64,000 bases of DNA. Origin: Bacteroidota bacterium (lineage in GTDB: Bacteria; Bacteroidota; Bacteroidia; 2-12-FULL-35-15). The stretch spans positions 185,231-249,230 of the forward strand of contig JAZKDU010000004.1 in assembly GCA_040387415.1 (NCBI GenBank). The letters are read 5' to 3'. The translations under genes were made by a program, and so were the position numbers. Below the pieces are notes generated by a model, which made no database searches, had not been told where the DNA came from, and saw nothing but the letters and a program-made list of their open reading frames with translations. Positions 1 through 64,000 of the stretch are shown here, one piece after another (position 1 is the first letter of the stretch; every line of letters begins with the position of its first letter).

Positions 1-22
1 TGCCTTCCGTTATCATATAGAG

Positions 23-898
23 TTACAGAACATTCAATAATTGTTCTTTAATTTTTTCAAGTTCGTCTTTCATTCGCACTACTATTTTTTGAATACCAGC
101 ATCATTTGCTTTTGAACCAATTGTATTGATTTCACGGCCGATTTCCTGAGAAATAAACCCAAGCTTACGTCCACTGGCAGGCTCGTGCATGGTGGTTGTA
201 AAATAATCAAGATGTGTTTTTAATCTCAATTTTTCTTCAGTAATATCTAATTTTTCAATATAATAAATCAGTTCTTGTTCAAAGCGGTTTTCATCAATTT
301 TTTCTTTATCAACCAATTCGGCAATGTTGCTTTTTATCCGGTTACGCACATTCTCGACACGGGCACCATCCATACGGATAACTTCTGCTAATAATTCGGA
401 AACTAATCCAATACGGGTTTGAAATTCTTTTGCAAGTGTTCCGCCTTCGTCTGAACGAAATTTTTGAAATGCTTCAATTGCTTTATCAACGGTAGTTTTT
501 ACTTGTTTCCATTCCGCCTCATCCAGCTCTGCAACTTCTCTTTCCGCTTTCATTACCTCTGGCATTTTCACAACCAGTGCTAATATATTACTTGTGTTGT
601 CATTTAACTCATCCGATAAGGCTTTCAATTCCCTATAATATGTTTTTGCTAATGTTTTGTTAATAGCCACAGGCAACGTTTCCTGCGTTGATTCAGTATA
701 TACACTTAAATCAACTTTTCCGCGCTCTATTTGTTTTGAAATATCACTGCGTAACTCCAATTCTTTTTCCTTATAAATATAAGGTAAACGCAAGTTTAAA
801 TCAAGTGCTTTACTGTTTAAGGAACGAACTTCAACCGTTACTTTTTTTCCTGGAATTTCGATTGTGGATTTCCCATAACCGGTCATTGACTTAATCAT
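23..898 (-). CDS. yicC: YicC/YloC family stress-induced protein. Start trimmed to an internal Met; the ORF track gives 23..1045.
   Basis: The N-terminus MIKSMTGYGKS is the hallmark start of YicC-family proteins. Length is about 292 aa and the C-terminal half is helical. The 49-aa upstream extension in the ORF track has no homology features and is a likely frame artefact. Confidence 0.8.
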   Translation of the reverse strand: MIKSMTGYGKSTIEIPGKKVTVEVRSLNSKALDLNLRLPYIYKEKELELRSDISKQIERGKVDLSVYTESTQETLPVAINKTLAKTYYRELKALSDELNDNTSNILALVVKMPEVMKAEREVAELDEAEWKQVKTTVDKAIEAFQKFRSDEGGTLAKEFQTRIGLVSELLAEVIRMDGARVENVRNRIKSNIAELVDKEKIDENRFEQELIYYIEKLDITEEKLRLKTHLDYFTTTMHEPASGRKLGFISQEIGREINTIGSKANDAGIQKIVVRMKDELEKIKEQLLNVL

Positions 899-1184
899 AC
901 GTTTTTTATTTGAAAACAAATGTAAGGTTTTTTGATTTCTTATTGTTTTAACTTGCAGCCAAAATTCCGGTAAAAACAGTTTGCTTTTGGGTTTGTCTGA
1001 CCGAATTTGTTTGCTGAAGTTTGATTTACGAGTATTATTATTCATGAATTGAAACTATAATGAATGGTTTTCGTAGAAAGGATTTGGGTTTTATTAATTT
1101 TAAACAAGGAAATTCAAATTGTTATTACTATTAAAAAAACAGTGCAACTTTTTAAGTGATTATGACATCTAAGTAGTATAATTG

Positions 1185-1193
1185 TTTTTTTTT
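1185..1193 (+). promoter_or_regulatory. T9 homopolymer tract in the promoter region about 55 bp upstream of the giant adhesin gene start
   Basis: The run gtttttttttg (9 T) is seen directly in the divergent yicC / giant-gene intergenic region. Promoter-spacer homopolymers are a known length-dependent expression switch. Confidence 0.3.
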
Positions 1194-1247
1194 GTAAATT
1201 CAACAGGGATTGTCATTTAAAAAATTGAAATTTTTTAATAAAAAAAC

Positions 1248-4200
1248 ATGAAAAAAGCTTTACTTTTTCTTACTGCAAAGACACTTTTTTTATTGTTTTT
1301 TTTGAGTCTGACGACCCTAAGGTCTTTTTCTCAAAGTGGCAGTGTAACTATTTCTCAAAATGTTCCAACATCCGTTACTGTATGTGGGAGCACCGCCTTT
1401 TCATTAAATGTTAAAAACATTACAGGAAGTAATTTAAGTGGATTGTTACTCAATATTTCGATGCCCGGAGGTGTAAATTATATTCCGGGATCAATAAGCA
1501 GTATTCCCTCGGGTGTGACGCAATCCAATATATCAAATTTACAAAGTCCTATATTTACGGTTCCTACTTTAGGCCCCTTCGCCTTTATTACGATTGCCTT
1601 TGAAGCAACAGTCGATTGTAACATTATTGCATACCAAAGCGGAGGAAATCCGATAGTTAATATTGCAAAAATAACCTACCCGAATTTAACTACCGATCAA
1701 AATACTTCTATCACTTATAATGTAAATGCTCCGTCATTGGCAATATCAACTTTTATCAACCAAACCTTTACAGCCATTATTGGAACAACTTTTACAAGAA
1801 GTATTACAATAACAAACAGCGGTTCCGGTTCATTGTCTTCATTTGTATTTACAGATATACACGGTAACGAAATAGATATTTTTGCGGCAACTCCAGGCAC
1901 TCTCTCGGGTAATATTACAAATGATACTGTAAAAATTTCTGGTGGTAATTTTACAACAGTAGGAGATAATGATTCCTTATTTGAAAACGGTGAAAGTATT
2001 ACTATTGTAGAAAGCATCAAAATACTCAAATGCAGTCAAACAGGCGTCCCTTCAAGCATTAAAGCGGTCTGGAGCTGTAATAGCCAAACCTGTCAGACAA
2101 TCACAACAACGGCTAATATTACTGTTCCTCCTGCCGGAACGCCAGAGTTGGTTATCACACCTACGGAATCATTTGAAACCTGTTTGGATAACACTACAGC
2201 GCGTGAACAATCCTTGAGCATTGTAAATAATGGTTCGGGACCCGCAAACAATATATTTCTGGATATTTATCAAGGGCATTTTACAAGTCCGAATAGTAAT
2301 TATGTAACAAGGATTGATGAGAACAGTTTTACTTATCAAATAGGAATTAACGGCACTCCAACGCCATTAGCAGCGGACAGCGCTTTAAATAATAATCCAT
2401 ACCTATGTCTTGGCCCGGTTCCTAAATACTATGTTTATCTGCATCTGCCGGTATATATCAGCCCGGTAACTGATACGGTTTATCTGAAATGGAATTCGTT
2501 TGCCTGCTGCCAGTCAACCAGTTGCGACAGCTCCTTTCTAACGGCAGTTGCTCCATGGGAGTTTAAAGGAAGATATACGGATGCCTGCGATACGGTAAAT
2601 GTTTATGATATATTTCCTACTGCTGGCGGGGATATCTATGGAAGATATCTCAACACTTCCATGGCCCCTGAAGATATGCCAACAGACATTTCAGATGGCA
2701 GCACGAGTACGTTTGAGCATTTGGTGACCAACTGGCAGAATGAACTTGATTCATCACCAGGAGCCTATTACCAGGTTCAGGTTACTATTCCGCCATGTTT
2801 TACACTTGCCGCAGGCGCTTCATCAATACGGTTCAGATACAATCCTAATGGAACGTTATGGCTACCCACATCGCCTATAACAATATCCGGAAATGTGGCT
2901 ACGGCTATTTTCGCAACGCCTGATCCGTTTGGTGTGAACGGCCTTAGTCAGGCATCTCTGCTTTTTGATTTAGTTTCCGATTGCTCAAGTTGCCCAATTG
3001 CTCAGCAAACGGGGCAAAGCGTTGCTGTAGATATAAAATATAATCCTGATCCCTCGTGTTCAAACCCTTGTTTACTAAAAGTATATTGCAATTCAAATAT
3101 TGTAAACCTGCATTGTGGAAGTAGCGATTGTCCTGGTGGAGGAATCAATTTTGTAAGTTATAAAATGGAGCGTACAAGCTATGGGTTGCCTGATAATAAT
3201 GATGACGGATTACCTGAAGCCGGAAGTGTAAATCTTAGTTTGATTAAAACACGGAGAGCAATGACCGGAGATACTCTTACCGGTTATTTTAAAGGCCTTA
3301 TTGACACTTCGCTGGCTAATCCAACATTTTCACATGTTTACGCCTCTGCCACAATAAATAACTTAGGTACCTACATTACATTTATCGATGCCAATGTTAG
3401 AATCTATGATGCCAGCACCGGCACTACCTATAGTTGTAATAATGTGCCTCCGCTATCTTCCGCACCAAGCGGAAATAATTTTGTTTCTACATTTGATGTG
3501 AGTCCATCGTATTTGAATACCAATGGCTGTGGAATACCACCCGGGTTTCTTTTTGAAGAAGGCGATTCCGTTTTGCTGAATCACCGATACAAGGTTACAG
3601 GAAATACAGGCGGTACTGTAGTTTCAAGCAATACCACCACCGATTTTTATGCCAGCAATGTTCCTAATCCCCCGCCAAATCCAGTTCCTGCGGACAGATT
3701 TACCTGTGATAATTTTTCAGGAAATTATCTTTCCCTTTACGGATTTTATTTTGCGAGCGATACCATTGGTACCTATGTTGCAAAGTCCTGTAATACACCC
3801 ACAGTAAGGAACACCAATTTGTTAAGTATAGGGCCTTGCTGTCAGAATTATGGCAGCAATAAATTCCCATTTGAATATCGCCCATGGGCCAATATTGATA
3901 CGGTGAAAGTGGTGATACCTTTTGGTTACGATTATGTTTCAGCTACCGCAAATGGAATTGGGCAGTCTACAACCGTTATTAATCCTCTGAATCCGTTATC
4001 AGATACGTTGATATTTGATATGGGTGCCCTATACACTGGCGGTACCTGGCCGAATTACAGTTTTGATGGATACCATAATACTGTTCAGGTTAAATTAACA
4101 CCAACCTGTAATGTAACAAACAGCATACTTAACCCTGTTAAATTTGACGAAACACATGAAAAAGTTCCCTTTATTGGCGGTGGATATTCAACAGTAAGCC

Positions 4201-7200
4201 TTACAGATTTTATAGCGTATACAGCACCTGTTTTTAATATTCAGTCCACGCTGCAAACCGTTGATGGTATTGATAATATTGAAAGCTGGGAAATAACGGT
4301 ATGTAATTTATCAAACAACTCAACAGCTAATAATTCCTGGCTGAGTTTTGTTTCACCAAACAGTAATATCAGTGTAATAGATGTAATAGATACAACAACG
4401 CATACCATTGTGCCGTCAGTGGGCGGTATTTACCAGATTGGTTCAAGACCATTTAATTCCTGTGCTACTTATGCCATCCGGTTTACATACAGTGCCTGCT
4501 CAAAAGATAGTTTAATTGTAAATGCGGGTTGGAATTGCAGCGGTTATCCTCCTTCATTATCTGCTTACCCCTGCGTTCCGAAAACATATCCTCTTTTTGT
4601 GGATCCGAAACCTGCAGGAATACAGATGCTGATTGCCGGTCCTGCAAGAGATACGGTGAATTTGTGCGATACTACAAGATATCAGGTAACAATTAACAGT
4701 GTGCTTGTAGCTTCTGTTTATAATATTGTGGTTAAAGCCGCTCTTCCATCCGGTATGTCTATAGTACCGGGTACATCGGAAATTCTTTATCCTGAAACCC
4801 CCGTTGTATGGAGCCCTATATCCGATCCTGTTGCCGATCAATGGCATTTGTCTGACTCTGTTTTACAACTGGCTAGCGGTTTGCCCGGAGCGGGCTCCCC
4901 TGCTGCAGATCAATTGCGGATACGATTCAAAATACGTCCTGATTGCGGATATATTTCAGGAAGTACGGTGCCTTTTTCAACAACATCTACTGATATCTGC
5001 GGTCAAAGTCTTCCTACACAATATGCTACTTCAGGGCCCTTATATATACAAGGGGTGGAACAGCTGAATGTCACCACAACGAACGTTACGATAAATCCAA
5101 TCAGCCCCTGCGGAAGCCCATCTCTGGTTAAGGTTCGGGTGCTGAATGTCGGACCAACCGCGACCACCGGTAATGAGCATTTTAATTTCCCTCTTAATAC
5201 GGGGGCAAATTATGTTCCTGGTTCATTTGTTGGATTGCATAATCCTCCTCCAATTGCTATACCATCTACAGCAAGCATAAACGGAGAAAATTACATGGAC
5301 TGGCAATTTCCCGTTGGTGTAGCACCGCTGGATACGGTGGTGTTTAATTTCTTTATTCAGGTGAATCCGGATTCTGTCAATTGCTCTTCTGTGTTGTTTC
5401 CTGTTAAAACAACAGGAGCCTTTAGTGCTACCTGTATCGCAGATAACAGCATTTGTATTATACGGGCAATAACCAGTGCTGCCGCTATTACTGTTCCGGT
5501 TAATAAACCTTGTTTGACTGTTACCGCCCTCGATGCCAGCTCACAGCCTGCCGGTGGTGGTGAAAATATGTTGGTAGATTATACGGTATTCAACTCCTGC
5601 GGTGATAAAGCAACCGGTTTACCGGTTACTGTTTATTTTTATTTCGACAATGACAATAACGGTCTGCATTCCCCTGGCGATACGTTAATTGGAACCAATA
5701 CATTTACTGATTCATTGCTTTCCAATACAGGGAATACGTATAACAACGTAAGCTTTTTTACGTCCACAGTGGCTTCCTGTTCTATTTTGGCAGTGATTGA
5801 TACTTCTTTCAATTCATGTACTTGCGCGAATAGTTTGATAGCATCAACTATTCCGTTGCTAAACGCTGGATTGGACAGTTCTTTTTGTTCAGGCGACAGC
5901 TTAACAATAGGGTTAGCGGCAACAACAGGATATACGTATTTGTGGGCACCGGTAACGGGTTTAAGTAATACAACTGCTTCCAGCACCAAGGTTACTCTTA
6001 CTAATATTAGTTCTGCTCCGGTAACTCATGTTTATACTTTAACAACAGATCGCGGTGCTTGTGTTAGTGTAGATACGGTGAATATTACTGTTAATCCGAT
6101 ACCTTCAGCAATTGCAACGCCTACGTCACAAACATTCTGTTCCGGTGACAGCACTTCCATAGCGTTGTCAAGTAATACAACCGGGAGCACATTTTCGTGG
6201 GTTGTTAATCAATCCGGTGTAACCGGAGCTACAGCCGATTCAGGTGCTGTTATTATACAAACACTTTTAACTACGGGCTCAGTTGCCGGTACAGCAACTT
6301 ATACAATTACTCCTTCAGCAAACGGTTGTGCCGGAAGTTCTGTAACAGCTTCAATTACTGTAAATCCGGTGGATGCCAGTGCTGCTTTTAATTATACTTC
6401 GGGTACGTATTGTCAGTCAGGATCAAATCAAACACCCACCATCAATGGCTTACCGGGTGGTACGTTCACCTTTACTCCCGGAGGATTGATTATTAATTCT
6501 TCCACCGGAACTATTAATTTATCAGCAAGCACATTAGGCACCTATCTGGTAACCTATACAACCACCGGTATTTGTCCGAAAATGAATACAGTAGCTGTTA
6601 CAATTACCAATGTTACACCTTCTGCGGCCTTCAGTTATCCCAATTCTTCGTATTGCCCGAACGGCAGCAATCCATTACCGGTGTTTGCATCCGGAGCGAG
6701 TGCTGGTATATTCACCGCAACGCCTTCGGGGTTGGTTTTTGTGAATTCAAATACCGGTCAGATCGATCTGACTTTAAGCACACCGGGTACATACACAGTT
6801 ATTAATACAATTCCGGCCAGTGGGTCTTGTCTGGCTGCCACAGCTACATCAACTATTACCATTGCGCTGGATGATGCTTCTTTTGTGTACACTTCTGCTA
6901 CCTATTGTTTGTCGGGGACAGATCCGACACCAACAGTAACAGGCTTAGCCGGTGGCACATTTTCAGCCACACCTTCCGGTTTATCAATTAACCCGTCAAC
7001 AGGTGTTATCGACCTTTCTGCAAGTACCGTAGCTGCCTATACATTAAGTTACACAACAAATGGCAATTGCCCTAATACAAGCTCTATACTGATGACTATT
7101 GACAGTGTTAGCCCTTCTGCTGTTTTCAGTTACTCAAATTCTACATTCTGTCAAAACAGTAATAACCCATTACCAATATATGCTGCGGGCGGAAGTGCAG

Positions 7201-10200
7201 GTATATATACTGCGAGCCCTGCCGGTATGGCATTTGTTCATATTAACACGGGTGAAATTGATCTGGCACTCAGTACTCCTGGTACTTATACCGTTACCAA
7301 TACTATTCCAGCAAGTGGTACCTGTTTTGCCACTTTTGATACTACCACAGTTGTTATTACATCAGCTGATAATGCTTCTTTTAGTTATGCTTCCGGAACA
7401 TATTGTACATCGGGGACTAACCCAACACCCGCTGTAACAGGTATCTCCGGTGGAACGTTTTCTTCAAGCCCTGCGGGGTTATCTATTAATGCATCAACAG
7501 GTACAATAAATCTTGCAACAAGCTTGCTGGGCGCTTATGCGGTGATGTATACAACAAATGGCACTTGTCCGAACAGCAGCTCGTTAACTATAACGATTGG
7601 TAATACAACTCCATCCGCAACGTTTGCTTATTCGGGATCAAGCTTCTGCCAGAATGGTGGAAATCCGACTCCGATCTTCGCTTCGGGAGCAAGTGCGGGA
7701 ACATTTTCGGCCACTCCCGCAGGATTGTCATTTGTAAATACAACTACTGGAGAGATCAATATGTCCCAGAGTTTGCTTGGAACTTATACGATTGTTAATA
7801 CAATTCCTGCAAGTGGCAGCTGTTTGGCAGTGAGCGCTACAACTACTTTTAGCATTGTTATTGATGATGCATCATTTACCTATACATCGGCAACATATTG
7901 TCAGTCAGGAACCAATCCTACACCAACTATAACCGGACTGCCGGGAGGTACTTTCTCTTCCGTCCCTACAGGATTAGTTATTAATCCGACAACAGGAACG
8001 ATAAACCTTTCAACAAGTGCCTTAGGCACATATACACTAAGCTATACAACAAATGGCCTTTGCTCCAGCACAAGTTCTATAACCATGACAATAGGCAATA
8101 CAAACCCTGTTGCGACTTATAGTTATTCCAATGCCTCTTTTTGTCAGAATGGAACAGATCCTTACCCAGTGTTTGCTTCCGGTGCCAGCGCAGGTATATT
8201 TTCTGCTGTACCTTCGGGTTTAAGTTTTGTTCATGTGAATACAGGACAGATTGATTTATCAACAAGTACTCCGGGTACTTATACTGTTACCAATGCTATT
8301 CCTGCAAGTGGCAGCTGCCTTGCAACTTTTGCAAGCACAACAGTAATTATCACACCTTCTGATAACGCGTCCTTTCATTATTCTTCTGGAACATATTGTC
8401 AGTCGGGTGGCAATCAAACACCCGTAATTACAGGGGTGTTGGGCGGTACCTTTTCAGCTGTTCCGGCAGGGTTATCGGTTGACACTTTAACAGGTGTAAT
8501 TGATTTAGCATCCAGTTCTTTAGGTGTATATATGGTTTCCTACACAACAAGTGGTGCGTGTCAGAATACGAGTTCCCTGGCTATTACTATAGCAAATACA
8601 ACGCCACCCGCCAACTTTAATTATTCGGGTTCACCGTTTTGTCAATCGGGAAACAATCCGTATCCGGTTTTTGGAACAGGTGCCAGTGCAGGTGTATTTT
8701 CTGCTGTTCCGGCAGGACTGGTATTTGTAAATGTTAATACGGGTGAAATTGACCTAACACTAAGCGCCCAAGGTACATATACAATAACAAATACAATTCC
8801 TACAAGCGGCACTTGTTTGGCGACAAGTGCAGTAAGCACCATTACAATTGGGTCAGGTGATGCTTCCTTTATTTATAGTTCAGGGTTTTACTGTCAATCA
8901 GGAACGAATCCAAGCCCAATTATTATTGGATTAACCGGGGGGACTTTTTCTGCAAGCCCCGCAGGACTGGTAGTTAATGCGTCAACTGGTTTGATCGACC
9001 TCGCAACAAGTTCTTTAGGCACATATACATTAACCTATACAACAAATGGTGTTTGCCCGGGTTCCAGCTCTATGCCAATGACCATAGGTACTGTTACACC
9101 ATCTGCAAGTTTCAGTTATTTGGGTTCTCAATTCTGTCAGAATGGACAAAACCCATATCCGCAGCCAGGTTCCTATTTTGGTGTGTTTTCGGCTACACCT
9201 AACGGTTTGTCTTTTGTGAATCTGAATACGGGTGAGATTAATTTAACGCAGAGCGTACCCGGAACCTATGCAGTAACCAACACGATACCAGCAAGCGGCA
9301 CATGCCTGGAAGCAAGTGCAACGACTGTGGTTATTATAACCCCTGCGGATAATGCATCATTCACGTATTCTTCAGCCACGTATTGTGAGTCTGGTGCAAA
9401 TCCAACTCCGGTAATAACCGGTTTAACAGGAGGATATTTTTCAGCAAGTCCGGCCGGCTTATCAATTAATCCAGCAACAGGAACAATAAATTTAGCAGCA
9501 AGCGCACTAAATATATATACACTCAGTTATACCACGAATGGTGTTTGTCCGAATACTACTTCAATAACAATGACAATTACTAATGTGACACCTTCTGCTG
9601 ATTTCAGTTATGCAGGTTCTCCTTTCTGTCAGTATGGAAATGATCCATATCCTCAGTTTATACAGGGGGCAAGTGCCGGGTTGTTCCTTGCTAATCCTGC
9701 AGGTTTGGTATTTGTGCATGTAAATACAGGTCAGATCGATCTGTCTGCAAGTTTGCCGGGCACCTACACCGTTTTTAATACAATTCCTGTAAGCGGCAGC
9801 TGCCTTTCTGCAAGTGCTTCCTACATCATTACCATAGATGCCGCTCCGGTGGTTACAGCAAGTGTTTCAACTCTTACTGTTTGTAATGGAGGTACAGCCA
9901 CTATATCGTTAACAAGCTCGCAGCCCGGCACAAGCTATGTGTGGAGTGTATCTCAAGCAGGCGTATCAGGGGCTGTGCCAGGTACCGGTCCGGTTATCTC
10001 AACTACTTTAACACTTACAGGAACAAACGGAGGCAGCGCTACCTATACAATTACTCCTACAGCAAATGGATGTACCGGAGTGCCAATAATAGTGCCCGTT
10101 ACGATCAGTCCTTTACCGACTTTGAATACCAGTGCTGCAATTATTACGCCTGCAAATTGTCAGGATAGCACAGGCTCGGTTCAGGGCATTGCAGTTGTTT

Positions 10201-10883
10201 CGGGCTATCCTGCATTCCAATACGAATGGCGCGATTCTGCAGGTGTAGTTGTTGGAAATGCTGCCGATCTTAATAACGTAGGTACGGGTATATATCTATT
10301 AACTGTAACAGATGCCAATGGCTGTACTACTTCGTCTTCAACTTATACAATAACTTCAACAACAGTTATTGTTGCGGCCTTTAGCGTGGATACCACAACA
10401 GGCGAAACACCTTTAACTGTAAGCTTTATAAATACCAGTACCAATGCGGTTAATTACTTATGGCAGTTTGGAACAGGGGATACTTCTACAGCCATAAACC
10501 CAACGTATACCTACATACCAACGGGAGATTTCAGTGTTTGTTTAATGGCTGATAACGGGGGAGGTTGCATGGATACTTCCTGTATGCAAATTGAAGTGTT
10601 CGTAAACTCGGTATTTGTACTCCCAAATGTATTTTCACCGAACGGGGATGATGTAAATGATGTATTTGCCGTGCAGGGAAAAGGTCTTGAAGCACTTGAT
10701 GGAGAAATATACAATCGCTGGGGACAAAAATTATTTGAATGGCATTCTGTTAGTGGAGGGTGGGATGGGAGATCTGCCAGCGGTTTATTATGTCCGGAGG
10801 GCACCTACTATTTTGTTATTAGCGCTACAGGAAAAGATGGAAAAAATTATTATGAAAGAGGTGCATTTTCTTTGGTTCATTAA
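1248..10883 (+). CDS. giant cell-surface adhesin-like protein (3211 aa) with a T9SS type-B (gliding-motility-associated) C-terminal sorting domain
   Basis: N-terminal signal peptide MKKALLFLTAKTLFLLFFLSLTTLRSFSQ. About 1000-aa N-terminal module, followed by a long array of alternating ~85-aa Cys-containing Ig/HYR-like repeats. C-terminus ...NVFSPNGDDVNDVFAVQG...IYNRWGQKLFEW...GWDG...CPEGTYYFVI... matches the gliding-motility C-terminal domain (type-B T9SS CTD) consensus. Confidence 0.85.
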   Translation: MKKALLFLTAKTLFLLFFLSLTTLRSFSQSGSVTISQNVPTSVTVCGSTAFSLNVKNITGSNLSGLLLNISMPGGVNYIPGSISSIPSGVTQSNISNLQSPIFTVPTLGPFAFITIAFEATVDCNIIAYQSGGNPIVNIAKITYPNLTTDQNTSITYNVNAPSLAISTFINQTFTAIIGTTFTRSITITNSGSGSLSSFVFTDIHGNEIDIFAATPGTLSGNITNDTVKISGGNFTTVGDNDSLFENGESITIVESIKILKCSQTGVPSSIKAVWSCNSQTCQTITTTANITVPPAGTPELVITPTESFETCLDNTTAREQSLSIVNNGSGPANNIFLDIYQGHFTSPNSNYVTRIDENSFTYQIGINGTPTPLAADSALNNNPYLCLGPVPKYYVYLHLPVYISPVTDTVYLKWNSFACCQSTSCDSSFLTAVAPWEFKGRYTDACDTVNVYDIFPTAGGDIYGRYLNTSMAPEDMPTDISDGSTSTFEHLVTNWQNELDSSPGAYYQVQVTIPPCFTLAAGASSIRFRYNPNGTLWLPTSPITISGNVATAIFATPDPFGVNGLSQASLLFDLVSDCSSCPIAQQTGQSVAVDIKYNPDPSCSNPCLLKVYCNSNIVNLHCGSSDCPGGGINFVSYKMERTSYGLPDNNDDGLPEAGSVNLSLIKTRRAMTGDTLTGYFKGLIDTSLANPTFSHVYASATINNLGTYITFIDANVRIYDASTGTTYSCNNVPPLSSAPSGNNFVSTFDVSPSYLNTNGCGIPPGFLFEEGDSVLLNHRYKVTGNTGGTVVSSNTTTDFYASNVPNPPPNPVPADRFTCDNFSGNYLSLYGFYFASDTIGTYVAKSCNTPTVRNTNLLSIGPCCQNYGSNKFPFEYRPWANIDTVKVVIPFGYDYVSATANGIGQSTTVINPLNPLSDTLIFDMGALYTGGTWPNYSFDGYHNTVQVKLTPTCNVTNSILNPVKFDETHEKVPFIGGGYSTVSLTDFIAYTAPVFNIQSTLQTVDGIDNIESWEITVCNLSNNSTANNSWLSFVSPNSNISVIDVIDTTTHTIVPSVGGIYQIGSRPFNSCATYAIRFTYSACSKDSLIVNAGWNCSGYPPSLSAYPCVPKTYPLFVDPKPAGIQMLIAGPARDTVNLCDTTRYQVTINSVLVASVYNIVVKAALPSGMSIVPGTSEILYPETPVVWSPISDPVADQWHLSDSVLQLASGLPGAGSPAADQLRIRFKIRPDCGYISGSTVPFSTTSTDICGQSLPTQYATSGPLYIQGVEQLNVTTTNVTINPISPCGSPSLVKVRVLNVGPTATTGNEHFNFPLNTGANYVPGSFVGLHNPPPIAIPSTASINGENYMDWQFPVGVAPLDTVVFNFFIQVNPDSVNCSSVLFPVKTTGAFSATCIADNSICIIRAITSAAAITVPVNKPCLTVTALDASSQPAGGGENMLVDYTVFNSCGDKATGLPVTVYFYFDNDNNGLHSPGDTLIGTNTFTDSLLSNTGNTYNNVSFFTSTVASCSILAVIDTSFNSCTCANSLIASTIPLLNAGLDSSFCSGDSLTIGLAATTGYTYLWAPVTGLSNTTASSTKVTLTNISSAPVTHVYTLTTDRGACVSVDTVNITVNPIPSAIATPTSQTFCSGDSTSIALSSNTTGSTFSWVVNQSGVTGATADSGAVIIQTLLTTGSVAGTATYTITPSANGCAGSSVTASITVNPVDASAAFNYTSGTYCQSGSNQTPTINGLPGGTFTFTPGGLIINSSTGTINLSASTLGTYLVTYTTTGICPKMNTVAVTITNVTPSAAFSYPNSSYCPNGSNPLPVFASGASAGIFTATPSGLVFVNSNTGQIDLTLSTPGTYTVINTIPASGSCLAATATSTITIALDDASFVYTSATYCLSGTDPTPTVTGLAGGTFSATPSGLSINPSTGVIDLSASTVAAYTLSYTTNGNCPNTSSILMTIDSVSPSAVFSYSNSTFCQNSNNPLPIYAAGGSAGIYTASPAGMAFVHINTGEIDLALSTPGTYTVTNTIPASGTCFATFDTTTVVITSADNASFSYASGTYCTSGTNPTPAVTGISGGTFSSSPAGLSINASTGTINLATSLLGAYAVMYTTNGTCPNSSSLTITIGNTTPSATFAYSGSSFCQNGGNPTPIFASGASAGTFSATPAGLSFVNTTTGEINMSQSLLGTYTIVNTIPASGSCLAVSATTTFSIVIDDASFTYTSATYCQSGTNPTPTITGLPGGTFSSVPTGLVINPTTGTINLSTSALGTYTLSYTTNGLCSSTSSITMTIGNTNPVATYSYSNASFCQNGTDPYPVFASGASAGIFSAVPSGLSFVHVNTGQIDLSTSTPGTYTVTNAIPASGSCLATFASTTVIITPSDNASFHYSSGTYCQSGGNQTPVITGVLGGTFSAVPAGLSVDTLTGVIDLASSSLGVYMVSYTTSGACQNTSSLAITIANTTPPANFNYSGSPFCQSGNNPYPVFGTGASAGVFSAVPAGLVFVNVNTGEIDLTLSAQGTYTITNTIPTSGTCLATSAVSTITIGSGDASFIYSSGFYCQSGTNPSPIIIGLTGGTFSASPAGLVVNASTGLIDLATSSLGTYTLTYTTNGVCPGSSSMPMTIGTVTPSASFSYLGSQFCQNGQNPYPQPGSYFGVFSATPNGLSFVNLNTGEINLTQSVPGTYAVTNTIPASGTCLEASATTVVIITPADNASFTYSSATYCESGANPTPVITGLTGGYFSASPAGLSINPATGTINLAASALNIYTLSYTTNGVCPNTTSITMTITNVTPSADFSYAGSPFCQYGNDPYPQFIQGASAGLFLANPAGLVFVHVNTGQIDLSASLPGTYTVFNTIPVSGSCLSASASYIITIDAAPVVTASVSTLTVCNGGTATISLTSSQPGTSYVWSVSQAGVSGAVPGTGPVISTTLTLTGTNGGSATYTITPTANGCTGVPIIVPVTISPLPTLNTSAAIITPANCQDSTGSVQGIAVVSGYPAFQYEWRDSAGVVVGNAADLNNVGTGIYLLTVTDANGCTTSSSTYTITSTTVIVAAFSVDTTTGETPLTVSFINTSTNAVNYLWQFGTGDTSTAINPTYTYIPTGDFSVCLMADNGGGCMDTSCMQIEVFVNSVFVLPNVFSPNGDDVNDVFAVQGKGLEALDGEIYNRWGQKLFEWHSVSGGWDGRSASGLLCPEGTYYFVISATGKDGKNYYERGAFSLVH
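6350..9830 (+). repeat. in-frame coding tandem repeat array: two alternating ~85-aa modules (period about 510 nt, about 7 double units) inside giant adhesin 1
   Basis: Protein repeats recur about 14 times. One module is ...ASF.YTS.TYCQSGTNPTP.ITGL.GGTFS..P.GL.IN..TGTI.L..S.LG.YT..YTTNG.CP..SS.T.TI.N..P. The other is SA.FSY..S.FCQNG.NP.P.FASGASAG.FSA.PAGL.FV..NTG.IDL..S.PGTYT..NTIPASGSCLA. The matching high DNA self-similarity is visible. Confidence 0.8.
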
Positions 10884-11002
10884 ACCCAGGATTTCATTTT
10901 TGATTTAAATCCCTCCAAAATACTCTTTTGTACTCCTTAATTGGTGTTCTGATGAGATGAAAAAATAATTATATTATTCGAGAGTAATAAAGGCATTCAG
11001 AT

Positions 11003-11033
11003 TGATTTTATCCGACATTATACTTAAATTTGC
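11003..11033 (+). promoter_or_regulatory. candidate Bacteroidota sigma-A promoter (TTG ... N20 ... TAAATTTG) for giant adhesin 2
   Basis: TTG at 11003-11005 and TAAATTTG at 11026-11033 match the Bacteroidetes -33 TTG / -7 TAnnTTTG consensus, with a 20-nt spacer. Confidence 0.35.
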
Positions 11034-11180
11034 AAGGAGTTGTAGCACGTTTCGTTTATCGATTTTTCATGAAGAAAATACCTGATTCGAATATTTAAAA
11101 TGCAACCAAATTTTAATTTATAGTGTCTTGTATTTTATGGAGCGTTGGTTGTTCCATGTTTATCTGGCAAAACAGCAAGC

Positions 11181-14100
11181 ATGAAAAAAGGATTTCTGAT
11201 AGTTTTACTCTTCCTTAGTTATCAGTGCTGGAGCCAGAGCAACATGGTGACTATTTCAAGTGTTGTTCCTTCCAGCTTAACTATTTGCGGTGATGCTAAA
11301 CTTTTTACCGTTACTATTTATAATCCTTCGCCTTTTTTAATTACCAACGCTGTTTTAAAAGTTACTTTGCCAACAGGCATCCTTTCGCAAGGTCCTTCTG
11401 TTACGGGAGGAACTTTTGTAAATAATTTTGGAGGAATTTTAACTGTTAATTTAACAAATATCCCAACGTTATCAAGTCGTGTAGTAACATTTTTAGCTAC
11501 AGCTCAGTGCAACGTACTCACTTTTATTTCTGGCGGGGGGGTTATAAAAAATCAGGCACGTCTTAATTATACCGCTAATAACATGGCGCAGACGGATGCC
11601 GTAAACTCTTTAATTTATTTAATAAAACAGCCCAACCTTACCATTACAAGTATTTCAAACCAATCATATGTAGGAAACATAGGGGATGTGTTTTCAAGGT
11701 GTATTACTATTATTAATGGTGGTTTTGGAGGGCTTAGCGGTTTTACGTTAACAGATATCCATGCCTCAGGTGTGCAGATTAATGCTGTAAATAAAGGAAC
11801 GCTAACCAATGTTGGGTTAACCGCTAAAGTAGTAATCGATGGCGTTGATTTTGCAGGGGTTGGGAATGGGGATAATGTGTTTGATGGTGGCGAGAGTATA
11901 ACAATATGCGAAACGGTAACCGTGCTTAATTGTATTTCGGCCGTATCTAATTTTAAAGCATTTTGGGGTTGTAGTGTAAATTTTTGCCAGGCAACGGTAT
12001 CTACCGCAAACGTTGTATTTCCGAATTATGTTCCGAATCTTGTTGTAACTCCAACAGCCTCTATGAATTCATGTCTTGGCGCAGGAAATGCTAACGCACA
12101 GCAACTAAAAATAATTAATAAAGGGTTAGGGCAGGCAGTTAATGTGTTGTTGGAAATTTTTCAGGCAACCGGTTCAGGATACAATGGTTCTGTTGGATCA
12201 AATATTGACGTGGCAAGTCTTACTATCCAAGTGGGAGTTGCATCGGCTGGTATTCCAATTGTTCCGACCAGCACCCAGGCTACGGCATCCTTAAATTGTA
12301 TGACAAGTCCGATTGGAAAGGTGCAGTTAACCATCCCTACAATAAATGCCGGTGATACGGTATATATAAAATGGAATTCATACAATTGTTGCTATAATTC
12401 CTGCGGTGGAAGTGTGGGGCAGCATTATATCAATGGCTGGAGATACAAAGGAACTTATTCGAGTATATGCCAGACTTCTTATGTTATTTATGAGAATTGG
12501 GGAAGGGTTTATTCCGATATTTATGGTGCTCTGACGCCTGATGGTGCTCCTTCAACTTTAAGTAACGGGCAAACAGGGACATTTAATTTTTTGTTTTCAA
12601 ATTATGGTAATAGTTTTCCTGTTGGACCTGGGGCTCACTGGAAATTTGTATTTACAGTTCCAAGTTACCCTTGTTTGACATATTCTAATATACGCATTAT
12701 AAGTTATAACGGGGGAACCTGGAACCCTACCACCGTAACAGCTTCAGGCGGAACCGTAACGGCTATTTTTAATGGAAGTCCTCCTTTTACGCTGACGCAG
12801 GCGGAGGTGAAGGTTAATCTCACGCTGGTTTGTTCCAGCTGTCCAAGCCCAACTGAGGTATTAACAGCCTTGGAGGTAAAATCATATTATATTCCGAATA
12901 ATACCTGCGGTTGTGAAATAGGTGTTTCCTGTCAAACCATACCGTTTAATATTAATTGTCCCGACCCATGCCCTGCTGGTATTCTGTTCAGTGATTTTGA
13001 TATGAGGCGCACCAGCTATGGACAGCGTGACAATGAAGTCGGGGGAGGGAATGGTATTCCTGATGGCGGGACTGTGGATTTGACGAAAATAAAAACAAAC
13101 AGATCGATGTTTGGCGACACAATTACCAGTATGTTTAGTGGGGTTGTGAATACAAGTATTTCTCATCCTACGCTTCAATATTGCTACGCTACTTCTTCTA
13201 TAAGCAATGGTAATTTGTTGACTTTTCTGGATGCGCAATTGCTGATTTACCGTTCGGGATCTCTGCTCGCAACCTGCAATAGCGGCTTTGTTCCAACAAT
13301 AACAGACGCTGGCACAACCAGATTGTTTTCGTACGATCTTAGTGTCCCTGCATTGGTAGCTAGCGGATGCTTGCCTAATACACATATCAATACAGAAGGT
13401 GATTCGCTTGTATTTAAACCACGATACAGGGTATCTACAAATATTAGAAATGCAACACCTCTAAATTGCTATTCGACTAATAAATTTTATTTGAGCGATA
13501 TTGCTGATCCTACTGCAGCGTCCGATAAGTATCAATGTGGAAACATTAATGGTAATTTTACGGTTATTGGTTACTGGTTTCAAAATTGGGGCGGAAGCAA
13601 TTACGGAGTAAAATCTTGCGACAACACTCGTATTAGTCAAAATTACTATTTAAGCATCGGTCCAGGACATACGAATGATGCAGGAGGAAATTTATTTCCT
13701 TTTGAATATCGTAATTGGGCACACATTAAAACACTAACTGCCACTATACCTGCCGGCTATGATTTTATTTCGGCAGAATTTACTAATGTGCGGACAGCAG
13801 GAACATTAGGAACCAGCTCTAGTGGGGTTACTCCAATAACACCAATAAATAGTAATTCGGACACTCTTGTTTTTAATGTGGAGCCCTATTTTTCTGGTTA
13901 TGGAGGATTATTTCCGTTAGGAGACGATGGCTTTTACGGAGTATTTGATGTTATAATTCAACCTAGCTGTGAAGTAGTACCGGAAGTCGATCTTCCTATA
14001 CTGCATGATTTCACATTTTCGCCAAATACTTATTTAACTGGTCCGGGAAGTGACACAACATTTTTATCCCAAATAGATGATCATGTTATTTATGATGGTC

Positions 14101-17100
14101 CGGACCTGTTTATTCAGTCACCCTTACCATCAATTCTTGCTCTTGACAGTTTGGAAAGTTGGGATATTATAATATCTAACACTTCCAATGTTGCTGACGC
14201 CTTGAATACCTGGATTAGTGGGCCTGTAATGTCTGGAATAACCATTAAAAGTGTGGTAGATTTAGGAACAGGCCTGCCGATAATCCCTATTGGTGATATT
14301 TATCCGATAGGAGTTGTAAGTGCAATGGCTACAAGAACTTTCAGGATAACGGCAGGGTATACCTCCTGTAATCAGGATAGTGTAATAGCCTATGTTGGCT
14401 GGAACTGCCAGGATGGGTATCCAACGAGTGTATCTACATACCCTTGTACTCCGGAACGAATCACTTTTACTTTAACACCACTATCCCCGGGATTTGTAGC
14501 AGATATTACCGGACCGGCAAGCGCCATACAGCTGTGTGATACAACTACTTTTAATGTGGAAGCGGCAAATGCGCAGCTGGGTTCAGCTTATCACGTAAAC
14601 GTTACAGGAACCTTACCCGTTGGTATGGATATTATTCCTGGTTCATCCCAACTTAGTTACACCCACTTAAGTCCTTATCTTACTATTTCGGATCCTGTTT
14701 TTGTCAGCGGAACAACATGGAAATGGAATATTTCAGCAGCAAACAACACTATCAACACTACAGGACTTGTTGGAATTCTGGATACAGCTTCTAATTCTTT
14801 CAATCTCAAGTTTAAGGTAGCAACAGATTGTGGTTTTATTTCTGGAAGTAATATTGATTTTAAAATTTTGGCAGATGCATCCTGCGGACTTGCTGCTGAA
14901 CCGCAAATATTTAGTTCGCCTGGTTTAGATATTATTGGTGCTACTAATCCGTACAATACTACCGTTAAATTAAGTACTACTTATGTATCACCCTGTGCAG
15001 GTAATTCAACTATTAGAATTGTAGTTAGAAATGACGGATTTACACCTTTTGGTGTTACAGATTCTGTTGTAGTTACGTTGCCCGTTGGTGTGCCTTATGT
15101 TTCAGGCTCTTTTTCAGGAATTCATAACGCACCAAGTAATGGAACACCTTCTATTAAATACGTAAGCGGGTTAACGTACTTAACCTGGAAGCTGCCACCT
15201 GGTGTAATTACAGGCGACAGTGCTGTGTTTACTTTTGAATATGTCGGGGATCCGAACTCATTATCATGCGGTATTATATTTTTTGACGCAGTGAGTTATA
15301 GTGTCAGCACAGTTGTTTGTGTTGCTACGGGTAATACGTGTGTAACCAATATTGTTACCGGAGATACATCTCTGGCCGTTTTTACGTATAAGGCTTATCT
15401 TTATCTTAGTAACGGTTATGGTACGACAGTGCCAAATCCTCCGGGAGGAGAAACAGTGACACTAAGCTATGATATAACAAATACAGGACAGGCTATTTTA
15501 ACAGATGCAGATTCCATTGTACAGTTTTATTTTGACACCAATAGTAATGGAATATATGATATAAGCGATGCGTTTTTGTATGCCGACACCCTGATAATAC
15601 CTAAAGACAGCACTGTTCGGTTCTCGTCAACATTTGATGTTCCTGCAGGCCAGGGTTGCTCAATTATTGCTAAAATAGATCCTTTTGTTAACGCTTGTGT
15701 TTGTAATCCTTCAGAATTGCAGATTGCTCCATTACGTTTAATTAGTTTAGGAAACGATACTACCATTTGTTCCGTTAATACAATGGTAATGAGTGCACCT
15801 CCCGTTACGGGTTATACTTATACCTGGACTCCTGCAACTGATTTAAGCAGTGCAAGTATATCCAATCCGGTTTTAACAGCGTCCAATGGGACAACAGCAC
15901 CGGTTTCAACTACCTATTTTCTTGCAACAAACAGAATAGGCTGTACTTCAACCGATACGATAATAATAACAGTGAACCCATTACCTTTTGCAGCTATTGC
16001 AGGAACCACAAGTGTTTGTGTAAACGCAGTAGCTCCGGATATCACCTTTACGGGTTCTGGTTCTACCCCGCCTTATACATTTACATATTCAATTAATGGA
16101 GCTCCCGATCTTACTGTAACCAGTGCAGGAAATACAGCAACCGTGGCAGCTCCAACAACTGTTGCGGGAACTTATATATATAATCTGATTAGTGTAGTGG
16201 ATGCCAGCTCAACCACCTGCAGTCAGGCTCAGACCGGAAGCGCAACGATAACGGTTAACCCTTTGCCTACAGCAACTGTTGCTAATTTGGGATCAACGGC
16301 AGCTTGTGAAGGCGCTTCACAACCAACTTTTGTATTTAAAGGAACCGGAGGTACAGCCCCTTATACCATTACTTATACTATCAATGGCGGTACAAACCAA
16401 ACAGCAACTACTGCTGCCGGTGATAGTGTTGTCGTTTCAGTATCTACAGCTGTTCCAGGAGCTTATGTATATGCACTTGTGAGTGTGCAGGATGTAAGTT
16501 CCACAACCTGCTTTAATACGCAGTCAGGAAATGCTACCGTAACAATAAACCCGCTACCAACTGCTACTATTGAAGGATCGGTTTATATATGTAAGGGCGC
16601 TAATTCACCCGACATTATTTTTGTAGGCGCTACCGGTACGCCACCTTATACATTTACCTATACAATAAATGGAGGTTCTAATCAAACAGTAAGCACCTCT
16701 GGCGGGGATACTGCAAGAGTGCCCGTTTCAACAGTAATTGATGGTACATTTGTATATACATTGGTAAGTGTAATTGATGCGAGTTCAACCACCTGCTCAC
16801 AACTTCAGGGAGGTACAGCAACCGTTGTAGTAGAACCACTGCCCACCGCTACTCTTACCGGAACAATTACAGTGTGTCAAACTGCTGCAGCACAAATTAC
16901 ATTTAAAGGGTTTGGAGGGGTTCCACCGTATACTTTCCTTTATGATTTGAATGGGGTTGTCCAACCAACAGTTACAACAACTGCAGGTTTAGACAGCCTT
17001 ATATTGCCAGTACCTACTTCTGCTACCGGAGTGTTTAACTATTCATTAATAAGCGTTCAGGATGCAAATATTATATCATGTACACATCCGCAAACGGGAG

Positions 17101-19193
17101 ATGCTATAATAACGGTTGATCCTAAGCCGGTAGCTGATTTTTCCTTTACTAACGTGTGTCATGGAAATGCAACAGTTTTCAGCGATAGCTCTGTTACTGC
17201 GTACGGTACAATAACCAATTGGACATGGGATTTTGGCGATAGCACTGCGGTAAATATATTATCCGACCCTTCTTATATTTATCCATATGCGGGTATTCAT
17301 ACTACTACTTTGTATATTGTTAATAATTTTGCTTGTAAAGATACTATAACGCAGCCTGTTCAGGTGTATTACAATCCGGTAGTTAGTTTTACTCATAATA
17401 ATGAATGTTTTGGAGATACGATACATTTTACAAACACTTCATCTGTTCATATGTCCACCACCATTTCCAGCTATTTGTGGGTTTTTGGGGATGGCAGTTC
17501 AACAAGTAATTTAACTAATCCTGTTCATTATTATTCAAATCCGGGAACATATAATGTTACATTGGTTGCCACCACAGCAAATAATTGTTCCGGTGTAGCG
17601 AACAATCCTGTAAAAGCTTTTGATCCGCCAACATCCGCCTTTACCTTTACAAATACCTGTTTGCTTGATTCAGCGGTATTTACAAACACTTCTACAAATC
17701 CGGTGTTTGTAAGCGGTACCATTTCAAGTTGGTCATGGGACTTTGGAGATAGCACACCTTTAAATACTACTATCTATAATCCGCATCATTTGTATGCGGC
17801 ACCAGGAGTATATCAGGTAACGTTAATTACTCATTCATCTAACCTTGGTTGTCCGGATACGATTACACATCCAATTACCGTATACCCTATGCCGGTAGCT
17901 GATTTTAGTTTTATGGATGTATGTTTAAACCAAACTATGAGTTTTTATGATTCCTCAGATGTTTCGGTTGGTACCATATCGGCATGGACCTGGGATTTTG
18001 GTGATGTAAGTTCTGATGATAACACACAAAATCCCACTCACTTATACGCCAACCCTGGTACATATATCGTAACCTTTGCTTCATCCAGTAGTAACGGTTG
18101 CTGGGACACAGTTCAAAAAAGTGTGGTAGTGCATCCATTGCCTGCGGTAGATTTTAGTGCGATAAATGTTTGTGATGGAAGTACGATGTATTTTTATGAT
18201 TCAACAACTATTTTATTAACAGATACACTTAATTCATGGGCATGGGATTTTGGAGATAGCAGCGCTGTTAGTAACAGTCAGAATACATCGCATTTATATG
18301 CTGCTCCAGGTCCTTATAATGTTCAGCTCACAGTTACTTCAAATTTTGGGTGTGTGCAATCGTACACTAACGTTCGGATTGTAAATCCAAATCCTGTTGT
18401 TGATTTTATGGCAAGTGATACTGCCGGTTGTGAGCCATTGTGCGTTTATTTGTATGATTCGTCAACTGTTATTACAGGTACCAATGTAGCCTGGTTATGG
18501 ACTTTTGGTGACAGCACATCAACAAGTTCGGATAAAAATTCTATTCATTGCTATTACAACGACTCTGTATTCGCAACTGTAAATTATAACGTTACTTTGA
18601 CAGTAAATTCGGACAGCGGGTGTGTAAGTACCCTAACTGTGGCCGACTATATTACAGTATATCCTAAACCGGAAGCTGACTTTTCTGTAGCTCCTTCAAC
18701 GGCAACCATTATAAACCCTGTGATTGAAATAACTGATTTATCCATTGGAACAGATTTCTGGACTTGGGATTTTGGTGATTCAGATTCCTCTTTTGTACAT
18801 AACACACCACCGCATGAATATGCAGATACCGGTGCATTTGTAATAACCCTAACAACCTCCACACAATTCGGTTGTTTGGATACCGCGTATCAGAATATTA
18901 CTATTGAGCCAGATTTTACTTTTTATGTCCCAAGTGCATTTACACCTAACGATGATGGTATGAATGATACCTTTACGGGGAAAGGGATTTTTATTAAAGA
19001 ATTTGAAATGATGATATTTGACCGTTGGGGAAATTTGGTATTCTTTTCTAACAGTTTTAATAAACCTTGGGATGGTAAAGCAAATCACGGCAGTCAATTG
19101 GCACAAAGGGATGTGTATGTTTATGTGATTAAGGTTGTTGATATAAAAGGCCTGGAGCATAACTACAAAGGTACTGTAACGCTTACGCGATAG
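11181..19193 (+). CDS. giant adhesin-like paralog (about 2670 aa): shared N-terminal module, 6 Ig-like repeats, about 9 PKD domains, T9SS type-B C-terminal domain. Start trimmed to MKKGFLIVLLF.
   Basis: Signal peptide MKKGFLIVLLFLSYQCWSQ. The N-terminal about 1000 aa align with the upstream giant protein (SNMVTISSVVPSSLTICG vs SGSVTISQNVPTSVTVCG, and the shared ...FPFEYR.WA.I.T... motifs). There are six ~95-aa repeats (PLPTATI.G...C.G...P...F.G.GGT.PYTFTYTINGG...). There are about nine PKD-type repeats with W.WDFGD. The C-terminus FYVPSAFTPNDDGMNDTF...IFDRWGNLVF...WDGK...VYVYVI fits the type-B CTD. Confidence 0.85.
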   Translation: MKKGFLIVLLFLSYQCWSQSNMVTISSVVPSSLTICGDAKLFTVTIYNPSPFLITNAVLKVTLPTGILSQGPSVTGGTFVNNFGGILTVNLTNIPTLSSRVVTFLATAQCNVLTFISGGGVIKNQARLNYTANNMAQTDAVNSLIYLIKQPNLTITSISNQSYVGNIGDVFSRCITIINGGFGGLSGFTLTDIHASGVQINAVNKGTLTNVGLTAKVVIDGVDFAGVGNGDNVFDGGESITICETVTVLNCISAVSNFKAFWGCSVNFCQATVSTANVVFPNYVPNLVVTPTASMNSCLGAGNANAQQLKIINKGLGQAVNVLLEIFQATGSGYNGSVGSNIDVASLTIQVGVASAGIPIVPTSTQATASLNCMTSPIGKVQLTIPTINAGDTVYIKWNSYNCCYNSCGGSVGQHYINGWRYKGTYSSICQTSYVIYENWGRVYSDIYGALTPDGAPSTLSNGQTGTFNFLFSNYGNSFPVGPGAHWKFVFTVPSYPCLTYSNIRIISYNGGTWNPTTVTASGGTVTAIFNGSPPFTLTQAEVKVNLTLVCSSCPSPTEVLTALEVKSYYIPNNTCGCEIGVSCQTIPFNINCPDPCPAGILFSDFDMRRTSYGQRDNEVGGGNGIPDGGTVDLTKIKTNRSMFGDTITSMFSGVVNTSISHPTLQYCYATSSISNGNLLTFLDAQLLIYRSGSLLATCNSGFVPTITDAGTTRLFSYDLSVPALVASGCLPNTHINTEGDSLVFKPRYRVSTNIRNATPLNCYSTNKFYLSDIADPTAASDKYQCGNINGNFTVIGYWFQNWGGSNYGVKSCDNTRISQNYYLSIGPGHTNDAGGNLFPFEYRNWAHIKTLTATIPAGYDFISAEFTNVRTAGTLGTSSSGVTPITPINSNSDTLVFNVEPYFSGYGGLFPLGDDGFYGVFDVIIQPSCEVVPEVDLPILHDFTFSPNTYLTGPGSDTTFLSQIDDHVIYDGPDLFIQSPLPSILALDSLESWDIIISNTSNVADALNTWISGPVMSGITIKSVVDLGTGLPIIPIGDIYPIGVVSAMATRTFRITAGYTSCNQDSVIAYVGWNCQDGYPTSVSTYPCTPERITFTLTPLSPGFVADITGPASAIQLCDTTTFNVEAANAQLGSAYHVNVTGTLPVGMDIIPGSSQLSYTHLSPYLTISDPVFVSGTTWKWNISAANNTINTTGLVGILDTASNSFNLKFKVATDCGFISGSNIDFKILADASCGLAAEPQIFSSPGLDIIGATNPYNTTVKLSTTYVSPCAGNSTIRIVVRNDGFTPFGVTDSVVVTLPVGVPYVSGSFSGIHNAPSNGTPSIKYVSGLTYLTWKLPPGVITGDSAVFTFEYVGDPNSLSCGIIFFDAVSYSVSTVVCVATGNTCVTNIVTGDTSLAVFTYKAYLYLSNGYGTTVPNPPGGETVTLSYDITNTGQAILTDADSIVQFYFDTNSNGIYDISDAFLYADTLIIPKDSTVRFSSTFDVPAGQGCSIIAKIDPFVNACVCNPSELQIAPLRLISLGNDTTICSVNTMVMSAPPVTGYTYTWTPATDLSSASISNPVLTASNGTTAPVSTTYFLATNRIGCTSTDTIIITVNPLPFAAIAGTTSVCVNAVAPDITFTGSGSTPPYTFTYSINGAPDLTVTSAGNTATVAAPTTVAGTYIYNLISVVDASSTTCSQAQTGSATITVNPLPTATVANLGSTAACEGASQPTFVFKGTGGTAPYTITYTINGGTNQTATTAAGDSVVVSVSTAVPGAYVYALVSVQDVSSTTCFNTQSGNATVTINPLPTATIEGSVYICKGANSPDIIFVGATGTPPYTFTYTINGGSNQTVSTSGGDTARVPVSTVIDGTFVYTLVSVIDASSTTCSQLQGGTATVVVEPLPTATLTGTITVCQTAAAQITFKGFGGVPPYTFLYDLNGVVQPTVTTTAGLDSLILPVPTSATGVFNYSLISVQDANIISCTHPQTGDAIITVDPKPVADFSFTNVCHGNATVFSDSSVTAYGTITNWTWDFGDSTAVNILSDPSYIYPYAGIHTTTLYIVNNFACKDTITQPVQVYYNPVVSFTHNNECFGDTIHFTNTSSVHMSTTISSYLWVFGDGSSTSNLTNPVHYYSNPGTYNVTLVATTANNCSGVANNPVKAFDPPTSAFTFTNTCLLDSAVFTNTSTNPVFVSGTISSWSWDFGDSTPLNTTIYNPHHLYAAPGVYQVTLITHSSNLGCPDTITHPITVYPMPVADFSFMDVCLNQTMSFYDSSDVSVGTISAWTWDFGDVSSDDNTQNPTHLYANPGTYIVTFASSSSNGCWDTVQKSVVVHPLPAVDFSAINVCDGSTMYFYDSTTILLTDTLNSWAWDFGDSSAVSNSQNTSHLYAAPGPYNVQLTVTSNFGCVQSYTNVRIVNPNPVVDFMASDTAGCEPLCVYLYDSSTVITGTNVAWLWTFGDSTSTSSDKNSIHCYYNDSVFATVNYNVTLTVNSDSGCVSTLTVADYITVYPKPEADFSVAPSTATIINPVIEITDLSIGTDFWTWDFGDSDSSFVHNTPPHEYADTGAFVITLTTSTQFGCLDTAYQNITIEPDFTFYVPSAFTPNDDGMNDTFTGKGIFIKEFEMMIFDRWGNLVFFSNSFNKPWDGKANHGSQLAQRDVYVYVIKVVDIKGLEHNYKGTVTLTR
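11535..11541 (+). repeat. G7 homopolymer inside the 5' coding region of giant adhesin 2
   Basis: ggc ggg ggg gtt encodes SGGGV. There are seven consecutive G in an otherwise AT-rich gene. Confidence 0.6.
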
Positions 19194-19453
19194 AGATTGC
19201 ATCTTTATTAGCCTAGATAACCCCAGCTTATAAAAATTTGTATTTTCTTCATTGGTTAGGGACAATAGAAAATTAGTAAACTTCTCATACTCATCATAGC
19301 CAAATACAACATTTTCTCTTCTTTAATCTCATTCTTGGTTGGGCTGGTGTAAAAGTAGTTGATAAGATAGGTAAATGTCATATCAATATGTAGCACCTTA
19401 TTATTAATTTTATAGCGATATTATACTAATTCTTCAAAACCAATATTTTAATT

Positions 19454-20836
19454 ATGTCAAAAGCATTAGAAGCATTTTTATCTGCATCGGAAATAAAAAC
19501 ATTTGACGTTTCGCACCGAAAAACAATTGAATATAACATTGAGCAGTATGATAAAAAAGTTGTTGAAGGAAAAGAGCAATTTAGCAATCTAGAGCTTGCT
19601 AAAACCAGAATGGCAGCTATCAAACAAAAATCGACCGAAAATCTTGAGAAATATTTAATAGAGTTTGAATCGAATTTCCATAAACGCGGTGGTAAAGTGA
19701 TCTGGGCTGTTGATGCGGAAGAAGCCGTGAAAGAGGCATTGCAAATCATTCAAAAAGCAAAAGCCAAAACGGTAGTAAAAACCAAATCGATGGTTTCGGA
19801 GGAGGTGTTTTTTAAGGAAGCATTAATTAAAAATGGAATAGAAGGGATTGAAACAGATTTAGGAGAGTATATAGTGCAGTTGCGCAAGGAAAGACCCTAT
19901 CATACGGTAACTCCGGCAATGCACCTTTCTAAGGAAGACGTAGCGAAAACCTTTAATGAAAAAAAGGGTACTCCGCTTGACTGGAGTCCTGAACATATTA
20001 CAGAATTTGTTCGTCAGGAATTACGCGAAAAATATACAAAAGCGGAAGTAGGGGTAAGCGGAGCAAATTTTTTAATTGCAGATATCGGTGCCATTGCGGT
20101 AACCGAGAACGAAGGGAACGGTTTGATGTCAATGGCCTTTCCAAAAATCCATATTGCTATTGTTGGAATTGAAAAAATTATTCCATCTATTGCAGATCTG
20201 GACCTGTTTTGGCCAATGCTTTCAACGTACGGAACAGGACAAAATTTAACCGTTTACAATACTATTTATACCGGACCCAAACAAAGTGAAGAAATTGATG
20301 GCCCTCAGGAAATGTATGTAATACTATTAGATAATGGACGTTCAACCATCTTGGAAAAAACGGAACAGAGACAAGCATTGTCTTGTATAGGGTGCGGTGC
20401 CTGTTCAAATGTTTGTCCTGTTTACCAAACTATTGGAGGGCATGCGTATGGTACCACGTATAGCGGCCCTATAGGTTCTATTATAGCCCCACATTTAAAG
20501 GGTATGGAGGAGTTCAAGCATTTAAGTTATGCATCTACATTATGTGGTAAGTGTACTGAAGTGTGTCCTGTAAAAATTGATCTTCACAAACTGTTATTGC
20601 TAAATCGAAGGGATGCCGTTGAACAAGGATTAACTACAAAAACGGATAACTGGATATGGCATTTTTGGAAAAGGGCTATGCTGAAACGCACTAAAATGGA
20701 TAAAGGCGGAGCAAAGTTGAAAAACTTTATGCTGAAGCAGTTTTTTAAAAAACCTTGGGGCGAACGCAGAGAGTTGCCTCAGGCAGCAGCTAAATCTTTT
20801 AACCAGATATGGAGAGAAAGAAAAGGAATAAAATAG
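19454..20836 (+). CDS. LutB/LldF-family lactate-utilization protein B-like iron-sulfur protein (LUD domain plus 2x 4Fe-4S motif)
   Basis: CIGCGACSNVCPVYQTIGGHAYGTTYSGPIGSI and CGKCTEVCPVKIDLHKLLL are the paired ferredoxin-type cluster motifs typical of LutB. No lutA or lutC gene is adjacent. Confidence 0.7.
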   Translation: MSKALEAFLSASEIKTFDVSHRKTIEYNIEQYDKKVVEGKEQFSNLELAKTRMAAIKQKSTENLEKYLIEFESNFHKRGGKVIWAVDAEEAVKEALQIIQKAKAKTVVKTKSMVSEEVFFKEALIKNGIEGIETDLGEYIVQLRKERPYHTVTPAMHLSKEDVAKTFNEKKGTPLDWSPEHITEFVRQELREKYTKAEVGVSGANFLIADIGAIAVTENEGNGLMSMAFPKIHIAIVGIEKIIPSIADLDLFWPMLSTYGTGQNLTVYNTIYTGPKQSEEIDGPQEMYVILLDNGRSTILEKTEQRQALSCIGCGACSNVCPVYQTIGGHAYGTTYSGPIGSIIAPHLKGMEEFKHLSYASTLCGKCTEVCPVKIDLHKLLLLNRRDAVEQGLTTKTDNWIWHFWKRAMLKRTKMDKGGAKLKNFMLKQFFKKPWGERRELPQAAAKSFNQIWRERKGIK

Positions 20837-20898
20837 ATAGTTGATATATCCTTTTCTTTTACAAAGTCTATTCAGATTGCAACTCCTCAAATTTTAAT

Positions 20899-21327
20899 AT
20901 GATAACTTTTCAGACAGAAGATTTTAAATTCACTTTAAAAAACAAAACGCTTCTAAAACAATGGATAACATCCGTTGTAGTTAAAAAAAAGCGTAAAGTG
21001 GGGGAAATGACTTTCGTATTTTGTTCGGATGCGTATTTATTGAATATTAATAAGCAGTACCTGAATCACGATACTTATACGGATATTATCACCTTTGATT
21101 ATTCAAAGGAAGACAGTAAACAGCCTATTAGCGGTGATATATTTATAAGTTTAGATCGTATAAAAGAAAACGCGGAAAAGTATTCAAAATCGTTCGAAAA
21201 CGAATTGAATCGGGTAATTATCCATGGTACTTTGCATCTTTTAGGCTATACAGATAAAACGAAAATTTCAAAAGCTGAAATGACTACCCAGGAAGATCTT
21301 TGTTTAAAATTACTTTCCAAAATGTAA
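20899..21327 (+). CDS. ybeY: rRNA maturation RNase YbeY
   Basis: 142 aa. Contains the zinc-binding motif IIHGTLHLLGYTDKT (H..H.LLG.D pattern) diagnostic of YbeY. Confidence 0.85.
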   Translation: MITFQTEDFKFTLKNKTLLKQWITSVVVKKKRKVGEMTFVFCSDAYLLNINKQYLNHDTYTDIITFDYSKEDSKQPISGDIFISLDRIKENAEKYSKSFENELNRVIIHGTLHLLGYTDKTKISKAEMTTQEDLCLKLLSKM

Positions 21328-21380
21328 GGTGTTTACTATCCTTTAGCATTCGCCCCTCCGCTAAATTTTAATAAGCAAAA

Positions 21381-21414
21381 AACGCCCATTCTTATTAAGA
21401 GTGGGCGTTTTTTG
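21381..21414. terminator. bidirectional rho-independent terminator between the convergent ybeY and beta-helix cargo genes
   Basis: aacgcccattctt-atta-agagtgggcgtt forms a 10-bp stem with one G-U pair, followed by tttttgtatt. There is an A-run on the other side. Confidence 0.6.
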
Positions 21415-21433
21415 TATTCGGATTTTTAATACC

Positions 21434-24400
21434 TTATTCAACAATCAATTTTTGAATTTTCACTTCGGTGTCTGTATTAAATTTAATGTAATAAATACCT
21501 TTCGCTAAATTAGTTACATCAATTTGTTTGTTATAATCTGCAGTAATGTTCTTATCCATCAAATTATATACTTCCTTACCTTGTATATCAACAATACTGA
21601 TCAGTAATTGATTGAAATTTACACTGCCTATAGCAACATTAAATGTACCGCTGTTTGGATTCGGGTAAAGTGTCAGATTTTGGGATAATAAACCTTCGTC
21701 AATACCTGCACATGATTCAACGCTGATAGTTTGAGTGCTTGCATTTGAGCAGCCGTTCACTGTTGCAGTATAGGTAATAATTTCCGGCCCTATTCCGGCA
21801 ATGCTAGGAGTAAACATATTTCCGCTAACACCAGCGCCTGCGTAGGTACCGCCTGATGGTGAGCCGCCTGTTAGTGTAATGGCTGAACCCTGAACACATA
21901 CCGGAGCTGTGAATGGGGACAAGCTTACCGTAGGCAATGGGATTACATTCACTACAACGTTTTGGCTAGCACCCGAACATCCGTTTGCATTTGTTGAATA
22001 AACATACGTAACATTTATCGGGGAAGCGGTGGTGTTAGTTAATACCTCATTCACATTAGAATTACCTATAGTTCCCGGCTGTGTTATTCCCGAAACCGTT
22101 GCGCGGCTCCAGCTAAAGTTTACACCAGGAGTAGTGCTTGTTGCTGTGTAAGAAAATAATGAACCGCTGCATGTAGATGGTGATAAACTGCTGCTTAAAA
22201 CAGGCACCTGGCTAACGGTTACAAGCACGTTTTGCGATACTCCCCCGCAGCTTCCTGCAGTGATGGTATAAGCATATATTACAGTGATTGGTGTTAAAGT
22301 TGTATTGGTTAATATTTCAGTTACATTTCCTGTTCCGCTTGCAGCAGACTGGCTGATACCTGTTACTGCAGCTCTTGTCCAGGTGAGTATTGCACCAGGT
22401 ATGGAGCTTGTAGCTGTATAATTAAATGTTGTTCCACTGCAAACTGTTGGTGGCGTTAATGAACTGGTTAATGAAGGTGCAGGATTAACAATTACTACAA
22501 CGTTTTGAATATTACTGCATATTGTTGCTGTTGTTGTATAAACGTAGGTTACACTAATCGGGGAACCAGATGTATTGGTTAATGTTTCACTCACATTGGT
22601 TGTTCCGGTGGTTCCTGCTTGTGTAATCCCGGAAATAGTAGCACGGCTCCAGGTGAATGTTGCACCAGATGTAACACTTGTAGCGGTGTATGAAAAAGCA
22701 GCACCGCTGCATATTGCGGTTGGTGCCAGTGTACTGCTTAATATTGGTGCAGGATTTAAAAATTCGTCAGCACCCATATCCGGATTACTCGCATCACGGA
22801 GATCAGTATCAATATCAGTTGTTATGCCTGCAATTGGCGTGCCTCTGTGGTCGATACCGCAATTACTTCCAACTACAAGGTGCAGGTCAGTCAAAGAAGT
22901 AAATACAGGTGCAACAGATAATGAATTTACATCTTTCCCAGTTGCAGTTTGCAATGCAGCAAGATTAGCAGCATCGCTCCCAAAATAGCCTAAATTAGGT
23001 GCAGTGCCGCTGTGGTAAACATTATAATTAATATCGGAAAAAACAGTGTTCGAAGCATTACTAATGATGCTATAATGTTCGGTGCCTGTAGTTTGCGTAT
23101 TAGAAAAAATATTGTTTCTGACGTTCAATGCATTTGCGGTGGTTACATTGCTGGTTACATTAAATGCAGCAGGGTAACCTGAGGAGGTCTGATTTGTATT
23201 CATGGATACAGAGTTGTAATAAATATTATACCCTCCTCCATCGTCCACAACTATCCCATAACCATTATCACCAGGTCCATCAAGTGTATAACCTTCACCG
23301 GCAATATCATAAATCATATTGTTGGAAACCGTTAAATTAGAGGAGGTGGATGCAGCTGTTAAATAAATACCATTAGCACCATAACCGCCCGCATCTGTAT
23401 TTTTAATATCACTGATTTTATTAGAATTGATGCTTCCGCCCGAAATGTTTGCAACCACTATGATACCTGAAGTAGTGCTGGAACCATTCGTAGTAACACC
23501 GAAAATAGTATTATTAGAAACACTTACATTCGTTTGGTTAGAAATAAAGATACCTCTGTAACCAATTTTGTTTGCAGGTGTTGCAGAACCAATAAGGTTG
23601 TTGGATATCACAGCAGAACTGTCTCCGGTTGCGGATCCTACTATGCCAATTCCATACGCAACCGTATTTATCGTATTGTTCTGGTAGGTATTGTAAGAAT
23701 TAGCTGTTTCAGCAGGATTTCCTAAAATTGTTCCGCTAGAGGATATAATTGCGGCCAATGTTGTTGTTGGAGCATTACCTGTAATGATACAATTTTTAAT
23801 AGTGTTGTTGTTAGCTCCATCAGTAGCTGAAGCACTGGCTAACCAAATAACAGCAGAAGAGGTTCCAGTATTAGTATTGCTGATAGTCAAGTCCTTTGTT
23901 GTTCCTCCTGAATTAGAGCCGTTAATAGTTACATAGTCAGCACCATTTAATTTTATTAATCCGGAAGTACTGCTGCCAGTAAGTGCTGCAGTCACGCCTG
24001 TATTAGGTTTTATGGTAAGTGTATAATGGGATGCGCAGCCGTATCCAATTGAGTTCAAGGGGTTAATACCGGTTTCAGTTATATTGGAAAGAATATTGGC
24101 TGTAATATTTCCTGAAAGTCCATTGGTATTGATGGCATCAAATAACCCGCCTGTTCCGGTTAACGTTGGGTATGTACCCCCGCTTCCAACGGTAACAGTT
24201 CCGCTGATTCCCGATAATATTTTATAAACATTTATTGTACCGCCTATAGGAAAAGCAGCAGATGTTAAAGCAACACTTACTTGCGGAGCAGCAAATGTTC
24301 CACTGTTAATAGTAATATTAGGTGTTGGTGAACCATTATCCTGGGCCACAATAAAATATTGAATGGAATCGCCAGCAGCAACCCCGCCAAATACTAAGGA

Positions 24401-27400
24401 ATAATCAATGCTTAAACTGAATGGACTTGAGGAGTTGGACGCCTCCTTGTATTTCCAGCCATTGGTTGAATTTGTATTAGTGGTAGGAAGCGTATTTAAA
24501 TTGGTTGTTTTTTTAAACCAGATACGAGGTTTGGTTCCAGTTGTAGTATTTATTCCTGTACCATCTGTAATTACAGCTAATACAGTATCTGATGTTAAAC
24601 AGCTGTTGTCGTTTAATGGAAGATACGTAATGACAGGCGGAGTAAGGTCGGAAGGGATTCCGTTAAACTCGTCTGCTCCAATATCAGGAGAAGTGCCGGT
24701 ACCGGTGTAGCCCAAATTACCCTGGCGGATATTTCCATCGAAATCATCCGTATACGTTGTAATATTTACTGCTCCGCTTTCTACTTGAGTTGCGATGGTC
24801 GTATTGATGTGCAGGAAATTAGCGTTAGAACCGGTTGTTGAAACAAATGTTGGGTTTTCAGTGACTGAACTAATATCGCGCACTCCTATTGTGCCGGCAG
24901 TAAAGGCACCTGCTTTATAAGCAGCAAGTGTTTGCGCGGTGCTAACACCATCAGAGTATATCAGTTTGGTGGTTCCGGGAGTTCCTGCATAAAACAGGTT
25001 ATTATTTGATGTGCTGGAATAATTGGCAAGCATATTAGCGGAACCGGCACTTCTGCGAAAAGCAACCGTTAAGCCGGTACCAGCCGCTGTGGAGGTGTTA
25101 ACTAAAATATTGTTTCTTAAATTAAGTGCTGCGGTAGTAGAAGTTGCACTTGATCCATGATAAAGCGCACTTGTACCAAAATTTATTCCACTTGATGTAG
25201 CATTAATATATACCGTATTATAATAAACATTAACTGTTGAACCGGTTGTAACGGAAGTGACACTTATACCGCGGATTGCATCCGTAAATGCAGAAGCGGT
25301 TGTTCGCAAATCCCCAATAATATTGTTATAAGCATTAACAGTTATACCATCGGTGACAGACAAACCATCCACAGCTCCGGAAGCATTTGAGTTACTTAAA
25401 TAATAAACTTTGTTTTTGTAAACATTTTGAGCGTTTCCGCCTGTTATGGCAATTCCGGTTACCGTTCCGCTGCCCGATGATAAAAGGCTATCTACGGTAT
25501 TACTGAAAAAATTTTGATTTCCTTCAGACGATACTATACCAGTAATATCAGATCCTCCAATAATGTTACTAATGGTATTACCTGAAATATTGTTGGACGC
25601 ATAGGTGTTATCAGAATAAGCTACATTTAGTATAGTTACTGCACCAGAGCCGGTTGTTATGTTACGAAATGTATTATTGGTAACGGTTTTCCTTGAACCT
25701 GCGCCTGAAGTAGGTCCGTCACTTGACCGCCATCCTAAAATATCGGTCGCACCTGAAAATGTTAAGTTAGAAAAATTATTTGATGTGTTGGTTTCCGTAA
25801 CGGTTACAGGTGAAATATAATAAGAATTGTAAAATAACACAGTCCCTCCTGCACCAGCATTGTTATATGCAGTTACAACTGCATTTGAATTAACAGTATG
25901 AGAGGAACCTGCATTGTGTGTAACATCGTTCGAAATAAAAGTTATATCACCCGTAGTATTAACGTTTAAGTTGGTAAACGTATTCGAGTTGATTATAGAA
26001 GGGCCCGTAAAAAAATAATTTATTATATAAGTATGATCTCCACTGCCGGCAACGGAGTTGGTGATGCCTCGGAAATCATTTCCAGTAATTGTCAGTTGAG
26101 CAGCGCTTGCACCATCCTCATTGGAGATCCCTGTTAATGCTGATGAATTTGCAGCACTATAAGTAATTAAACCACCAGTTGCATTTCCAAGTTGATTGTC
26201 TTTAATATTAATACCAGCCGTAACAACTCCTATATTTTCAATTCCCATAAATGGACCGGAAGTGGAAGATATGGCATTGCTTCTAATTATGTTGTTGTTA
26301 ATGTTTAATGTAGCAGCGTCTGCAGCGTTTAGTATACAGTTAAAGCTGCCGGTACCCGAATTACTTCCGGATATTATATTATTCGTGTTGATAGATACAG
26401 TTCCGGTTCCTCCAGAATTTACGATGCCATTAAATATGGAACCTGAAGTGCCGTAAGTAGAACCGTTCTGTATTGTATTTCCGGTAATTGAAATAGTACC
26501 GGTTGCTGCGTTGGTAATACCAGAAAATTTACAAACACCTGTGGTTGTAGTTCCGTTAGTTCCAACGGTAATAGAATTGGCTGTTGCTGTACTGCCGATT
26601 GTATTACCTGATATGGTATAGTTACCAGCAGTGCCTGCTGTATTTATACCATGAAATGTATATCCTATTGATGCTGTTCCACCTGTTAAGATAGATCCAA
26701 TGCTATTGTTTTGAATGTTCACTGTGCCGGTAGATGTTGCAGAAATGCCGGAAAGGTAAGAGAGTGAAGTGGTAGAAGTAACAGAAATGCTTCCGGTACC
26801 CGTTGCAGCCCCAATTGTATTTCCTGTTGTTGTACCAATATTTACAGTCCCGCCCAATACACTAATTCCTGAGAATATTCCGGGTGCGATACTTGCTCCG
26901 CTTGTTGTGGTAAGCGTAATACCTGTAATAGTATTTCCCTGAATGCTGGAAGCAGGAGTTGCAGCAGCCGTTAATTCAATACCCATAAACCTGTTTGCAA
27001 AGCCTCCATCGTATGATGTTACGCCAGTTGCAGTTGACGTGGCATAACCGATTATATTATTACTGATGGTATAACCGCCACCAGTAGCGGTGGTAATGTT
27101 GATTGCTCTGTGTGTGTTACCCGCAGTTGATGTTCTGGCAGTAGTTTGAAAAAATTTATTCCCGGTAATAGTCCAGGAAGCGCTGAAAGAAGAAGCAAAA
27201 ATACCATTAGAGGGAGATGCCGGGCTGTAATAATCCTGTATGCTATTGTTTGTAATTGATATCCCGCTATTATCAACAGTGGCAGAAGTACCTGCAGATC
27301 CAATTGCATTAAAAGGCAAGTTGGTGCCAGCCGCTTTAATTGTACAGCCGGTTATGGTATTGCCGTCATTTCCGGTAGACACACCTGATGCAAAACCAAT

Positions 27401-27916
27401 AGTAGCAAGTGAAATAGAAGTGCTCGAGCCTTCTATTGTACAATTTTGAAGTGTATTGTTGCTTGCATCGGCACTAAAAACGATAGTTGTAGCTCCGGTA
27501 CTGCTTGTGCTTGTATTAGAAATTGTAAGCGAGTTACCTCCCGTATTTAAGCCATTAACTGTAACATTATCGGCACCATTGAAGGCGATAAGAGGGAATG
27601 GTAAAGAACCTGTAACGGTTACTGCTGTTCCACCGCTAGGGGATATGGTTAAACTTGTCCATAATCCGGTTGGTTGATTTAATACAGCGGGTGCCAGCTC
27701 GGTTGTACTGGCTGTAAGGCTTATTGTAATGGTGTTTCCAGTTTGGCTGGCATTGGAATTAATCGCATCAAAAGCTGCTTTAAGTGAAGTGTAGGGACCA
27801 TTAGCACCAGTAGAACCTGCTACGGTAACCTGCGCATACGCATTGATAGAAAGTATCGCAATTAACCCAAACAAAAGAAATTGTAAGCGTTTTTTAAAAT
27901 TGTAAGTATTTTTCAT
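21434..27916 (-). CDS. 2160-aa secreted right-handed parallel beta-helix repeat protein with a T9SS type-A C-terminal sorting domain
   Basis: Signal peptide MKNTYNFKKRLQFLLFGLIAILSINAYAQ. Hundreds of Gly/Thr/Asn/Ser-rich degenerate N..I.G.T/SNN.I pectate-lyase-like coils. Four ~85-aa repeats lie near the C-terminus. The terminal 80 aa, LTLYPNPNSGTFNV...DIQGKEVYN...KGIYYIKFNT...QKLIVE, match the Por-secretion-system (type-A) CTD. Confidence 0.8.
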   Translation of the reverse strand: MKNTYNFKKRLQFLLFGLIAILSINAYAQVTVAGSTGANGPYTSLKAAFDAINSNASQTGNTITISLTASTTELAPAVLNQPTGLWTSLTISPSGGTAVTVTGSLPFPLIAFNGADNVTVNGLNTGGNSLTISNTSTSSTGATTIVFSADASNNTLQNCTIEGSSTSISLATIGFASGVSTGNDGNTITGCTIKAAGTNLPFNAIGSAGTSATVDNSGISITNNSIQDYYSPASPSNGIFASSFSASWTITGNKFFQTTARTSTAGNTHRAINITTATGGGYTISNNIIGYATSTATGVTSYDGGFANRFMGIELTAAATPASSIQGNTITGITLTTTSGASIAPGIFSGISVLGGTVNIGTTTGNTIGAATGTGSISVTSTTSLSYLSGISATSTGTVNIQNNSIGSILTGGTASIGYTFHGINTAGTAGNYTISGNTIGSTATANSITVGTNGTTTTGVCKFSGITNAATGTISITGNTIQNGSTYGTSGSIFNGIVNSGGTGTVSINTNNIISGSNSGTGSFNCILNAADAATLNINNNIIRSNAISSTSGPFMGIENIGVVTAGINIKDNQLGNATGGLITYSAANSSALTGISNEDGASAAQLTITGNDFRGITNSVAGSGDHTYIINYFFTGPSIINSNTFTNLNVNTTGDITFISNDVTHNAGSSHTVNSNAVVTAYNNAGAGGTVLFYNSYYISPVTVTETNTSNNFSNLTFSGATDILGWRSSDGPTSGAGSRKTVTNNTFRNITTGSGAVTILNVAYSDNTYASNNISGNTISNIIGGSDITGIVSSEGNQNFFSNTVDSLLSSGSGTVTGIAITGGNAQNVYKNKVYYLSNSNASGAVDGLSVTDGITVNAYNNIIGDLRTTASAFTDAIRGISVTSVTTGSTVNVYYNTVYINATSSGINFGTSALYHGSSATSTTAALNLRNNILVNTSTAAGTGLTVAFRRSAGSANMLANYSSTSNNNLFYAGTPGTTKLIYSDGVSTAQTLAAYKAGAFTAGTIGVRDISSVTENPTFVSTTGSNANFLHINTTIATQVESGAVNITTYTDDFDGNIRQGNLGYTGTGTSPDIGADEFNGIPSDLTPPVITYLPLNDNSCLTSDTVLAVITDGTGINTTTGTKPRIWFKKTTNLNTLPTTNTNSTNGWKYKEASNSSSPFSLSIDYSLVFGGVAAGDSIQYFIVAQDNGSPTPNITINSGTFAAPQVSVALTSAAFPIGGTINVYKILSGISGTVTVGSGGTYPTLTGTGGLFDAINTNGLSGNITANILSNITETGINPLNSIGYGCASHYTLTIKPNTGVTAALTGSSTSGLIKLNGADYVTINGSNSGGTTKDLTISNTNTGTSSAVIWLASASATDGANNNTIKNCIITGNAPTTTLAAIISSSGTILGNPAETANSYNTYQNNTINTVAYGIGIVGSATGDSSAVISNNLIGSATPANKIGYRGIFISNQTNVSVSNNTIFGVTTNGSSTTSGIIVVANISGGSINSNKISDIKNTDAGGYGANGIYLTAASTSSNLTVSNNMIYDIAGEGYTLDGPGDNGYGIVVDDGGGYNIYYNSVSMNTNQTSSGYPAAFNVTSNVTTANALNVRNNIFSNTQTTGTEHYSIISNASNTVFSDINYNVYHSGTAPNLGYFGSDAANLAALQTATGKDVNSLSVAPVFTSLTDLHLVVGSNCGIDHRGTPIAGITTDIDTDLRDASNPDMGADEFLNPAPILSSTLAPTAICSGAAFSYTATSVTSGATFTWSRATISGITQAGTTGTTNVSETLTNTSGSPISVTYVYTTTATICSNIQNVVVIVNPAPSLTSSLTPPTVCSGTTFNYTATSSIPGAILTWTRAAVTGISQSAASGTGNVTEILTNTTLTPITVIYAYTITAGSCGGVSQNVLVTVSQVPVLSSSLSPSTCSGSLFSYTATSTTPGVNFSWSRATVSGITQPGTIGNSNVNEVLTNTTASPINVTYVYSTNANGCSGASQNVVVNVIPLPTVSLSPFTAPVCVQGSAITLTGGSPSGGTYAGAGVSGNMFTPSIAGIGPEIITYTATVNGCSNASTQTISVESCAGIDEGLLSQNLTLYPNPNSGTFNVAIGSVNFNQLLISIVDIQGKEVYNLMDKNITADYNKQIDVTNLAKGIYYIKFNTDTEVKIQKLIVE
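21590..22590 (-). repeat. 4x ~255-nt coding tandem repeat near the 3' end of the beta-helix gene (85-aa module P.L.SSL.P...CSG..F.YTATS...G..F.W.RA.VSGI.Q....G...V.E.LTNT...PI.V.Y.Y.....CS...QNV.V.V.P)
   Basis: Protein-level repeats are visible. They produce the long antisense shadow ORFs at 22575..22988 and 22690..22902. Confidence 0.7.
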
Positions 27917-28019
27917 GCCTTATTATATATAAATTTATTTTTATTACGATTCAATCTGTTGCGAAAATAGGAAAATATTCAATACCAATTAGTTAGAGGG
28001 ATAGTTAAAGGTTAAAATG

Positions 28020-28712
28020 TTACAGAAAGCCCATTAATTCCTTTAAATTTTTTATTTCGTAAGTAATATTTTCTTCATGTTTTTGTTCAGCAGGATTAAA
28101 ATAAACCTGGTGAAGCCCTGCTGACCTGGCACCAATAATATCGGCTTCTAAGCTATCGCCAATCATCAGGCTGCTTGTGGTTGTGGTTTTAACAGAATCA
28201 ATTGAATATTGAAAGATACGGGTATCTGGTTTTTTAAATCCTGAGCGTTCAGAAGTGATTATTTCACCAAAATAGCCTTGTATACCGCAGTTTTTAATTT
28301 TAATATGCTGCACTTCCTCAACACCATTAGTGATGATATGAAGTTTGTATTTTTTATTTAAATAGTCTAAAACCTCTATTGCATGAGGGAATAAATTGGT
28401 TTTTAATGGAGAAAGGGATATATAATCGTTTCCAAAATTTTCGGCTAAACTCCGGTCTGTGATGCTGTATTTAACTAGTGCCTGGTAAAAACGGTCGTAA
28501 CGCAAGGTGTTTTTATCAATTAACCCATTTCCATACTCAAGCCACATGCGCTCATTAATGTGATAATAATCCGTAATAAAATCATCAATGGAAACCACAC
28601 CTTTACTTTTGAGCTTGTATTTGTCAGAAAGTTCTAAAAGAGTTTCACGGGAATTGGTGTCAAAGTCCCAAAGTGTGCGGTCTAAATCAAAGAAGATATG
28701 TTCGTATAACAT
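28020..28712 (-). CDS. HAD-superfamily hydrolase, YjjG-like noncanonical pyrimidine nucleotidase type
   Basis: HAD motif I FDLDRTLWDF. Motif IV region MIGDSLEADIIGARSAGLHQVYFNP. Confidence 0.7.
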   Translation of the reverse strand: MLYEHIFFDLDRTLWDFDTNSRETLLELSDKYKLKSKGVVSIDDFITDYYHINERMWLEYGNGLIDKNTLRYDRFYQALVKYSITDRSLAENFGNDYISLSPLKTNLFPHAIEVLDYLNKKYKLHIITNGVEEVQHIKIKNCGIQGYFGEIITSERSGFKKPDTRIFQYSIDSVKTTTTSSLMIGDSLEADIIGARSAGLHQVYFNPAEQKHEENITYEIKNLKELMGFL

Positions 28713-29157
28713 CGTTTAGTGGCTTGTATAAATAATACATGGTAATGGCCCAGAATAAAATGGAACCAAACATATATATTAGTATGCGTTGTTTATCTTT
28801 AAAATAACGAACGGCTATAAAACAGCCTATTGGTATAGAGAGTATAAGCGGTGTGATCAGTGCTATTCCAAACAGGCCAAAACGATGCTTAACAATAACA
28901 ATTATTTTATTTGTTCGGGTAAATATCTTTTTTTTAGGCTTCGGGTTATCAATCTGCTTTTGAGCCTTCCGTTTTTTAAAATAGGAAATCAGTTTGTTGC
29001 TTGAATATACAAAAAAGGTAGCACCTGTAAACCCGCCAAGTGAAGTAACTGTAACGGCTTCAAAAAAAGTAAATTCGTAATACATTACAGCAAGTGGAAT
29101 ACCTCCCAAAACAAACTTCACTGTACTCATTAAAAAAACAGATACTACCGCCCACAT
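28687..29157 (-). CDS. small integral membrane protein, hypothetical
   Basis: Four predicted hydrophobic helices. A Lys-rich loop KKRKAQKQIDNPKPKKK. Tightly packed in the operon, with a 26-nt overlap with the downstream HAD gene. Confidence 0.4.
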   Translation of the reverse strand: MWAVVSVFLMSTVKFVLGGIPLAVMYYEFTFFEAVTVTSLGGFTGATFFVYSSNKLISYFKKRKAQKQIDNPKPKKKIFTRTNKIIVIVKHRFGLFGIALITPLILSIPIGCFIAVRYFKDKQRILIYMFGSILFWAITMYYLYKPLNDVIRTYLL

Positions 29158-29172
29158 GATTCATTCAATAGG

Positions 29173-29820
29173 TTATATTTTTTTTCCGTAAGCAAGATCT
29201 CCTGCATCACCCAATCCGGGAACAATATAGGATTTTGCTGTCAACTCTTCATCAACTGCCCCACACCAGATAGTAACGTTTTCCGGTAAATTCTTTTTTG
29301 CGTATTCAAGTCCTTCTGCACTTGCAATAAGGGTTATAATGTGCGTGTGCTTTGGTTTTCCGCGAAGCAGCAAAGCTTTGTATGTTAATACAATAGATGA
29401 CCCGGTAGCCAGCATTGGATCGCAAAGAATCAATTCCTTTTCGTTCAAATCCGGACTAGCCAGATATTCTAACTGAATATCAAAAGTCCCGTTTTTATGG
29501 TGTTTACGATAGGCGGAAATAAAGGCATTTTCAGCCCTGTCGAAATAATTTAAAACACCCTGGTGTAAAGGTAAACCAGCACGTAATATACTTGCAATTA
29601 CAGGTTGTTCTTTCATCAGCGAAACGTTAGCAATACCTAGTGATGTAATTACTTCACGCATCTCGTAAGCAAACGTTTTACTAAGTTCATAACTTATTAT
29701 TTCACCCATACGCTCAATATTTCTGCGGAAGCGCATACTGTCTTTTTGAATGTTTTCATCCCTGATTTCAGAGATATATTGATTAAATAAAGAGTTATGA
29801 TTTCCTACAATGTGTACCAT
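29173..29820 (-). CDS. upp: uracil phosphoribosyltransferase
   Basis: PRPP-binding motif ILCDPMLATGSS and C-terminal IVPGLGDAGDLAYG. 215 aa. Confidence 0.9.
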   Translation of the reverse strand: MVHIVGNHNSLFNQYISEIRDENIQKDSMRFRRNIERMGEIISYELSKTFAYEMREVITSLGIANVSLMKEQPVIASILRAGLPLHQGVLNYFDRAENAFISAYRKHHKNGTFDIQLEYLASPDLNEKELILCDPMLATGSSIVLTYKALLLRGKPKHTHIITLIASAEGLEYAKKNLPENVTIWCGAVDEELTAKSYIVPGLGDAGDLAYGKKI

Positions 29821-29865
29821 AAATAATGAGTGATTTTATTGTTACGAATAAAGCTGATTAATTAC

Positions 29866-30786
29866 CTATTGTTTCTTACTGATCCATTTTACAATGGACG
29901 GCAGTGAATTTTTTTTCAGTTGTAAATATACACAATCTTTTGCACCAAAACTTTTATAAAAACGGGCAACCGTTTCAACCGATGATCCACCAAAATCAAG
30001 GACTGTGTTCGTTTCTGCATTTTTTTTGATAATTGTATCAAATAAAAACTGCATTGCTCCGCTGTTTTTACCCTGATCGGTAACCCCGCTTTTTAAAAAA
30101 GTTAAACGGCTATTGTTTTTCATAAAAAAACCAGCTGCACAAAGCGTATTGTCTTTGTCATATACAGCAATAGATTCGGCCCTTTTCATTTTTTCAGCTG
30201 TTTCCATTAGCTGAACCAGTGATTTATAATCTCGTTCTTTCAGTTCTTTTAATTCCTTTCCTTTTGTTAACTTGAAAAGATCAACAATTTTTTGTGCTTC
30301 AATCCCTGACCTAACCACTAATCCGGTGTTTACGGCCTTTTTTATATTTCGTTTTGTATTGTCGGAGTATGCTTTGTAAAGTGCTTCGTAATCAGCATTC
30401 AGATTTAATAGCTGATAAACGCGTTCTTTTTTCGAAAATTCAGGAAAATTAAAAATGGTCGTTTCATTTACTGCAAATTCAATGAACTTATATTTATGGG
30501 GAATGGCTTCAAATAAAGAATTGACGGACTGTTCAGTTAATGCCCTTTTTGAAAAGGCACCGAAGTAACGTGTGAAAAAAGGCTGATATAAATAGCTGAT
30601 GGTGTATTTTGATCTTGGTGCTAAAGGAAATACGGTTTCATAATCATTCAATACCAAAGCAGACCAATTTGCACAAACCGCATCTAAGTACCATGAATAA
30701 ACATAAATAGAAGAGTTAGCACTTTGCTGAATACAACGATCCCACTTTTGTTTGTCAATATTTTTATACTCAATAAAACGTATCAT
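29866..30786 (-). CDS. FemAB-like / GNAT-fold acyltransferase-family protein, hypothetical
   Basis: 306 aa. Fold-level resemblance to the FemAB-type GNAT (Acetyltransf_6-like) family. It sits between a putative deacetylase-like gene and upp in a sugar-nucleotide operon. Assignment is by general pattern only. Confidence 0.4.
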   Translation of the reverse strand: MIRFIEYKNIDKQKWDRCIQQSANSSIYVYSWYLDAVCANWSALVLNDYETVFPLAPRSKYTISYLYQPFFTRYFGAFSKRALTEQSVNSLFEAIPHKYKFIEFAVNETTIFNFPEFSKKERVYQLLNLNADYEALYKAYSDNTKRNIKKAVNTGLVVRSGIEAQKIVDLFKLTKGKELKELKERDYKSLVQLMETAEKMKRAESIAVYDKDNTLCAAGFFMKNNSRLTFLKSGVTDQGKNSGAMQFLFDTIIKKNAETNTVLDFGGSSVETVARFYKSFGAKDCVYLQLKKNSLPSIVKWISKKQ

Positions 30787-30801
30787 CTTGATTCGGGCTT
30801 T

Positions 30802-32106
30802 TTATTTAATAGCATATTTTACCATGTCTTCATAAACAACCTGCCAGCCCCGCCACAAATTCTGGTCATTTAGTGTGTCGTTGTGCCAAAGGCTAATGAA
30901 TTGGCCGTTAACAGCCTTTGCTTCATCAATCAGTGGTATTATTTTTTCCATTGCATCTTCGGGATGCACGTGCATATAATATTTTAATGTGCCCTCCATT
31001 ACCGCAAATGGATGAATTTTCAATTTCGTTTCCAGCTCCATGTCAATATCATAAAAATTAAAAGGAGAGCAGATGCTGGCCCTGTATCCAACCTGGGAAG
31101 CAAAGCCCATTGTATAATCATCAGTAATGTCCAGATCTACCAGGTTACGGTAGGTTTCCGGTAATGTTAGTTTTAAAAAATGCTGACGGCTTTTGGTAAC
31201 ATCGCGATGTAATACTTTTGATAGACGTTCCACTTCTTTCTTTAAACGATCTTTGCTTTTGTTTGATCCATAGGATGGGTGAATGCCTATCTGAGCATAA
31301 TCTCCAAGCATTTTGATCAGTGACTGAAATTTTTTGCTGTCTACAGGCAGGTTCTTATCATTGACTCCGTAATCGCCCAACAGAAAAAAATAAATACTGT
31401 TTAAATTGTATTTCTTTATCATCTCCAGTTGATATTCGTAAGTATCATACGGGTCTTTTTGAGTCCCCAGCATAACACACGTGCGATCTACAATTTCCTT
31501 CATACTTAATTTGGAGATGGATTTTAAATATCCTCCAAGACTGCGCGTGAAGCCCTTTTCGCGGTATGCATAAGCATTGTCAATGTCGATGGTTGAAATA
31601 AATTCATATTTCATTTCAGGGAAAACAACCTCCGGATATTTTTCCTGGATAAGCTCTTTGATCCACATTATCCATATGTTTACAAGGGGCTTTTGGAGAA
31701 AGCCATTCATAAATGCAAGACTATTTTCTGCAATAAACCGATCGTGCTCATCACGTATGTGTGGCAGGTATTCTTCATAACGGCTTACTAAATAAAAGCT
31801 CGCTGCAAAAACATCGAATGGCATTGCAGAGGCTTTACCGGTGGCAAAAAAAGCCTTATGATCTTTATAATCGAAAACGGAAATATTTTGTTCTGTTATA
31901 CCGGTTTCAAATAACAAACCGCGTGAAATAAAAAATAACTCATCAGCCAAAGGGTTGTTGGTATAGCTTAATTTTGGGCCGTTGTAGGTTTTGAAGTACT
32001 CCGCATTCACCGTCAATTCAAAATCAATACCTAGTATATCTTTAAATATTAAATTTAAAATATATCTGTTACGATGTGTTGTTTTATGTGTGTATACGAG
32101 CAGCAA
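30802..32106 (-). CDS. hypothetical protein, possibly a polysaccharide-deacetylase-like (CE4-like) enzyme; function uncertain
   Basis: 434 aa with no signal peptide. Immediately downstream of wecB, with a 7-nt gap. The His-containing motifs GIHPSYGS and RQHFLKL are only suggestive. Confidence 0.3.
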   Translation of the reverse strand: MLLVYTHKTTHRNRYILNLIFKDILGIDFELTVNAEYFKTYNGPKLSYTNNPLADELFFISRGLLFETGITEQNISVFDYKDHKAFFATGKASAMPFDVFAASFYLVSRYEEYLPHIRDEHDRFIAENSLAFMNGFLQKPLVNIWIMWIKELIQEKYPEVVFPEMKYEFISTIDIDNAYAYREKGFTRSLGGYLKSISKLSMKEIVDRTCVMLGTQKDPYDTYEYQLEMIKKYNLNSIYFFLLGDYGVNDKNLPVDSKKFQSLIKMLGDYAQIGIHPSYGSNKSKDRLKKEVERLSKVLHRDVTKSRQHFLKLTLPETYRNLVDLDITDDYTMGFASQVGYRASICSPFNFYDIDMELETKLKIHPFAVMEGTLKYYMHVHPEDAMEKIIPLIDEAKAVNGQFISLWHNDTLNDQNLWRGWQVVYEDMVKYAIK

Positions 32107-32113
32107 ATTCTTT

Positions 32114-33262
32114 TTATTTAATATGTTTTAAAATTTCAGCGCAGATAAATTCAGCAGCTTTACCATCACCAAATAATTCAGGAAACTGTAAATTTTGTAC
32201 TGTTGAGAAGTGTGAATAGGCTTCGTTAATTTGAGTTTCATTCGCATCAGCAATCCTTGCCGAACCGCAATTTACTAATTCAATCCATTCTGTTTCTGAA
32301 CGAAATATGATACACGGTTTCTTAAAAAAGAAAGCCTCCTTCTGTACGCCACCGGAATCAGTCATTACCAGGGCTGCATTTTTTTCCAATGCGATCATTT
32401 CTAAAAATGAAACTGGCGGAATTATTTTTATATAGTCGGAATTTTTTATTTTGCTATACAATTCCTCTGAAAGGTTTGCTGGCAGAAGTTTTGCTGTTCT
32501 TGGGTGTAATGGTAATACAACGATAATTTTGTTCTCTGTGGCAATTTTAAGTAAGGAACTAAAAATGGCATTTAGCCGCAAAGGTTCATCTGTATTGTTG
32601 TTCCGGTGTATGGTTGTGAGAATAAAATTATTTTCTTGGAGTTTGTTATCCTGTAGAACAGTTGTTTTTTGTTCCGCAACCGCTGAAAAATAAAGGCTGT
32701 TGTCATACATCACATCCCCGCAATGATAAATTTTTGCATTATCAAAAGAGTAGGGTGGTTGATTATTTTCTTTAAATCCTTCTTTCAGTAAATTAGTATA
32801 ACCTGATTTTGTAGGCGAGAATAAAAGTGTTGAAACATGGTCGCACATAATGCGGTTGATCTCCTCCGGCATCGCTTTGTTAAAGGACCTTAAGCCTGCC
32901 TCAATATGAATTACAGGCACCTGAATTTTTGATGCCGCTATTGCACCTGCTAATGTAGAATTGGTGTCGCCATACAATACAATACAGTTGGGTTTTTCTT
33001 TCAACAGTATATTTTCAATTCCTTCAATCATGGAGGCGGTTTGTTTTCCGTGATTGCCGGAACCGGTATTCAGGTTATAATCAGGTTGCGGAATATCAAG
33101 CTCATCAAAAAACACCTTCGACATATTTTCATCGTAATGCTGACCTGTATGTACAATAATTTCGAGGAGTTCCGAAGTGAACTTGTTTTTAATGGCCCTG
33201 CTTAAAGCTGCAGCTTTAATAATTTGTGGCCTGGCACCTATAATGGTCAGTATTTTTAACAT
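32114..33262 (-). CDS. wecB: UDP-N-acetylglucosamine 2-epimerase (non-hydrolysing)
   Basis: MLKILTIIGARPQIIKAAAL...HTGQHYDENMS...FDEL is the canonical WecB/MnaA N-terminus. 382 aa. Confidence 0.9.
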   Translation of the reverse strand: MLKILTIIGARPQIIKAAALSRAIKNKFTSELLEIIVHTGQHYDENMSKVFFDELDIPQPDYNLNTGSGNHGKQTASMIEGIENILLKEKPNCIVLYGDTNSTLAGAIAASKIQVPVIHIEAGLRSFNKAMPEEINRIMCDHVSTLLFSPTKSGYTNLLKEGFKENNQPPYSFDNAKIYHCGDVMYDNSLYFSAVAEQKTTVLQDNKLQENNFILTTIHRNNNTDEPLRLNAIFSSLLKIATENKIIVVLPLHPRTAKLLPANLSEELYSKIKNSDYIKIIPPVSFLEMIALEKNAALVMTDSGGVQKEAFFFKKPCIIFRSETEWIELVNCGSARIADANETQINEAYSHFSTVQNLQFPELFGDGKAAEFICAEILKHIK

Positions 33263-33445
33263 GATGGTAAAGATAAAATTTTATACTTCGCAAGACAAAA
33301 ATAAATAAGGAAGAAGGAGCCGCTTATTTGTGTTTTCATTTATGTTTTTTATCGCATAAAAAAATCGTACTATTGTTATGCTGTAAGAGACCCGAACCAG
33401 CTTATTTAATTGCTGTTAAAAGCCGGTCTCCTAAAAAAATTAATC

Positions 33446-35026
33446 ATGCTGAAACGATTTATAATTCTGTGTGTTGCCGTTATCCTATCTCATTTGGCGG
33501 ATGCGCAGATAATGTTGTCTGAAAGTTTTGAAGGGACTGTTTTCCCTCCTGCGGGCTGGGTTATACTAAATAACGGCCTCGGTAATAGCTGGTCGCTAAA
33601 CACATTGCCTGCAAATTCTTCCGCTGGCTCCAACTCCATGAGGTACGTTTTTACCAGTGCAGCCCCAGCAAACACCTGGGCGTTTACACCTGCAATAGCG
33701 CTTAATTCAGGAGATTCTGTGAACATCACATTTGACCAGCGTGTAGGTCTTTCGCTGTATGCAGAGGCAATGAAAGTAAACGTGGGCAGCGCGCAAACCG
33801 TAGCTTCTCAAACAACCACGCTGTATAATAACAATGCTTTAACCAATACTTCTTTTATTCAGCGTTTTATAACGTTTAAAGCAACAACAGCCGGTACCTA
33901 TTATTTTGCTTTCAACTGCTACTCTCCTGCGGATAGGTACAATCTCTTTATAGATAACATCAGAATTGAACAGCCTCTGCCTTACAATGCTGCTATTACC
34001 GCCCTATCTTCAACAAACGGAGGGTGTACGGTGAGTTCTGCAGAAATAATCGTGGTAACCGTAAAAAATGCCGGAACAGATACCATCAGTGGTTTTCCTG
34101 TAAAGTATTCCATTAATGGTGCTGTTGTTACCGAAACAATTTCCTCCAGCATTAATCCTGGAGCTTCTCTGAATTATACCTTTACAACACCAGCTGATTT
34201 GTCGACTACAGGCGTTTACACGATAACAGCATATACAGCACTCTCGACAGACGGGGATTTTACAAACGATTCCATTACTAAAGTAGTGGAGCATATTCCC
34301 GGTGGATTATTTGTAAAAGCGGTTAACACAATCACTCCCATACCTGATAATTCAGCAGGAGGCGCCTTTTCATCCGTAACTTTTTGCGGGCTTCCAACTT
34401 CCTTAAGTACTTCATTTATGATCGATTATCTTAAAATTGATAGTTTGCAGCATAGCTGGCTGGAGGACCTTGAAATGTACCTGATTTCCCCAGTGAATGA
34501 TAGTGTGCTGATTTCCAGTGGTAACGGTGGTGACGGATATGATATGACGGATGTTTTTTTTACCGATACTGCATCTACAAACATTAGTACGCTTACCACA
34601 GATGGAATTCCGGCTGGTTTTTACCACATTGAAAACACAAGCGGGTTAATGGCCTTAAATACCGGCCAAAATCCAAACGGTGAATGGAAACTGCGCATCC
34701 GGGATGGGAATGCGGGTGATGCTGGTGTATTATATAAGTGGACGCTGGCATTCAAATATGGAACTGCTGTTAACGAAAACACTAATAATGATTCTGATAT
34801 ACAGGTGTATCCAAATCCTTCTTCCGGTGACATTACAGTCCGGCTGAAAAGCAATAAAGAGGGGTTACAGGTAAAATTAATTAATAGTTCGGGGCAAGTT
34901 GTTTATAATGAAATTTTTAATCCTTTTTTGTCCTCATTTAAAGTAAATAGGCCTGACCGGGGGATTTACCTGTTACAAATTTCGTCAAAAGGCCATATTT
35001 TCTCAAAAAAAGTGGTTTTTGATTGA
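33446..35026 (+). CDS. T9SS type-A CTD secreted protein with an N-terminal choice-of-anchor-J-like domain and a proprotein-convertase P-domain. Start trimmed to MLKRFIILCV.
   Basis: Signal peptide MLKRFIILCVAVILSHLADAQ. P-domain signature ...FCGLPTS...DYLKIDSLQHSWLEDLEMYLISPVNDSVLISSG...GEWKLRIRDGNAGDAGVLYKWTLAF. C-terminus IQVYPNPSSGDITVRL...GIYLLQISSKGHIFSKKVVFD is a type-A CTD. Confidence 0.7.
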   Translation: MLKRFIILCVAVILSHLADAQIMLSESFEGTVFPPAGWVILNNGLGNSWSLNTLPANSSAGSNSMRYVFTSAAPANTWAFTPAIALNSGDSVNITFDQRVGLSLYAEAMKVNVGSAQTVASQTTTLYNNNALTNTSFIQRFITFKATTAGTYYFAFNCYSPADRYNLFIDNIRIEQPLPYNAAITALSSTNGGCTVSSAEIIVVTVKNAGTDTISGFPVKYSINGAVVTETISSSINPGASLNYTFTTPADLSTTGVYTITAYTALSTDGDFTNDSITKVVEHIPGGLFVKAVNTITPIPDNSAGGAFSSVTFCGLPTSLSTSFMIDYLKIDSLQHSWLEDLEMYLISPVNDSVLISSGNGGDGYDMTDVFFTDTASTNISTLTTDGIPAGFYHIENTSGLMALNTGQNPNGEWKLRIRDGNAGDAGVLYKWTLAFKYGTAVNENTNNDSDIQVYPNPSSGDITVRLKSNKEGLQVKLINSSGQVVYNEIFNPFLSSFKVNRPDRGIYLLQISSKGHIFSKKVVFD

Positions 35027-35136
35027 AAAAACCACCAAAAGGAGTGTTTTTTGTTGGTTTTTGATCAAAAATTCATTTTTCCATAAGCTATTATAATAAT
35101 AGAGTTCGATTTCATATAATGCATTTCCAAAATGAA

Positions 35137-35217
35137 ATTATGAAACCGCGCGCCAGGAATGAACAAACGCGATGCCGCGTTGCCTGTGTGTGGAAATCGT
35201 TTGTTCTTGAATTTTTG
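35137..35217 (+). repeat. copy A of an 81-bp conserved GC-rich palindromic intergenic element. It is the inverted partner of 59305..59385.
   Basis: attatgaaaccgcgcgccAGGAATGAACAAACGCGATGCCGCGTTGCCtgtgtgtggaaAATCGTTTGTTCTTGAATTTTTG. Contains the nested palindromes aacgcg-atgc-cgcgtt and gaacaaacg...cgtttgttc. About 90% identical to the reverse complement of copy B. Confidence 0.85.
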
Positions 35218-35454
35218 GTTCTTTTTTTTCAAGAAAAAAGAACAACGCCCAGTTTTGTTAATTGATGGTCATTTCGGATACATTTCGAAATCCATAGATG
35301 CTGAAATAAATTCAGCATCACACAGCCTCATTTGATACTTAAGGTACAGCGAAGTGGTTTTTATATAATTCTGCGTTTTACATCCAAATAACATAAAAAC
35401 GCATCAAAAATCTCAATTTTTAATGCGTTTTTGCGTTTTTTAATGAAATTAGGA

Positions 35455-37008
35455 TTATTTGGCCTTCATTCTGATGGCATGTGAAACTTCATACGATTCA
35501 TTACTCGCGTTAGGAGTAAAATCTTCCGTATAGGTTTCATAACCAGGGTTTTCTGCAGTAATTACGTAGTGTTTGCCTGGAGTTAGAATGAACAAGTACT
35601 TTCCTGTAGTCGCATTGGGCAGGTAAGTACCGATTAATTTTCCGGTTTCTTTTTCCGCAATGTTAATATTTACAGTCGTATAGTTATTTTGAGTCCCAGT
35701 GTTCTGCAGTACTACTCCACCTTTAACAAGCACGCTAACAGCATCTTGCGATTTATTTAAGAGTTCATATTGCTTTTTAAGAGCCTTTTGTGTTACATCA
35801 TCCGAAAAATCGCTGTCGAGGAAGGATGCTATTTCATTACGAAGTGCCTGAATATCATCTTGCGAAGAATTAGGATCATCAAACATCACCTCGATTTTTT
35901 TGAGCAGCTGCTGAAAAAGCAAATTATTCAATTTAGGATTGATTTGCGGAACATCGCTTTTTAAGCCCTGTTTTTTCATGCGCTCTTCCAGTTCCTTTAT
36001 TTTTTTCTCAGTTTCTCCTACCTGTGCCTGTAAATTGTCCAGTAACTCTTCATAATCAGCATTTCCCTGCTGTGCTGCAGGCACAGAATCAGTATAGTTT
36101 TTAGATTTTTTATTTTCGCCAAATTTAAAATTGATCATCAGTTCATGGCTGGTACCGGCATAAGTACCAATCGGTCCAATAATAAAGTCATAGGAGTAAC
36201 CCAGGTACAATTGTTTGTGAATACAGAATCCGGCATGAGCCGCTACAGCGTAACCGCTCTTATAGGTTGCTCCCAGCCAGAATTTATCTTTCCAATCCAC
36301 ATTAAGCGTTCCATCATATTGAAAAGGAGTATTCGGCACAAAACGAACCAAAGCCTGTGGCACAATGGAAATACCCTTGTCTTCCACAATGTAAAACCTG
36401 TATTTGGCGGTGGCCATATAATGACGAGCCATCGCATAGTAACCGCGTATGTTGGTGTTATCAACGTAATTGATCTTGTTTTGCAGTAGTTGCGGCACCG
36501 CAGCCCCAATCTCTAAGTTGTTCCATACAAAACCAATTCCGGCCGATCCGTCAAAGGTGGTTTTGCGCTGCAGATCAGTAAACAGGTTAGGGTCTGTATT
36601 GTTTTCAACAAGGGTTTTAGAGAAATCAAGCGTTTGGTTAATAATACCGGCAGATACTCCAAACAGCACATGCATATCGTTATTGATTGTAATCCGGTAG
36701 GAATAGGACAGATTGCCGGAAGTTCTGTTGGTAATCCCTTTTCTATCGCTGATAAGGCTAATGCCCAAACCCACTTTTTTTTCTACCAGGCTGCCATCCA
36801 GTGTAAGTATCGTCAGTTTTGGAGCTCCTTTAAAATCGGTCCATTGGTTGCGGTTGACCAGCATTGCATTTGTAGCCCCTTCCGAACCTGTAAAAGCCGG
36901 ATTATAGATCATCGGCTTATAAAAATAATGGCTATACATCCCTATTTGCTGGGCAGGAGCAATTAGTGCAGATAAAACAATGGATAATATGATAAGCCCT
37001 TTCTTCAT
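35455..37008 (-). CDS. PorP/SprF-family type IX secretion membrane protein with a long C-terminal extension (517 aa)
   Basis: N-terminus MKKGLIILSIVLSALIAPAQQIGMYSHYFYKPMIYNPAFTG...NRNQWTDFKGAP is the PorP/SprF family signature. About 200 extra C-terminal residues include a coiled-coil and Lys-rich segment and a beta-rich domain. Confidence 0.75.
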   Translation of the reverse strand: MKKGLIILSIVLSALIAPAQQIGMYSHYFYKPMIYNPAFTGSEGATNAMLVNRNQWTDFKGAPKLTILTLDGSLVEKKVGLGISLISDRKGITNRTSGNLSYSYRITINNDMHVLFGVSAGIINQTLDFSKTLVENNTDPNLFTDLQRKTTFDGSAGIGFVWNNLEIGAAVPQLLQNKINYVDNTNIRGYYAMARHYMATAKYRFYIVEDKGISIVPQALVRFVPNTPFQYDGTLNVDWKDKFWLGATYKSGYAVAAHAGFCIHKQLYLGYSYDFIIGPIGTYAGTSHELMINFKFGENKKSKNYTDSVPAAQQGNADYEELLDNLQAQVGETEKKIKELEERMKKQGLKSDVPQINPKLNNLLFQQLLKKIEVMFDDPNSSQDDIQALRNEIASFLDSDFSDDVTQKALKKQYELLNKSQDAVSVLVKGGVVLQNTGTQNNYTTVNINIAEKETGKLIGTYLPNATTGKYLFILTPGKHYVITAENPGYETYTEDFTPNASNESYEVSHAIRMKAK

Positions 37009-37232
37009 TCTTTTAAATAAACAGGTAGGCGGTGTAAAGCTTTAATATTCAGACTCAGCTAGCTATGCAATTTAATTCTCCAATTTACTTCTGGCCGTCC
37101 AGAGCGCTTTTCGCGATCGAAGCAAACTTTTTTTTGCTACTGTGAGATTGCTTCGCCCTATCTGCGAAGAGGGCTCGCAATTACGTTTTAATCAGCATTT
37201 ATTTAAATACCTTAAAATCGTCCCTTAAACGC

Positions 37233-38657
37233 TTATTCAATCAGCTTTAGCACCCAGGCATTACTGCTGTCCTTTGAATTCAATTCTTTAGCTTTTTCAA
37301 GCGCTTCCTCTTTTGTTTCTAGTTTTTCTGCAAAAACATAATTGTTTTGTTTGGATTGCGAATAGATCCAGTTGGCATTAGCGAAACCACGCTTGTTGTA
37401 ATTTTTAACCTCATCAATCGCAAAATCACGGTAAAAAAAGATCCCTACAATCACATAAAAACCTTTATCAGGCATAATATCCTTGTTGTTCTTAAAATCA
37501 CTTCTTTTGGTGATGAATATCCCTTCGCTGTCCTCTGTGCCTGGCTTGGTATTCTGAACAGGAGCTATTGCCTGGGTGGTGTTTTGTTTGTCCAGCTTAT
37601 CATTCAGTTCTTTGAGCTTTTCCTGGTTCTTTTTAAGCTGATTTTCAAGCTTATCAAATCGCTGCTCATACGCGGTGTTTTCCATCTCAGGAAGCGTATC
37701 TACAGGAGCGTTTGTAGATACGGAGGCACTTTTTCTGCCGAGTATTTTAAAGTTCACCATTATTTCGTGGCTCACACCGGCATATTTACCAATACTCCCG
37801 ATAATAAAATCATACGAATAGCCCAGATACAGCTGTTTGTGTACACAAAAACCAATATTTGCCGCTACCGCATAATTGCTTTTATAAGTGGCCCCCACCC
37901 AGCCTTTATCCTGCCAGTCGAGGTTAACAGCTACATCGTATTGCAGGGGAGCTTGCGGTACTATGCGGACCTGTGCAAATGGTTTTATCGAAATATCTTT
38001 ATCTTCTATAATAACAAATTTATAGTTTACAGATGCCATGTAATGCCGCTTTTGGCTGTAGTAGGCTTTTGCATCGCTGCTGTCTGCATAATCAACCGAT
38101 TTCACTTTGGTTTCAATCAATTGAGGAGCGGAAACACCTATATTTAAATCTTTCCAGGAAAACACCAACCCTGCATTTACGTCAAAAGTGGTTTTATGCT
38201 GATAGTCCGTGTACAAGGTTGGATCTGCGGCATTTTCAACTTGGGCCCTGGAAAAATCAATGGTTTGGTCAATAATACCGAAGGACGCTCCTAAGGATAA
38301 GCGCATATCCTCGTTTAATTTCAAATGGTAGGAATAATACATGTTTCCACCCATCCGGCTCATCAGGCCCTTTCTGTCGCTGATCAAACCCAAACCAACA
38401 CCCACTTTTTTATCCATCAAACTGCCATCAGCTGTAAAAATGGTTAATTGTGGCGCGCCTTTAAAACCTGTCCATTGCGAACGGCTGATCAGCATGGCAT
38501 TAGCAGCATCGTCAGTTCCGGTAAAAGCAGGGTTAAATACCAGTGGCTTGTAAAAACTATGGTTGTACATACCTACCTGTTGGGCAAAAGCCCCCTTCCA
38601 GCCTTCCCCGAAGAGAAGAAATAAAACAAAAGATAGTATGATTAACCTTTTTCTCAT
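37233..38657 (-). CDS. PorP/SprF-family type IX secretion membrane protein, tandem paralog with a C-terminal SPOR-like domain
   Basis: N-terminus ...AQQVGMYNHSFYKPLVFNPAFTGTDDAANAMLISRSQWTGFKGAP. About 45% identical to the downstream paralog over the core. The C-terminal about 90 aa (FYVIVGIFFYRDFAIDEV...NAWVLKL) are SPOR-like. Confidence 0.8.
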   Translation of the reverse strand: MRKRLIILSFVLFLLFGEGWKGAFAQQVGMYNHSFYKPLVFNPAFTGTDDAANAMLISRSQWTGFKGAPQLTIFTADGSLMDKKVGVGLGLISDRKGLMSRMGGNMYYSYHLKLNEDMRLSLGASFGIIDQTIDFSRAQVENAADPTLYTDYQHKTTFDVNAGLVFSWKDLNIGVSAPQLIETKVKSVDYADSSDAKAYYSQKRHYMASVNYKFVIIEDKDISIKPFAQVRIVPQAPLQYDVAVNLDWQDKGWVGATYKSNYAVAANIGFCVHKQLYLGYSYDFIIGSIGKYAGVSHEIMVNFKILGRKSASVSTNAPVDTLPEMENTAYEQRFDKLENQLKKNQEKLKELNDKLDKQNTTQAIAPVQNTKPGTEDSEGIFITKRSDFKNNKDIMPDKGFYVIVGIFFYRDFAIDEVKNYNKRGFANANWIYSQSKQNNYVFAEKLETKEEALEKAKELNSKDSSNAWVLKLIE

Positions 38658-38792
38658 CGTACTTGCGCAGATTTGAGATATGAGATTTGAGTATTGAGAT
38701 AATATAAATTGTAATTCGTTTCCATATAATTCATCTTGTTGTAGATCTGGGTATTAAAGGCTGTTCTCACGTCTCATATCCCACATCTAACT

Positions 38793-40166
38793 CTACTTAT
38801 TCTTCAAAATCTCCAGTGATCCCTTCACTACAATATCCGTTTCGTCAAAGCGAAGTACGTAAAAGTAGGTGCCATCAGGTAAATCAGAACCGTTGTATGT
38901 ACCGCTCCAATCGTTGGTATATCCTTTTTTGGTATATACCTGGTTGCCGTAAATGTTGTATATAAACACCTCATTATCAGGGTAGCTTAAGATGTCTTGT
39001 ATGTACCAGGTATCGTTAATACCGTCTCCGTTAGGGGTAAACAGGTTAGAAACCATTCCATTAAATTCCAGTACAAAAATGGTGATCAGCACACTGTCAG
39101 TAGTAACGCAGGAATTATTATCCGTTACAGTAATGGTATACTGCGTGGTGACTAAGGGGGTGGCCAAAGGGTTAAAAATAGTAGCAGTGTCAAGTCCTGT
39201 TGCGGGTGTCCATACAGCGGTTCCATTCCCTGTTCCCATCAAGGAAAGGGAAGTTCCCTGCACCACCGTAGTGTCAGCAATTGTACTTATTGGATTAGGG
39301 ATTATGGATAAAATAGCCGGAGTGGAAGTATCGCTGGGACAGGCACCGTTTTGTACAATTGCCTGGTACCATGTGGTTTGCGTTAGCCCGCTGTAGGTTT
39401 GGAATGTGGTATCATTGGTAATCGGAGTCCATAAAATACTGTCCGTTGACGATAGCCAGCTTTGCACATCTCCAAGCTCTCCCGTTAAATTGAGCGTGCC
39501 GCTATTGATACCGGTACATACGGTATCTGTGCCGGAAACCATGCCTGCAACTGATACGGAATCGTAAGTGAAAGAAGCGATGGAAGAAGTATCCGAAGGG
39601 CAGGTAGCACCGCTTTGCACAATGGCTCTGTAATAGGTGTTTTGAGTAAGATTAGCGTGGTTGAGTGTATGGTTGGTATCCGATATCGTATTCCAGGTTC
39701 CCCCGGGAATAGAATCCTGCCAAAAAAGTACACTTCCTGTATCAGCTACCAGCGTGAGCACTCCCGTTCCTGTTCCTGGTGTAATGCAAAAAACTCCTCC
39801 TCCGGTAATAGTTCCCCCTATGCTTGGTGGATAAATATCAATGCAGGACGTAGAGGATGCAGCTTCAGGGAAAGCGCCATCTTTAACAATGGCTCTGTAA
39901 CAGGTGGATTGCGGAAGGTTTGTATAGCTAACTGAGGGTGAAATGTTAAAGAGGGGTAACCAATTGCTGCCTCCATCTGTTGAATAGTCCCAACGTATAA
40001 TTGCACCATTACTTGTAGTCGTATCTAAATTTATAAAGCCGGAATTAGCATTAGCACAGTATATTGCTGCACCAGAGGTAAATCCACCAATAGATTGCGC
40101 CTGAACTTTTCCAAACGTTAAACAGATAATTATAAAAAACAGAAGTTTTTTGGAAAAACACTTCAT
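38793..40166 (-). CDS. secreted Ig-like repeat protein with a T9SS type-B (gliding-motility) C-terminal domain, cognate-cargo candidate for the adjacent PorP/SprF. Start trimmed to MKCFSKKLLFF.
   Basis: Signal peptide MKCFSKKLLFFIIICLTFGKVQAQ. Internal ~85-aa repeats (...TYYRAIV..GA.P.D.S...). C-terminus NLFTPNGDGINDTWYIQDI...IYNIYGNQVY...WSG.YNG...PDGTYFYVLRF matches type-B CTD. Confidence 0.75.
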   Translation of the reverse strand: MKCFSKKLLFFIIICLTFGKVQAQSIGGFTSGAAIYCANANSGFINLDTTTSNGAIIRWDYSTDGGSNWLPLFNISPSVSYTNLPQSTCYRAIVKDGAFPEAASSTSCIDIYPPSIGGTITGGGVFCITPGTGTGVLTLVADTGSVLFWQDSIPGGTWNTISDTNHTLNHANLTQNTYYRAIVQSGATCPSDTSSIASFTYDSVSVAGMVSGTDTVCTGINSGTLNLTGELGDVQSWLSSTDSILWTPITNDTTFQTYSGLTQTTWYQAIVQNGACPSDTSTPAILSIIPNPISTIADTTVVQGTSLSLMGTGNGTAVWTPATGLDTATIFNPLATPLVTTQYTITVTDNNSCVTTDSVLITIFVLEFNGMVSNLFTPNGDGINDTWYIQDILSYPDNEVFIYNIYGNQVYTKKGYTNDWSGTYNGSDLPDGTYFYVLRFDETDIVVKGSLEILKNK

Positions 40167-40531
40167 AAACAAGTCAGTTAAATATATCGAAGCCATGCTT
40201 CAATCGCAAAACTATAAAAAAATCCGGTTTTTTTAGTGTTATAATTGCCCGATCTTCAAAAATAACAGCAACAATGAGCAAACACTCTCAAACCTAAACG
40301 AATTTTGTCAATATTAGTTCGGAAATAGAATGTTTTAATGAGAAAGGAATAAGGCTCTGTTTTATTGGCAGTAAGGGGTTTTTTTGCAAAAAAATCCGGT
40401 TATCGTTCTCGTAATTGGCAGAATAGATCAGAAACAGCTTAGAAAAAGGAAAAATCAGCTATTTTGAAAGGATTTTAAGTGTTTTTAGTTCAAAAAACCT
40501 CTTAAACGGTGTTATAAAACTATTTTTTGCT

Positions 40532-41233
40532 TTAAAAGATCCCAGCAATGCCAAAATTCGGGTAAAAACGATTGTCGTAATGCACTACACTGGTTTCGAG
40601 GTAAAGGTGGCGATAACGCATTCCTAATGATACGATAGGGCTGTATACCTTTAAATTGGTACTATAAGCCCGGGTGGTATATTTTTTAATTTCGATATTG
40701 GTATAACTGTAACGCGGGGTAAGGATCAGCATAAAATCTTTATTGAACTTATAGGAAATTGGTATAAAAAAATCTGCATTGTATGCGAGCTTGGATTCAA
40801 CACTTACAGCGGTTTGATTTCCAAAAATGCGTATTGAATCCCGGGCTGTTACAAAGCCAAGATCTACCCCAATAGCGGCATTGAATTTAGAGGTACGATC
40901 GAAAAATCCATACTGAGTTCCGGCACGCAGTCCAAAACCTCCGATAAACCCCGGCAAATGACCGGCAATTCTTACATTCATGTGTTCACCCAAACCTATT
41001 TGGCCGCCAAAGGACAAAATGGGCGCAGCTTCAATTTTATTGGAAAAATTTATCTTTTTATCTGCTGAAATAGAATCAATTTTTGGTTTCAATCCGGTTC
41101 CCAGGCCCACATAAGCTTTTCCTTTCCCTTTTATCATGGGAGTAGGATCATTTACATACAAATTGTTAGTGACCATGCAGGATGATAAAAATCCAAAAAC
41201 TGATAAAAGAAAAATGATGCTTTTAAGTTTCAT
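40532..41233 (-). CDS. putative outer-membrane beta-barrel lipoprotein, hypothetical
   Basis: Lipoprotein-type signal FLSSC. Alternating amphipathic beta-strand pattern and a C-terminal aromatic residue (...GIAGIF). Confidence 0.45.
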   Translation of the reverse strand: MKLKSIIFLLSVFGFLSSCMVTNNLYVNDPTPMIKGKGKAYVGLGTGLKPKIDSISADKKINFSNKIEAAPILSFGGQIGLGEHMNVRIAGHLPGFIGGFGLRAGTQYGFFDRTSKFNAAIGVDLGFVTARDSIRIFGNQTAVSVESKLAYNADFFIPISYKFNKDFMLILTPRYSYTNIEIKKYTTRAYSTNLKVYSPIVSLGMRYRHLYLETSVVHYDNRFYPNFGIAGIF

Positions 41234-41271
41234 AAAAGGTATTTATTTGATTTTCGGTTTAAAAATAGAAG

Positions 41272-41318
41272 CAAAAAGCCGTTTCAATACGATATTGAAA
41301 ACGGCTTTTTTGTTTTTC
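41272..41318 (-). terminator. long hairpin with a flanking T/A run between the FadL-like gene and the small outer-membrane protein gene
   Basis: aaagccgtttcaata-cga-tattgaaaacggcttt (15-16 bp stem), followed by ttttgttttt on + and preceded by its complement on -. Confidence 0.5.
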
Positions 41319-41325
41319 GAACCAA

Positions 41326-42768
41326 CTAGAATTTGGTGCCCAGGGTCAGCATAAAGCTTGAATTTCTATAATTGTTCTTTACAGAAGAAACATAGGAAGG
41401 ATCATACAAATAATTATATTCTGTATACTGGGTAAGCACATAAGCGAAATCAATAAAATAATTGTTTTCTCTGAACCCTACACCAAGCGTATAGCTTGAT
41501 CTGTTTGCATTCACATTTTCGTCATTTTTGAATGGGCTGCCATATAAGGCATAACCTGCTCTGAAGCTGAATGGATCAAATCGTACTTCACCACCTACTC
41601 TTAAGTTTCCGGCTGAGGTGTATTTTGAACGTATTGTTCTGTTTACAGGTGAAAACACATTAGGGCTTGAATTCAGCTGAGCGTAGGTATAATCCACATA
41701 TTCATAATCCACATTCAATAAAGCTATTTTCCCAATTACAAACCCTAAACTTCCTATTGCTCTAAACGGAGTAGTGATACGGTAGTCGAAAGATCCTTTC
41801 GGAGATATAGTATCGTAGCTTACACCTTCCAGATCCGATTTCATGGAACTGGAGTATTTATCGTTAAAACCAATGCTGGTAGGTGTATGCACAGCAGCTC
41901 CTATTCTCAACCATTCCGTTGGTTTTACGATGGCACCAAATTTCATGTTTACTCCGCTTCCTTTTGCAGTAAGATCCTGCGTGTAGGTAAAGGATTTGAA
42001 GTTTGAAATGGAGTCATTTGCGTCTATTTCCTCATAAACGGATTCCTCCACATATCTTGCATTTACAAAGCCGATGGTAGCTCCTACAAATAGCTTATTA
42101 CGATAGTTTCCGCCAAAGCTTACTACTGTTTCACCCATAGAACCTCTTGTTTCCACCGATTTGCGCTGCTGCTGGCCATAACCCGCCACCACGTGATTAT
42201 ACAGGTTTGTTCCATTGGTATCCGGATTAATCAGATACGTTTCCCAGGCTAAACCGGTCGAAAACTGGTCGAAGCTGGAGGGGGCATTTCCATTTGCGCT
42301 GGCAACATAGGTATCAAGCAGAGAGCTTGTTGCATTATCGCCCTCTACGCTCATCCGGTTATGGAAATTATTTGTTCTGTTGTAACCAAGTCCGAAATTT
42401 ACTGTTTCCCAGCCTCTTGTACTTTTGTCACCTCTGTTCCAGGTAGCGACCAAACCGATGTTCCCGAAATTGAAATTCAGCTTTCTGTCGCTGGATTCTA
42501 TGCTATTAAAAGTAGATGTTGTGCTTTGCGAAAAAATGGAAGGTGTTATGGAAATTTCGTTTTTACGAAACACCCCTATACCAGCCGGATTAAAGCTCAG
42601 TGTTGAAATATCACCACCCAAAGCGCCCATAGAGCCTGCCATAGAAGCGAAACGTGCTGTACCGCCAAAGGTTAATTGTGAGTAACGCATTGCGTCAATA
42701 TCATTTTGAGCGGTTATTGTAAGGGCATAAAGCAACCCTGTCCCTATTAGTAAGGCTTGTTTTTTCAT
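41326..42768 (-). CDS. FadL/OmpP1/TodX-family outer-membrane transport protein. Start trimmed to MKKQALLIG; the ORF track gives ..43053.
   Basis: Signal peptide MKKQALLIGTGLLYALTITAQ. The N-terminal hatch motif SQLTFGGTARFASMAGSMGALGGDISTLSFNPAGIG resembles the FadL-family G.G.A..G.AA..DD.S...NPA consensus. C-terminal F (...LGTKF). The 95-aa upstream extension overlaps the preceding gene and was rejected. Confidence 0.55.
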   Translation of the reverse strand: MKKQALLIGTGLLYALTITAQNDIDAMRYSQLTFGGTARFASMAGSMGALGGDISTLSFNPAGIGVFRKNEISITPSIFSQSTTSTFNSIESSDRKLNFNFGNIGLVATWNRGDKSTRGWETVNFGLGYNRTNNFHNRMSVEGDNATSSLLDTYVASANGNAPSSFDQFSTGLAWETYLINPDTNGTNLYNHVVAGYGQQQRKSVETRGSMGETVVSFGGNYRNKLFVGATIGFVNARYVEESVYEEIDANDSISNFKSFTYTQDLTAKGSGVNMKFGAIVKPTEWLRIGAAVHTPTSIGFNDKYSSSMKSDLEGVSYDTISPKGSFDYRITTPFRAIGSLGFVIGKIALLNVDYEYVDYTYAQLNSSPNVFSPVNRTIRSKYTSAGNLRVGGEVRFDPFSFRAGYALYGSPFKNDENVNANRSSYTLGVGFRENNYFIDFAYVLTQYTEYNYLYDPSYVSSVKNNYRNSSFMLTLGTKF

Positions 42769-42847
42769 ATGTATGGTTTTTATGAATTTTTGATAAAGCG
42801 TGCATTCAGAAATACTGGTTTTAATATCATCTGAATGCACACAAAAT

Positions 42848-44395
42848 TTATCTTCTTGGTCCTGATCCGTTATTTGAATTGCTCCTTTGAGGAGGTGCGC
42901 TTTGAGAAGGTGCCTGTTGAGGTGCACTGTTTCTTTGTTCCATTCTAGGCTGTTCATTGCGCGGCTGCTCATTTCTAGGGGCTGCCTGCTCGCGTTTAGG
43001 CTGTTGCTGCTCTTGTTTAGGTTGTTGTTCGTATTTAGGCTGCTGCGACTCACGTTTCGGCTGTTGTTGTTGTTGTTGTTGTTGTCTGTTTTGGTCGTAG
43101 TTTGGTTGTTGTTGCTTTACCGGTTGTTCAGTACGGGTTCTAACATCATTACTAGGCTTTGATTCTCCCGGTTTTGTTGTTGTATTCACTGGTCTGTCAT
43201 AAGCAGGCGCATTCTCTCTTGGCTTAGCTGTATTAGTATTGTTAAGCGGAGCAGGTCTGTTATTTTCTTTTGAATCAAACTTTTCCGTACCATTATTTTC
43301 TCTTGGTTTAGCAGTATTGTTGTTAAGCGGAGCAGGTCTGTTATTTTCTTTTGAATCAAACTTAGTTTCCGAACCGTTGTTTCTTGCAGGGTTACCACGT
43401 TCTGCAGGGCTTGAAGTGTTTTCCGGTCTTGCTTTTACATCGTTTTCACGCGATATATACGGGTTGTTGGTTCTTCCTTTGGTTGCTTCAAAAGGCTGTT
43501 TTGTTTCAGTTTCAACCGCTCTAATGTATTTGTGAGCTAATGTAGGCTGCGCAGTAGTACGTCCGTTTGAAGCAGTTGTACCTCTTGGACCATAATAGTA
43601 GCTGTTGTTATCATAGCTGTTAAAATAATTATTTGAATTTGCATCATAATACCCGTTGTTGTAACCATTCATATATCCCTGGTTATAAGCGTTTCCGTAA
43701 CCGTTCATGTAGGGGTTATATCCATAATAGCTGGAACCATAATAACCTCCGCCATATCCACCATACGGATTATAACTGTATGGAGTGTAAAAAGGATCGT
43801 ATCCCCAACCCTGGTTAGCATACCAGTACGAAGTAGGGTTATACGTAAATGTGGTATACGTTGGTCCCCAGAAATTGTATCCCATATAAACGCTTGTTCC
43901 GTAAGTATACGGGTTACCAGTATACCAGTAGGAGTTGGTGTAATAGTTATCGTAATAACCATACGAACCAACGTTGTTATGGAAACGTCTTAAACGTACT
44001 GAATATTCATCATCATAATAATCGTTATAGTCAAATGGCTGATCATAATAATTATTGGTAGTGTTGTTTATAGTAGTACCGTTACCATCAGTAGTCGTCT
44101 GGGTAGTGGTGGTAGACCTTGTTTCACTAGGCGTATAATAATCGTCCCCCGTAGTGGTTGTTTGTGACGATTGGTTTTTAGCCTGCTCCTGTCTTTGTCT
44201 TTCCTGTTCCGCTAATTGTTGTTGCCTTTCCTGTTCAGCCGCTAATCTGCGTTTTTCTTTATCTGCAGCAGCATCACTGGATGTATAATAAACATCATCA
44301 CTATACGTTTTGGATGTTGTAGTTCCCTGCTGCGATTTACATGATACCGATAACAAAGAAGTTGCAACTGCTAATGTGATTAAGGCCGTTTTCAT
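42848..44395 (-). CDS. extremely low-complexity lipoprotein: a Tyr/Gly/Asn-rich (about 35% Tyr) central domain followed by a Gln/Pro/Glu-rich repeat tail
   Basis: Lipoprotein signal MKTALITLAVATSLLSVSC. A coiled ERQQQLAEQERQRQEQ segment. About 150 aa of ...YGYYDNYYTNSYWYTGNPYTYG...YGGYGGGYYGSSYYGYNPYMNGYGNAYNQGY... A 2x 28-aa repeat E.KFDSKENNRPAPLNN.NTAKPREN. A QQQQQQQQ run and a PKxEQQ repeat tail. Confidence 0.6.
   Translation of the reverse strand: MKTALITLAVATSLLSVSCKSQQGTTTSKTYSDDVYYTSSDAAADKEKRRLAAEQERQQQLAEQERQRQEQAKNQSSQTTTTGDDYYTPSETRSTTTTQTTTDGNGTTINNTTNNYYDQPFDYNDYYDDEYSVRLRRFHNNVGSYGYYDNYYTNSYWYTGNPYTYGTSVYMGYNFWGPTYTTFTYNPTSYWYANQGWGYDPFYTPYSYNPYGGYGGGYYGSSYYGYNPYMNGYGNAYNQGYMNGYNNGYYDANSNNYFNSYDNNSYYYGPRGTTASNGRTTAQPTLAHKYIRAVETETKQPFEATKGRTNNPYISRENDVKARPENTSSPAERGNPARNNGSETKFDSKENNRPAPLNNNTAKPRENNGTEKFDSKENNRPAPLNNTNTAKPRENAPAYDRPVNTTTKPGESKPSNDVRTRTEQPVKQQQPNYDQNRQQQQQQQQPKRESQQPKYEQQPKQEQQQPKREQAAPRNEQPRNEQPRMEQRNSAPQQAPSQSAPPQRSNSNNGSGPRR
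43217..43385. repeat. 2x 84-bp direct tandem repeat (coding) plus an adjacent (TTG)7/(CAA)7 microsatellite at 43064..43084
   Basis: tcttggyttagcwgtattrktrttgttaagcggagcaggtctgttattttcttttgaatcaaactt is repeated with few mismatches. ttgttgttgttgttgttgttg encodes polyQ on the minus strand. Confidence 0.75.
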
Positions 44396-44514
44396 TGTGT
44401 TGTATTTTTAGTTTCTTTTAATTTGACAAATACTTCGGCAAAAGGTTTAATTTTTTACTTTTGTTGTATAAGTCAAACGTAAAATTACAAATACTATACC
44501 ACAAATTAAAAAGT

Positions 44515-45987
44515 ATGAGCAAAGAAATCCCATCACGCGACAAAAATTACTCTGAATGGTACAATGAATTGGTTATAAAGGCAGACTTAGCAGAGCATTC
44601 AGCGGTAAAGGGTTGTATGGTAATAAAACCTTACGGATATGCAATTTGGGAGAAAATGCAGCAGGCTTTAGATAAAATGTTCAAAGATACAGGCCATGTA
44701 AATGCTTATTTTCCATTGTTTATTCCAAAATCGTTTTTTAGTAAGGAAGCAAGCCACGTAGAAGGTTTCGCAAAGGAATGTGCTGTGGTTACTCATTATC
44801 GCTTAAAGACTGCGCCAGATGGCAGTATTGTAGTGGATGAAACAGCCAAGCTGGAAGAAGAATTAATTGTAAGGCCTACCTCGGAAACCATTATATGGAA
44901 CACCTACAAAGGCTGGATTCAATCGTATCGTGATTTACCAATATTAGTGAACCAATGGGCGAACGTAGTACGCTGGGAGATGCGTACGCGTTTATTCTTA
45001 AGAACTACTGAGTTTTTATGGCAGGAGGGGCATACCGCTCATGCAACGGCACAGGAGGCGATTGCTGAAACAGAGCAAATGCTGGAAGTGTATGCTGAAT
45101 TTGCAGAAAAATGGATGGCAATGCCGGTTATTAAAGGTATAAAAACCCCTAATGAGCGTTTTGCAGGTGCTTTGGAAACATATTGTATTGAGAGTATGAT
45201 GCAGGATGGAAAAGCATTGCAGGCAGGTACCTCACACTTTTTAGGTCAGAATTTCGCGAAAGCGTTTGATGTAAAATTTGCTAATAAGGAAGGCAAGCAG
45301 GATTTTGTTTGGGCTACGTCCTGGGGTGTTTCCACTCGTTTAATGGGAGCTTTGGTGATGTCGCATTCAGATGATAAAGGATTGGTGCTGCCACCTAAAT
45401 TAGCGCCTTTCCAGGTAGTTATTGTTCCTATTTATAAAGGGGATGAACAGCTTGCTCAAATCAGCGAGGTGGTTCTGAAAATGAAAAAAGAAATGGAAGC
45501 GAAAGGGATCTCTGTAAAGTATGATAACAGGGATACGCAGCGTCCGGGCTGGAAATTTGCAGAATACGAATTAAAAGGTGTTCCTGTGCGTATTGCAATA
45601 GGAGCGAGGGATTTGGAGAATGGAACCGTAGAAGTGGCACGCAGAGATACTTTAGAGAAAGAAACGCTTCAGCAGGCAGACTTAGCAACCAAAATTGAGC
45701 ATTTATTGGAGCAGATACAGGATAACTTATATCAAAAAGCCATTGCCATGCGTGAAGCAAAAACCTTCAATGCGGATACGTATGCTGAATTTAAAGAAAT
45801 ACTGGATGCAACACCGGGCTTTATTATGGCGCATTGGGATGGAACAAGTGAAACGGAACAAAAAATAAAAGAGGAAACAAAAGCAACCATTCGTTGTATT
45901 CCATTAAATAATAAGGAGGAAGCCGGGGTTTGTATTTATTCAGGTAAGCCATCTGCACAGCGTGTTGTTTTTGCAAGATCATATTAG
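44515..45987 (+). CDS. proS: proline--tRNA ligase, archaeal/eukaryotic-like type found in Bacteroidota. Start trimmed to [10 protein letters not shown].
   Basis: [27 protein letters not shown]... the class II aaRS core, and the C-terminal Zn-binding-like ending. About 490 aa. Confidence 0.9.
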
Positions 45988-46162
45988 TACATTGTACTTT
46001 ATAAATGAACACGGTTTTTGAATTGTTAAAATTTTATTTTTTATCTGATTTTTAATAACATTATTGTTTTTTAAACGTTAACACATATTTATTGAACGTA
46101 AATTGGTGAAAATAGAGCAGCCCATTTCATGAAAAGTGCTGTAATAACAAAAATTTAAGAAA

Positions 46163-46855
46163 ATGGATAAACCGTCATCACACGATCTTATTATAAAAAC
46201 GCTTAAGGAGAAGTCTGTTATGAAGCAGGATGTTTATGATAAAACATTCCAGGCTTTTAAGAGCATGAAAGCGACAGCGAAACAGATGGTGGCCGATTTT
46301 AAAAGTGAAATAGCAGCCGTTGACAAACGCATTGTTCTGGAATACAGGGATAAAGGAGAATTTGAGTTTGAATTAAGGGTAGCAGGCGATTTACTGATCT
46401 TTGCCATGCATACCAATGTTTTTGAATTTGATAAGGCTCACCAGGTTTGGAAAAGTTCTTATGTTAAGGAGGATCATGCCCGTTCTTTTTGCGGAATTAT
46501 TAATATTTATAACTTTTTAAATGATTCTTTTACCTATAACAGGATCAATGATTTGGGTTATGTGATTGGAAGAGTGTTTGTTAACAAAGAAAATCATTAT
46601 TTTATTGAGGGTAAGCGTCAGCTTGGTTTCTTATATAATGATTTTGTTCATGCCGTAATGGATGAGGCAGCAATTAAGGCCATATTGGAGTCAACTATTT
46701 TGTATTGTCTTAATTTTGACCTCTTTACGCCTCCGTTTGATACGATAAAGGAGGTTTCTGTATCAGATATGCAGGCGGCAAGTGAGAACATGCAAATAAA
46801 AACTGGAAAGCGCCTGGGATTCCGTTTTCAGGTGGATAGTGACGAAATTGATTGA
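46163..46855 (+). CDS. hypothetical protein (230 aa), no recognisable domain
   Basis: Clean ORF with typical codon usage between proS and tRNA-Glu. No motifs recognised. Confidence 0.45.
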   Translation: MDKPSSHDLIIKTLKEKSVMKQDVYDKTFQAFKSMKATAKQMVADFKSEIAAVDKRIVLEYRDKGEFEFELRVAGDLLIFAMHTNVFEFDKAHQVWKSSYVKEDHARSFCGIINIYNFLNDSFTYNRINDLGYVIGRVFVNKENHYFIEGKRQLGFLYNDFVHAVMDEAAIKAILESTILYCLNFDLFTPPFDTIKEVSVSDMQAASENMQIKTGKRLGFRFQVDSDEID

Positions 46856-46882
46856 TTTTTTTAAGAATTTTGTTAAAAAAAT

Positions 46883-46912
46883 TTGGAGAAATAATTATTT
46901 TCTGTACATTTG
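46883..46912 (+). promoter_or_regulatory. candidate promoter for tRNA-Glu (TTG ... N19 ... TACATTTG)
   Basis: TTG at 46883-46885 and TACATTTG at 46905-46912, 20 nt upstream of the tRNA 5' end. Fits the Bacteroidetes -33/-7 consensus. Confidence 0.4.
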
Positions 46913-46931
46913 CACTCCCAAATTAAAAAAT

Positions 46932-47003
46932 GGCCCGTTCGTCTAGGGGTTAGGACGCCAGGTTTTCATCCTGGTAAGAGGGGTTCGATTCCCCTACGGG
47001 CTA
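46932..47003 (+). tRNA. tRNA-Glu (anticodon TTC)
   Basis: ggcccgttcgtctaggggttaggacgccaggttttcatcctggtaagaggggttcgattcccctacgggcta. Cloverleaf with a D-arm, anticodon stem ccagg/cctgg, loop ttTTCat, T-arm GGTTCGATTCC, and a 7-bp acceptor stem. CCA is not encoded. Confidence 0.85.
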
Positions 47004-47065
47004 CAGTATATTAAAATAGAGTAATTGTTATTGGCTTGTTAGCCAATAACTTAAAAAAAACAAAG

Positions 47066-47323
47066 ATGGCAAATCACAAATCCAGTATCAAAAGAATTCG
47101 TTCTAACGATGCTAAAAGATTAAAAAACCGTTACCAGGCAAAAACAATGCGTAATGCAGTGAAGGATTTAAGAACAGATGAAGTAAAAGCATCTGCAACT
47201 GAAAAACTTCCTAAAGTTGTTGCAATGGTTGATAAATTAGCTAAGAAAAACGTTATTCATAAAAATAAAGCAGCTAATTTGAAATCAAAATTGACTAAAA
47301 AGGTTAATGCTTTAAAAAAGTAA
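47066..47323 (+). CDS. rpsT: 30S ribosomal protein S20. Start trimmed to [12 protein letters not shown].
   Basis: [24 protein letters not shown]... is the canonical S20 N-terminus. About 85 aa, basic. Confidence 0.9.
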
Positions 47324-47365
47324 TTTTTTAATAAGATTAGGTTTTAATTCCAATTTGGAATATAA

Positions 47366-47398
47366 AGAGGCTTCGCTATGCGAAGCCTCTTTTGTTTT
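47366..47398 (+). terminator. rho-independent terminator after rpsT
   Basis: gaggcttcgc-tat-gcgaagcctc is a perfect 10-bp GC-rich stem, followed by ttttgttttt. Confidence 0.8.
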
Positions 47399-47486
47399 TG
47401 CTTATTTTTAAGGAATTATTGCGAAAAGTATTGCTGTTTTATCAAAGATATGTGAAGTTGGAATTTTCATTTTAAACTAAATTTTA

Positions 47487-48185
47487 ATGGAAGACTACAA
47501 ACAAATCTTAGGTATAAAATCATGGGCAGAAGAAGATCGGCCGCGTGAAAAGTTAATGGATAAAGGCCGCCAAGTACTTACAGAAGCGGAATTGATCGCA
47601 ATTTTAATTGGTTCCGGCAGCAGGGATGAAACAGCCGTAGAACTATCTAAACGGATACTAGCAAGTGTTGGCAATAATTTGAATGAGCTTGGAAAGCTAT
47701 CCGTCCAGGAGCTGAATAAGTTTAAAGGCATTGGTGACGCTAAAGCCATCAGTATTGTAGCAGCACTCGAATTAGGAAGAAGAAGAAAGGATACTGAAAC
47801 GGTTAAACGTGTTAAAATCACTGCCAGCAAGGATGTGTATGATCTCATGAAACCATCGATGATGGACCTGCCTCATGAGGAGTTTTGGATGCTGGTACTG
47901 AATAGGGCTAACCTGGTCATTAAAAAAGAGTTGATTAGCCGCGGAGGTGTTGCCGGTACAGTGGTTGATACCAAAATAATCTTTAAGACTGCTTGTGAAA
48001 ATTATGCCAGTTCCATTATTATTTGCCACAATCATCCTTCAGGCAACCTGAAACCGAGTGATGCAGATATTAAAATTACCAAGAATATTAAGGAGGCGGG
48101 TAAAATTATGGAGATACCCCTGCTGGATCACTTGATCATCACCGAAAACGGTTTTTATAGTTTTGGCGATGAGGGGATGATTTAG
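47487..48185 (+). CDS. radC: RadC-family JAB/MPN-domain protein (UPF0758)
   Basis: N-terminal ...EDRPREKL and HhH region ELIAILIGSG. C-terminal JAMM motif ...IICHNHPSGNLKPSDAD... Confidence 0.85.
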   Translation: MEDYKQILGIKSWAEEDRPREKLMDKGRQVLTEAELIAILIGSGSRDETAVELSKRILASVGNNLNELGKLSVQELNKFKGIGDAKAISIVAALELGRRRKDTETVKRVKITASKDVYDLMKPSMMDLPHEEFWMLVLNRANLVIKKELISRGGVAGTVVDTKIIFKTACENYASSIIICHNHPSGNLKPSDADIKITKNIKEAGKIMEIPLLDHLIITENGFYSFGDEGMI

Positions 48186-50165
48186 TTATCTTTTTTTATA
48201 CTTGTTTTTTACTTTATTTACCCCTGTTTTTATTTTTTTACAATTGGTTAATTGCTTTTTGTTGGCCGCTTTCAGGGCTTTAAAATGCCTTGTGGTGTAA
48301 CTGCTCCTTACTAAGAACATCTGGGTTTCAATCTGTTTCTCATTCACGTACGCAGCCTCTTCTTTATGGGTGCGTTTCACCTGCTTTTTGCATAACTTTT
48401 GTACACGCTTAAATTTTTTGCGGAGCATACTTTTTTCAGTAAGTTCGGTATATTCCTTTAATTCTTTTTCATACAGACTTTTATTATTCTCGTATGGCCT
48501 TGAGAAATCGTTTCCGGTTAAACATGCTTTTTTTAGTTTTATATACTCATCGGAAACAGCCTGATGATACATATAAAGATCATCAAAGGCTTTTTTTAAT
48601 TCAATTAAGTGATTGTAAAAAACAGTAATGATAAATCCCTGGTTTCGCTCTATTAGCAGGGAGTCATCATCAAATTTTTCTTCCATTAAATCATCTTTTT
48701 CTTTTCTGATGTTATAATCAAGATCATCTTCGTAGGATATTCGGGCGGTGTACAGTATTTCAGCAATATTTTTATTGAATTTTGAACATAGTGAATAGGC
48801 CCTGATCCTTTTAGAACAGAAGGTATACAGGCTGTCCAGTTCTTTAAATTTTCTGGTGATTTTAATTTCGGTTTTTTTGATGGAATCATGCAGGGTCTCC
48901 ACTTTTTGAGCAGAGGCAACGGAGTCTGCATAGTTACTTTTGGGTGAGTATTTTGACTCATAGAATTTTTTATCATCCTGAATCCGTTTTAACTGAGTTC
49001 TGCTTCCCTTCAAGATTCTTTTAGGCACTCGTTTTCCAACAGCACATAATTTTTTACCTGCCGCCAGGTTATTGGCAGCAACCTTTGTGGACATGATCAG
49101 GCGCTGGTTTTCTGCTGTAAGAATGTTTTTTTTCTTCTCGCTGTTTTTTAGCTGTTCTGTTTTTTGAACCGATAAAAAATACGAATTGCTGTCGAAATGC
49201 ATTGTTGCCTGGCTTACTACAAATTCAATTGTATCCAGCTGTCTTAGCAAGGCAATTGTATCAGTCGTTTGAAGATTAAGCGTTTTAAAATCAATAGTGG
49301 CAAGCTGTTCATAGCTTTTTCCTATAGAAAACTGATTCTTGTGATTGTAATAATAACAACGGAAGCCGTCAGAAATAATCCTGGGCTCGGGCCTTAGATA
49401 AACAATCCGCATTCGGTCGTCCTGCCTGTTATCATTAAAGATTGAATAAGATTCATCATATATACCCAGATAATATGAATTATCTGCTTCTGCCTGTTCA
49501 ATGGTTCTTTCGGTGTTTGTCAGCTGCCATAGCGGATCCGCAGGTATATGGTCGGTTTTGAAAAAATTGCCGGTTCTATACAAGTAGGTGTCATGAGGAG
49601 AGCTTATAAAATGAGGTTTGTATTTTATTCGGTCGGAATTACCAAGTGTTAGAATGTGAATGACCCAGCCCCATAAAGTACGTTTGCTGTATTTAAAATA
49701 TCCCGCATCCCAGCTGACATCTAACAGTTTCCATTGGTCATCAATGTATACAGCATTCCATTCATGTTCGTCAATATAAAATTTATCTTTCCAGTCAATA
49801 TTTTTATTTTTTACATAACCGGGTATAGTAACGGATTTGATGTTAGCACTTTTACAAAGCTGATTAAAAAGCTCGCTGTATCCTATGGATGTTGCTTTAC
49901 GTTTGCGTAATATCTTTTTTGCCGGCAGGCGGGTGTTATCAAAGGCGAGATATTTTTTTACATCATACTTAATGTTATGGGCCATCCAGCTGTGGATAGC
50001 ATATACTTTTGCACTGTCGGTACTGAGGTGATCTGTAAGGCGATAGGCTAAGGTATGCGTTTCTAATGCCCAGAAATAGGGCACAAATTTATGACCTTTT
50101 GTTTTTTGTGAAAACCCGTTTGAGATTGAAAAGGAGGAAAGAATGATTAAAAAAAATGAGCGCAT
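48186..50165 (-). CDS. secreted transglutaminase-like domain protein with a Cys-to-Ser substitution at the canonical nucleophile position and a long Lys-rich coiled-coil C-terminus. Start chosen at MRSFFLII; an alternative start is 50183.
   Basis: Signal peptide MRSFFLIILSSFSISNGFSQ. The transglutaminase-like core KATSIGYSELFNQLCKSANIKSVTIPGYV ... HEWNAVYIDDQWKLLDVSWD follows the G.C..YA.LF...R..GIP.R.V.G / H.W.EVY...W...D pattern, but with Ser in place of the catalytic Cys. The C-terminal 350 aa are K/E-rich helical. Confidence 0.5.
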   Translation of the reverse strand: MRSFFLIILSSFSISNGFSQKTKGHKFVPYFWALETHTLAYRLTDHLSTDSAKVYAIHSWMAHNIKYDVKKYLAFDNTRLPAKKILRKRKATSIGYSELFNQLCKSANIKSVTIPGYVKNKNIDWKDKFYIDEHEWNAVYIDDQWKLLDVSWDAGYFKYSKRTLWGWVIHILTLGNSDRIKYKPHFISSPHDTYLYRTGNFFKTDHIPADPLWQLTNTERTIEQAEADNSYYLGIYDESYSIFNDNRQDDRMRIVYLRPEPRIISDGFRCYYYNHKNQFSIGKSYEQLATIDFKTLNLQTTDTIALLRQLDTIEFVVSQATMHFDSNSYFLSVQKTEQLKNSEKKKNILTAENQRLIMSTKVAANNLAAGKKLCAVGKRVPKRILKGSRTQLKRIQDDKKFYESKYSPKSNYADSVASAQKVETLHDSIKKTEIKITRKFKELDSLYTFCSKRIRAYSLCSKFNKNIAEILYTARISYEDDLDYNIRKEKDDLMEEKFDDDSLLIERNQGFIITVFYNHLIELKKAFDDLYMYHQAVSDEYIKLKKACLTGNDFSRPYENNKSLYEKELKEYTELTEKSMLRKKFKRVQKLCKKQVKRTHKEEAAYVNEKQIETQMFLVRSSYTTRHFKALKAANKKQLTNCKKIKTGVNKVKNKYKKR

Positions 50166-50176
50166 AGCTGTCAGCC

Positions 50177-53100
50177 TTAACATTCCAGCACCCTTTCTTC
50201 TTCAATATAAACAATTAATTTTTCGGTAACGCTATATCCCATTTGATTTAACAAATCGGCATACTGAAGTATTTGTTTTTTATGTGCAGGCTTTTCCTCA
50301 CCGGTTTTATAATCAATGATGATTGCTGTTAATTCCCCCGGCCCCTTTTGTAAGGGGGAGTTAAGCACTACCCGGTCCAAACGGAATTTTTCACCTGTTA
50401 ATGCAATTATTTCAGCTTCATTTTTTATAGTTAATCCCGGAGCGAAATGGGGCTGTAATTTTGGTAACGCAATAATTTTGTGGATTACAATCAGCAGTTT
50501 ATCTTTTTCATCCGCGGTTATCATTCCTTGTGCAAACATTGAATGCAGGGCAGTGTCTACATCCTCAGCTGATTTTATTTTTGATAATGCGGTGTGCACC
50601 ATCACCCCGTATTCTTTTTTACGCTCCGTGTTTTCAAGATTCCAGATACTTGGAGCTGCGGCCCGCATTTTAATATTGTCGCGCCATTGGTTGGAATTAA
50701 AGGTTTCCAGCTTAAGATTAGTTGTTTCTGCTTTTTGTGTATGTTGTTTGTGTATAGTTTCAGTACCAAATGCGTAAAGCGTTTTACCCTCCTGCCATTC
50801 ACCATTCATCTGATAGTAATGAGCGAACATATCGCTTGTAGTGCCTAATTTATCAGTTGACCGGGATGGCTTGCCTGTAAGTATATACAAGCGTTCTTCC
50901 GGTCGTGTAAGGGCAACATATAAAACATTTAAAGAGTCTAAAAAAGATTTACTTTTTTCCTCTTCGTACAAAGAGGCGTAGGGTGTATCCATCAGGCTTT
51001 CACTCACAGAAACCAATGCGGAAGGCATTTGTGGGATTTTTTCATTTTCAAGATCCACCCACAAATGTTCTTTTCCATTTTTCACCTTTCCGTTGGAAAA
51101 TGGTAAAATCACCACCGGAAATTCGAGTCCCTTGGATCTATGGATGGTCATGATGGTAACGGCATTCATACCTTGAGGAACAATCAGTGATGCCCTGTCC
51201 TTTTTGTCTTCCCAATATTCTATAAAGTCGTTTAGATTGTTGTTTTGCTTAATAGAATAATTTAACACTTCATCCAGAAAGAACTGGATATAGGCATTTG
51301 GGATGATATTTAGTTTGAATAAACGTATCAGCTCTTCACACAGTTCATACAAAGCCATCTTGGAAAGTGCGCTGCTGCTGAAATCGCTGCACACGTGTTT
51401 AATAACGGAAATAAAATCCTGTTTGCTTTCAACTAATAGTTGATTGATGTTGATTTCGGAATTTCCATTCGCAGTGGGGCTTGTACGGTTTTTGTCTTTA
51501 TTGTTTATATGTTCGTTAATACGTTTTGAAACGACCAGGTATTCCAGTATTTCGGCCTGAATTATTTCATCGCTTGTGTTGTTTAAATACCGCAATATGG
51601 AATAAATAAAATTTACATCCGCTGAATTGCTTAATAATAGTGAATCAGAGGAGATTACTTCAATTCCCCGGCTGGATAAATAATTGGCAATTTCACTGCC
51701 GTCTGTATTTTTGCGTACTAAAACAGCGATGTCTCTGAGTTGAAAATTTTGTTGTAAAAGGTTCTGAACAATGCTGTAAGTGCGTTCCAGGTTTTGTTCC
51801 CTCAGCTCATCTTTTTCCCCATCCAGAAATTCTACCTGTACATACCCGCCTGTGTTATCAGGGTTAAAGCCTTGTTCCAGGGTTTCATAAATACCTTTGA
51901 ACTTATCATTCAGTTTATTGGAAAGGGTTCTGAAAATAGCATTATTGAACTCAATTATTTCGCGTTTGCTGCGGTAATTTTTATCCAGTACCTGTGGGTT
52001 GTGATTGCGCTTTAATGCCTGTTCCCGCTCCAATACCAGGGGATTGTTGTTGTGAGCGAAAACTCCGGGTAACATTGCAAACTGTTCTACTTCACCGCCA
52101 CGCCAGCGATATATGGCCTGTTTGCCATCACCCACCAGCATTGTGAAATGCCCTGTTGCAAGGGAGTTGTCAATTAACGGAAGTAGATTTTGGAATTGTA
52201 AAACAGAGGTATCCTGAAATTCATCAATCAGATAATTATTATATTTTTCGCCTAAGCGCTCATAAATAAAGGGAATGGGCTCATTAAGCACAATTTTTGC
52301 AATCAGTTTATTAAATTCAGAAATGTGCAAAATGTTATTCTGTGCTTTGTATTCGTTGAGTAATTTTTCAATTTCATTCAATACAGCTAATGAATAAATA
52401 GTGGTATTGATTAACCGGAATAAGGTTATTTCCGATTGATTCAACTGCATGTATTCCTGCGCCTCATTAAACAATCGTGTTAGTGGAAGTTTAATCGCGT
52501 CAATGCTTCCTTTATCACCAATGGTGGCTTTTCCGGCATACCAGTTATCCGAATCAATGTTTTTTTGAACGGTATTGGATGGGGTTAGTTTATCGAAGCG
52601 GAATTCAGCGAGGTAGCTGAAGTATTTAGAAATTCCATTTGCACCACCAGCAAATTTTTCATTCTCTACACCCGAATCACTGATTATTTTTAAGGCATCC
52701 TGCCCCTGTTTTTTTATAAACGTTTCAAACTTTTTTATTTCTGTTTGTATCGTATCTTTTATTTTAAAAAAATCATCAACGCTTAAATGCCTTAGTTTTT
52801 CTATATATACAGCACCATCTTCGTTTAACAGGTTTTTAGCAAAATATTTTAAATCGTTTTCAATGTGCCAGCTTTTTTCATCATCTGTTTTGCTTTCTGT
52901 AAATTCAACCAGCGCTTTTGTCAGGCGCTCGTCTGTTCCAATCTGCGCTATTAACAGGTCAATAGCTTGTGTCAGCAGTTTGTCGTCATCCATTTCCAGA
53001 TCAAAGCTCATTGGGATTTTCAGGTCAAATGCAAAGGTGCGTACAATCTTATGCACAAAGCTGTCGATGGTTCCAATTGCAAAATCAGAATAGTTATGTA

Positions 53101-53443
53101 ACACCTCCGTCAGCACATTATTAGCGCGTTTACGGATAACAGTATCATCTAATTGCTGGTGGGCATTTAATTTTAGATGCTTTTTTAATTCTAGAAGTAA
53201 TGTTTTTGTACCACTGGAAATCTGCGTATAGTCTTCTAGTGACAGTTCTTTAAGCGATTTAATAATCCGCTCTTTCATTTCAGAAGCGGCCTTATTTGTA
53301 AAAGTAACGGCAAGAATATGGCGGTAGGCTCTTGGCGGGTCAGATCCATCATTCAATGCCAAAGCCAGGTATTCCTTTACGAGTGTAAAGGTTTTTCCTG
53401 AACCGGCAGAAGATTTATAGATAGTGAAATTTTTATCTGACAT
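50177..53443 (-). CDS. AddA/RecB-type UvrD-family helicase with a C-terminal PD-(D/E)XK nuclease (1088 aa)
   Basis: Walker A SSAGSGKTFTLV at the N-terminus and UvrD/Rep helicase motifs (FTNKAA..M, VDEFQDT, GD.KQAIYRWRG, ...TIHRSKGLEF). A C-terminal nuclease motif ...IIDYKTGEEK (RecB-family D-Y-K). Confidence 0.8.
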   Translation of the reverse strand: MSDKNFTIYKSSAGSGKTFTLVKEYLALALNDGSDPPRAYRHILAVTFTNKAASEMKERIIKSLKELSLEDYTQISSGTKTLLLELKKHLKLNAHQQLDDTVIRKRANNVLTEVLHNYSDFAIGTIDSFVHKIVRTFAFDLKIPMSFDLEMDDDKLLTQAIDLLIAQIGTDERLTKALVEFTESKTDDEKSWHIENDLKYFAKNLLNEDGAVYIEKLRHLSVDDFFKIKDTIQTEIKKFETFIKKQGQDALKIISDSGVENEKFAGGANGISKYFSYLAEFRFDKLTPSNTVQKNIDSDNWYAGKATIGDKGSIDAIKLPLTRLFNEAQEYMQLNQSEITLFRLINTTIYSLAVLNEIEKLLNEYKAQNNILHISEFNKLIAKIVLNEPIPFIYERLGEKYNNYLIDEFQDTSVLQFQNLLPLIDNSLATGHFTMLVGDGKQAIYRWRGGEVEQFAMLPGVFAHNNNPLVLEREQALKRNHNPQVLDKNYRSKREIIEFNNAIFRTLSNKLNDKFKGIYETLEQGFNPDNTGGYVQVEFLDGEKDELREQNLERTYSIVQNLLQQNFQLRDIAVLVRKNTDGSEIANYLSSRGIEVISSDSLLLSNSADVNFIYSILRYLNNTSDEIIQAEILEYLVVSKRINEHINNKDKNRTSPTANGNSEININQLLVESKQDFISVIKHVCSDFSSSALSKMALYELCEELIRLFKLNIIPNAYIQFFLDEVLNYSIKQNNNLNDFIEYWEDKKDRASLIVPQGMNAVTIMTIHRSKGLEFPVVILPFSNGKVKNGKEHLWVDLENEKIPQMPSALVSVSESLMDTPYASLYEEEKSKSFLDSLNVLYVALTRPEERLYILTGKPSRSTDKLGTTSDMFAHYYQMNGEWQEGKTLYAFGTETIHKQHTQKAETTNLKLETFNSNQWRDNIKMRAAAPSIWNLENTERKKEYGVMVHTALSKIKSAEDVDTALHSMFAQGMITADEKDKLLIVIHKIIALPKLQPHFAPGLTIKNEAEIIALTGEKFRLDRVVLNSPLQKGPGELTAIIIDYKTGEEKPAHKKQILQYADLLNQMGYSVTEKLIVYIEEERVLEC

Positions 53444-53651
53444 TGACTTACTAATAACGATTACGAATGACGAATCAGTACGAATTTACAAAATGTGATG
53501 ACGCAATTCGGTTCCACCGGAAATTGTTTTGAACAGTAAAAAATGAATAACTAAAAGGGAGAGATCTTTCAATAAAAATGAACAGTTGTATAAAATATTC
53601 AGTTTTTTTTCGTATATTCGTAATGGTTACGCTAATAATTGTCATCTGATC

Positions 53652-55334
53652 ATGAAAACGTTTACTTTTTATGTTGTTATTTTATTAACATTTGCCTGCA
53701 ATTTAATCCATGCCCAGGAAACAAATATTGTTCCCGGTAATTTATTGGTAATGTTGCGTTCTGAGGCAGATGTCCAAAAAATTTCTACTGAATTGCAATC
53801 TGTAGACGGAGTGCAAACCGGCTTGAAAGCCAGTCGTGTATTGTCCTCGTCAATGCTCATCTATTTATTTGAATTTGATTTTACGGCTGTTAATCAATAT
53901 AAGATGCTTGAAGCTGTAAAGCGAAATAAAGCAGTGAAAATTGCGCAGTTCAATCATACGTTTGAGGATCGCATATTACCCAATGACGCACAGTTTTCAG
54001 CCATGTGGGGAATGAACAATACGGGACAGAATGGAGGTTTACCTTCCGCTGATATTCAAGCTTCGGAGGCATGGGATATTACAACGGGTGGATACACTAC
54101 GGATAATGATACTATTGTGGTTGCTGTAATTGATGGCGGGTTTGACCTAAATCAGCAGGATCTTAATTTTTGGAAAAACTACCATGAAATACCTAACAAT
54201 AATATTGATGATGATAACAATGGTTATTTAGATGATTATGATGGCTGGAATGGCGCAACGGATAATGATTATATACCTGTTTCAAGTCACGGTACTCACG
54301 TTTCGGGAACTGTTGGTGCGAAAGGAAATAATGGGATAGGGGTTACCGGTGTAAACTGGAATGTGAAGGTAATGGCCGTTTCTTATGGCTCTTCGGGTGG
54401 AGGTTTTGAGTCAAATGTGGTTGCTTCTTATGCTTTTGTATTAGACCAGCGAAAAAAATATAACCAAACGAATGGTGCCGAAGGTGCTTTTGTTGTTTCT
54501 ACCAATTCTTCGTTTGGTGTGAACAATGGGCAGCCGACATCTTACCCGCTGTGGTGCGCAATGTATGATTCACTTGGTGCTGCCGGGATTTTGAGCGCGG
54601 GTGCTACTGCTAATGCCAACCTAAATGTAGATGTGCAGGGGGATATCCCTACGGCATGTGCCAGCGACTGGCTGATTACAGTAACCAATACAACCAATAC
54701 CGATGCAAAAAACGGCAGTTGCGGCTATGGCGCTACCAGCATTGATTTGGGTGCTCCCGGAACAAATATCACGTCTACTTATCCTTCCAATTCGTATTCC
54801 TCTATTTCTGGAACATCAATGGCTACGCCACATGTAGCAGGTGCTGTTGCGCTGATGTATTCGGTGTTATGTTCTCAGTTTATTGCCGATTACAAGGCCG
54901 ATCCGGCTGGGATAGCTTTGTTAGTAAAAGATTCATTGTTAGGTGCAGTAGATGTGATCCCCTCTATGAGCAATGGAATTACTGTTACTGGCGGAAGATT
55001 GAATTTATATAAAGCAGTAAAATCCATCCAGAATTACTGTGGCACGGTTTCAATACCTGCTATTGATAAAACAGAATCCGTATTTGGTATCACCGCTATT
55101 TATCCTAATCCGGCTTCCGGTTCGTTTATTATCGCATATAATAATGACTTGCAGGCCGATCTGATTATTACCAATGTGCTCGGACAGCAGGTAAAACGAA
55201 TCAAAGAAAAGGATACTTCCAAAGGCATCCATCATAACAGTGTCGATTTGAGTGATGTTGGCTCAGGGGTATATTTTATTAGCCTTGAAACAAAGGATAA
55301 AAAGTCGAATGTTATAAAAGTGATTTTATATTAG
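53652..55334 (+). CDS. subtilisin-like S8 serine peptidase with a T9SS type-A C-terminal sorting domain. Start trimmed to MKTFTFYVV.
   Basis: Catalytic triad motifs VAVIDGGFD, HGTHVSGTVGA and GTSMATPHVAGAVAL. Signal peptide MKTFTFYVVILLTFACNLIHAQ. The CTD is ...AIYPNPASGSFII...GVYFISLETKDKKSNVIKVILY. Confidence 0.85.
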   Translation: MKTFTFYVVILLTFACNLIHAQETNIVPGNLLVMLRSEADVQKISTELQSVDGVQTGLKASRVLSSSMLIYLFEFDFTAVNQYKMLEAVKRNKAVKIAQFNHTFEDRILPNDAQFSAMWGMNNTGQNGGLPSADIQASEAWDITTGGYTTDNDTIVVAVIDGGFDLNQQDLNFWKNYHEIPNNNIDDDNNGYLDDYDGWNGATDNDYIPVSSHGTHVSGTVGAKGNNGIGVTGVNWNVKVMAVSYGSSGGGFESNVVASYAFVLDQRKKYNQTNGAEGAFVVSTNSSFGVNNGQPTSYPLWCAMYDSLGAAGILSAGATANANLNVDVQGDIPTACASDWLITVTNTTNTDAKNGSCGYGATSIDLGAPGTNITSTYPSNSYSSISGTSMATPHVAGAVALMYSVLCSQFIADYKADPAGIALLVKDSLLGAVDVIPSMSNGITVTGGRLNLYKAVKSIQNYCGTVSIPAIDKTESVFGITAIYPNPASGSFIIAYNNDLQADLIITNVLGQQVKRIKEKDTSKGIHHNSVDLSDVGSGVYFISLETKDKKSNVIKVILY

Positions 55335-55603
55335 AACGCAATTAATCTACTCTTCTCTAGATTGAGTTTTCCCTATTAAATTTCCCTTTAGTTTAACTGC
55401 CCATCCGCTTAAAAATGTTTAATTCAAGCTGTTTTGGAGCGGAAATTCAAGCCTTCTAATTAAGTTGAGTTATTTTCAATGCGGTTTTTAAAAAGGTCTT
55501 TATTGTTACATAATTACCGCTTTTCGCTCTTAAGATCAACAATCCCCCCTTATTTTGAAAATTTATTGTACTTTTGTGCCCTAAAACAAAACCAAAATCA
55601 AAA

Positions 55604-58600
55604 ATGAAAAAAATATTACTTACTTTATTTTCTGCAGCTGCTCTTTTTAATATTGCGAATGCTCAGGTTAGTATATACTCATTTGCGCAAACAGCAGGTA
55701 CATACACACCTATAACAACAGGTACTTCGGTGGCTACAGGAATTCAGGATGACAGTGTAATTTCTGCAAAACCAATAGGGTTTACTTTTAATTACAATGG
55801 TACAAACTATACACAATTTGGTCTAAATATTAATGGTTGGATCAGTCTTGGCACAACAACTCCTTCAAGCAGTTATGTTCCGGTTAGCGGTGGCACAACA
55901 AACAATATCATCTCCGCATTAGGAAGAGATTTAAAACTTGGATATACGGCTCCGGGAAGTACTACAAGTGGCAGTAACACTATTACAATGGCTGCCGGTG
56001 CTACAACAGGCTTTTATCCAAGCGATGTTCTTCTTACAGCAACTAACTTTCCGGCAGGAACAGTTGTAACGGCTGTTGGAGCTACAACCTTAACGGTATC
56101 TAACCCGGCAACAGCCACCGGCTCAACCGGAACGTATACAGTTGCAGGAAACATTCAATATTTAACTTCCGGTACTGCTCCAAACAGAACATGTGTTATT
56201 CAATGGACGCGCGCACGCAGATATAGCAGCTCTGCTATTGATCAGAAAGATTTATTTAATTTCCAGATCCGTCTTCAGGAAACTACCAATGTAATTTCCA
56301 TTGTTTATGGTTTATTTCAAACAAACACTACTTCAAGCGTATATCAGATAGGTCTTCGCGGAGCGTCAGCAACCGATTTTAATAACAGAAAAACAACTAC
56401 TAACTGGGCCTCAACAACTGCGGGAACTGTTAATACCGATACAGTTTCTCTTTCAACAACGGTTAAACCAACTTCTGGACAAACCTACGCATGGACACCG
56501 GCACCATCTTGTACCGGAACTCCAACAGCGGGTACAGCAGCGGCTTCTGCTAGTGCAGTTTGCAGTGGAGTAAGCTTCACACTTTCATTAACAGGATATA
56601 CTACAGGGGTTTCAAATATTGCTATTCAGTGGCAATCATCCCCCGCTTCAGGAGGAACTTATACAAGTATTTCCGGTGCTACATCTGCAACCTATTCTGC
56701 CACACAAACAGCTACTACTTATTATAAGGCACTTGTAAGCTGCAACGGTGGTACAGGGGTAGCATCAAATATTGTGGCTGTAACAATGAGCGCGGCATCT
56801 GGTTGTTATTGTACACCAGTGCATTCTTCTGCTTGCAGTACAACAAATCATATTGACAGTGTAGTAATAGTAGGTACCACTCTTTCAAATTTAAACACTA
56901 ATTGTGCAGGAACAAGCGGCCCGTCTTATACTGCTTATCCTTCAACAGGAAGCACTACTGCCACTTTAAACGCAGCTTCTGCCTACACCTTTAAAATTGG
57001 TACAAACGCAAGTAATATTATCTCTGTTTGGATTGATTACAATCAGAATGGTGTGTATGAAGCCAGCGAATGGACACAGGTGGCTACAAATTCAGTTGCC
57101 AATGTAACTAATACTGTTTCTGTTACTATACCATCTAGTGCTACTGCAGGTCTTACAGGAATGAGAATAAGAAGCCGTAGCACAGGAAATCCTAATGGCA
57201 GCGGTGATGCTTGTACAGATTTCGGAAGTGGTGAAACAGAAGATTACAAAGTAACAATTGTAGCTGCAAGTCCATGCAGCGGAGCACCAACTGCCGGAAC
57301 AGCGTCAGGGCCATCAGGTGTGTGCAGCGGAATTGCTTTTAATCTTGTATTAACTGGGTATACTACAGGTGTTTCCGGCATTACTATTCAATGGCAATCA
57401 TCCTCTGCATTAGGAGGGACATATACAAATATTTCGGGAGCAACTACACCAACCTATTCTGCTACGCAAACAGCAACCACTTATTATAAGGCACTTGTAA
57501 CCTGCAGTGGTGGTGCGCCAACAGCATCAAACATTGTAACGGTGACTCAGAACGCAGCATCAGCATGTTATTGTACACCACCGTCAACAAGCTGTACATT
57601 AAATGATGTGATTACAAATGTCACAATATCAACTATCAATAATACAACAACCTGTGGTACTGCAGGCTATGCATCCTTTACTACTCCAACAGCAACCTTA
57701 AATCAGGCTCAAAGCTATCCTGTTTCTGTAACTGTAGGAACAGGAGGAACAGAACATGTTGCTATCTGGATCGACTATAACCAAAACGGTATTTTTGAAA
57801 CATCGGAATTTAATTCAGTTGGAAGTGGGAACGGCACAGCAGTAACTTCAAGTATTCTGATTCCGCCAAATGCAACAGTAGGTGCTACCAGAATGCGTGT
57901 GAGATTAAGATATAGTGTGGCATTAACCGGTGCTGATGCTTGTATTGCATATACCTACGGTGAAACAGAAGATTATGCCATAACAATTGGTGCCGGAACA
58001 GCATGTACAGGTACGCCAACTGCAGGTACAGCATCCGTTTCCAGCGATTCTGTTTGTCTTCAGGAAAACTATACACTTATGTTAACTGGGTATACTCCTG
58101 GGGTTGCAGGTCTTACTTTTCAATGGCAGTCATCTTCTACCTTAGGTGGTACATATACTGATATAACTGGCGCTACATCTGTAAGTTATACAACCACACA
58201 AACGGCTACTACTTATTATAAAGTTTCCGTAAAATGTAATGGTGGTACTGCAGTTTATTCAAATGTGGTGACTGTAATATTAAACCCTCTTTTAACGTGC
58301 TATTGCAAACCGGTTCATTCCACTGCTTGCAGTTTAACTAACAATATTGACAGCGTACGTATAGTTGGTACAACACTTGCAAACCTGCATACTGGATGTA
58401 CGTCAACAACTGCAATGGCATACACTTCATATCCTGCTACAGGAACTACTACTGCTTCGTTAACAGCAGGATCTACTTATGTGTTGAAGGTTACAACTAC
58501 CGCAGTGAATATTATCTCTGTGTGGATTGATTATAACCGCAATGGTACTTATGATACTACTGAATGGTACCAGGTGAGTGCAAGTTCATTGGCTAATGCG

Positions 58601-59038
58601 GTTAATTCACTTTCTTTTACAGTTCCATCAACTACTACTGCTGGAATTATTGGAATGAGAATAAGAAGCCGCTCTGTTGGAAGTGCTAATGGGAATGTTG
58701 ATGCCTGCACAAATTTTGGATCAGGGGAAACAGAAGATTATTTAGTGACGATCATATCTACTGTTGGAATTGAAGAAAACGAAGTACTGAACAGTGTTTT
58801 AGTTTACCCGAATCCTACTGCTGGTTTATTCAATGTTGTAATAAATAATGCAAACTTTAACCAGGTAACTATCAGCGTAATAGATATACAAGGAAAAGAA
58901 GTGTATAACGTTTCAGAAAAAAATAACTCAGCTACTTATAGTAAACAGATTAACCTGGAAGGCTTATCTAAAGGACTTTATTATATTAAACTAAACACGG
59001 AAAATGGTGTTAAAGTTCAGAAGTTGATTATTCAGTAA
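55604..59038 (+). CDS. secreted protein with 3 tandem ~255-aa repeats each ending in a GEVED-type motif (GSGETEDY), plus a T9SS type-A CTD. Start trimmed to MKKILLTLF.
   Basis: Signal peptide MKKILLTLFSAAALFNIANAQ. Repeats begin ...C.G.PTAGTA...CSG..F.L.LTGYT.GV..I.IQWQSS...GGTYT.I.GAT...YS.TQTATTYYKA.V.C.GG and end ...MRIRSRS.G..NG..DAC..FGSGETEDY. The CTD LVYPNPTAGLFNVVINNANFNQVTISVIDIQGKEVYN...KGLYYIKLNTENGVKVQKLIIQ is closely related to that of the beta-helix protein. Confidence 0.7.
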   Translation: MKKILLTLFSAAALFNIANAQVSIYSFAQTAGTYTPITTGTSVATGIQDDSVISAKPIGFTFNYNGTNYTQFGLNINGWISLGTTTPSSSYVPVSGGTTNNIISALGRDLKLGYTAPGSTTSGSNTITMAAGATTGFYPSDVLLTATNFPAGTVVTAVGATTLTVSNPATATGSTGTYTVAGNIQYLTSGTAPNRTCVIQWTRARRYSSSAIDQKDLFNFQIRLQETTNVISIVYGLFQTNTTSSVYQIGLRGASATDFNNRKTTTNWASTTAGTVNTDTVSLSTTVKPTSGQTYAWTPAPSCTGTPTAGTAAASASAVCSGVSFTLSLTGYTTGVSNIAIQWQSSPASGGTYTSISGATSATYSATQTATTYYKALVSCNGGTGVASNIVAVTMSAASGCYCTPVHSSACSTTNHIDSVVIVGTTLSNLNTNCAGTSGPSYTAYPSTGSTTATLNAASAYTFKIGTNASNIISVWIDYNQNGVYEASEWTQVATNSVANVTNTVSVTIPSSATAGLTGMRIRSRSTGNPNGSGDACTDFGSGETEDYKVTIVAASPCSGAPTAGTASGPSGVCSGIAFNLVLTGYTTGVSGITIQWQSSSALGGTYTNISGATTPTYSATQTATTYYKALVTCSGGAPTASNIVTVTQNAASACYCTPPSTSCTLNDVITNVTISTINNTTTCGTAGYASFTTPTATLNQAQSYPVSVTVGTGGTEHVAIWIDYNQNGIFETSEFNSVGSGNGTAVTSSILIPPNATVGATRMRVRLRYSVALTGADACIAYTYGETEDYAITIGAGTACTGTPTAGTASVSSDSVCLQENYTLMLTGYTPGVAGLTFQWQSSSTLGGTYTDITGATSVSYTTTQTATTYYKVSVKCNGGTAVYSNVVTVILNPLLTCYCKPVHSTACSLTNNIDSVRIVGTTLANLHTGCTSTTAMAYTSYPATGTTTASLTAGSTYVLKVTTTAVNIISVWIDYNRNGTYDTTEWYQVSASSLANAVNSLSFTVPSTTTAGIIGMRIRSRSVGSANGNVDACTNFGSGETEDYLVTIISTVGIEENEVLNSVLVYPNPTAGLFNVVINNANFNQVTISVIDIQGKEVYNVSEKNNSATYSKQINLEGLSKGLYYIKLNTENGVKVQKLIIQ
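56495..58785 (+). repeat. 3x ~765-nt coding tandem repeat within the GEVED-repeat cargo gene
   Basis: The protein repeats are about 60-70% identical to each other (see the CDS evidence). Confidence 0.7.
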
Positions 59039-59061
59039 TATTACCAGTTAAACTAGTTTTG

Positions 59062-59102
59062 AACATCTCCGATCGGTAAAACGGTCGGAGATGTTTATTT
59101 TG
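59062..59102 (+). terminator. rho-independent terminator after the GEVED-repeat gene
   Basis: catctccgatcg-gtaaaa-cggtcggagatg (about 11-bp stem), followed by tttatttt. Confidence 0.7.
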
Positions 59103-59304
59103 GATGGGTTAGGAGGGGTGTAGGCGCTGAAACAGGTTCAGCATGACAAATGAGGGATATTGCTTAACCTAGCTTTGTGTTTTAATTTCCCGAACACAAT
59201 TGTTTTAAGGCGTTCTGACATAAATTAAAGAACTGTGTATTTTCTTTTTGCTTGAACAGGGTAAATGTTCGGTGAACATTTGAGCCGGTTGGTGTGTCAG
59301 CAAG

Positions 59305-59385
59305 CAAAAATTCAAGAACAAACGATTACTCCACACGGGCAACGCGGCATCGCGTTTGTTCATTCCTAACGCGCGTTTTCATAAT
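59305..59385 (-). repeat. copy B of the 81-bp conserved GC-rich palindromic intergenic element. Inverted relative to copy A at 35137..35217.
   Basis: The reverse complement reads attatgaaaacgcgcgttAGGAATGAACAAACGCGATGCCGCGTTGCCcgtgtggagtAATCGTTTGTTCTTGAATTTTTG. It lies in a 776-bp gene-free gap. Confidence 0.85.
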
Positions 59386-59814
59386 GAACAATGTTGGAAC
59401 TTCAATTTTTAATTGTCTTTGGGTAATGTCCGGCTACGATTTGGGTGTCAACTTGAATAACTTTGTTTTCAAAATTCGTTGTCGGATTTTTATATTTCCA
59501 AGCTACATCCCAAGTCCTATAGCTATTTAGCAAAACAAAAAACATTTCGTAAATCCAGCTTACTGGATATAAGTTGTAGTCAGCTTTTAATATCTCATTA
59601 TCCACTAGTAGAGATTGATTAAAATTAAATTGCAATGTGTCTAATGAAGGTTTGGTGGTGTAATCCTTGTGTAGGCTTAAAAAATATCTGGAAATTCAGG
59701 GCAATTGATGAAAAAATGTCAAAAATCAGATGAATTTGAACGATTTTGGGACGAAAAATCAGCTTTTTGAGAGAAAACTGAAGATTAATGGTTGTTTTTG
59801 TACTAAAAAGGGAC

Positions 59815-60246
59815 TTATTTGGTGGCTTTTATATACAAACCGGCACTATCAATTCTTGCTAGTTTTAGTACATTTTCTTTATATTCTTCAATTTTATAAC
59901 GATTTTTTAACAGGGTAGTGTATTGAGAACCTGCTTTAACTTTTGATATAACAAACTCTTCGTTCTTTAATTCATACGAGAATGTATCCCTTACGTCCAC
60001 TTTTATAGGATCTAAAAAATCCACAACAAAAACACCTTTCATGGTTTGGGTATAGGCGTTTTTATATTTACTGAACTCAAATGACATTTTTTCCTGCGAA
60101 AAATCAGTTTTTGTAGAACCACCCGATCTATTGTATTCGGTTAGATTCCAGGTGCCTTCCAGGCTTTTATTTATTTTGTTTTCTTTTTTACAGTTAATAA
60201 AAACAACCAATAAAAGAAGAAGTGCAATTAGTTTGTAAGTTTTCAT
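59815..60246 (-). CDS. small putative lipoprotein, hypothetical
   Basis: MKTYKLIALLLLLVVFINC has a lipobox-like Cys after a hydrophobic signal. 143 aa. Directly upstream, 9 nt away, of the TonB-dependent receptor on the same strand. Confidence 0.4.
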   Translation of the reverse strand: MKTYKLIALLLLLVVFINCKKENKINKSLEGTWNLTEYNRSGGSTKTDFSQEKMSFEFSKYKNAYTQTMKGVFVVDFLDPIKVDVRDTFSYELKNEEFVISKVKAGSQYTTLLKNRYKIEEYKENVLKLARIDSAGLYIKATK

Positions 60247-60255
60247 TTGTATAGA

Positions 60256-62967
60256 TTAAAAGGTTGCTACTAATGATACCTGCCATCTACGGCCCATTCC
60301 AACATTAACACTTGCAGCAGCAGCATTAAAATCATTGTTAAACTGGTTGTTTTGTGCATCAGAAATATAAAATGTATTCAGAACATTGATCAGAGAAGCT
60401 CTGATATCTAATTTTATTTTCCACACATTTAAGCCATAACCGGCATTTAAATCCAGAAGAAAATAATCAGGCATTCTCCAGGACTGACGGCCGATATTTG
60501 GACCGTAACCAGTTGAATTATTGGTAACAACTAAAGCATCGGGACTAAAATTGGAATAATTTTTACCGAAAAAGTTAAATTGAGGCTTTATGTATAGCCT
60601 TTTGATTGGCTCATATCTAAGACTGGCCGCATATGTGTTTTGAGCAGCATCACCCACCTTAACACCACGGGGATCAAATTGTTGTATGCCTAATACATTC
60701 CCGTCAACATCAATTATTGTAGCGGTAGCAGATGAAACCCATTCCCAATCAGCAATGTTTGCCATTGCTTCCACACTTAGTTTAGAAGAAATTTTATACA
60801 CTCCATCAAATTCTATCCCTGTATGACGAGCTTTCATTCCTGTTGCAGTGGTACTTGCTGGTTCTCCGTTTATAGTAAAATTTGCAGCTGTAGGGCGGTT
60901 ATTCCATATCGTATAATAGCCATTTATATTCGCAGTAAAATTGGGGCTGGAGTAACTATAACCTAACTCGGCCGAGTTAATAACTTCGTTATTCACATTG
61001 TCGAATTCTTTATTATCAAATCTGTAAACAAATGTTATAAATGGTGCCCGGTTTAAATGGCCTACATTTACAAATACGTTCATTTGCTCATTTAAATTGT
61101 AATTAGCACCTGCTTTAAGGGTGTAGCCAACCAATCGTTTCCAGTCAGTTTGATTTACTTTTAATCCGGCAGAGTTTCTGTCATACGTTTGGCCCTGATA
61201 GGTAATCACATCATTATAACCGATCAATAAAGTAGTATCATTCACCTCAAGCTGTTTTTTTAGGAAATAATTTTGTTGTTTATACCAGCTAACCGCAGAA
61301 CTAAGGTTTACAAAGCCCGACCACTTTTCTTTTTTATATTCTGCCATTGCAAACGCACCAGCCCATCTAACAAAACGCTCAATGTTCTGAACGTATTTGT
61401 CGCCTACTACTTTATTGGAAGCAAGGCTATTCTGGTCCGCATTTCCAGCATTTTTAGTTACATCCCCACCTAATAAATCGCCTATGGTGCTATATACAAA
61501 GCCTTTGTACAATCTACCATCCAAACCACCGGAGATGTTAATACTCGGGTTTAATTTGTAGTTTAAGGTAGCTAAAGCGCCATACCAGTTATGGTCATTA
61601 TGATTTTTTCTAACCCAGCTTGTTGAAAAATTTTCTCCCGAGGGCAACACCTGAGTTGGAGAGGTATTATTGTCATAAATAGTTTGAATATTCTGCTGTC
61701 CTGTATTTGGATTAATGTTATTTCCTGCACTGCCTCCATCTAACTGCGTGCCGTAGCCTCTTCCATAGGAAGCATAGGCAAGTGTTGAAATATTAAATTT
61801 TTCATTTACGGCAATAAAATCCTTAATTGAAAAAACCGGCTTATGGAAATGATTAATACTTGTATTAAAAATTTTAGCTGATGTTTCACCTTCTTTTGTA
61901 CGTGTTAAAAAATTCCAGCTTGGATTGTATCTCCAGCCGTATTCTTTTTTATTAACTGTATCTATCCCTAAATCGTAGGCATATTCTTTGTTATATGCGG
62001 CTACGCCATAGTTAACCCTGAAATCGCGTTGTGCTGAGGTTTGAGGAGCCCCTAATATCTGAAAGCCCAATAAATGGGCACCAATTTTCTTTTCTACTTT
62101 ACCATAATAGAACCACATACGGCTCGACATATTATCAAACCATCCATCATTACGTTTATACGAACCGGCAAAGTTAAATGCCCAACCATTCGCTAATCTA
62201 CCGGAAGAATAGCTTAAGCCCAGGCGGTAATTTCTGTTATTCCCATATTCATTTTTTACAACAATAGCCTTTTTGGAATCAATACCGGCCGTTAAAATAT
62301 TCATAGTTCCGCCAATAGCAGGAATTGCTAACTTGGAAGCACCTAAACCCCGCTGGATCTGAACTCCACGCGTTAAATTATCTAAACCAAACCAATTGCT
62401 CCAAAAAACTCGTCCGTTTACCATATCATTCATTGGAATACCATCCAATAATACCAACACGTTTTGTGAATTAAAACCCCTGATACTTATACGGGCATCT
62501 CCATCGCCACCGCCCTGGCTGGTAGCATAAACCCCAGGCGTTGAATTTAAAATCAATGGTAAATCTTTAGAACCCAGTTCCTCCTGGATTTTTTTTGCAT
62601 CTACGTTTGAAAAAGCTACGGGTGTTTCCCTTGAGATGGCTATGTCTGAAACAACCTCCACTTCACTTAAGGTATTGGTTGCAAGTGAAAAGTCTACAAC
62701 AAGGGTTTTACCTTTTGCTACTATTTTTTTTTCTATTGCTAAATACCCAATATACGATGCTCTAAGATTATAGGTACCGCTATCTAAAACAATTTCATAA
62801 GCGCCATCTATATCTGTAACAGCAGCTTTTCCTTCACCATAAGTGACTATGGCGCCTACTATAGATTCATTAGATACGGCATCTTTAACGATACCCTGTA
62901 CCTTTGTTTTTTGCGAATAACCGTTAAAAACAACACATAAAAGTAAAAAGGAGAATAGGCTGCGCAT
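60256..62967 (-). CDS. TonB-dependent outer-membrane receptor with an N-terminal carboxypeptidase-regulatory-like domain
   Basis: Signal peptide. KVQGIVKDAVSNESIVGAIVTYGEGKAAVTDIDGAYEI (CarbopepD_reg-like). Plug-region motifs (...TRGVQIQRG...). A 22-strand-type beta-rich body and a terminal aromatic (...LVATF). Confidence 0.8.
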   Translation of the reverse strand: MRSLFSFLLLCVVFNGYSQKTKVQGIVKDAVSNESIVGAIVTYGEGKAAVTDIDGAYEIVLDSGTYNLRASYIGYLAIEKKIVAKGKTLVVDFSLATNTLSEVEVVSDIAISRETPVAFSNVDAKKIQEELGSKDLPLILNSTPGVYATSQGGGDGDARISIRGFNSQNVLVLLDGIPMNDMVNGRVFWSNWFGLDNLTRGVQIQRGLGASKLAIPAIGGTMNILTAGIDSKKAIVVKNEYGNNRNYRLGLSYSSGRLANGWAFNFAGSYKRNDGWFDNMSSRMWFYYGKVEKKIGAHLLGFQILGAPQTSAQRDFRVNYGVAAYNKEYAYDLGIDTVNKKEYGWRYNPSWNFLTRTKEGETSAKIFNTSINHFHKPVFSIKDFIAVNEKFNISTLAYASYGRGYGTQLDGGSAGNNINPNTGQQNIQTIYDNNTSPTQVLPSGENFSTSWVRKNHNDHNWYGALATLNYKLNPSINISGGLDGRLYKGFVYSTIGDLLGGDVTKNAGNADQNSLASNKVVGDKYVQNIERFVRWAGAFAMAEYKKEKWSGFVNLSSAVSWYKQQNYFLKKQLEVNDTTLLIGYNDVITYQGQTYDRNSAGLKVNQTDWKRLVGYTLKAGANYNLNEQMNVFVNVGHLNRAPFITFVYRFDNKEFDNVNNEVINSAELGYSYSSPNFTANINGYYTIWNNRPTAANFTINGEPASTTATGMKARHTGIEFDGVYKISSKLSVEAMANIADWEWVSSATATIIDVDGNVLGIQQFDPRGVKVGDAAQNTYAASLRYEPIKRLYIKPQFNFFGKNYSNFSPDALVVTNNSTGYGPNIGRQSWRMPDYFLLDLNAGYGLNVWKIKLDIRASLINVLNTFYISDAQNNQFNNDFNAAAASVNVGMGRRWQVSLVATF

Positions 62968-62970
62968 AGA

Positions 62971-63041
62971 ATTTTTTATATAAAAAGAGGCTGTTTCAGG
63001 ACTTTTCTTGTAATTAGAAAAGCCCTGAAACAGCCTCTTTT
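62971..63041 (-). terminator. long perfect hairpin terminator after the lamin-tail-domain cargo gene
   Basis: aaagaggctgtttcagg / cctgaaacagcctcttt is a 17-bp perfect stem with a 24-nt loop. It is followed on the minus strand by ttttatataaaaaa. Confidence 0.6.
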
Positions 63042-63051
63042 AGTTTATAGT

Positions 63052-64000
63052 TTACTCAACAATAAGTTTATTGGTTGATTTGTTGCCTTTTTCGTCAAAA
63101 ACAGCAATAGTATACATCCCCTTAGCTAAATCAGCGATGTTTATTAAAGTACCTGATAAATTGTTTTTAGAAACAATAGATTTCATTTCCTGACCAACAA
63201 CATTGTAAATAAATATTTTTGCAATTGATGCACGTGAGTCTAATTTAATAGACCCTGTAGCAGGATTAGGGTAAACAGAAACTTCAAAAGAGTTGCTCAT
63301 TTCTTTAATTCCTAATGCGTTGCAATCGCAAGCATGTGCACCTAAACCAGTATAGGTATTTACTGGTAAAGAATCCCACTGAACAGAAGCGTTGAACGAC
63401 TGGAATGCAGGGTTTGTAGTTACACCGCTTGTAATAGTTGATTTACGTTTTAATGTTTTATCCTGTGACCAATATTGAAGATAGTATGGACCGTCTACAG
63501 TTGAATTGTAGCTAGTCGGCATACTTTCAAATGGAGATAAGATAGTCCAACCGGCTGTAGGAGAAAAAGTACCACTTGAGTTGGATGGTCTTTCACCGAT
63601 ACAAGCAAAAATGTCCACTTTAGTCCAGGTACCACCAACATTTTTTTCTAATGATAATGCATCATCACCGTTAAAGCACATTACACGGCTGTTTCCACTA
63701 CCACAGCCCGGGCATAACAATGTGTCTGCTGCCGCTTGTAAAGCAGCATCAATAGGTAACGTTTGTCCGGTACCGTTCGGATCAGTTAAGTTTAAAGCAA
63801 TTACATACGTTTGGTGTGATGCTAATGTAATGTTTGTTGGTAAAGCCATTTCGCCTTCAACTGGTGTAAAAGTAGTGTTACCATTATCATGTCTTAAAAC
63901 ACGGTAGTTAGCAAGACTAACAGGTGAAGATGAAGCATTGTAGATCTCTATCGCTTTGTTATTGTTTGTTCCTTCAACATATTCCGAAATAAAAAGATCA
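63052..64000 (-). CDS. T9SS type-A CTD cargo protein with a lamin-tail domain (LTD). It is 5'-partial, since the frame stays open to the window edge.
   Basis: The frame upstream of the M at 63849 remains open to 64000 and translates to ...DLFISEYVEGTNNNKAIEIYNAS...VSLANYRV..., the LTD signature. The C-terminus VSVYPNPATGSIKLD...GMYTIAVFDEKGNKSTNKLIVE is a type-A CTD. Confidence 0.6.
   Translation of the reverse strand, partial: DLFISEYVEGTNNNKAIEIYNASSSPVSLANYRVLRHDNGNTTFTPVEGEMALPTNITLASHQTYVIALNLTDPNGTGQTLPIDAALQAAADTLLCPGCGSGNSRVMCFNGDDALSLEKNVGGTWTKVDIFACIGERPSNSSGTFSPTAGWTILSPFESMPTSYNSTVDGPYYLQYWSQDKTLKRKSTITSGVTTNPAFQSFNASVQWDSLPVNTYTGLGAHACDCNALGIKEMSNSFEVSVYPNPATGSIKLDSRASIAKIFIYNVVGQEMKSIVSKNNLSGTLINIADLAKGMYTIAVFDEKGNKSTNKLIVE

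Follow-up and report, generated by a model that had tools for sequence, protein, structure and literature searches.

Two giant proteins encoded side by side, here called A and B, are probably surface-anchored fibres of the SprB/GhpA kind with a large head at the tip. Each would consist, from N- to C-terminus, of a Sec signal peptide, a head of about 1500 amino acids, a stalk and a type-B sorting domain, four parts in all. The head may be described as a Cys-rich run of DUF11/CARDB-like beta-sandwich domains, and the stalk as a series of Ig-like or PKD repeats that is interchangeable across the family. The two proteins are ordinary in kind, yet they are members of a sizeable undescribed family, and their head was previously unnamed. 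[quoted passage not shown]

In the window (the whole 64 kb stretch of DNA analysed), gene A occupies positions 1248..10883 and gene B positions 11181..19193, encoding 3211 and 2670 amino acids, respectively; both genes, and all their features given below, lie on the forward strand. They are arranged head-to-tail around an AT-rich spacer of 297 bp (10884..11180) and together span 17,946 bp, and the ORFs agree with the sizes (3211 and about 2670 amino acids), order, spacing and 18 kb extent given in the first-pass annotation. The ORF listed for B spans 11145..19193; the ATG at 11181 was taken as its start because orthologues begin MKK, and one of them, P0007, equals B in length and synteny. A is likewise defined by its ORF and translation, its domain matches and its orthologues. 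The pair has yicC, a LUD/Fe-S gene and ybeY as neighbours, B lying 3' of A, and the LUD gene and ybeY 3' of B. A pseudogene or assembly artefact is ruled out by the intact ORFs and by lengths and architectures kept across independent assemblies. Pfam and NCBIfam profile searches revealed no catalytic domain anywhere in A or B. A scan of positions 900-19600 for sigma-70 promoters and terminators was uninformative (59 promoter-like sites against 57 expected), and the Bacteroidota-type promoter motif TTTG-N18-21-TAnnTTTG matched twice in the window against 3.1 expected, with no match upstream of A or B. By eye, TAAATTTG was spotted at positions 11025-11032; we make no promoter claim for it.

The n-, h- and c-regions of a signal peptide are visible by eye in both proteins and are kept in the orthologues. 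In A, residues 1-29 (1248..1334; MKKALLFLTAKTLFLLFFLSLTTLRSFSQ) have, by inspection, a charged N-terminus, a hydrophobic core and small residues before the cut. The head follows, comprising residues 30-1537 of A (1335..5858) and residues 20-1519 of B (11238..15737). The head of A is family-specific and rich in cysteine, with 41 Cys within the first 1520 residues; it was delimited by alignment with B, and its all-beta fold is taken from AF2 models of the homologous head of B, itself delimited with those models and Foldseek. BLASTP aligns residues 1-1743 of A with residues 1-1729 of B at 33.4% identity (768 bits, E = 0), a similarity between the heads which, as the alignment has it, is far above chance. 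A second segment (A3070-3211 with B2527-2670) corresponds to the PKD and CTD tail. A common N-terminus had already been noticed at first pass, correctly as to similarity, but its length was put at about 1000 residues where BLASTP gives about 1730 at 33% identity; the motifs cited for it, VTIS..VP.S.T.CG, FPFEYR.WA... and ESWEI/ESWDI, are all found in the alignment.

The head has no match in Pfam, NCBIfam or PDB sequences, and phmmer with residues 1-1601 of A against PDB sequences, the full 5898-residue GhpA chain included, gave nothing at E <= 1. The AF2 model of residues 21-975 of B consists of strands throughout (pLDDT 84.4, pTM 0.59); for residues 965-1610 the pLDDT is 79, being about 85-90 as far as about residue 1520. 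Foldseek matched these models to generic beta-sandwich arrays only, of the adhesin, Ig and MG types, among them the PrgB Ig-like domains and the AgI/II C123 region. The head is thus predicted to be made entirely of beta-sandwich domains. Its two most conserved motifs, RTSYGxPDN..DG and FP[FY]EYRxW, are both located in the loops of lowest confidence, so the model does not place the active surface of the head. Among 13 related heads, nine had weak DUF11 matches and four weak CARDB matches; of the DUF11 matches examined, one was clearly above the cut-off (27.3 versus 24.6 bits), and neither PF01345 (DUF11) nor PF07705 (CARDB) matched A or B. Proteins with DUF11/TIGR01451 and CARDB domains resemble the head in these weak single-domain matches and in a motif of the xVxVxNxG...LPxG..yv.GS style. 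They differ in that most of the matches do not exceed the curated cut-off, with none in A, and in that the head of about 1500 residues is one unit of set order instead of a variable repeat array.

A few heads of the family have partial CBM_3 or CBM_56 matches, and some are joined to FG-GAP/VCBS bodies that end in a type-A CTD, cargo of that type being capable of release. Both observations would suit proteins that are shed instead of anchored, as matrix or biofilm components or as polysaccharide-binding scaffolds. The CBM matches, however, cover only 35-40 residues and are below the cut-off, and the type-B cargo studied binds its PorP/SprF shuttle and stays bound, providing surface anchorage (PMC9143113); we consider release of A and B highly improbable.

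Beyond the heads the two proteins are unrelated up to their tails. In A, a junction (residues 1538-1710; 5859..6377) contains two domains of the Ig_7/PKD_5 type (PF19406 PKD_5, E 8.9e-16; PF19081 Ig_7, E 1.2e-8), most of which (about residues 1435-1622) is missing in orthologues L002-L004, L006 and P0002. The stalk proper (residues 1711-2863; 6378..9836) is composed of 14 modules of about 82 residues in seven alternating a/b pairs, each detected by an iterated HMM with E < 1e-31 and each containing two conserved Cys, bearing out the earlier description of alternating Cys modules of about 85 residues. Modules are 62-63% identical inside a subtype and 42% across subtypes. At the nucleotide level they are only 63-65% identical, and Tandem Repeats Finder found no DNA-level tandem repeats in 1248-19193, which rules out recent slippage or homogenisation. 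The module array belongs to no Pfam family and phmmer gave no match to PDB sequences. It is followed by a distal stalk (residues 2865-3119; 9840..10604) with a PKD_5/Ig_7 domain (PKD_5, E 9.5e-9), a Cys module labelled SprB-like by inspection alone, and one PKD domain (PKD_4, E 2.3e-11). In B, the proximal stalk (residues 1520-1971; 15738..17093) contains one Ig_7-like domain and four Ig(Pom152-like) modules (PF23664, E 2.2e-11; four copies by iterated HMM), and the distal stalk (residues 1981-2573; 17121..18899) seven PKD domains (PF18911 in seven stretches, E 6.7e-75; seven copies by iterated HMM; PKD matches in the PDB). Ig-like modules had been read in B before, together with nine PKD modules, a count that Pfam and the iterated HMM both reduce to seven. 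Domain mapping and alignment concur with the first-pass picture of paralogues that share a head and carry unrelated stalks.

Both proteins end in a type-B CTD, at residues 3125-3211 of A (10620..10880) and 2583-2670 of B (18927..19190). The profile check named beforehand for this assignment confirms it: PF13585 (CHU_C, cut-off 27 bits) matches each with 60.9 bits, and TIGR04131 (type-B sorting domain, cut-off 35 bits) with 41.6 and 49.5 bits, respectively. A third type-B gene in the window (38793-40196, reverse strand), recognised by the same two profiles, encodes a protein of 467 residues. In an alignment of the three CTDs the canonical type-B motifs are visible, and pairwise identities are only 27-33%. 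The CTDs of A and B share 27%, a value compatible with separate shuttles for the two.

The PorP/SprF-type genes in the window are two in number (TIGR03519, 251 and 243 bits), one just downstream of this 467-residue type-B gene (37233-38657) and the other in tandem with it (35455-37008), both on the reverse strand. The whole block (35455..40196, reverse strand) holds every candidate shuttle of the window, the two PorP/SprF genes lying 16-19 kb from A and B, and nothing ties them to the pair; their products share only 25-29% identity with the head-linked PorP/SprF proteins of one subclade, too little to establish a link. The first-pass statement that no PorP/SprF gene is adjacent to A or B therefore holds for adjacency, but the window as a whole contains two. 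It also contains at least five cargo genes with type-A CTDs; the core T9SS genes (sprA, gldKLMN) are outside the 64 kb, and it is from the PorP/SprF family genes and type-A cargo that a T9SS in the organism is deduced.

The orphan status is conserved. [quoted passage not shown] An iterated jackhmmer search detected nine PorP/SprF matches in eight related loci, four directly downstream of head genes, compared with which an earlier tblastn screen (one in 75) was an undercount. Three orphan type-B cargos of F. johnsoniae use one unlinked shuttle (PMC12618676), so with 48 of 52 family genes orphan the missing neighbour is no anomaly, as it had been taken to be. In predicted complexes of that study, cognate pairs reached ipTM values above 0.8. 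The likeness of A, B and the 48 family genes to these cargos is one of gene arrangement; the F. johnsoniae orphans have a known shared shuttle, whereas the CTD and PorP/SprF identities given above assign none to A or B.

SprB of F. johnsoniae, with SprF as its shuttle, is like A and B a giant repetitive surface protein with a type-B CTD (TIGR04131), and the type-B cases studied depend on a shuttle of the PorP/SprF family. A and B might then, like SprB, be gliding adhesins loaded on the gliding track and moved along the cell for surface motility, a reading favoured by the type-B CTDs, by the SprB-like size and repeat layout, and by the finding that in F. johnsoniae a subpopulation of molecules can be directed to the gliding track by an orphan type-B CTD (PMC12618676). 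Part of the type-B cargo in that organism is static, however, and type-B CTDs are not all aimed at the gliding machinery (PMC12618676). Unlike SprB, A and B have no PF13573 (SprB-repeat) arrays (no match at E <= 0.01; a local SprB-repeat HMM detects no copies in either, versus as many as 15 elsewhere in the family), are outside any sprCDBF operon and lack an adjacent sprF, and for their conserved N-terminal head no counterpart has been described in SprB. The only PorP/SprF proteins of the window are also devoid of the CxC motif in the C-terminal tail that connects SprF to GldK (PMC12635249). Mobile adhesins are thus unlikely, and the first-pass view of the type-B CTD as a mark of SprB-like mobile adhesins is too strong.

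GhpA of Aureispira sp. CCB-QB1 (PDB 9flp) provides the other comparison. It too is a giant cargo of the T9SS: between its signal peptide and its C-terminal sorting domain it has a large all-beta, adhesin-like N-terminal module of about 1400-1500 residues, displayed at the distal tip, and an Ig-like stem (bioRxiv 10.1101/2024.01.29.577165). If A and B were hooks of this type, several copies would come together in one rigid bundle and use their N-terminal heads to hook prey or partner cells; the pTM of 0.59 over 955 residues points to a head of defined, not floppy, shape. The family profile also matches GhpA strongly (E 8e-187), in stretches across residues 1133-5751 and in the CTD (5800-5886), the source being Ig_7-type domains: the stem domains and CTD of GhpA are sequence-homologous to those of the head family. 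The matches begin only at profile position ~1490, apart from the CTD, so, at the level compared, that of sequence, the head is rejected as a homologue of the hook region of GhpA. A and B are about half as long as GhpA, with stalks about a third of its length, and are built from other stalk units (the 14 modules of A, lacking a PDB sequence match, and the PKD and Ig_Pom152-like modules of B). No PorP (ghpB), PorE (ghpC) or OmpA-like gene was found beside them, and neither predation nor a T6SS is evident from the window. GhpA is a heptamer that captures prey; such a grappling function is very unlikely for A and B.

The analysis shows the architecture, the homology, the CTD type, how the family is distributed and its conserved orphan status; for anchored fibres, the preferred reading, secretion, anchoring, orientation and adhesion are inferred by reference to known type-B cargo. 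After Sec export to the periplasm, each protein would cross the outer membrane via the T9SS translocon, and an outer-membrane shuttle of the PorP/SprF type, its gene lying at another site in the genome, would capture the CTD. With the C-terminus held at the outer membrane, the stalk would push the N-terminal head outward, to a reach of roughly 100-130 nm when scaled from GhpA (240 nm for 5898 residues). The working part would be the head, which most likely binds a ligand, and the paralogues would equip a cell with two kinds of tip, each on its own kind of stalk. A bolder version, which we regard as a long shot, sees in the head a tip module of a new class, carried by fibres with which uncultured freshwater and soil Bacteroidia capture or recognise targets at long range; such fibres would be functional analogues of the GhpA hooks, with a head of separate evolutionary origin. 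Tandem paralogues (A, B, B') would then offer several tips differing in specificity and distance from the surface, and one unlinked PorP/SprF shuttle, dedicated to them, would serve the orphans.

A search of 1.84 billion representatives places the head in 890 clusters at E <= 1e-3 (492 at E <= 1e-30), almost all from uncultured Bacteroidota; of ten clusters looked up, one has a cultured carrier, Pinibacter aurantiacus (WP_217792880.1, type-A CTD). A second, word-index search with a 13-sequence head profile added marginal matches only. Species-representative genomes contain 208 relatives, all in MAGs, and the close relatives are all from unclassified Bacteroidia/Bacteroidota MAGs, not from the Flavobacteriia invoked at first pass. 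The head is nearly always N-terminal, starting at residues 20-50. It is combined with A-type modules, with Ig_Pom152-like and PKD modules, with Ig_7 domains and SprB repeats, or with PKD domains only, so the proposed module swapping is real at the family level: the head stays constant as a unit, and it is the stalks, and even the CTD type, that vary by exchange. The family thereby offers a clean experiment of nature on the modular assembly of T9SS fibres, and its mixture of shuttle-paired and orphan members a useful test set for CTD-shuttle pairing rules. Current understanding of the T9SS is unchanged; what is gained is the delimitation, in roughly 900 clusters, of a conserved, unmodelled N-terminal module of ~1500 residues that might be established as a domain family of its own.

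The presumed duplication of an adhesin cassette is not supported as a recent event. A and B are only 33-35% identical and each has its own orthologues of fixed architecture (60-70% identical, in at least five related MAGs; 61-71% in the comparisons made for A), and by this comparison they are old paralogues. Synteny is kept, A adjoining yicC and B the LUD gene. Copy and repeat numbers, proposed earlier for comparison across genomes, do vary: the yicC-to-LUD locus carries one to three head genes in related genomes, and A orthologues have 10 or 14 modules, with a block of ~190 residues at the head-stalk junction variably present.

The window carries two long plus-strand open reading frames, 1248..10883, encoding protein A (3211 residues), and 11145..19193, which starts with TTG. 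Because orthologues of the second protein, B, begin (MKK...) at the place of the ATG at 11181, we take B to be 2670 residues long and the A-B spacer to be 297 bp. BLASTP aligns A1-1743 with B1-1729 in a single segment (33.4% identity, 768 bits, E = 0), in which all the motifs listed by the first-pass annotation are present. Its proposal of a giant paralogous pair with a common head therefore holds, although the common region extends over about 1730 residues and not about 1000. A second segment, A3070-3211 with B2527-2670, spans the final PKD domain plus the C-terminal sorting domain (CTD). Both C-termini exceed the curated cut-offs of PF13585 (CHU_C) and TIGR04131 (type-B sorting domain); A and B are T9SS type-B cargo, as had been recognized.

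In A, an N-terminal signal peptide (judged by eye) precedes the head (residues 30-1537), a junction of two Ig_7/PKD_5 domains (1538-1710), a stalk of 14 modules of about 82 residues (1711-2863), a distal stalk containing a PKD_5/Ig_7 domain, then a Cys-rich SprB-like module and then one PKD domain, and the CTD (3125-3211). The 14 modules, which belong to no Pfam family and match no PDB sequence, form seven alternating a/b pairs with two conserved cysteines each, and are 62-63% identical inside a subtype and 42% across subtypes. At the DNA level they are no more than 63-65% identical, and no repeat in the array is detected by Tandem Repeats Finder; the array is therefore old and was not recently amplified. 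In B, a signal peptide (also judged by eye) and the head (20-1519) are followed by one Ig_7-like domain and four Pom152-like Ig modules (1600-1971) forming the proximal stalk, seven PKD domains (1981-2573; nine had been counted before) forming the distal stalk, and the CTD (2583-2670).

The head has no match among Pfam and NCBIfam models, nor a PDB sequence match at E <= 1. The AlphaFold2 model of B 21-975, calculated from an alignment of 19 sequences, is nearly all beta-strand (mean pLDDT 84.4, pTM 0.59); that of B 965-1610 is also all-beta and confident as far as about residue 1520. Foldseek comparison with the PDB returned only generic multi-sandwich proteins with TM-scores of at most 0.39, namely PrgB Ig-like domains, the antigen I/II C123 region, integrin leg domains and alpha-2-macroglobulin/complement MG domains. 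Among 13 diverse heads scanned, nine gave weak DUF11 and four CARDB matches, and a few gave partial, sub-threshold matches to CBM_3 or CBM_56. The head contains about 41 cysteines, many of them invariant. In our reading, about a dozen DUF11/CARDB-like beta-sandwiches follow one another in it as an ordered chain, which would be stabilized by disulfides and may bind Ca2+. None of the Pfam/NCBIfam, PDB sequence and Foldseek comparisons gave signs of an enzyme. Two strongly conserved motifs, RTSYGxPDN..DG and FP[FY]EYRxW (residues 642-654 and 873-880 of A; 610-640 and 830-846 of B, DNA about 13008-13100 and 13668-13718), are located in the least confident loops of the otherwise confident B 21-975 model, a pattern that would fit contact sites for a ligand, metal or partner.

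A word-indexed search yielded 17 relatives. A scan of species-representative genomes gave 208 across 74 loci, every one of these from an uncultured Bacteroidota/Bacteroidia MAG, with several copies per genome being common. Exhaustive HMMER searching of 1.84 billion cluster representatives gave 890 clusters at E <= 1e-3 and 492 at E <= 1e-30, the head nearly always starting at residues 20-50 of proteins 1.7-6.5 thousand residues long. Source names of these clusters are generic; among ten looked up, the single cultured carrier is Pinibacter aurantiacus, with a type-A CTD. Delimiting this large, unmodelled head family is the most useful product of the analysis. The prolyl-tRNA synthetase of the window is close only to unclassified Bacteroidia MAG proteins (87-92% identity); an assignment to Flavobacteriia finds no support.

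When an HMM for each stalk unit was run on 84 head-bearing reading frames, the head was constant and the stalks differed, making module exchange, as previously suggested, real at the scale of the family; each architecture is, however, stable inside its own orthologous group. The six members of the A clade have 14 A-modules and one PKD domain, and a further A orthologue (P0002) has ten modules. Orthologues of B have four Pom152-like Ig and seven PKD modules; heads that share over 55% identity with B also occur on 2 + 4 modules with three Ig_7, on 7 + 4 or on 4 + 4 + 4. In other head clades the stalk has 11-17 Ig_7 together with 3-15 SprB repeats, or 8-13 PKD domains, and a few members combine a shorter head with unrelated FG-GAP/VCBS bodies and a type-A CTD. 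The window and one related locus, L005, have a block of about 190 residues at the junction of head and stalk (A 1435-1622) that four other A orthologues and P0002 lack. In locus L006, from a related MAG, a headless 1128-residue reading frame with A-type modules and an A-type CTD (19189-22572) lies between an A orthologue and a B-like gene, and another of 1315 residues (802-4746, minus strand) combines a stalk of the B type with a B-type CTD. Both may be remnants, or products of head/stalk recombination.

The gene yicC always adjoins A orthologues, and a LUD/Fe-S gene adjoins B orthologues. Another metagenome contig has the same order: an A-like C-terminus, a 339-bp gap, B (2670 residues), the LUD gene and ybeY. 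In related MAGs, the interval from yicC to the LUD gene holds one, two or three head genes: A alone (L002, L004); A followed after 140 bp by a B-like gene encoding 2398 residues (L005); A, then a gene on the minus strand, a 2338-residue B-like paralogue (B') and B (L003/L014); or a B-like gene right after yicC (L039). Triple tandem arrays also exist outside this locus, in two MAGs, at L007 (5093, 12613, 21752) and L025 (834, 8251, 15485), each with three direct-tandem B-like head genes of different stalk composition. Identity between A and B is only about 35%, against 60-71% between each of them and its own orthologues. The pair is thus no freshly duplicated cassette but an ancient, maintained paralogy within a copy-number-variable locus. 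The yicC of the window (23-1045, minus strand) is listed with 340 residues; orthologues align from residue 36-50 onward only, and its true start is probably a downstream codon. Also adjoining the locus is the gene for a 2160-residue protein (21434-27916, minus strand) that has a type-A CTD and a right-handed beta-helix region and is unrelated to the head family; related contigs have a RecQ gene there instead.

GhpA, a grappling-hook protein of solved structure, is laid out like A and B: its signal peptide is followed by an adhesin-like N-terminal hook of about 1400 residues, a stem of Ig-like domains and a T9SS CTD. Its fibres are heptamers of 240 nm, and homologues of PorP and PorE are encoded downstream of it (bioRxiv 10.1101/2024.01.29.577165). 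The family profile matches GhpA with E 8e-187, but all significant stretches lie at profile position ~1490 and above (Ig_7-type stalk domains) or in the CTD; the head has no match in this comparison, and the gene context also differs. SprB differs too, as A and B lack SprB repeats and an adjacent sprF. By analogy, A and B would work like the GhpA-type class: most likely, they are outer-membrane-anchored fibres whose stalks, different in the two paralogues, carry the conserved beta-sandwich head at their tip. Export would be through the T9SS, the function would be adhesive, and, in proportion to GhpA, the fibres may be about 100-130 nm long.

As noted before, no PorP/SprF gene adjoins the pair, the flanking genes being yicC, the LUD gene and ybeY. 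A tblastn screen found PorP/SprF near head genes almost never, a result corrected by jackhmmer, which is more sensitive. Among the 52 complete head genes that are followed by 1.5 kb of sequence or more, four, all in one subclade (L008, L009, L011, L034), have a PorP/SprF gene of 346-350 residues 4-47 bp downstream. Stalks in this subclade have about 12 Ig_7 domains and up to eight SprB repeats. No such gene directly follows members of the A clade (0/5) or the B cluster (0/18); orphan status is conserved in both groups, and shuttle-paired and orphan members thus coexist in a single head family. In F. johnsoniae, three type-B cargos out of 12 have no sprF-like gene beside them and use one unlinked shuttle in common, Fjoh_1677, and some type-B CTDs do not lead to the gliding track (PMC12618676); the orphan arrangement has its precedent there. 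Type-B cargo is anchored by binding its PorP-like protein (PMC9143113).

The window does contain, 16-19 kb downstream of A and B, a 467-residue type-B gene and, after it, two PorP/SprF paralogues in tandem (517 and 474 residues; 35455-38657, minus strand). The last 100 residues of A, B and the 467-residue protein are 27-33% identical. The two PorP/SprF proteins share 55% identity, but only 25-29% with the head-linked ones; neither set of identities links a shuttle to A or B. Neither protein has the CxC tail through which SprF is connected to GldK (PMC12635249). Past the TIGR03519 barrel, both have a C-terminal extension of ~170-215 residues, with a coiled-coil-like stretch and a small domain; one matches SPOR over its full length, though below threshold (E 0.0017, 19.1 bits, cut-off 21), and the other has a weak CarboxypepD_reg match (E 0.006). 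This could be a PorP fused to a peptidoglycan-binding domain, in place of a separate PorE. Upstream of the 467-residue gene (40532-44395, minus strand) are three further reading frames, encoding a putative lipoprotein or beta-barrel (233 residues), a FadL/PorV-like outer-membrane protein with a weak PorV/PorQ match (575 residues) and a protein without family match (515 residues); as listed, the latter two share about 200 bp, which probably means that one of the start codons is wrongly placed. Type-A cargo is dense in the window, with a P-domain/CARDB protein (33410-35026), an S8 peptidase (53586-55334), a 1154-residue GEVED-domain protein (55574-59038) and a 265-residue protein (63052-63849).

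Follow-up and report, generated by a model that had tools for sequence, protein, structure and literature searches.

Two inverted repeats in a Bacteroidota genome are probable copies of a dispersed MITE-like family with a structured core

Related small repeats of bacteria

Bacterial MITEs with transcription-active hairpins include Correia/NEMIS of Neisseria, ERIC/IRU of enterobacteria and RUP of Streptococcus pneumoniae. The insertion sequences of the IS5 family make 3-bp duplications, and the related eukaryotic PIF/Harbinger-Tourist MITEs have a 3-bp TWA target duplication. In the lake lineage the repeat described here resembles the latter groups in its 3-bp target duplication (TSD; almost always TAA or TTA) and short terminal inverted repeats (TIRs), but neither the loci nor the window (the whole 64-kb stretch of DNA analysed) yielded a transposase gene, of IS5 type or otherwise, with matching ends. 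MITEs have also been described in Porphyromonas gingivalis (PMC4596501) and Cardinium (PMC9769881). Like bacterial MITEs, the repeat is small, non-coding and intergenic, is present in many copies ranging from decayed to intact, has internal secondary structure and is sited in transcribed gene-flanking DNA; it also has TIRs and short target duplications, as seen in the lake lineage. It has no sequence similarity to Correia/NEMIS, ERIC/IRU, RUP or the P. gingivalis and Cardinium MITEs. It further differs from bacterial MITEs in that its termini vary more between lineages than the internal core does, in that this core is found with at least two outer sequences, and in that no partner transposase was identified for the family.

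REPs are 20-40 bp long, carry a GTAG or CGTC tag, make no target duplication and are accompanied by a RAYT gene in the genome; REP/BIME elements and REPINs are mobilised by RAYT transposases (PMC3733652). Like the present repeat, REP/BIME elements are abundant, extragenic and palindromic; they often lie at the 3′ ends of genes, and an influence on termination or mRNA stability has been proposed for them. In contrast, the present unit is 150-260 bp or longer, has TSDs in the lake lineage and lacks a GTAG/CGTC tag at the foot of its main helix, P1 (AAT/GAACAAACG), and no RAYT or HUH/Y1 gene was seen in the window. A prior reading of the window from sequence only had proposed a small structured RNA, a protein-binding or REP-like element, or a pair of recombination sites. 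The REP-like element comes closest, as an abundant dispersed intergenic repeat, but without the features of REPs proper.

The two copies in the window

Two look-alike copies had been claimed in the window, and both were found, at 35137-35217 (+) and 59305-59385 (−). They differ by 7 mismatches in 81 nt (91% identity, in agreement with the ≈90% first given) and share the exact blocks of 30 nt (AGGAATGAACAAACGCGATGCCGCGTTGCC) and 23 nt (AATCGTTTGTTCTTGAATTTTTG) that had been noticed. The window contains the core 24-mer twice, whereas shuffles give an expectation of 0.00. An unfiltered covariance model search of the whole window returned only these two copies, with the next match at 19 bits, and nhmmer concurred. 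The repeat is real, but its proposed length of 81 bp is too short: the true unit is ≈145-180 nt in the window, extending over ≈35125-35268 (+) and 59397-59219 (−). The parts of copies A and B are as follows.

35125-35268, +: conserved family unit of copy A, from alignment with copy B and family members (covariance model 126.9 bits at 35136-35249); in order, a 5′ box, helix P1 with a conserved loop, a U-tract with P2, hairpin H2 and a downstream CAG...TTAATT box
35138-35160, +: 5′ box of copy A, TTATGAAACCGCGCGCCAGGAAT (family consensus TTATGAAAACGCGCGTGAGGAAT), conserved across lineages
35161-35206, +: helix P1 of copy A, with arms GAACAAACG (35161-35169) and CGTTTGTTC (35198-35206) and a 28-nt loop between them
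35207-35217, +: TTGAA and TTTTTG of copy A, the 5′ strand of P2 and the U-tract, directly after P1
35218-35243, +: hairpin H2 of copy A, GTTCTTTTTT - TTCAAG - AAAAAAGAAC, a perfect 10-bp inverted repeat
35084-35300, +: possible full extent of copy A, from by-eye comparison with lake-lineage MITE ends
59219-59397, −: conserved family unit of copy B, with the modules of copy A and an insertion in H2 (covariance model 93.7 bits at 59279-59386)
59316-59361, −: helix P1 of copy B, with arms at 59361-59353 and 59324-59316 and a 28-nt loop
59245-59315, −: TTGAA, U-tract and split H2 of copy B
59257-59300, −: 44-nt insertion module within H2 of copy B, ...GGCTCA, the hairpin AAATGTTC-ACC-GAACATTT and ACCCTG

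Nested palindromes had been described, and both are real: the outer pair corresponds to the arms of P1, and the inner one, AACGCG-N4-CGCGTT, lies at 35166-35181 in copy A. The inner AACGCG/CGCGTT hairpin, however, is not conserved across the family. The A/T-rich hairpin at 35218-35243 had been placed beyond copy A; it is present, but as part of the repeat unit (H2). It also occurs in copy B, where it is interrupted by the 44-nt insertion: the two 10-nt arms, TTTTTGCTTG (59310-59301) and CAAGCAAAAA (59254-59245), are 100% complementary and 46 nt apart, with the TTCAAG loop at 59256-59251. L001 copy 1 and L035 also have this insertion module at the equivalent site, where its self-complementary hairpin is a different one.

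The non-coding gaps of 428 and 776 bp reported around the copies agree with the ORF map. A T9SS cargo gene was said to precede each copy; this is correct for copy A, which is in sense orientation, whereas copy B is antisense to its GEVED/Por_Secre_tail gene. Read on its own strand, copy B lies downstream of a lipocalin-like gene (59815-60246). Each window copy occupies a gap between convergent genes and follows the 3′ end of one of them in sense orientation.

Family distribution, structure and mobility

Public Bacteroidota MAGs and metagenomes contain the family core at >100 intergenic sites. Exact-pattern scans gave two MAG loci (one with three tandem copies) and 62 metagenome loci, ≈40 of which come from one lake metagenome; a profile search added 27 further diverged copies. 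Gene calls in public data contained 43 spurious “proteins” translated from the element, and 32 extra copies were present in 390 kb of flanking sequence. This suggests a copy number of ≈100 or more per genome in the lake lineage, a very rough extrapolation since the flanks surround known copies. The only plasmid match was a marginal one of 37 nt to an unrelated Fusobacteria plasmid, and no literature match to the core was obtained. Unit lengths across the family are 145-290 bp, with a longer form of ≈450-550 bp in other lineages that has extra long hairpins upstream. Truncated, decayed and tandem copies all occur, the last including arrays of core-only units with a 138-bp period. The core common to the lineages (≈150-170 nt) varies less between them than the termini and is borne on at least two different outer “chassis”, which is unusual for a MITE. 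This pattern, a counterpoint to the MITE reading, hints that the core may have an independent function.

All family copies are intergenic, and their orientation is not random. The upstream gene is co-directional with the copy in 67 cases versus 25 (p = 1.4e-5), and where a copy lies between tandem genes it is sense in 35 cases and antisense in 11 (p = 5e-4). The neighbouring genes are unrelated to each other and represent 119 different Pfam families. Association with T9SS cargo genes, suggested by the two window copies, is not a property of the family: Por_Secre_tail was found in 5 of 73 upstream neighbours. The sequence-only reading had named an abundant generic repeat lacking positional preference as an outcome that would refute its hypothesis. 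This is essentially what was found, in that there is no gene-specific position, but an orientation preference does exist.

Three helices, P1, P2 and H2, covary. In the pairing test, 98.1% of cells were paired and double changes were seen in 10 of 22 pairs, values reached in 0 of 500 shuffles. In the L053 subfamily the arms of P1 are GAAAGCATA/TATGCTTTC, amounting to five compensatory changes; the apparent invariance of the P1 arms is partly due to ascertainment, because the exact-pattern scans held them fixed. The P1 loop contains the conserved blocks CGATG, GTTGC and GTG.GGAG.AAT. The arms of H2 covary between lineages, and its single changes are mostly G-U-compatible on one strand. The H2 loop, WUCAAG, can alternatively pair with the CUUGAW that follows P1, forming helix P2, so that P2 and H2 are mutually exclusive. 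In copy A, TTGAA pairs in this way with TTCAA at 35228-35232, and the pairing can be extended to 12 nt (35200-35211 with 35228-35239). The two P2 strands were concordant (TTGAA/TTCAA versus TTGAT/ATCAA) in 20 of 20 representatives. In most lineages CUUAUG of the 5′ box pairs with CGUGAG, forming a small 5′ hairpin with G-U pairs; this pairing is weak in the window copies. Folding z-scores were modest and similar on both strands. An intrinsic terminator has a stable, G+C-rich hairpin whose loop is short and which runs straight into a U-tract. P1 comprises 9 bp, just three of them G-C, closed by the 28-nt loop and followed by UUGAAUUUUUG, while H2 is almost pure A-U; on the sense strand a simple terminator scan called neither of them, a counterpoint to the terminator role considered below.

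Signs of mobility are clearest in the lake lineage, where the core lies within a MITE of 236-264 bp with ≈26-bp TIRs. The boundaries are sharp (GTAAAGCTTTCAAAATAA... and ...TTATTTCGAAAACTTCAC), and the two ends match at ≈22 of 28 positions by our own count (GTAAAGCTTTCAAAATAATTTCGAC compared with the reverse complement GTGAAGTTTTCGAAATAAATCCG). In 27 of 45 lake-lineage copies the two flanks carry the same 3-bp TWA TSD, almost always TAA or TTA (p < 5e-5; in 20,000 shuffles the mean was 12.6, the maximum 23, and none reached 27). Together, the TSDs and TIRs imply cut-and-paste movement driven by a trans-acting transposase. Long copies also have clear TIRs (ACTGTTCGAAAC/GTTTCGAACAGT). The element is absent from the orthologous PorP/epimerase junction in relatives, as well as from 15-kb stretches of those relatives, and decay is apparent in 5′-truncated remnants and one-sided mutations. 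No long TIR-bounded element that could be an autonomous partner was found in ≈600 kb of loci. There was no transposase among the top 25 of the 119 Pfam families of upstream neighbours, and the window ORFs tested encode neither a transposase nor a recombinase.

In the two long copies L015 and L021, the flanks bear apparent 8-bp direct repeats, as seen by eye; the mobilising enzyme may differ between subfamilies.

For the window copies, an inverted-repeat scan gave no convincing terminal pair, only a weak likeness around TTCGA, and the boundaries are too degenerate for a clear TSD to be read. By eye, the flanks of copy A show a weak likeness to lake-lineage MITE termini, ATAAGCT...GTTCGA on the left and ATTTCGAAATCC on the right. 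As a counterpoint to the MITE reading, the status of the window copies as intact MITEs is therefore unproven.

Possible roles of the core and of the pair

We consider it probable that the two sequences belong to a dispersed MITE-like family of non-autonomous repeats in uncultured Bacteroidota, whose core of hairpins and U-tract would be tolerated, perhaps even useful, at gene 3′ ends. The units are short (under ≈600 bp) and non-coding, and the family has many dispersed copies at unrelated sites, with two in 64 kb in the organism of the window. Judging from their positions, copies would insert and be retained between genes, in most cases following a gene's 3′ end and in sense to it. The core would then presumably be transcribed within the 3′ end of the upstream gene, where its hairpins and U-tracts could serve as a terminator-like or 3′-end-protecting module; sense orientation would thus be tolerated or useful. 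The excess of sense copies behind genes would fit an intrinsic-terminator role of the core but is not proof of it.

Alternatively, the core may be the gene for a small structured RNA (≈150-170 nt) that has its own promoter and was amplified, a mobile chassis having taken it up in some lineages. Its product would be a trans-acting regulatory or protein-binding RNA, or one that the element itself needs. The three covarying helices and the sequence-conserved 28-nt loop would fit such an RNA, as would the mutual exclusion of P2 and H2, which resembles a conformational switch. The G-U pairs of the 5′ hairpin and of several H2 variants work on the sense strand only, and the core is conserved on differing outer sequences and in core-only tandem arrays. 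Nevertheless, by-eye inspection revealed no Bacteroidota-type promoter (consensus TTTG ... TAnnTTTG) at a fixed upstream distance. Many copies per genome are truncated or have disruptive one-sided mutations, the z-scores do not favour one strand, and the orientation bias suggests that the core is transcribed together with the upstream gene. At gathering thresholds, Rfam 15 gave the tRNA as its only match in the window, and E-value-mode scans of both copies and one long copy gave chance hairpin matches only, so that the core is without an Rfam family match. We regard a dedicated small RNA as rather unlikely.

The element could also act as double-stranded DNA, its inverted repeats binding a dimeric protein (a transposase, nucleoid-associated or regulatory protein) as in REP/BIME. 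Symmetrical half-sites with fixed spacing are indeed present (GAACAAACG-N28-CGTTTGTTC and CTTGAW-N16-WTCAAG), both half-sites change together in the L053 subfamily, and the motif CCACGAAA recurs in direct and inverted orientation in long copies. However, the compensatory changes preserve Watson-Crick complementarity rather than a shared recognition sequence, and different arm sequences coexist on one contig. The REP hallmarks of size, tag and RAYT gene are missing (PMC3733652). The one-strand G-U compatibility of the H2 changes also speaks against a DNA site, and a strong orientation bias relative to transcription would be unexpected for a palindromic one. We regard this reading as quite improbable.

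The inverted arrangement had further led to the proposal that the two copies are recombination sites that flip the 24-kb segment between them, whether programmed or by homologous recombination. In Bacteroides invertons, short inverted repeats flank a promoter near a site-specific recombinase; they typically span a few hundred bp, are served by a dedicated recombinase and are found in either orientation. The present locus shares with them inverted repeats in a Bacteroidota genome, and homologous recombination between any such repeats, here 91% identical with exact blocks of 30 and 23 nt, is physically possible. Unlike in invertons, the repeats lie 24 kb from each other, with housekeeping genes between them. 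The gene content first described for the segment was borne out (two PorP/SprF genes, proS, a tRNA, rpsT and radC), and it also carries a UvrD-like helicase. The sequence belongs to a generic repeat whose many copies lie in both orientations at unrelated loci, and no invertase, integrase or transposase was present among the window ORFs tested. In the data examined, neither a nearby recombinase nor both orientations of the segment were seen. The copy A junction (PorP-PorP / epimerase-DUF7033-...-UPRTase-HAD) is collinear with the distant, element-free relatives L079 and L080, so that no inversion is evident in this assembly, and the order proS...PorP within the segment is that of L081. The sole other assembly of the source organism is identical and breaks at the repeats, so that no alternative junction is visible. 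Recombination between the copies as the explanation of the pair is highly improbable, and their 24-kb spacing and inverted orientation are probably incidental.

Finally, a small-protein gene starting at a conserved ATG AAA (MK[TP]R.RNEQTRCRVA...SFVLEF...) is extremely improbable: most copies do have an open, ATG-initiated ORF (26-60 codons) and gene callers annotated it 43 times, but coding function was rejected, because copy B has a TAA at codon 19 followed by 23 nt identical to copy A, 25- and 44-nt insertions and changes in T-run length shift the frame, variation is not concentrated at third codon positions, and none of the 43 has a recorded Pfam domain.

A known structured intergenic RNA motif of Bacteroidota/Flavobacteria, Flavo-1 (RF01705), is unrelated to the element in sequence and structure, and the element matches neither RF01705 nor any other Rfam model. 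Flavo-1 does share contigs with the element in L002 and L012, once lying ≈40 nt downstream of it.

Two window copies of a longer repeated unit

Both window sequences belong to a family of dispersed, MITE-like repeats whose core is structured and conserved. The 81-nt elements at 35137–35217 (+, copy A) and 59305–59385 (−, copy B), described in the sequence-only reading, were recovered at those positions; in an ungapped alignment they differ at 7 of 81 positions (91% identity) and share the 30-nt and 23-nt blocks exactly. The ORF map agrees with the non-coding stretches of 428 and 776 bp around them. Similarity between the copies begins ≈12 nt upstream of the start originally assigned and picks up again past the original end. 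The resulting conserved units and their neighbours are:

33410–35026, +, Por_Secre_tail protein, left neighbour of copy A
~35125–35268, +, conserved unit of copy A, by similarity to copy B
35455–37008, −, PorP/SprF, right neighbour of copy A
55574–59038, +, GEVED/Por_Secre_tail protein, left neighbour of copy B
~59397–59219, −, conserved unit of copy B, by similarity to copy A
59815–60246, −, lipocalin-like gene, right neighbour of copy B

The A/T hairpin at 35218–35243, which had been read as following copy A, is real, but it belongs to the repeated unit rather than lying outside it. The hairpin recurs in copy B, where a 44-nt insertion separates its arms (59310–59301 and 59254–59245), and in both copies a short box, CAG...TTAATT, is found downstream of it. 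One row of the family alignment, L017, has wrong coordinates and is disregarded. The window contains two occurrences of the 24-nt core, which was absent from 100 shuffles. A covariance model run on the window with no filters scored copies A and B at 126.9 and 93.7 bits, with the next match at 19 bits, and neither this search nor a profile HMM found a third copy in the 64 kb. Small similar hairpins at 35298–35319 (+) and 59126–59142 (−), 55 and 103 nt downstream of copies A and B (GATGCTGAA-ATAA-ATTCAGCATC and GCTGAAC-CTG-TTTCAGC), were not found in other family members.

A dispersed family with mobile-element anatomy

Scanning one genome per species with a sequence pattern turned up two Bacteroidota MAGs with the core, including one with three tandem copies. 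Relaxing the pattern so that only the P1 arms were fixed returned 62 metagenome loci, ≈40 of them on long contigs of a single lake metagenome (the lake lineage); L052, L064 and L065 were rejected as chance matches to the search pattern. A profile built from the pattern matches added 27 further diverged copies in the same loci. When the conserved ATG frame was translated and searched against a protein collection, 43 mis-called “proteins” derived from the repeat were found, some in NCBI MAGs (e.g., GCA_947482065.1, a lake-lineage carrier), and these served as a handle for more copies. In the lake lineage, there were 32 extra copies in 390 kb around the seeding copies, which suggests, very roughly since these 390 kb flank known copies, that each genome carries around a hundred copies or more. 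Searches elsewhere gave only chance matches in viral contigs and in literature text, where no paper contains the core, and a single marginal 37-nt match in the plasmid collection, to an unrelated Fusobacteria plasmid. No known RNA family was matched in Rfam, either at gathering thresholds (the window and 20 loci) or in E-value mode (both copies and one long copy).

The lake-lineage repeat is sharply bounded, starting with G-TAAAGCTTTCAAAATAATTTCGAC and ending with ...GGATTTATTTCGAAAACTTCAC. Its ends (GTAAAGCTTTC... on the left, ...GAAAACTTCAC on the right) are inverted repeats that match at ≈22 of 28 positions by our count. It measures 236–238 bp, or 261–264 bp with a 25–29-nt module in the second hairpin. 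The three flanking bases, nearly always TAA or TTA, are the same on both sides in 27 of the 45 distinct lake-lineage copies, whereas in 20,000 random re-pairings of left and right flanks the matches averaged 12.6 and peaked at 23. These bases are a target-site duplication. Other features of mobile repeats include 5′-truncated remnants and copies with one-sided stem-breaking mutations. Core-only units also occur in arrays with a 138-bp period. The core is retained in both window copies, whose flanks faintly resemble the family termini and show no readable duplication. Of the roles proposed earlier, “REP-like” came nearest to the truth; the anatomy in the lake lineage, with terminal inverted repeats and a target-site duplication, is MITE-like. 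The family, from uncultured Bacteroidota and previously uncatalogued, represents bacterial MITEs in a poorly sampled lineage.

In other lineages, the same core lies behind a ≈250-nt upstream module with its own hairpins, which is absent from the window. The termini of this long form, ACTGTTCGAAAC and GTTTCGAACAGT, are different from, though related to, those of the lake type. Two long copies (L015 and L021) have apparent flanking 8-bp direct repeats (TCCACCyC and TAGAAACT) and not the 3-bp TWA, and the terminal inverted repeats of another locus, L060, are much longer, at 40 bp or more. The transposase may differ from one subfamily to another; alternatively, some copies may sit nested inside a further element. 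No autonomous element bounded by terminal inverted repeats was found in the loci examined, nor was a transposase among the 25 most frequent Pfam families of the upstream neighbours or among the window ORFs tested.

The module in hairpin 2, ≈29 nt long (GGAGCCTGYCCTGAGCTTTTGCCGAAGGG), is present in about half of the lake-lineage copies, for example in locus L004 from ~9507. It is partly duplicated in two copies (L059, and L004 at 12052–12140, −) and appears reverse-complemented in L026, a long copy in a separate metagenome, within an upstream hairpin loop (alignment columns ~160–195). It looks like a nested mini-insertion targeting hairpin loops. The 44-nt insertion in hairpin 2 of copy B (59257–59300, −) consists of a conserved GGCTCA, a perfect hairpin and CCCTG. 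The same arrangement is found in L001 copy 1 and L035; the hairpin sequence is wholly different in each, but self-complementary in all three.

Covarying helices of the core and a possible RNA function

The core contains three helices, P1, hairpin 2 (H2) and P2, all supported by compensatory change. P1 is formed by GAACAAACG/CGTTTGTTC; in a subfamily on contig L053, it is replaced by GAAAGCATA/TATGCTTTC between otherwise homologous flanks, amounting to five double changes. The H2 arms vary by lineage yet stay complementary (GTTCTTTTTT/AAAAAAGAAC, TCTTTTGT/ACAAAAGA and TCTTTTTG/CAAAAAGA). P2 joins the pentamer after P1 to the H2 loop, as TTGAA with TTCAA or TTGAT with ATCAA, and all 20 representatives were concordant; L040 and L063, which are closely related, carry different variants. 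Long copies have an extra hairpin of ≈26 bp with five compensatory pairs. In a mini-alignment built by anchoring on the helices, with the P1 arms preset by the search pattern, 98.1% of cells paired in register and 10 of 22 pairs showed changes on both sides. None of 500 shuffles equalled these values, and sliding the partners by 1–3 columns left only 48–59% of cells paired.

Since P2 and H2 overlap with no linker, they cannot both fully form, and in copy A a P2 extended to 12 nt competes with P1 as well. Conservation of the 28-nt P1 loop lies in its sequence, not in pairing. Several single changes are G-U-compatible on the sense strand only; folding z-scores did not differ between the strands. 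A pairing between the 5′ box and the P1 loop (CGCGCG with UGUGUG) fits the window, L003, L018 and L060, but fails in the lake type and in L013, L016 and L019, and the inner AACGCG/CGCGTT hairpin is lineage-restricted; neither was retained as a family feature.

Conservation is higher in the core than at the termini, and the core sits on different chassis. Together with the P1 loop and the P2/H2 alternative, this leaves some room for a reading that we nevertheless consider unlikely: that the ≈170-nt core itself functions as a structured RNA module, which selection has maintained in several Bacteroidota lineages and which at least two mobile chassis carry, namely the 236-bp MITE and the 450–550-bp form with its 26-bp covarying long hairpin. 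The conserved single-stranded loop and the mutually exclusive P2 and H2, along with the competition between P2 and P1, would then resemble a conformational switch. Such an RNA could be encoded by the element and needed for its mobilisation, or recruited by the host as a 3′-end regulatory RNA; either would constitute a new RNA class, absent from Rfam. Separately, Flavo-1 RNA (RF01705) scored above the gathering threshold on element-bearing contigs, at 335–421 (−) and 4646–4727 (−) in L002 and at 859–928 (−) in L012; the L012 match lies ≈40 nt past the second hairpin of the element, shortly before the start of a gene.

Genomic position, synteny and annotation

All copies of the MITE-like repeat are intergenic. 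Among 105 de-duplicated copies, the upstream gene was co-directional with the element in 67 cases and opposite in 25 (p = 1.4e-5). Between same-strand genes, 35 copies were sense and 11 antisense (p = 5e-4), and convergent gaps outnumbered divergent ones, 20 to 10. Both window copies occupy convergent gaps, sense to their own upstream gene. We infer that the core is transcribed together with the upstream gene and acts as a terminator-like or 3′-end hairpin module, which would account for this bias. By eye, Bacteroidota promoter motifs (TTTG/TAnnTTTG) had no consistent match on either strand. The family is a useful case for asking how a mobile repeat whose core combines a hairpin and a U-tract ends up sense-oriented behind genes, in a phylum with poorly charted terminators and small RNAs.

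A 24-kb invertible segment tied to T9SS cargo genes was a tempting story. The segment does contain proS, a tRNA, rpsT and radC as claimed, and a UvrD-like helicase besides; an exact look-up of ProS returned no record, probably due to a differing start codon. No PorP homologue found in public data exceeds 65% identity. One relative, L079/L080, carries CHU_C-PorP-PorP-(65 nt)-Epimerase_2-DUF7033-...-UPRTase-HAD in this order along a single strand. The window from ~40.2 kb down to 28.0 kb follows this order, the sole difference being the interposed cargo gene at 33410–35026 (+; CARDB, P_proprotein and Por_Secre_tail) and copy A, where L079/L080 has only the 65-nt PorP/Epimerase_2 gap. Within the 24-kb segment, the order proS ... 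CHU_C-PorP-PorP is the same as in a second relative, L081. Neither relative carries the element in the 15-kb stretches examined. By this comparison of gene order, junction A is in the ancestral configuration, and the cargo gene and copy A are lineage-specific additions to an otherwise syntenic block. No recombinase was found among the window ORFs tested. Inversion at the repeats is not supported. The association with T9SS cargo genes likewise dissolved, since Por_Secre_tail occurred in only 5 of 73 upstream proteins, which comprised 119 Pfam families. What replaces this story is a repeat family defined by its termini, target duplication, modules and three covarying helices.

In SRR26324620, the short-read (Logan) contigs that match the window at 100% identity end inside copy A (L077, ~35213) and copy B (L078, ~59338); with both ending in the repeats, this assembly contained no alternative junction. 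The repeat thus confuses the assembly graph, and in practice the element breaks short-read assemblies. The break beside H2 of copy A cannot come from copy B, which hints at one or more further copies in the sample. Gene callers annotate the element as small proteins at least 43 times: the public clusters of “hypothetical proteins” P0001–P0043, of 33–101 aa, are translated non-coding repeat (MKTRVRNEQTRCRVAGGEESFVLDFLFLLYQDKRK...). A coding role is rejected by an in-frame stop in copy B and by frame-shifting insertions. The element should also be masked in sRNA and riboswitch screens.

Two further observations concern the window ORFs. Those at 41326–43053 (−) and 42848–44395 (−) overlap by ≈200 nt on the same strand, while their two counterparts in L081 do not overlap; the mechanically chosen GTG start at 43053 is most likely too early. 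Three very large ORFs, at 1248–10883 (+), 11145–19193 (+) and 21434–27916 (−), encoding 3211, 2682 and 2160 aa, take up most of the first 28 kb.

Follow-up and report, generated by a model that had tools for sequence, protein, structure and literature searches.

A tyrosine-rich, mostly disordered lipoprotein and a FadL-superfamily barrel are encoded by an undescribed two-gene module of uncultured Bacteroidia

Three co-directional minus-strand ORFs in a 64,000-nucleotide stretch of a Bacteroidota genome (hereafter the window) raise the question of what a tyrosine-rich lipoprotein does beside a putative outer-membrane channel. A preliminary description read the three genes as one operon encoding a 35%-tyrosine lipoprotein, a FadL/TodX-family channel, and a small β-barrel lipoprotein, and suggested a surface matrix or adhesive with export or anchoring partners of its own. 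The three ORFs and the peptide quoted for the first of them are present; overall, the observation is partly confirmed and was overstated, and its interpretation is partly supported.

Gene 1 (42848..44395, minus strand) is an ORF for a 515-aa tyrosine-rich, mostly disordered outer-membrane lipoprotein of an undescribed family, and gene 2 (41326..42768, minus strand) encodes a 480-aa FadL-superfamily outer-membrane barrel. The two genes are adjacent on the same strand, with gene 2 second, in 76 of the 76 related loci whose sequence reaches far enough downstream; with 253 homologues of gene 1, thousands of gene 2, and this synteny, chance is excluded for both genes. The spacer between them is shorter than 50 nt in 43 of 66 loci, and the remaining 23 carry intercistronic hairpins, some with a T-run, that are analogous to the one in the window (42798..42842, minus strand; −23.3 kcal/mol, z −6.15) and unrelated to it in sequence. 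The pair is bordered by convergent housekeeping genes and by a divergent proS (prolyl-tRNA synthetase, identified by Pfam domains on the L082 homologue; 44512..45987, plus strand, in the window), which almost every locus having upstream sequence carries upstream of gene 1, at 66–92% identity. With proS as the control for phylogeny, gene 1 core distances still track those of gene 2 (partial Mantel r = 0.63, permutation p ≤ 0.001); shared ancestry and saturated distances inflate this mirror-tree correlation. We read genes 1 and 2 as an undescribed outer-membrane module, vertically inherited within a clade of uncultured Bacteroidia. Genes for T9SS cargo and for PorP/SprF lie just downstream within the window and are not conserved at the other related loci.

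The gene 1 protein begins with a signal peptide and lipobox (residues 1–19, LLSVSC; 44339..44395, minus strand, as are all features below), whose nearly invariant Cys19 is shared by 58 of 59 orthologues. The invariant DDVYY motif (44285..44299; D33, D34, and Y36 invariant) follows with a Cys-to-DD offset of 10–14 residues (mode 13) in 57 of 58 orthologues. A charged E/R/K/Q-rich helix (residues 39–79; 44159..44281), predicted by AF2 with pLDDT up to 94 and resembling a spacer rod, is variable or missing among distant homologues. Core block 1, which is aromatic and acidic (residues 115–198; 43802..44053; pLDDT <50), is conserved with the pattern NNYY..DYNDYYDDEYxxRLRRF..GYYDNYYTNSYWYxxNPYxYGTSVYMGYNFWGP..YNP..GWG, and its invariant residues include F121, D125, Y126, Y127, D128, Y131, R134, R137, F138, Y147, Y148, Y152, T153, N154, P162, S168, W176, P187, and G196. 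The Y/G/N-rich linker that follows (residues 199–254; 43634..43801) keeps its composition (Y 34%, G 24%, and N 16% over residues 201–250) and varies in length and sequence across the alignment, with His-rich inserts in some homologues. It leads into core block 2 (residues 255–272, NNYFNSYDNNSYYYGPR; 43580..43633), with Y257, N259, D262, P270, and R271 invariant, and a semi-conserved short helix (residues 286–298, PTLAHKYIRAVETE; 43502..43540; AF2 pLDDT 80–90). The remainder is a Pro/Gln/Asn/Lys-rich disordered tail with a conserved Arg end (PRR; 42851..43501; pLDDT about 45–55). Tails in the family are 29% identical and range over 156–358 aa, with medians of 13% for P and +9.5 for net charge; 57 of 59 orthologues end in Arg.

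The figure of 35% tyrosine holds for the peak only, since Tyr accounts for 10.5% of the whole protein, 28% of the central 150 aa (residues 119–268), 30% of the best 100 aa, and 34–37% only in segments of 30–50 aa. Y, G, N, S, T, and P together make up 76% of the central 150 aa; the tyrosine-rich stretch shows no significant repeats within it. The tail does contain a tandem repeat and the reported polyQ tract (eight Q, residues 438–445); however, the repeat is not the exact 28-aa unit first described but an 81-nt (27-aa) duplication (43211..43363; TRF period 81, 1.9 copies, 91% DNA matches), and exact peptide repeats reach at most 15 aa.

All gene 1 homologues among the matches listed come from metagenome-assembled genomes (MAGs) and are named "hypothetical protein" at source, and relatives occur in >400 species genomes. 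Gene 1 has no match in Pfam or NCBIfam, no relative among the matches listed carries a precomputed Pfam domain, and no similarity was found to solved structure chains, BamH included; its portrayal as an unusual lipoprotein is upheld, and none of the homology searches assigned it to a known family. The tyrosine-rich core shows 64% mean identity over 107 columns in 59 orthologues, against 13.5% expected from composition, so the aromatic blocks behave as a specific domain conserved position by position; the aromatic block is also more conserved than the gene 2 barrel (p-distance 0.36 versus 0.54). In an AF2 model from a 121-sequence alignment, the core blocks are not folded and the mean pLDDT is 53.5, a low value that could stem from a shallow alignment or from true permanent disorder. 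As modeled, the gene 1 protein is mostly disordered alone, without a predicted autonomous fold.

Gene 2 is a FadL-superfamily barrel, as the preliminary description proposed. Its true start is the ATG at 42768 (MKKQALL..., 480 aa); a mechanically listed 575-aa GTG ORF over-extends into gene 1 and was rejected. The protein scores 31.0 bits against Pfam Toluene_X (PF03349; cut-off 29.7), its AF2 model is a barrel (pLDDT 83.7, pTM 0.78), and Foldseek matches it to BamG, FadL, and TodX at E about 1e-16 (FadL/TodX 1e-13 to 1e-16) with 11–16% identity. Close relatives are 65–79% identical. Its N-terminal hatch (residues 21–70; 42559..42708) is the most conserved segment (0.73 versus 0.53 overall) and contains an invariant NPA motif (N60-P61-A62; nt 42583–42591), found as NPAG in 57 of 59 orthologues. 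In Pfam score, profile, barrel model, NPA hatch, and aromatic C-terminal residue, gene 2 resembles the FadL/TodX/TbuX channels, a family membership that suggests transport of hydrophobic substrates. It differs from them in its low identity, in being about 30–70 residues longer than solved homologues, in an N-terminus that, counted from the sequence, is ~7 residues longer than that of E. coli FadL and has a conserved tip (residues 21–32) left unplaced by AF2, and in its constant pairing with a dedicated lipoprotein gene. We know of no such partner for classical FadL channels. The T9SS FadL-like shuttle barrels PorV and PorQ belong to the same superfamily, but the Foldseek match to PorV (8gl6_F) reaches only E 2e-5 with TM 0.34–0.43, and PorV orthology was rejected (NCBIfam PorV_fam, 29.5 bits versus a cut-off of 90).

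We tentatively posit, at somewhat less than even confidence, that the two products form a barrel–lipoprotein complex in which the invariant DDVYY tether and aromatic block of gene 1 dock on or in the gene 2 barrel. The barrel has a plug (hatch) domain with the family NPA motif. In the lipoprotein, a tether of fixed length connects the lipid anchor to DDVYY at its end; a variable spacer then leads to the invariant aromatic/acidic block, after which come the variable Y/G/N linker, the second invariant block, and a long tail that is basic, proline-rich, and closed by Arg. Tether and aromatic block would become ordered only on docking, and linker and tail would stay flexible. This docking logic would be analogous to that of other Bacteroidota barrel–lipoprotein pairs. 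We infer the physical contact itself, the sidedness, and any transport or tethering role. The aromatic block, conserved yet unfoldable in isolation, resembles a segment that folds on a partner, and we also count in favor of a complex the invariable pairing, the fixed Cys-to-DDVYY spacing, the unplaced gene 2 tip, the Mantel correlation, and the absence of the Bacteroidota lipoprotein export signal. Against it stand the strong hairpin that separates the genes at 23 of the 66 loci, which hints at differing expression levels and not at 1:1 stoichiometry, and the invariant NPA hatch, with which gene 2 could also work by itself as an ordinary FadL-type transporter.

The export signal, taken as two or more acidic residues among the six that follow the Cys (PMC12578637), is present in 0 of 58 gene 1 orthologues. 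By default this places gene 1 on the periplasmic face of the outer membrane, although absence of the canonical signal is no proof of a periplasmic location, and it weakens the surface matrix or adhesive idea. We consider it unlikely that the barrel is a dedicated translocon or anchor threading the unfolded lipoprotein to the surface, where its Tyr/Gly/Asn-rich and basic Pro-rich regions would form a coat, adhesive, or matrix. Threading would be possible for a protein predicted to be nearly all unfolded, hairpins or terminators between the genes in a third of lineages could raise gene 1 above gene 2, as cargo relative to machine, and the net-positive tail could bind anionic surface polymers. 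A precedent is extracellular loop 3 of Bacteroidota BamA, a flexible, Gly/Asn-enriched loop on the cell-surface side with 12–13 Tyr in 38–39 residues and no cryo-EM density (PMC12578637); gene 1 shares its unusual composition, phylum, and membrane, but is a lipoprotein domain rather than a barrel loop, shows no sequence match to it, and adds blocks, containing Trp, Asp, and Arg, that are conserved by position. Discussions of surface-lipoprotein biogenesis have also taken up 14-stranded barrels that have lateral openings (PMC12611786). Besides the missing export signal, the intact hatch and NPA motif, the most conserved part of gene 2, speak against such a translocon. O-glycosylation motifs, a frequent feature of Bacteroidota proteins at the surface or in the periplasm, are also absent from the gene 1 protein of the window, and we know of no FadL-family member that translocates protein.

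It is also doubtful that the two products function independently as merely co-regulated neighbors, with gene 2 a conventional channel for hydrophobic compounds and gene 1 a periplasmic envelope tether or spacer that is lipid-anchored in the outer membrane, whose aromatic block binds a glycan or membrane interface and whose long basic tail with its C-terminal Arg reaches peptidoglycan or the inner membrane. The gene 2 family profile retrieves the proteobacterial transporters TbuX (3bry, E 3e-4) and P. aeruginosa FadL (3dwo) and not BamG, which together with the invariant NPA, the lack of an export signal, the long Pro-rich tail with its terminal Arg, and the housekeeping neighborhood favors this division. 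However, adjacency in every informative locus despite deep divergence (proS identity down to 66%), combined with correlated rates, is beyond expectation for unrelated neighbors; no known peptidoglycan-binding domain was detected in gene 1 with Pfam or NCBIfam, and Arg cannot make the Lys–mDAP link of the Lpp type (Braun lipoprotein).

Far less probable is the view of the pair as a diverged accessory unit, of BamG/BamH type (or BamG2/BamH2), within the β-barrel assembly machinery of Bacteroidota. These systems likewise join a FadL-fold barrel to an outer-membrane lipoprotein with the same gene logic, a lipoprotein gene beside that of the barrel, and the BamH2 and BamG2 genes form a putative operon (PMC12611786, PMC12578637). 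BamG chains rank among the top structural matches of gene 2, F. johnsoniae BamG being the best (9n2d_B, E 2.3e-16), and the extended gene 2 N-terminus also fits. Yet there is no detectable sequence relationship to BamG or BamH, and BamG orthology was rejected. The profile search returns TbuX and P. aeruginosa FadL and no BamG chains even at E ≤ 10, and identity to BamG is 13%, equal to that with E. coli FadL. Gene 1, tyrosine-rich and predicted to be disordered, is unlike the folded two-domain surface lipoprotein BamH and does not carry the export signal of BamH-K, and the gene 1–gene 2 family is limited to a subclade whereas BamG/H is phylum-wide (PMC12611786).

It is scarcely credible that the tyrosine-rich stretch has no specific function, whether as a mis-called ORF or as a mere low-complexity or prion-like region that evolves fast under a compositional bias. 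Residues 199–254 do retain a Y/G/N composition through changes in length and sequence, and no significant internal repeats were found. However, the blocks on either side show positional conservation in 59–121 orthologues, which already contradicts this reading for the core blocks, and include the non-aromatic invariants R134, R137, T153, N154, P162, S168, P187, D262, P270, and R271, in a gene with a conserved lipobox and a wide species range. The "prion-like" label thus suits the linker by composition and not the aromatic blocks: residues 199–268 are rich in Y/G/N/S and nearly without charged or aliphatic residues, as in FUS-type domains and Tyr-rich structural proteins, but the likeness is compositional only, and gene 1 is a lipid-anchored bacterial envelope protein.

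Gene 3 (40532..41233) encodes a 233-aa lipoprotein with a lipobox (S18-C19) and a C-terminal Phe. For the "small β-barrel" of the preliminary description there are only weak, sub-threshold barrel-family matches, and a small outer-membrane barrel is possible. A terminator-like hairpin with a U-rich tail lies immediately 3' of gene 2 (41273..41310; −17.5 kcal/mol, z −4.0; next letters UUUUUGCUUCUAUUUU), and among the roughly 60 other loci that offer enough sequence, only 2 (L002 and L007) have gene 3 downstream of gene 2. These results do not support the proposed three-gene operon; the conserved unit is the lipoprotein–barrel pair. With a family of 63 clusters among 1.84 billion representatives, gene 3 is a separate narrow-family lipoprotein, an unrelated neighbor outside the conserved module.

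Genes 1 and 2 are encoded together throughout the informative related loci, and we consider it highly probable that they form a functional two-gene unit. The locus (40532–44395) comprises three ORFs, all on the minus strand: gene 1 (42848–44395), which encodes a tyrosine-rich protein of 515 aa whose N-terminus, MKTALITLAVATSLLSVSC, is a signal peptide with a lipobox; gene 2 (41326–42768), which encodes a FadL-superfamily barrel of 480 aa and starts at the ATG at 42768 (MKKQALL...); and gene 3 (40532–41233), which encodes a 233-aa protein that also contains a lipobox. A 575-aa ORF for gene 2 with a GTG start (41326–43053, minus strand) was rejected because it adds 95 codons and overlaps gene 1, and the ATG at 42768 is conserved in all homologues. 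The proS gene (44512–45987, plus strand) lies divergently upstream of gene 1. Of 80 related loci in other species, 76 contain enough sequence downstream of gene 1, and in every one of these it is followed by gene 2 in the same orientation; the remaining four end at a contig edge and were left out of the count. The lipoprotein–barrel pair is thus conserved. The divergent proS gene is present in all loci with upstream sequence except one, and a 4.5-Mb metagenome contig retains the same order, radC–rpsT–ORF–proS and then gene 1–gene 2. No conserved third gene was found downstream of gene 2, where convergent housekeeping genes are encoded that differ by lineage. The two genes are probably co-transcribed. 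The spacer between them is shorter than 50 nt in 43 of 66 loci, and in the other 23 (58–185 nt) it contains a long hairpin that is nearly perfect but not conserved in sequence, followed in some (L020, L027, L048, and L052) by a T-run. The corresponding hairpin in the window spans 42798–42842 (−23.3 kcal/mol, z −6.15). Such hairpins, present in approximately one third of lineages, point to lineage-by-lineage adjustment of how strongly gene 1 is expressed relative to gene 2. An apparent 940-aa gene 1–gene 2 fusion ORF in one related locus (L057, 3974–6796) is an artefact of a scaffold N run, visible as XX in the translation.

Gene 3 is not part of this module. The preliminary description had placed all three genes in one operon, and one third of that trio has to be given up: a terminator-like hairpin with a U-rich tail lies directly after gene 2 and 5' of gene 3 (−17.5 kcal/mol, z −4.0), and gene 3 follows gene 2 only in loci L002 and L007. 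In L005, the closest relative whose contig is long, gene 2 is followed directly, without gene 3, by a CHU_C cargo gene and two PorP/SprF genes. The gene 3 family is small: only 63 clusters were recovered when 1.84 billion representatives were searched exhaustively with HMMER. Its members share a lipobox, the N-terminal motif VTNNLYVNDP, and a hydrophobic/aromatic C-terminal end. Lipidation is predicted from the lipobox FLSSC, in which S18 is nearly invariant and C19 invariant. Pfam and NCBIfam scans of gene 3 gave nothing usable, and the sole result of single-sequence and profile searches of PDB sequences was that its signal peptide matches SprE. As judged from sequence, the Phe at the C-terminus would suit a barrel, and the matches to barrel families are all sub-threshold (DUF5777, E 0.079; OmpW, E 0.6; and, among family members, 1 matching OMP_b-brl and 3 of 33 matching TonB_dep_Rec_b-barrel). 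In the window, a CHU_C (type B) T9SS cargo gene and then two PorP/SprF paralogues (35455–40196, minus strand) are encoded downstream of gene 3; in both paralogues a long extension at the C-terminus matches SPOR and CarboxypepD_reg weakly.

Gene 1 defines a real, conserved, and undescribed family, and homology searches place it in no known one. Pfam and NCBIfam scans yielded no usable match, and comparison with all PDB sequences, using single-sequence and profile queries, returned only compositional matches (histone H1 and ribosomal S21; E > 0.1). A protein database contains 253 homologues of the window protein, or 312 when queried with a distant member, and their informative names are all "hypothetical protein" from Bacteroidia/Bacteroidota metagenome-assembled genomes (MAGs), except for two obviously automatic labels. 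When each GTDB species was represented by a single genome, relatives were detected in at least 407 species, the best 80 of which are all MAGs. Freshwater and soil samples are among the sources of the carrier MAGs. A protein identical to that of gene 2 is present in a public collection (P0121, NCBI MAG locus tag V4608_04240, on a 741-kb contig); the gene 1 query returned no identical sequence, the best match being 50% identical, possibly because the gene was uncalled, filtered, or missed by the word index through its composition.

The family architecture begins with a lipobox (LLSVSC in the window protein) whose cysteine is present in 58 of 59 orthologues, from which lipidation is predicted. 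The cysteine is followed by a tether of 10–14 residues that ends in the invariant motif DD[V/I]Y[Y], and by a variable spacer that is charged or Thr/Asn-rich and in the window protein contains a confidently predicted helix at residues 39–79. Then come an invariant block, NNYY..F.YDDYYD.EY..RLRRF..GYYDNYYTNSYWY..NPY.YG.S.Y.GY..WGP.Y..Y.P....GWG; a Y/G/N linker that is variable in length and sequence, and His-rich in some members; a second invariant block, N.YFNSYD.NSYYYGPR; a short helix; and a Pro-rich, net-positive tail of 156–358 aa, which in 57 of 59 orthologues ends with Arg. The family alignments changed our reading of a region previously likened to prion-like low-complexity domains, in which composition is conserved and sequence positions are not. 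That pattern is seen in the linker (residues 199–254), but the core blocks (residues 115–198 and 255–272) are conserved by position, with a mean pairwise identity of 64% and a minimum of 40% (107 gap-free columns, 59 orthologues) versus 13.5% predicted from composition alone. Identity in the tail is 29%, and among close relatives gene 2 is 65–79% identical versus 40–53% for gene 1 overall; the gene 1 core, with a p-distance of 0.36 versus 0.54 for the gene 2 barrel and 0.22 for proS, is more conserved than the barrel. AlphaFold2 (AF2), given 121 sequences, assigns a pLDDT below 50 to nearly all of residues 126–281 (126–139, 141–156, 165–173, and 178–281) and is confident only for the helix at 39–79, a small hairpin at approximately 100–110, and a helix at 286–298. 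Based on these models, a domain of approximately 30% tyrosine that is highly constrained by position and yet predicted to be disordered is an unusual property. The core differs from the functional amyloids curli and Fap, which are built from imperfect repeats forming a β-solenoid: scores of hhalign between segments of the core (6.5–11.4) fall inside the range of column-shuffled controls (6.9–13.5), so an NPY/YG repeat or solenoid was rejected, AF2 predicts no solenoid, and no CsgG/FapF-like partner was detected.

Measurements of tyrosine and repeat content indicate that the compositional observation in the preliminary description is real, but that its headline figures are peak values. The reported 35% tyrosine is reached only in windows of 30–50 aa (34–37%), with 30% over the best 100 aa, 28% over residues 119–268, and 10.5% over the whole protein. 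The centre is indeed dominated by Y, G, N, S, T, and P (76% of the central 150 aa), and the polyQ tract is present as a run of 8 residues. The "exact 28-aa repeats" correspond to a tandem repeat with an 81-nt unit, 1.9 copies, and 91% matches, in which exact repetition of a peptide extends to at most 15 aa. Gene 1 has no site for O-glycosylation of the form D-(S/T)-(A/I/L/V/M/T), and gene 2 has two. In two homologues (P0105 and P0115), the Y/G linker contains inserted His-rich segments, with repeated GGHHGYY and runs of HHHHH, which hint at metal binding or pH-dependent behaviour in some family members.

Within a known superfamily, gene 2 forms a new clade that is well separated, in agreement with its initial assignment as a FadL/TodX-family channel. 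It passes the Toluene_X model (PF03349) marginally, with 31.0 bits against a gathering threshold of 29.7 (residues 26–448), and precomputed PF03349 matches are found on most of its homologues. Solved FadL/TodX members are monomeric β-barrels of 14 strands with an N-terminal hatch plug, and the AF2 model of gene 2 (pLDDT 83.7, pTM 0.78) is predicted to share the barrel and hatch, with DSSP segments corresponding to 14–15 strands. The 27 best PDB matches of this model in Foldseek all have the FadL fold (E 1e-11 to 1e-16, 11–16% identity) and include BamG of F. johnsoniae, P. gingivalis, and B. thetaiotaomicron, FadL of E. coli and P. aeruginosa, TodX, TbuX, and CymD. The hatch is the most conserved part of the protein (0.73 vs 0.53 overall) and contains the NPA motif: N60, P61, A62, and G63 are invariant in our alignment of gene 2 orthologues (A2), and NPAG is found in 57 of 59 orthologues. 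The conserved tip (residues 21–32) is unplaced by AF2, and the invariant Q21 after the signal peptide fits the Bacteroidetes N-terminal Gln rule.

The structural models thus depict gene 2 as a FadL-fold barrel with an intact hatch and the conserved parts of gene 1 as segments not predicted to fold alone. We hypothesize that the gene 1 lipoprotein and the gene 2 barrel form a complex in which the fixed-length Cys–DDVYY tether and the aromatic block would become ordered on or in the barrel. We rate the chance of a physical complex with folding upon binding at a little under even, and that of any particular biochemical role for the pair as far lower. The distances of the gene 1 core and gene 2 are correlated (partial Mantel r = 0.63 given proS, p ≤ 0.001, mirror-tree signals being inflated by shared ancestry), which weakly backs the complex. 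Alternatively, the barrel may export or anchor the unfolded lipoprotein as a surface coat. Two points favour this reading: the intergenic hairpins would yield an excess of gene 1, and surface loop 3 of Bacteroidota BamA is likewise rich in Tyr, Gly, and Asn (PMC12578637). This alternative is weakened by the intact hatch of gene 2 and by the missing export signal of gene 1: two or more acidic residues among the six that come after the Cys (criterion from PMC12578637) were found in 0 of 58 orthologues, and the periplasmic face is therefore the default location of gene 1. The missing signal also weakens the earlier suggestion of a surface adhesive, a dedicated route being conceivable. That gene 2 is a conventional FadL transporter beside an unrelated periplasmic tether with a basic C-terminus is argued against by an adjacency that is deep and exceptionless.

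The BamH2 and BamG2 proteins are encoded in a putative operon (PMC12611786, PMC12578637), and these two BAM papers were the only pertinent ones found in literature searches on Tyr-rich or disordered lipoproteins with FadL in Bacteroidetes. The sequences, together with what kind of protein gene 1 encodes, led us to reject a BamG/H paralogue pair. A PDB search with the gene 2 family profile, built from 29 diverse orthologues, recovered TbuX (E 3e-4) and PaFadL (E 1e-3) but no BamG chain even at E ≤ 10; therefore, gene 2 is not an orthologue of the F. johnsoniae, B. thetaiotaomicron, or P. gingivalis BamG. Its structural-alignment identity to BamG is 13%, equal to its identity to E. coli FadL. 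BamG has a conserved N-terminal extension of approximately 10–12 residues and associates with BamA and BamH; the gene 2 extension is approximately 7 residues relative to E. coli FadL and has a conserved tip, whose invariant Q21 the N-terminal Gln rule would also explain. Unlike BamH, a folded, two-domain, exported lipoprotein, gene 1 has only compositional PDB matches at E ≤ 10, is mostly disordered in AF2, and lacks the export signal. PorV/PorQ (NF033709) was also rejected for gene 2, with an NCBIfam score of 29.5 bits against a cut-off of 90 and a far weaker Foldseek match to PorV (8gl6_F; E 2e-5, TM 0.34/0.43). Meaningless low complexity is rejected by the positional conservation of the gene 1 core.

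By analogy, the pair fits the known theme of Bacteroidota barrel–lipoprotein modules. Non-transport roles of FadL-fold barrels have only recently been shown, for BamG, and the pair would be a second, unrelated case in which a FadL-like barrel has a dedicated lipoprotein partner, here one with a core of approximately 30% tyrosine that exceeds the barrel in conservation and is unfoldable by AF2. Such a pair would surprise an outer-membrane specialist, and it yields a concrete, testable complex hypothesis. It is also a naturally occurring example of a "low-complexity" domain under positional constraint and could help explain the recurrent Tyr/Gly/Asn-rich flexible segments of the Bacteroidota envelope, such as BamA loop 3; its practical weight is limited by the origin of all matches so far from uncultured MAGs. 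More speculatively, and in our view improbably, the invariant Tyr/Trp block may be a new module, a "sticky" envelope domain that has no order by itself and that a FadL-type barrel would thread or clamp; it would then be displayed, or would nucleate a condensate or matrix rich in Tyr, at the outer membrane of Bacteroidia. If so, the FadL-family barrel would be a protein-handling device and not a small-molecule channel.

Several other features of the window were recorded. A sigma-70 promoter/terminator scan returned sites no more common than in shuffles, Bacteroidetes promoter types lying outside the models of the scan. Three giant T9SS cargo genes encode proteins of 3211 aa (1248–10883, plus strand; PKD and a CHU_C sorting domain), 2682 aa (11145–19193, plus strand; at least seven PKD domains and CHU_C), and 2160 aa (21434–27916, minus strand; β-helix and Por_Secre_tail). 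The ORF between proS and rpsT (46163–46855, plus strand) encodes 230 aa with no Pfam match, and an ORF matching it in size and position is present in related locus L082. A 665-aa transglutaminase-like protein (48186–50183, minus strand) combines an N-terminal transglutaminase-like core with a long Lys/Glu-rich C-terminal half and a weak CHASE3 match.
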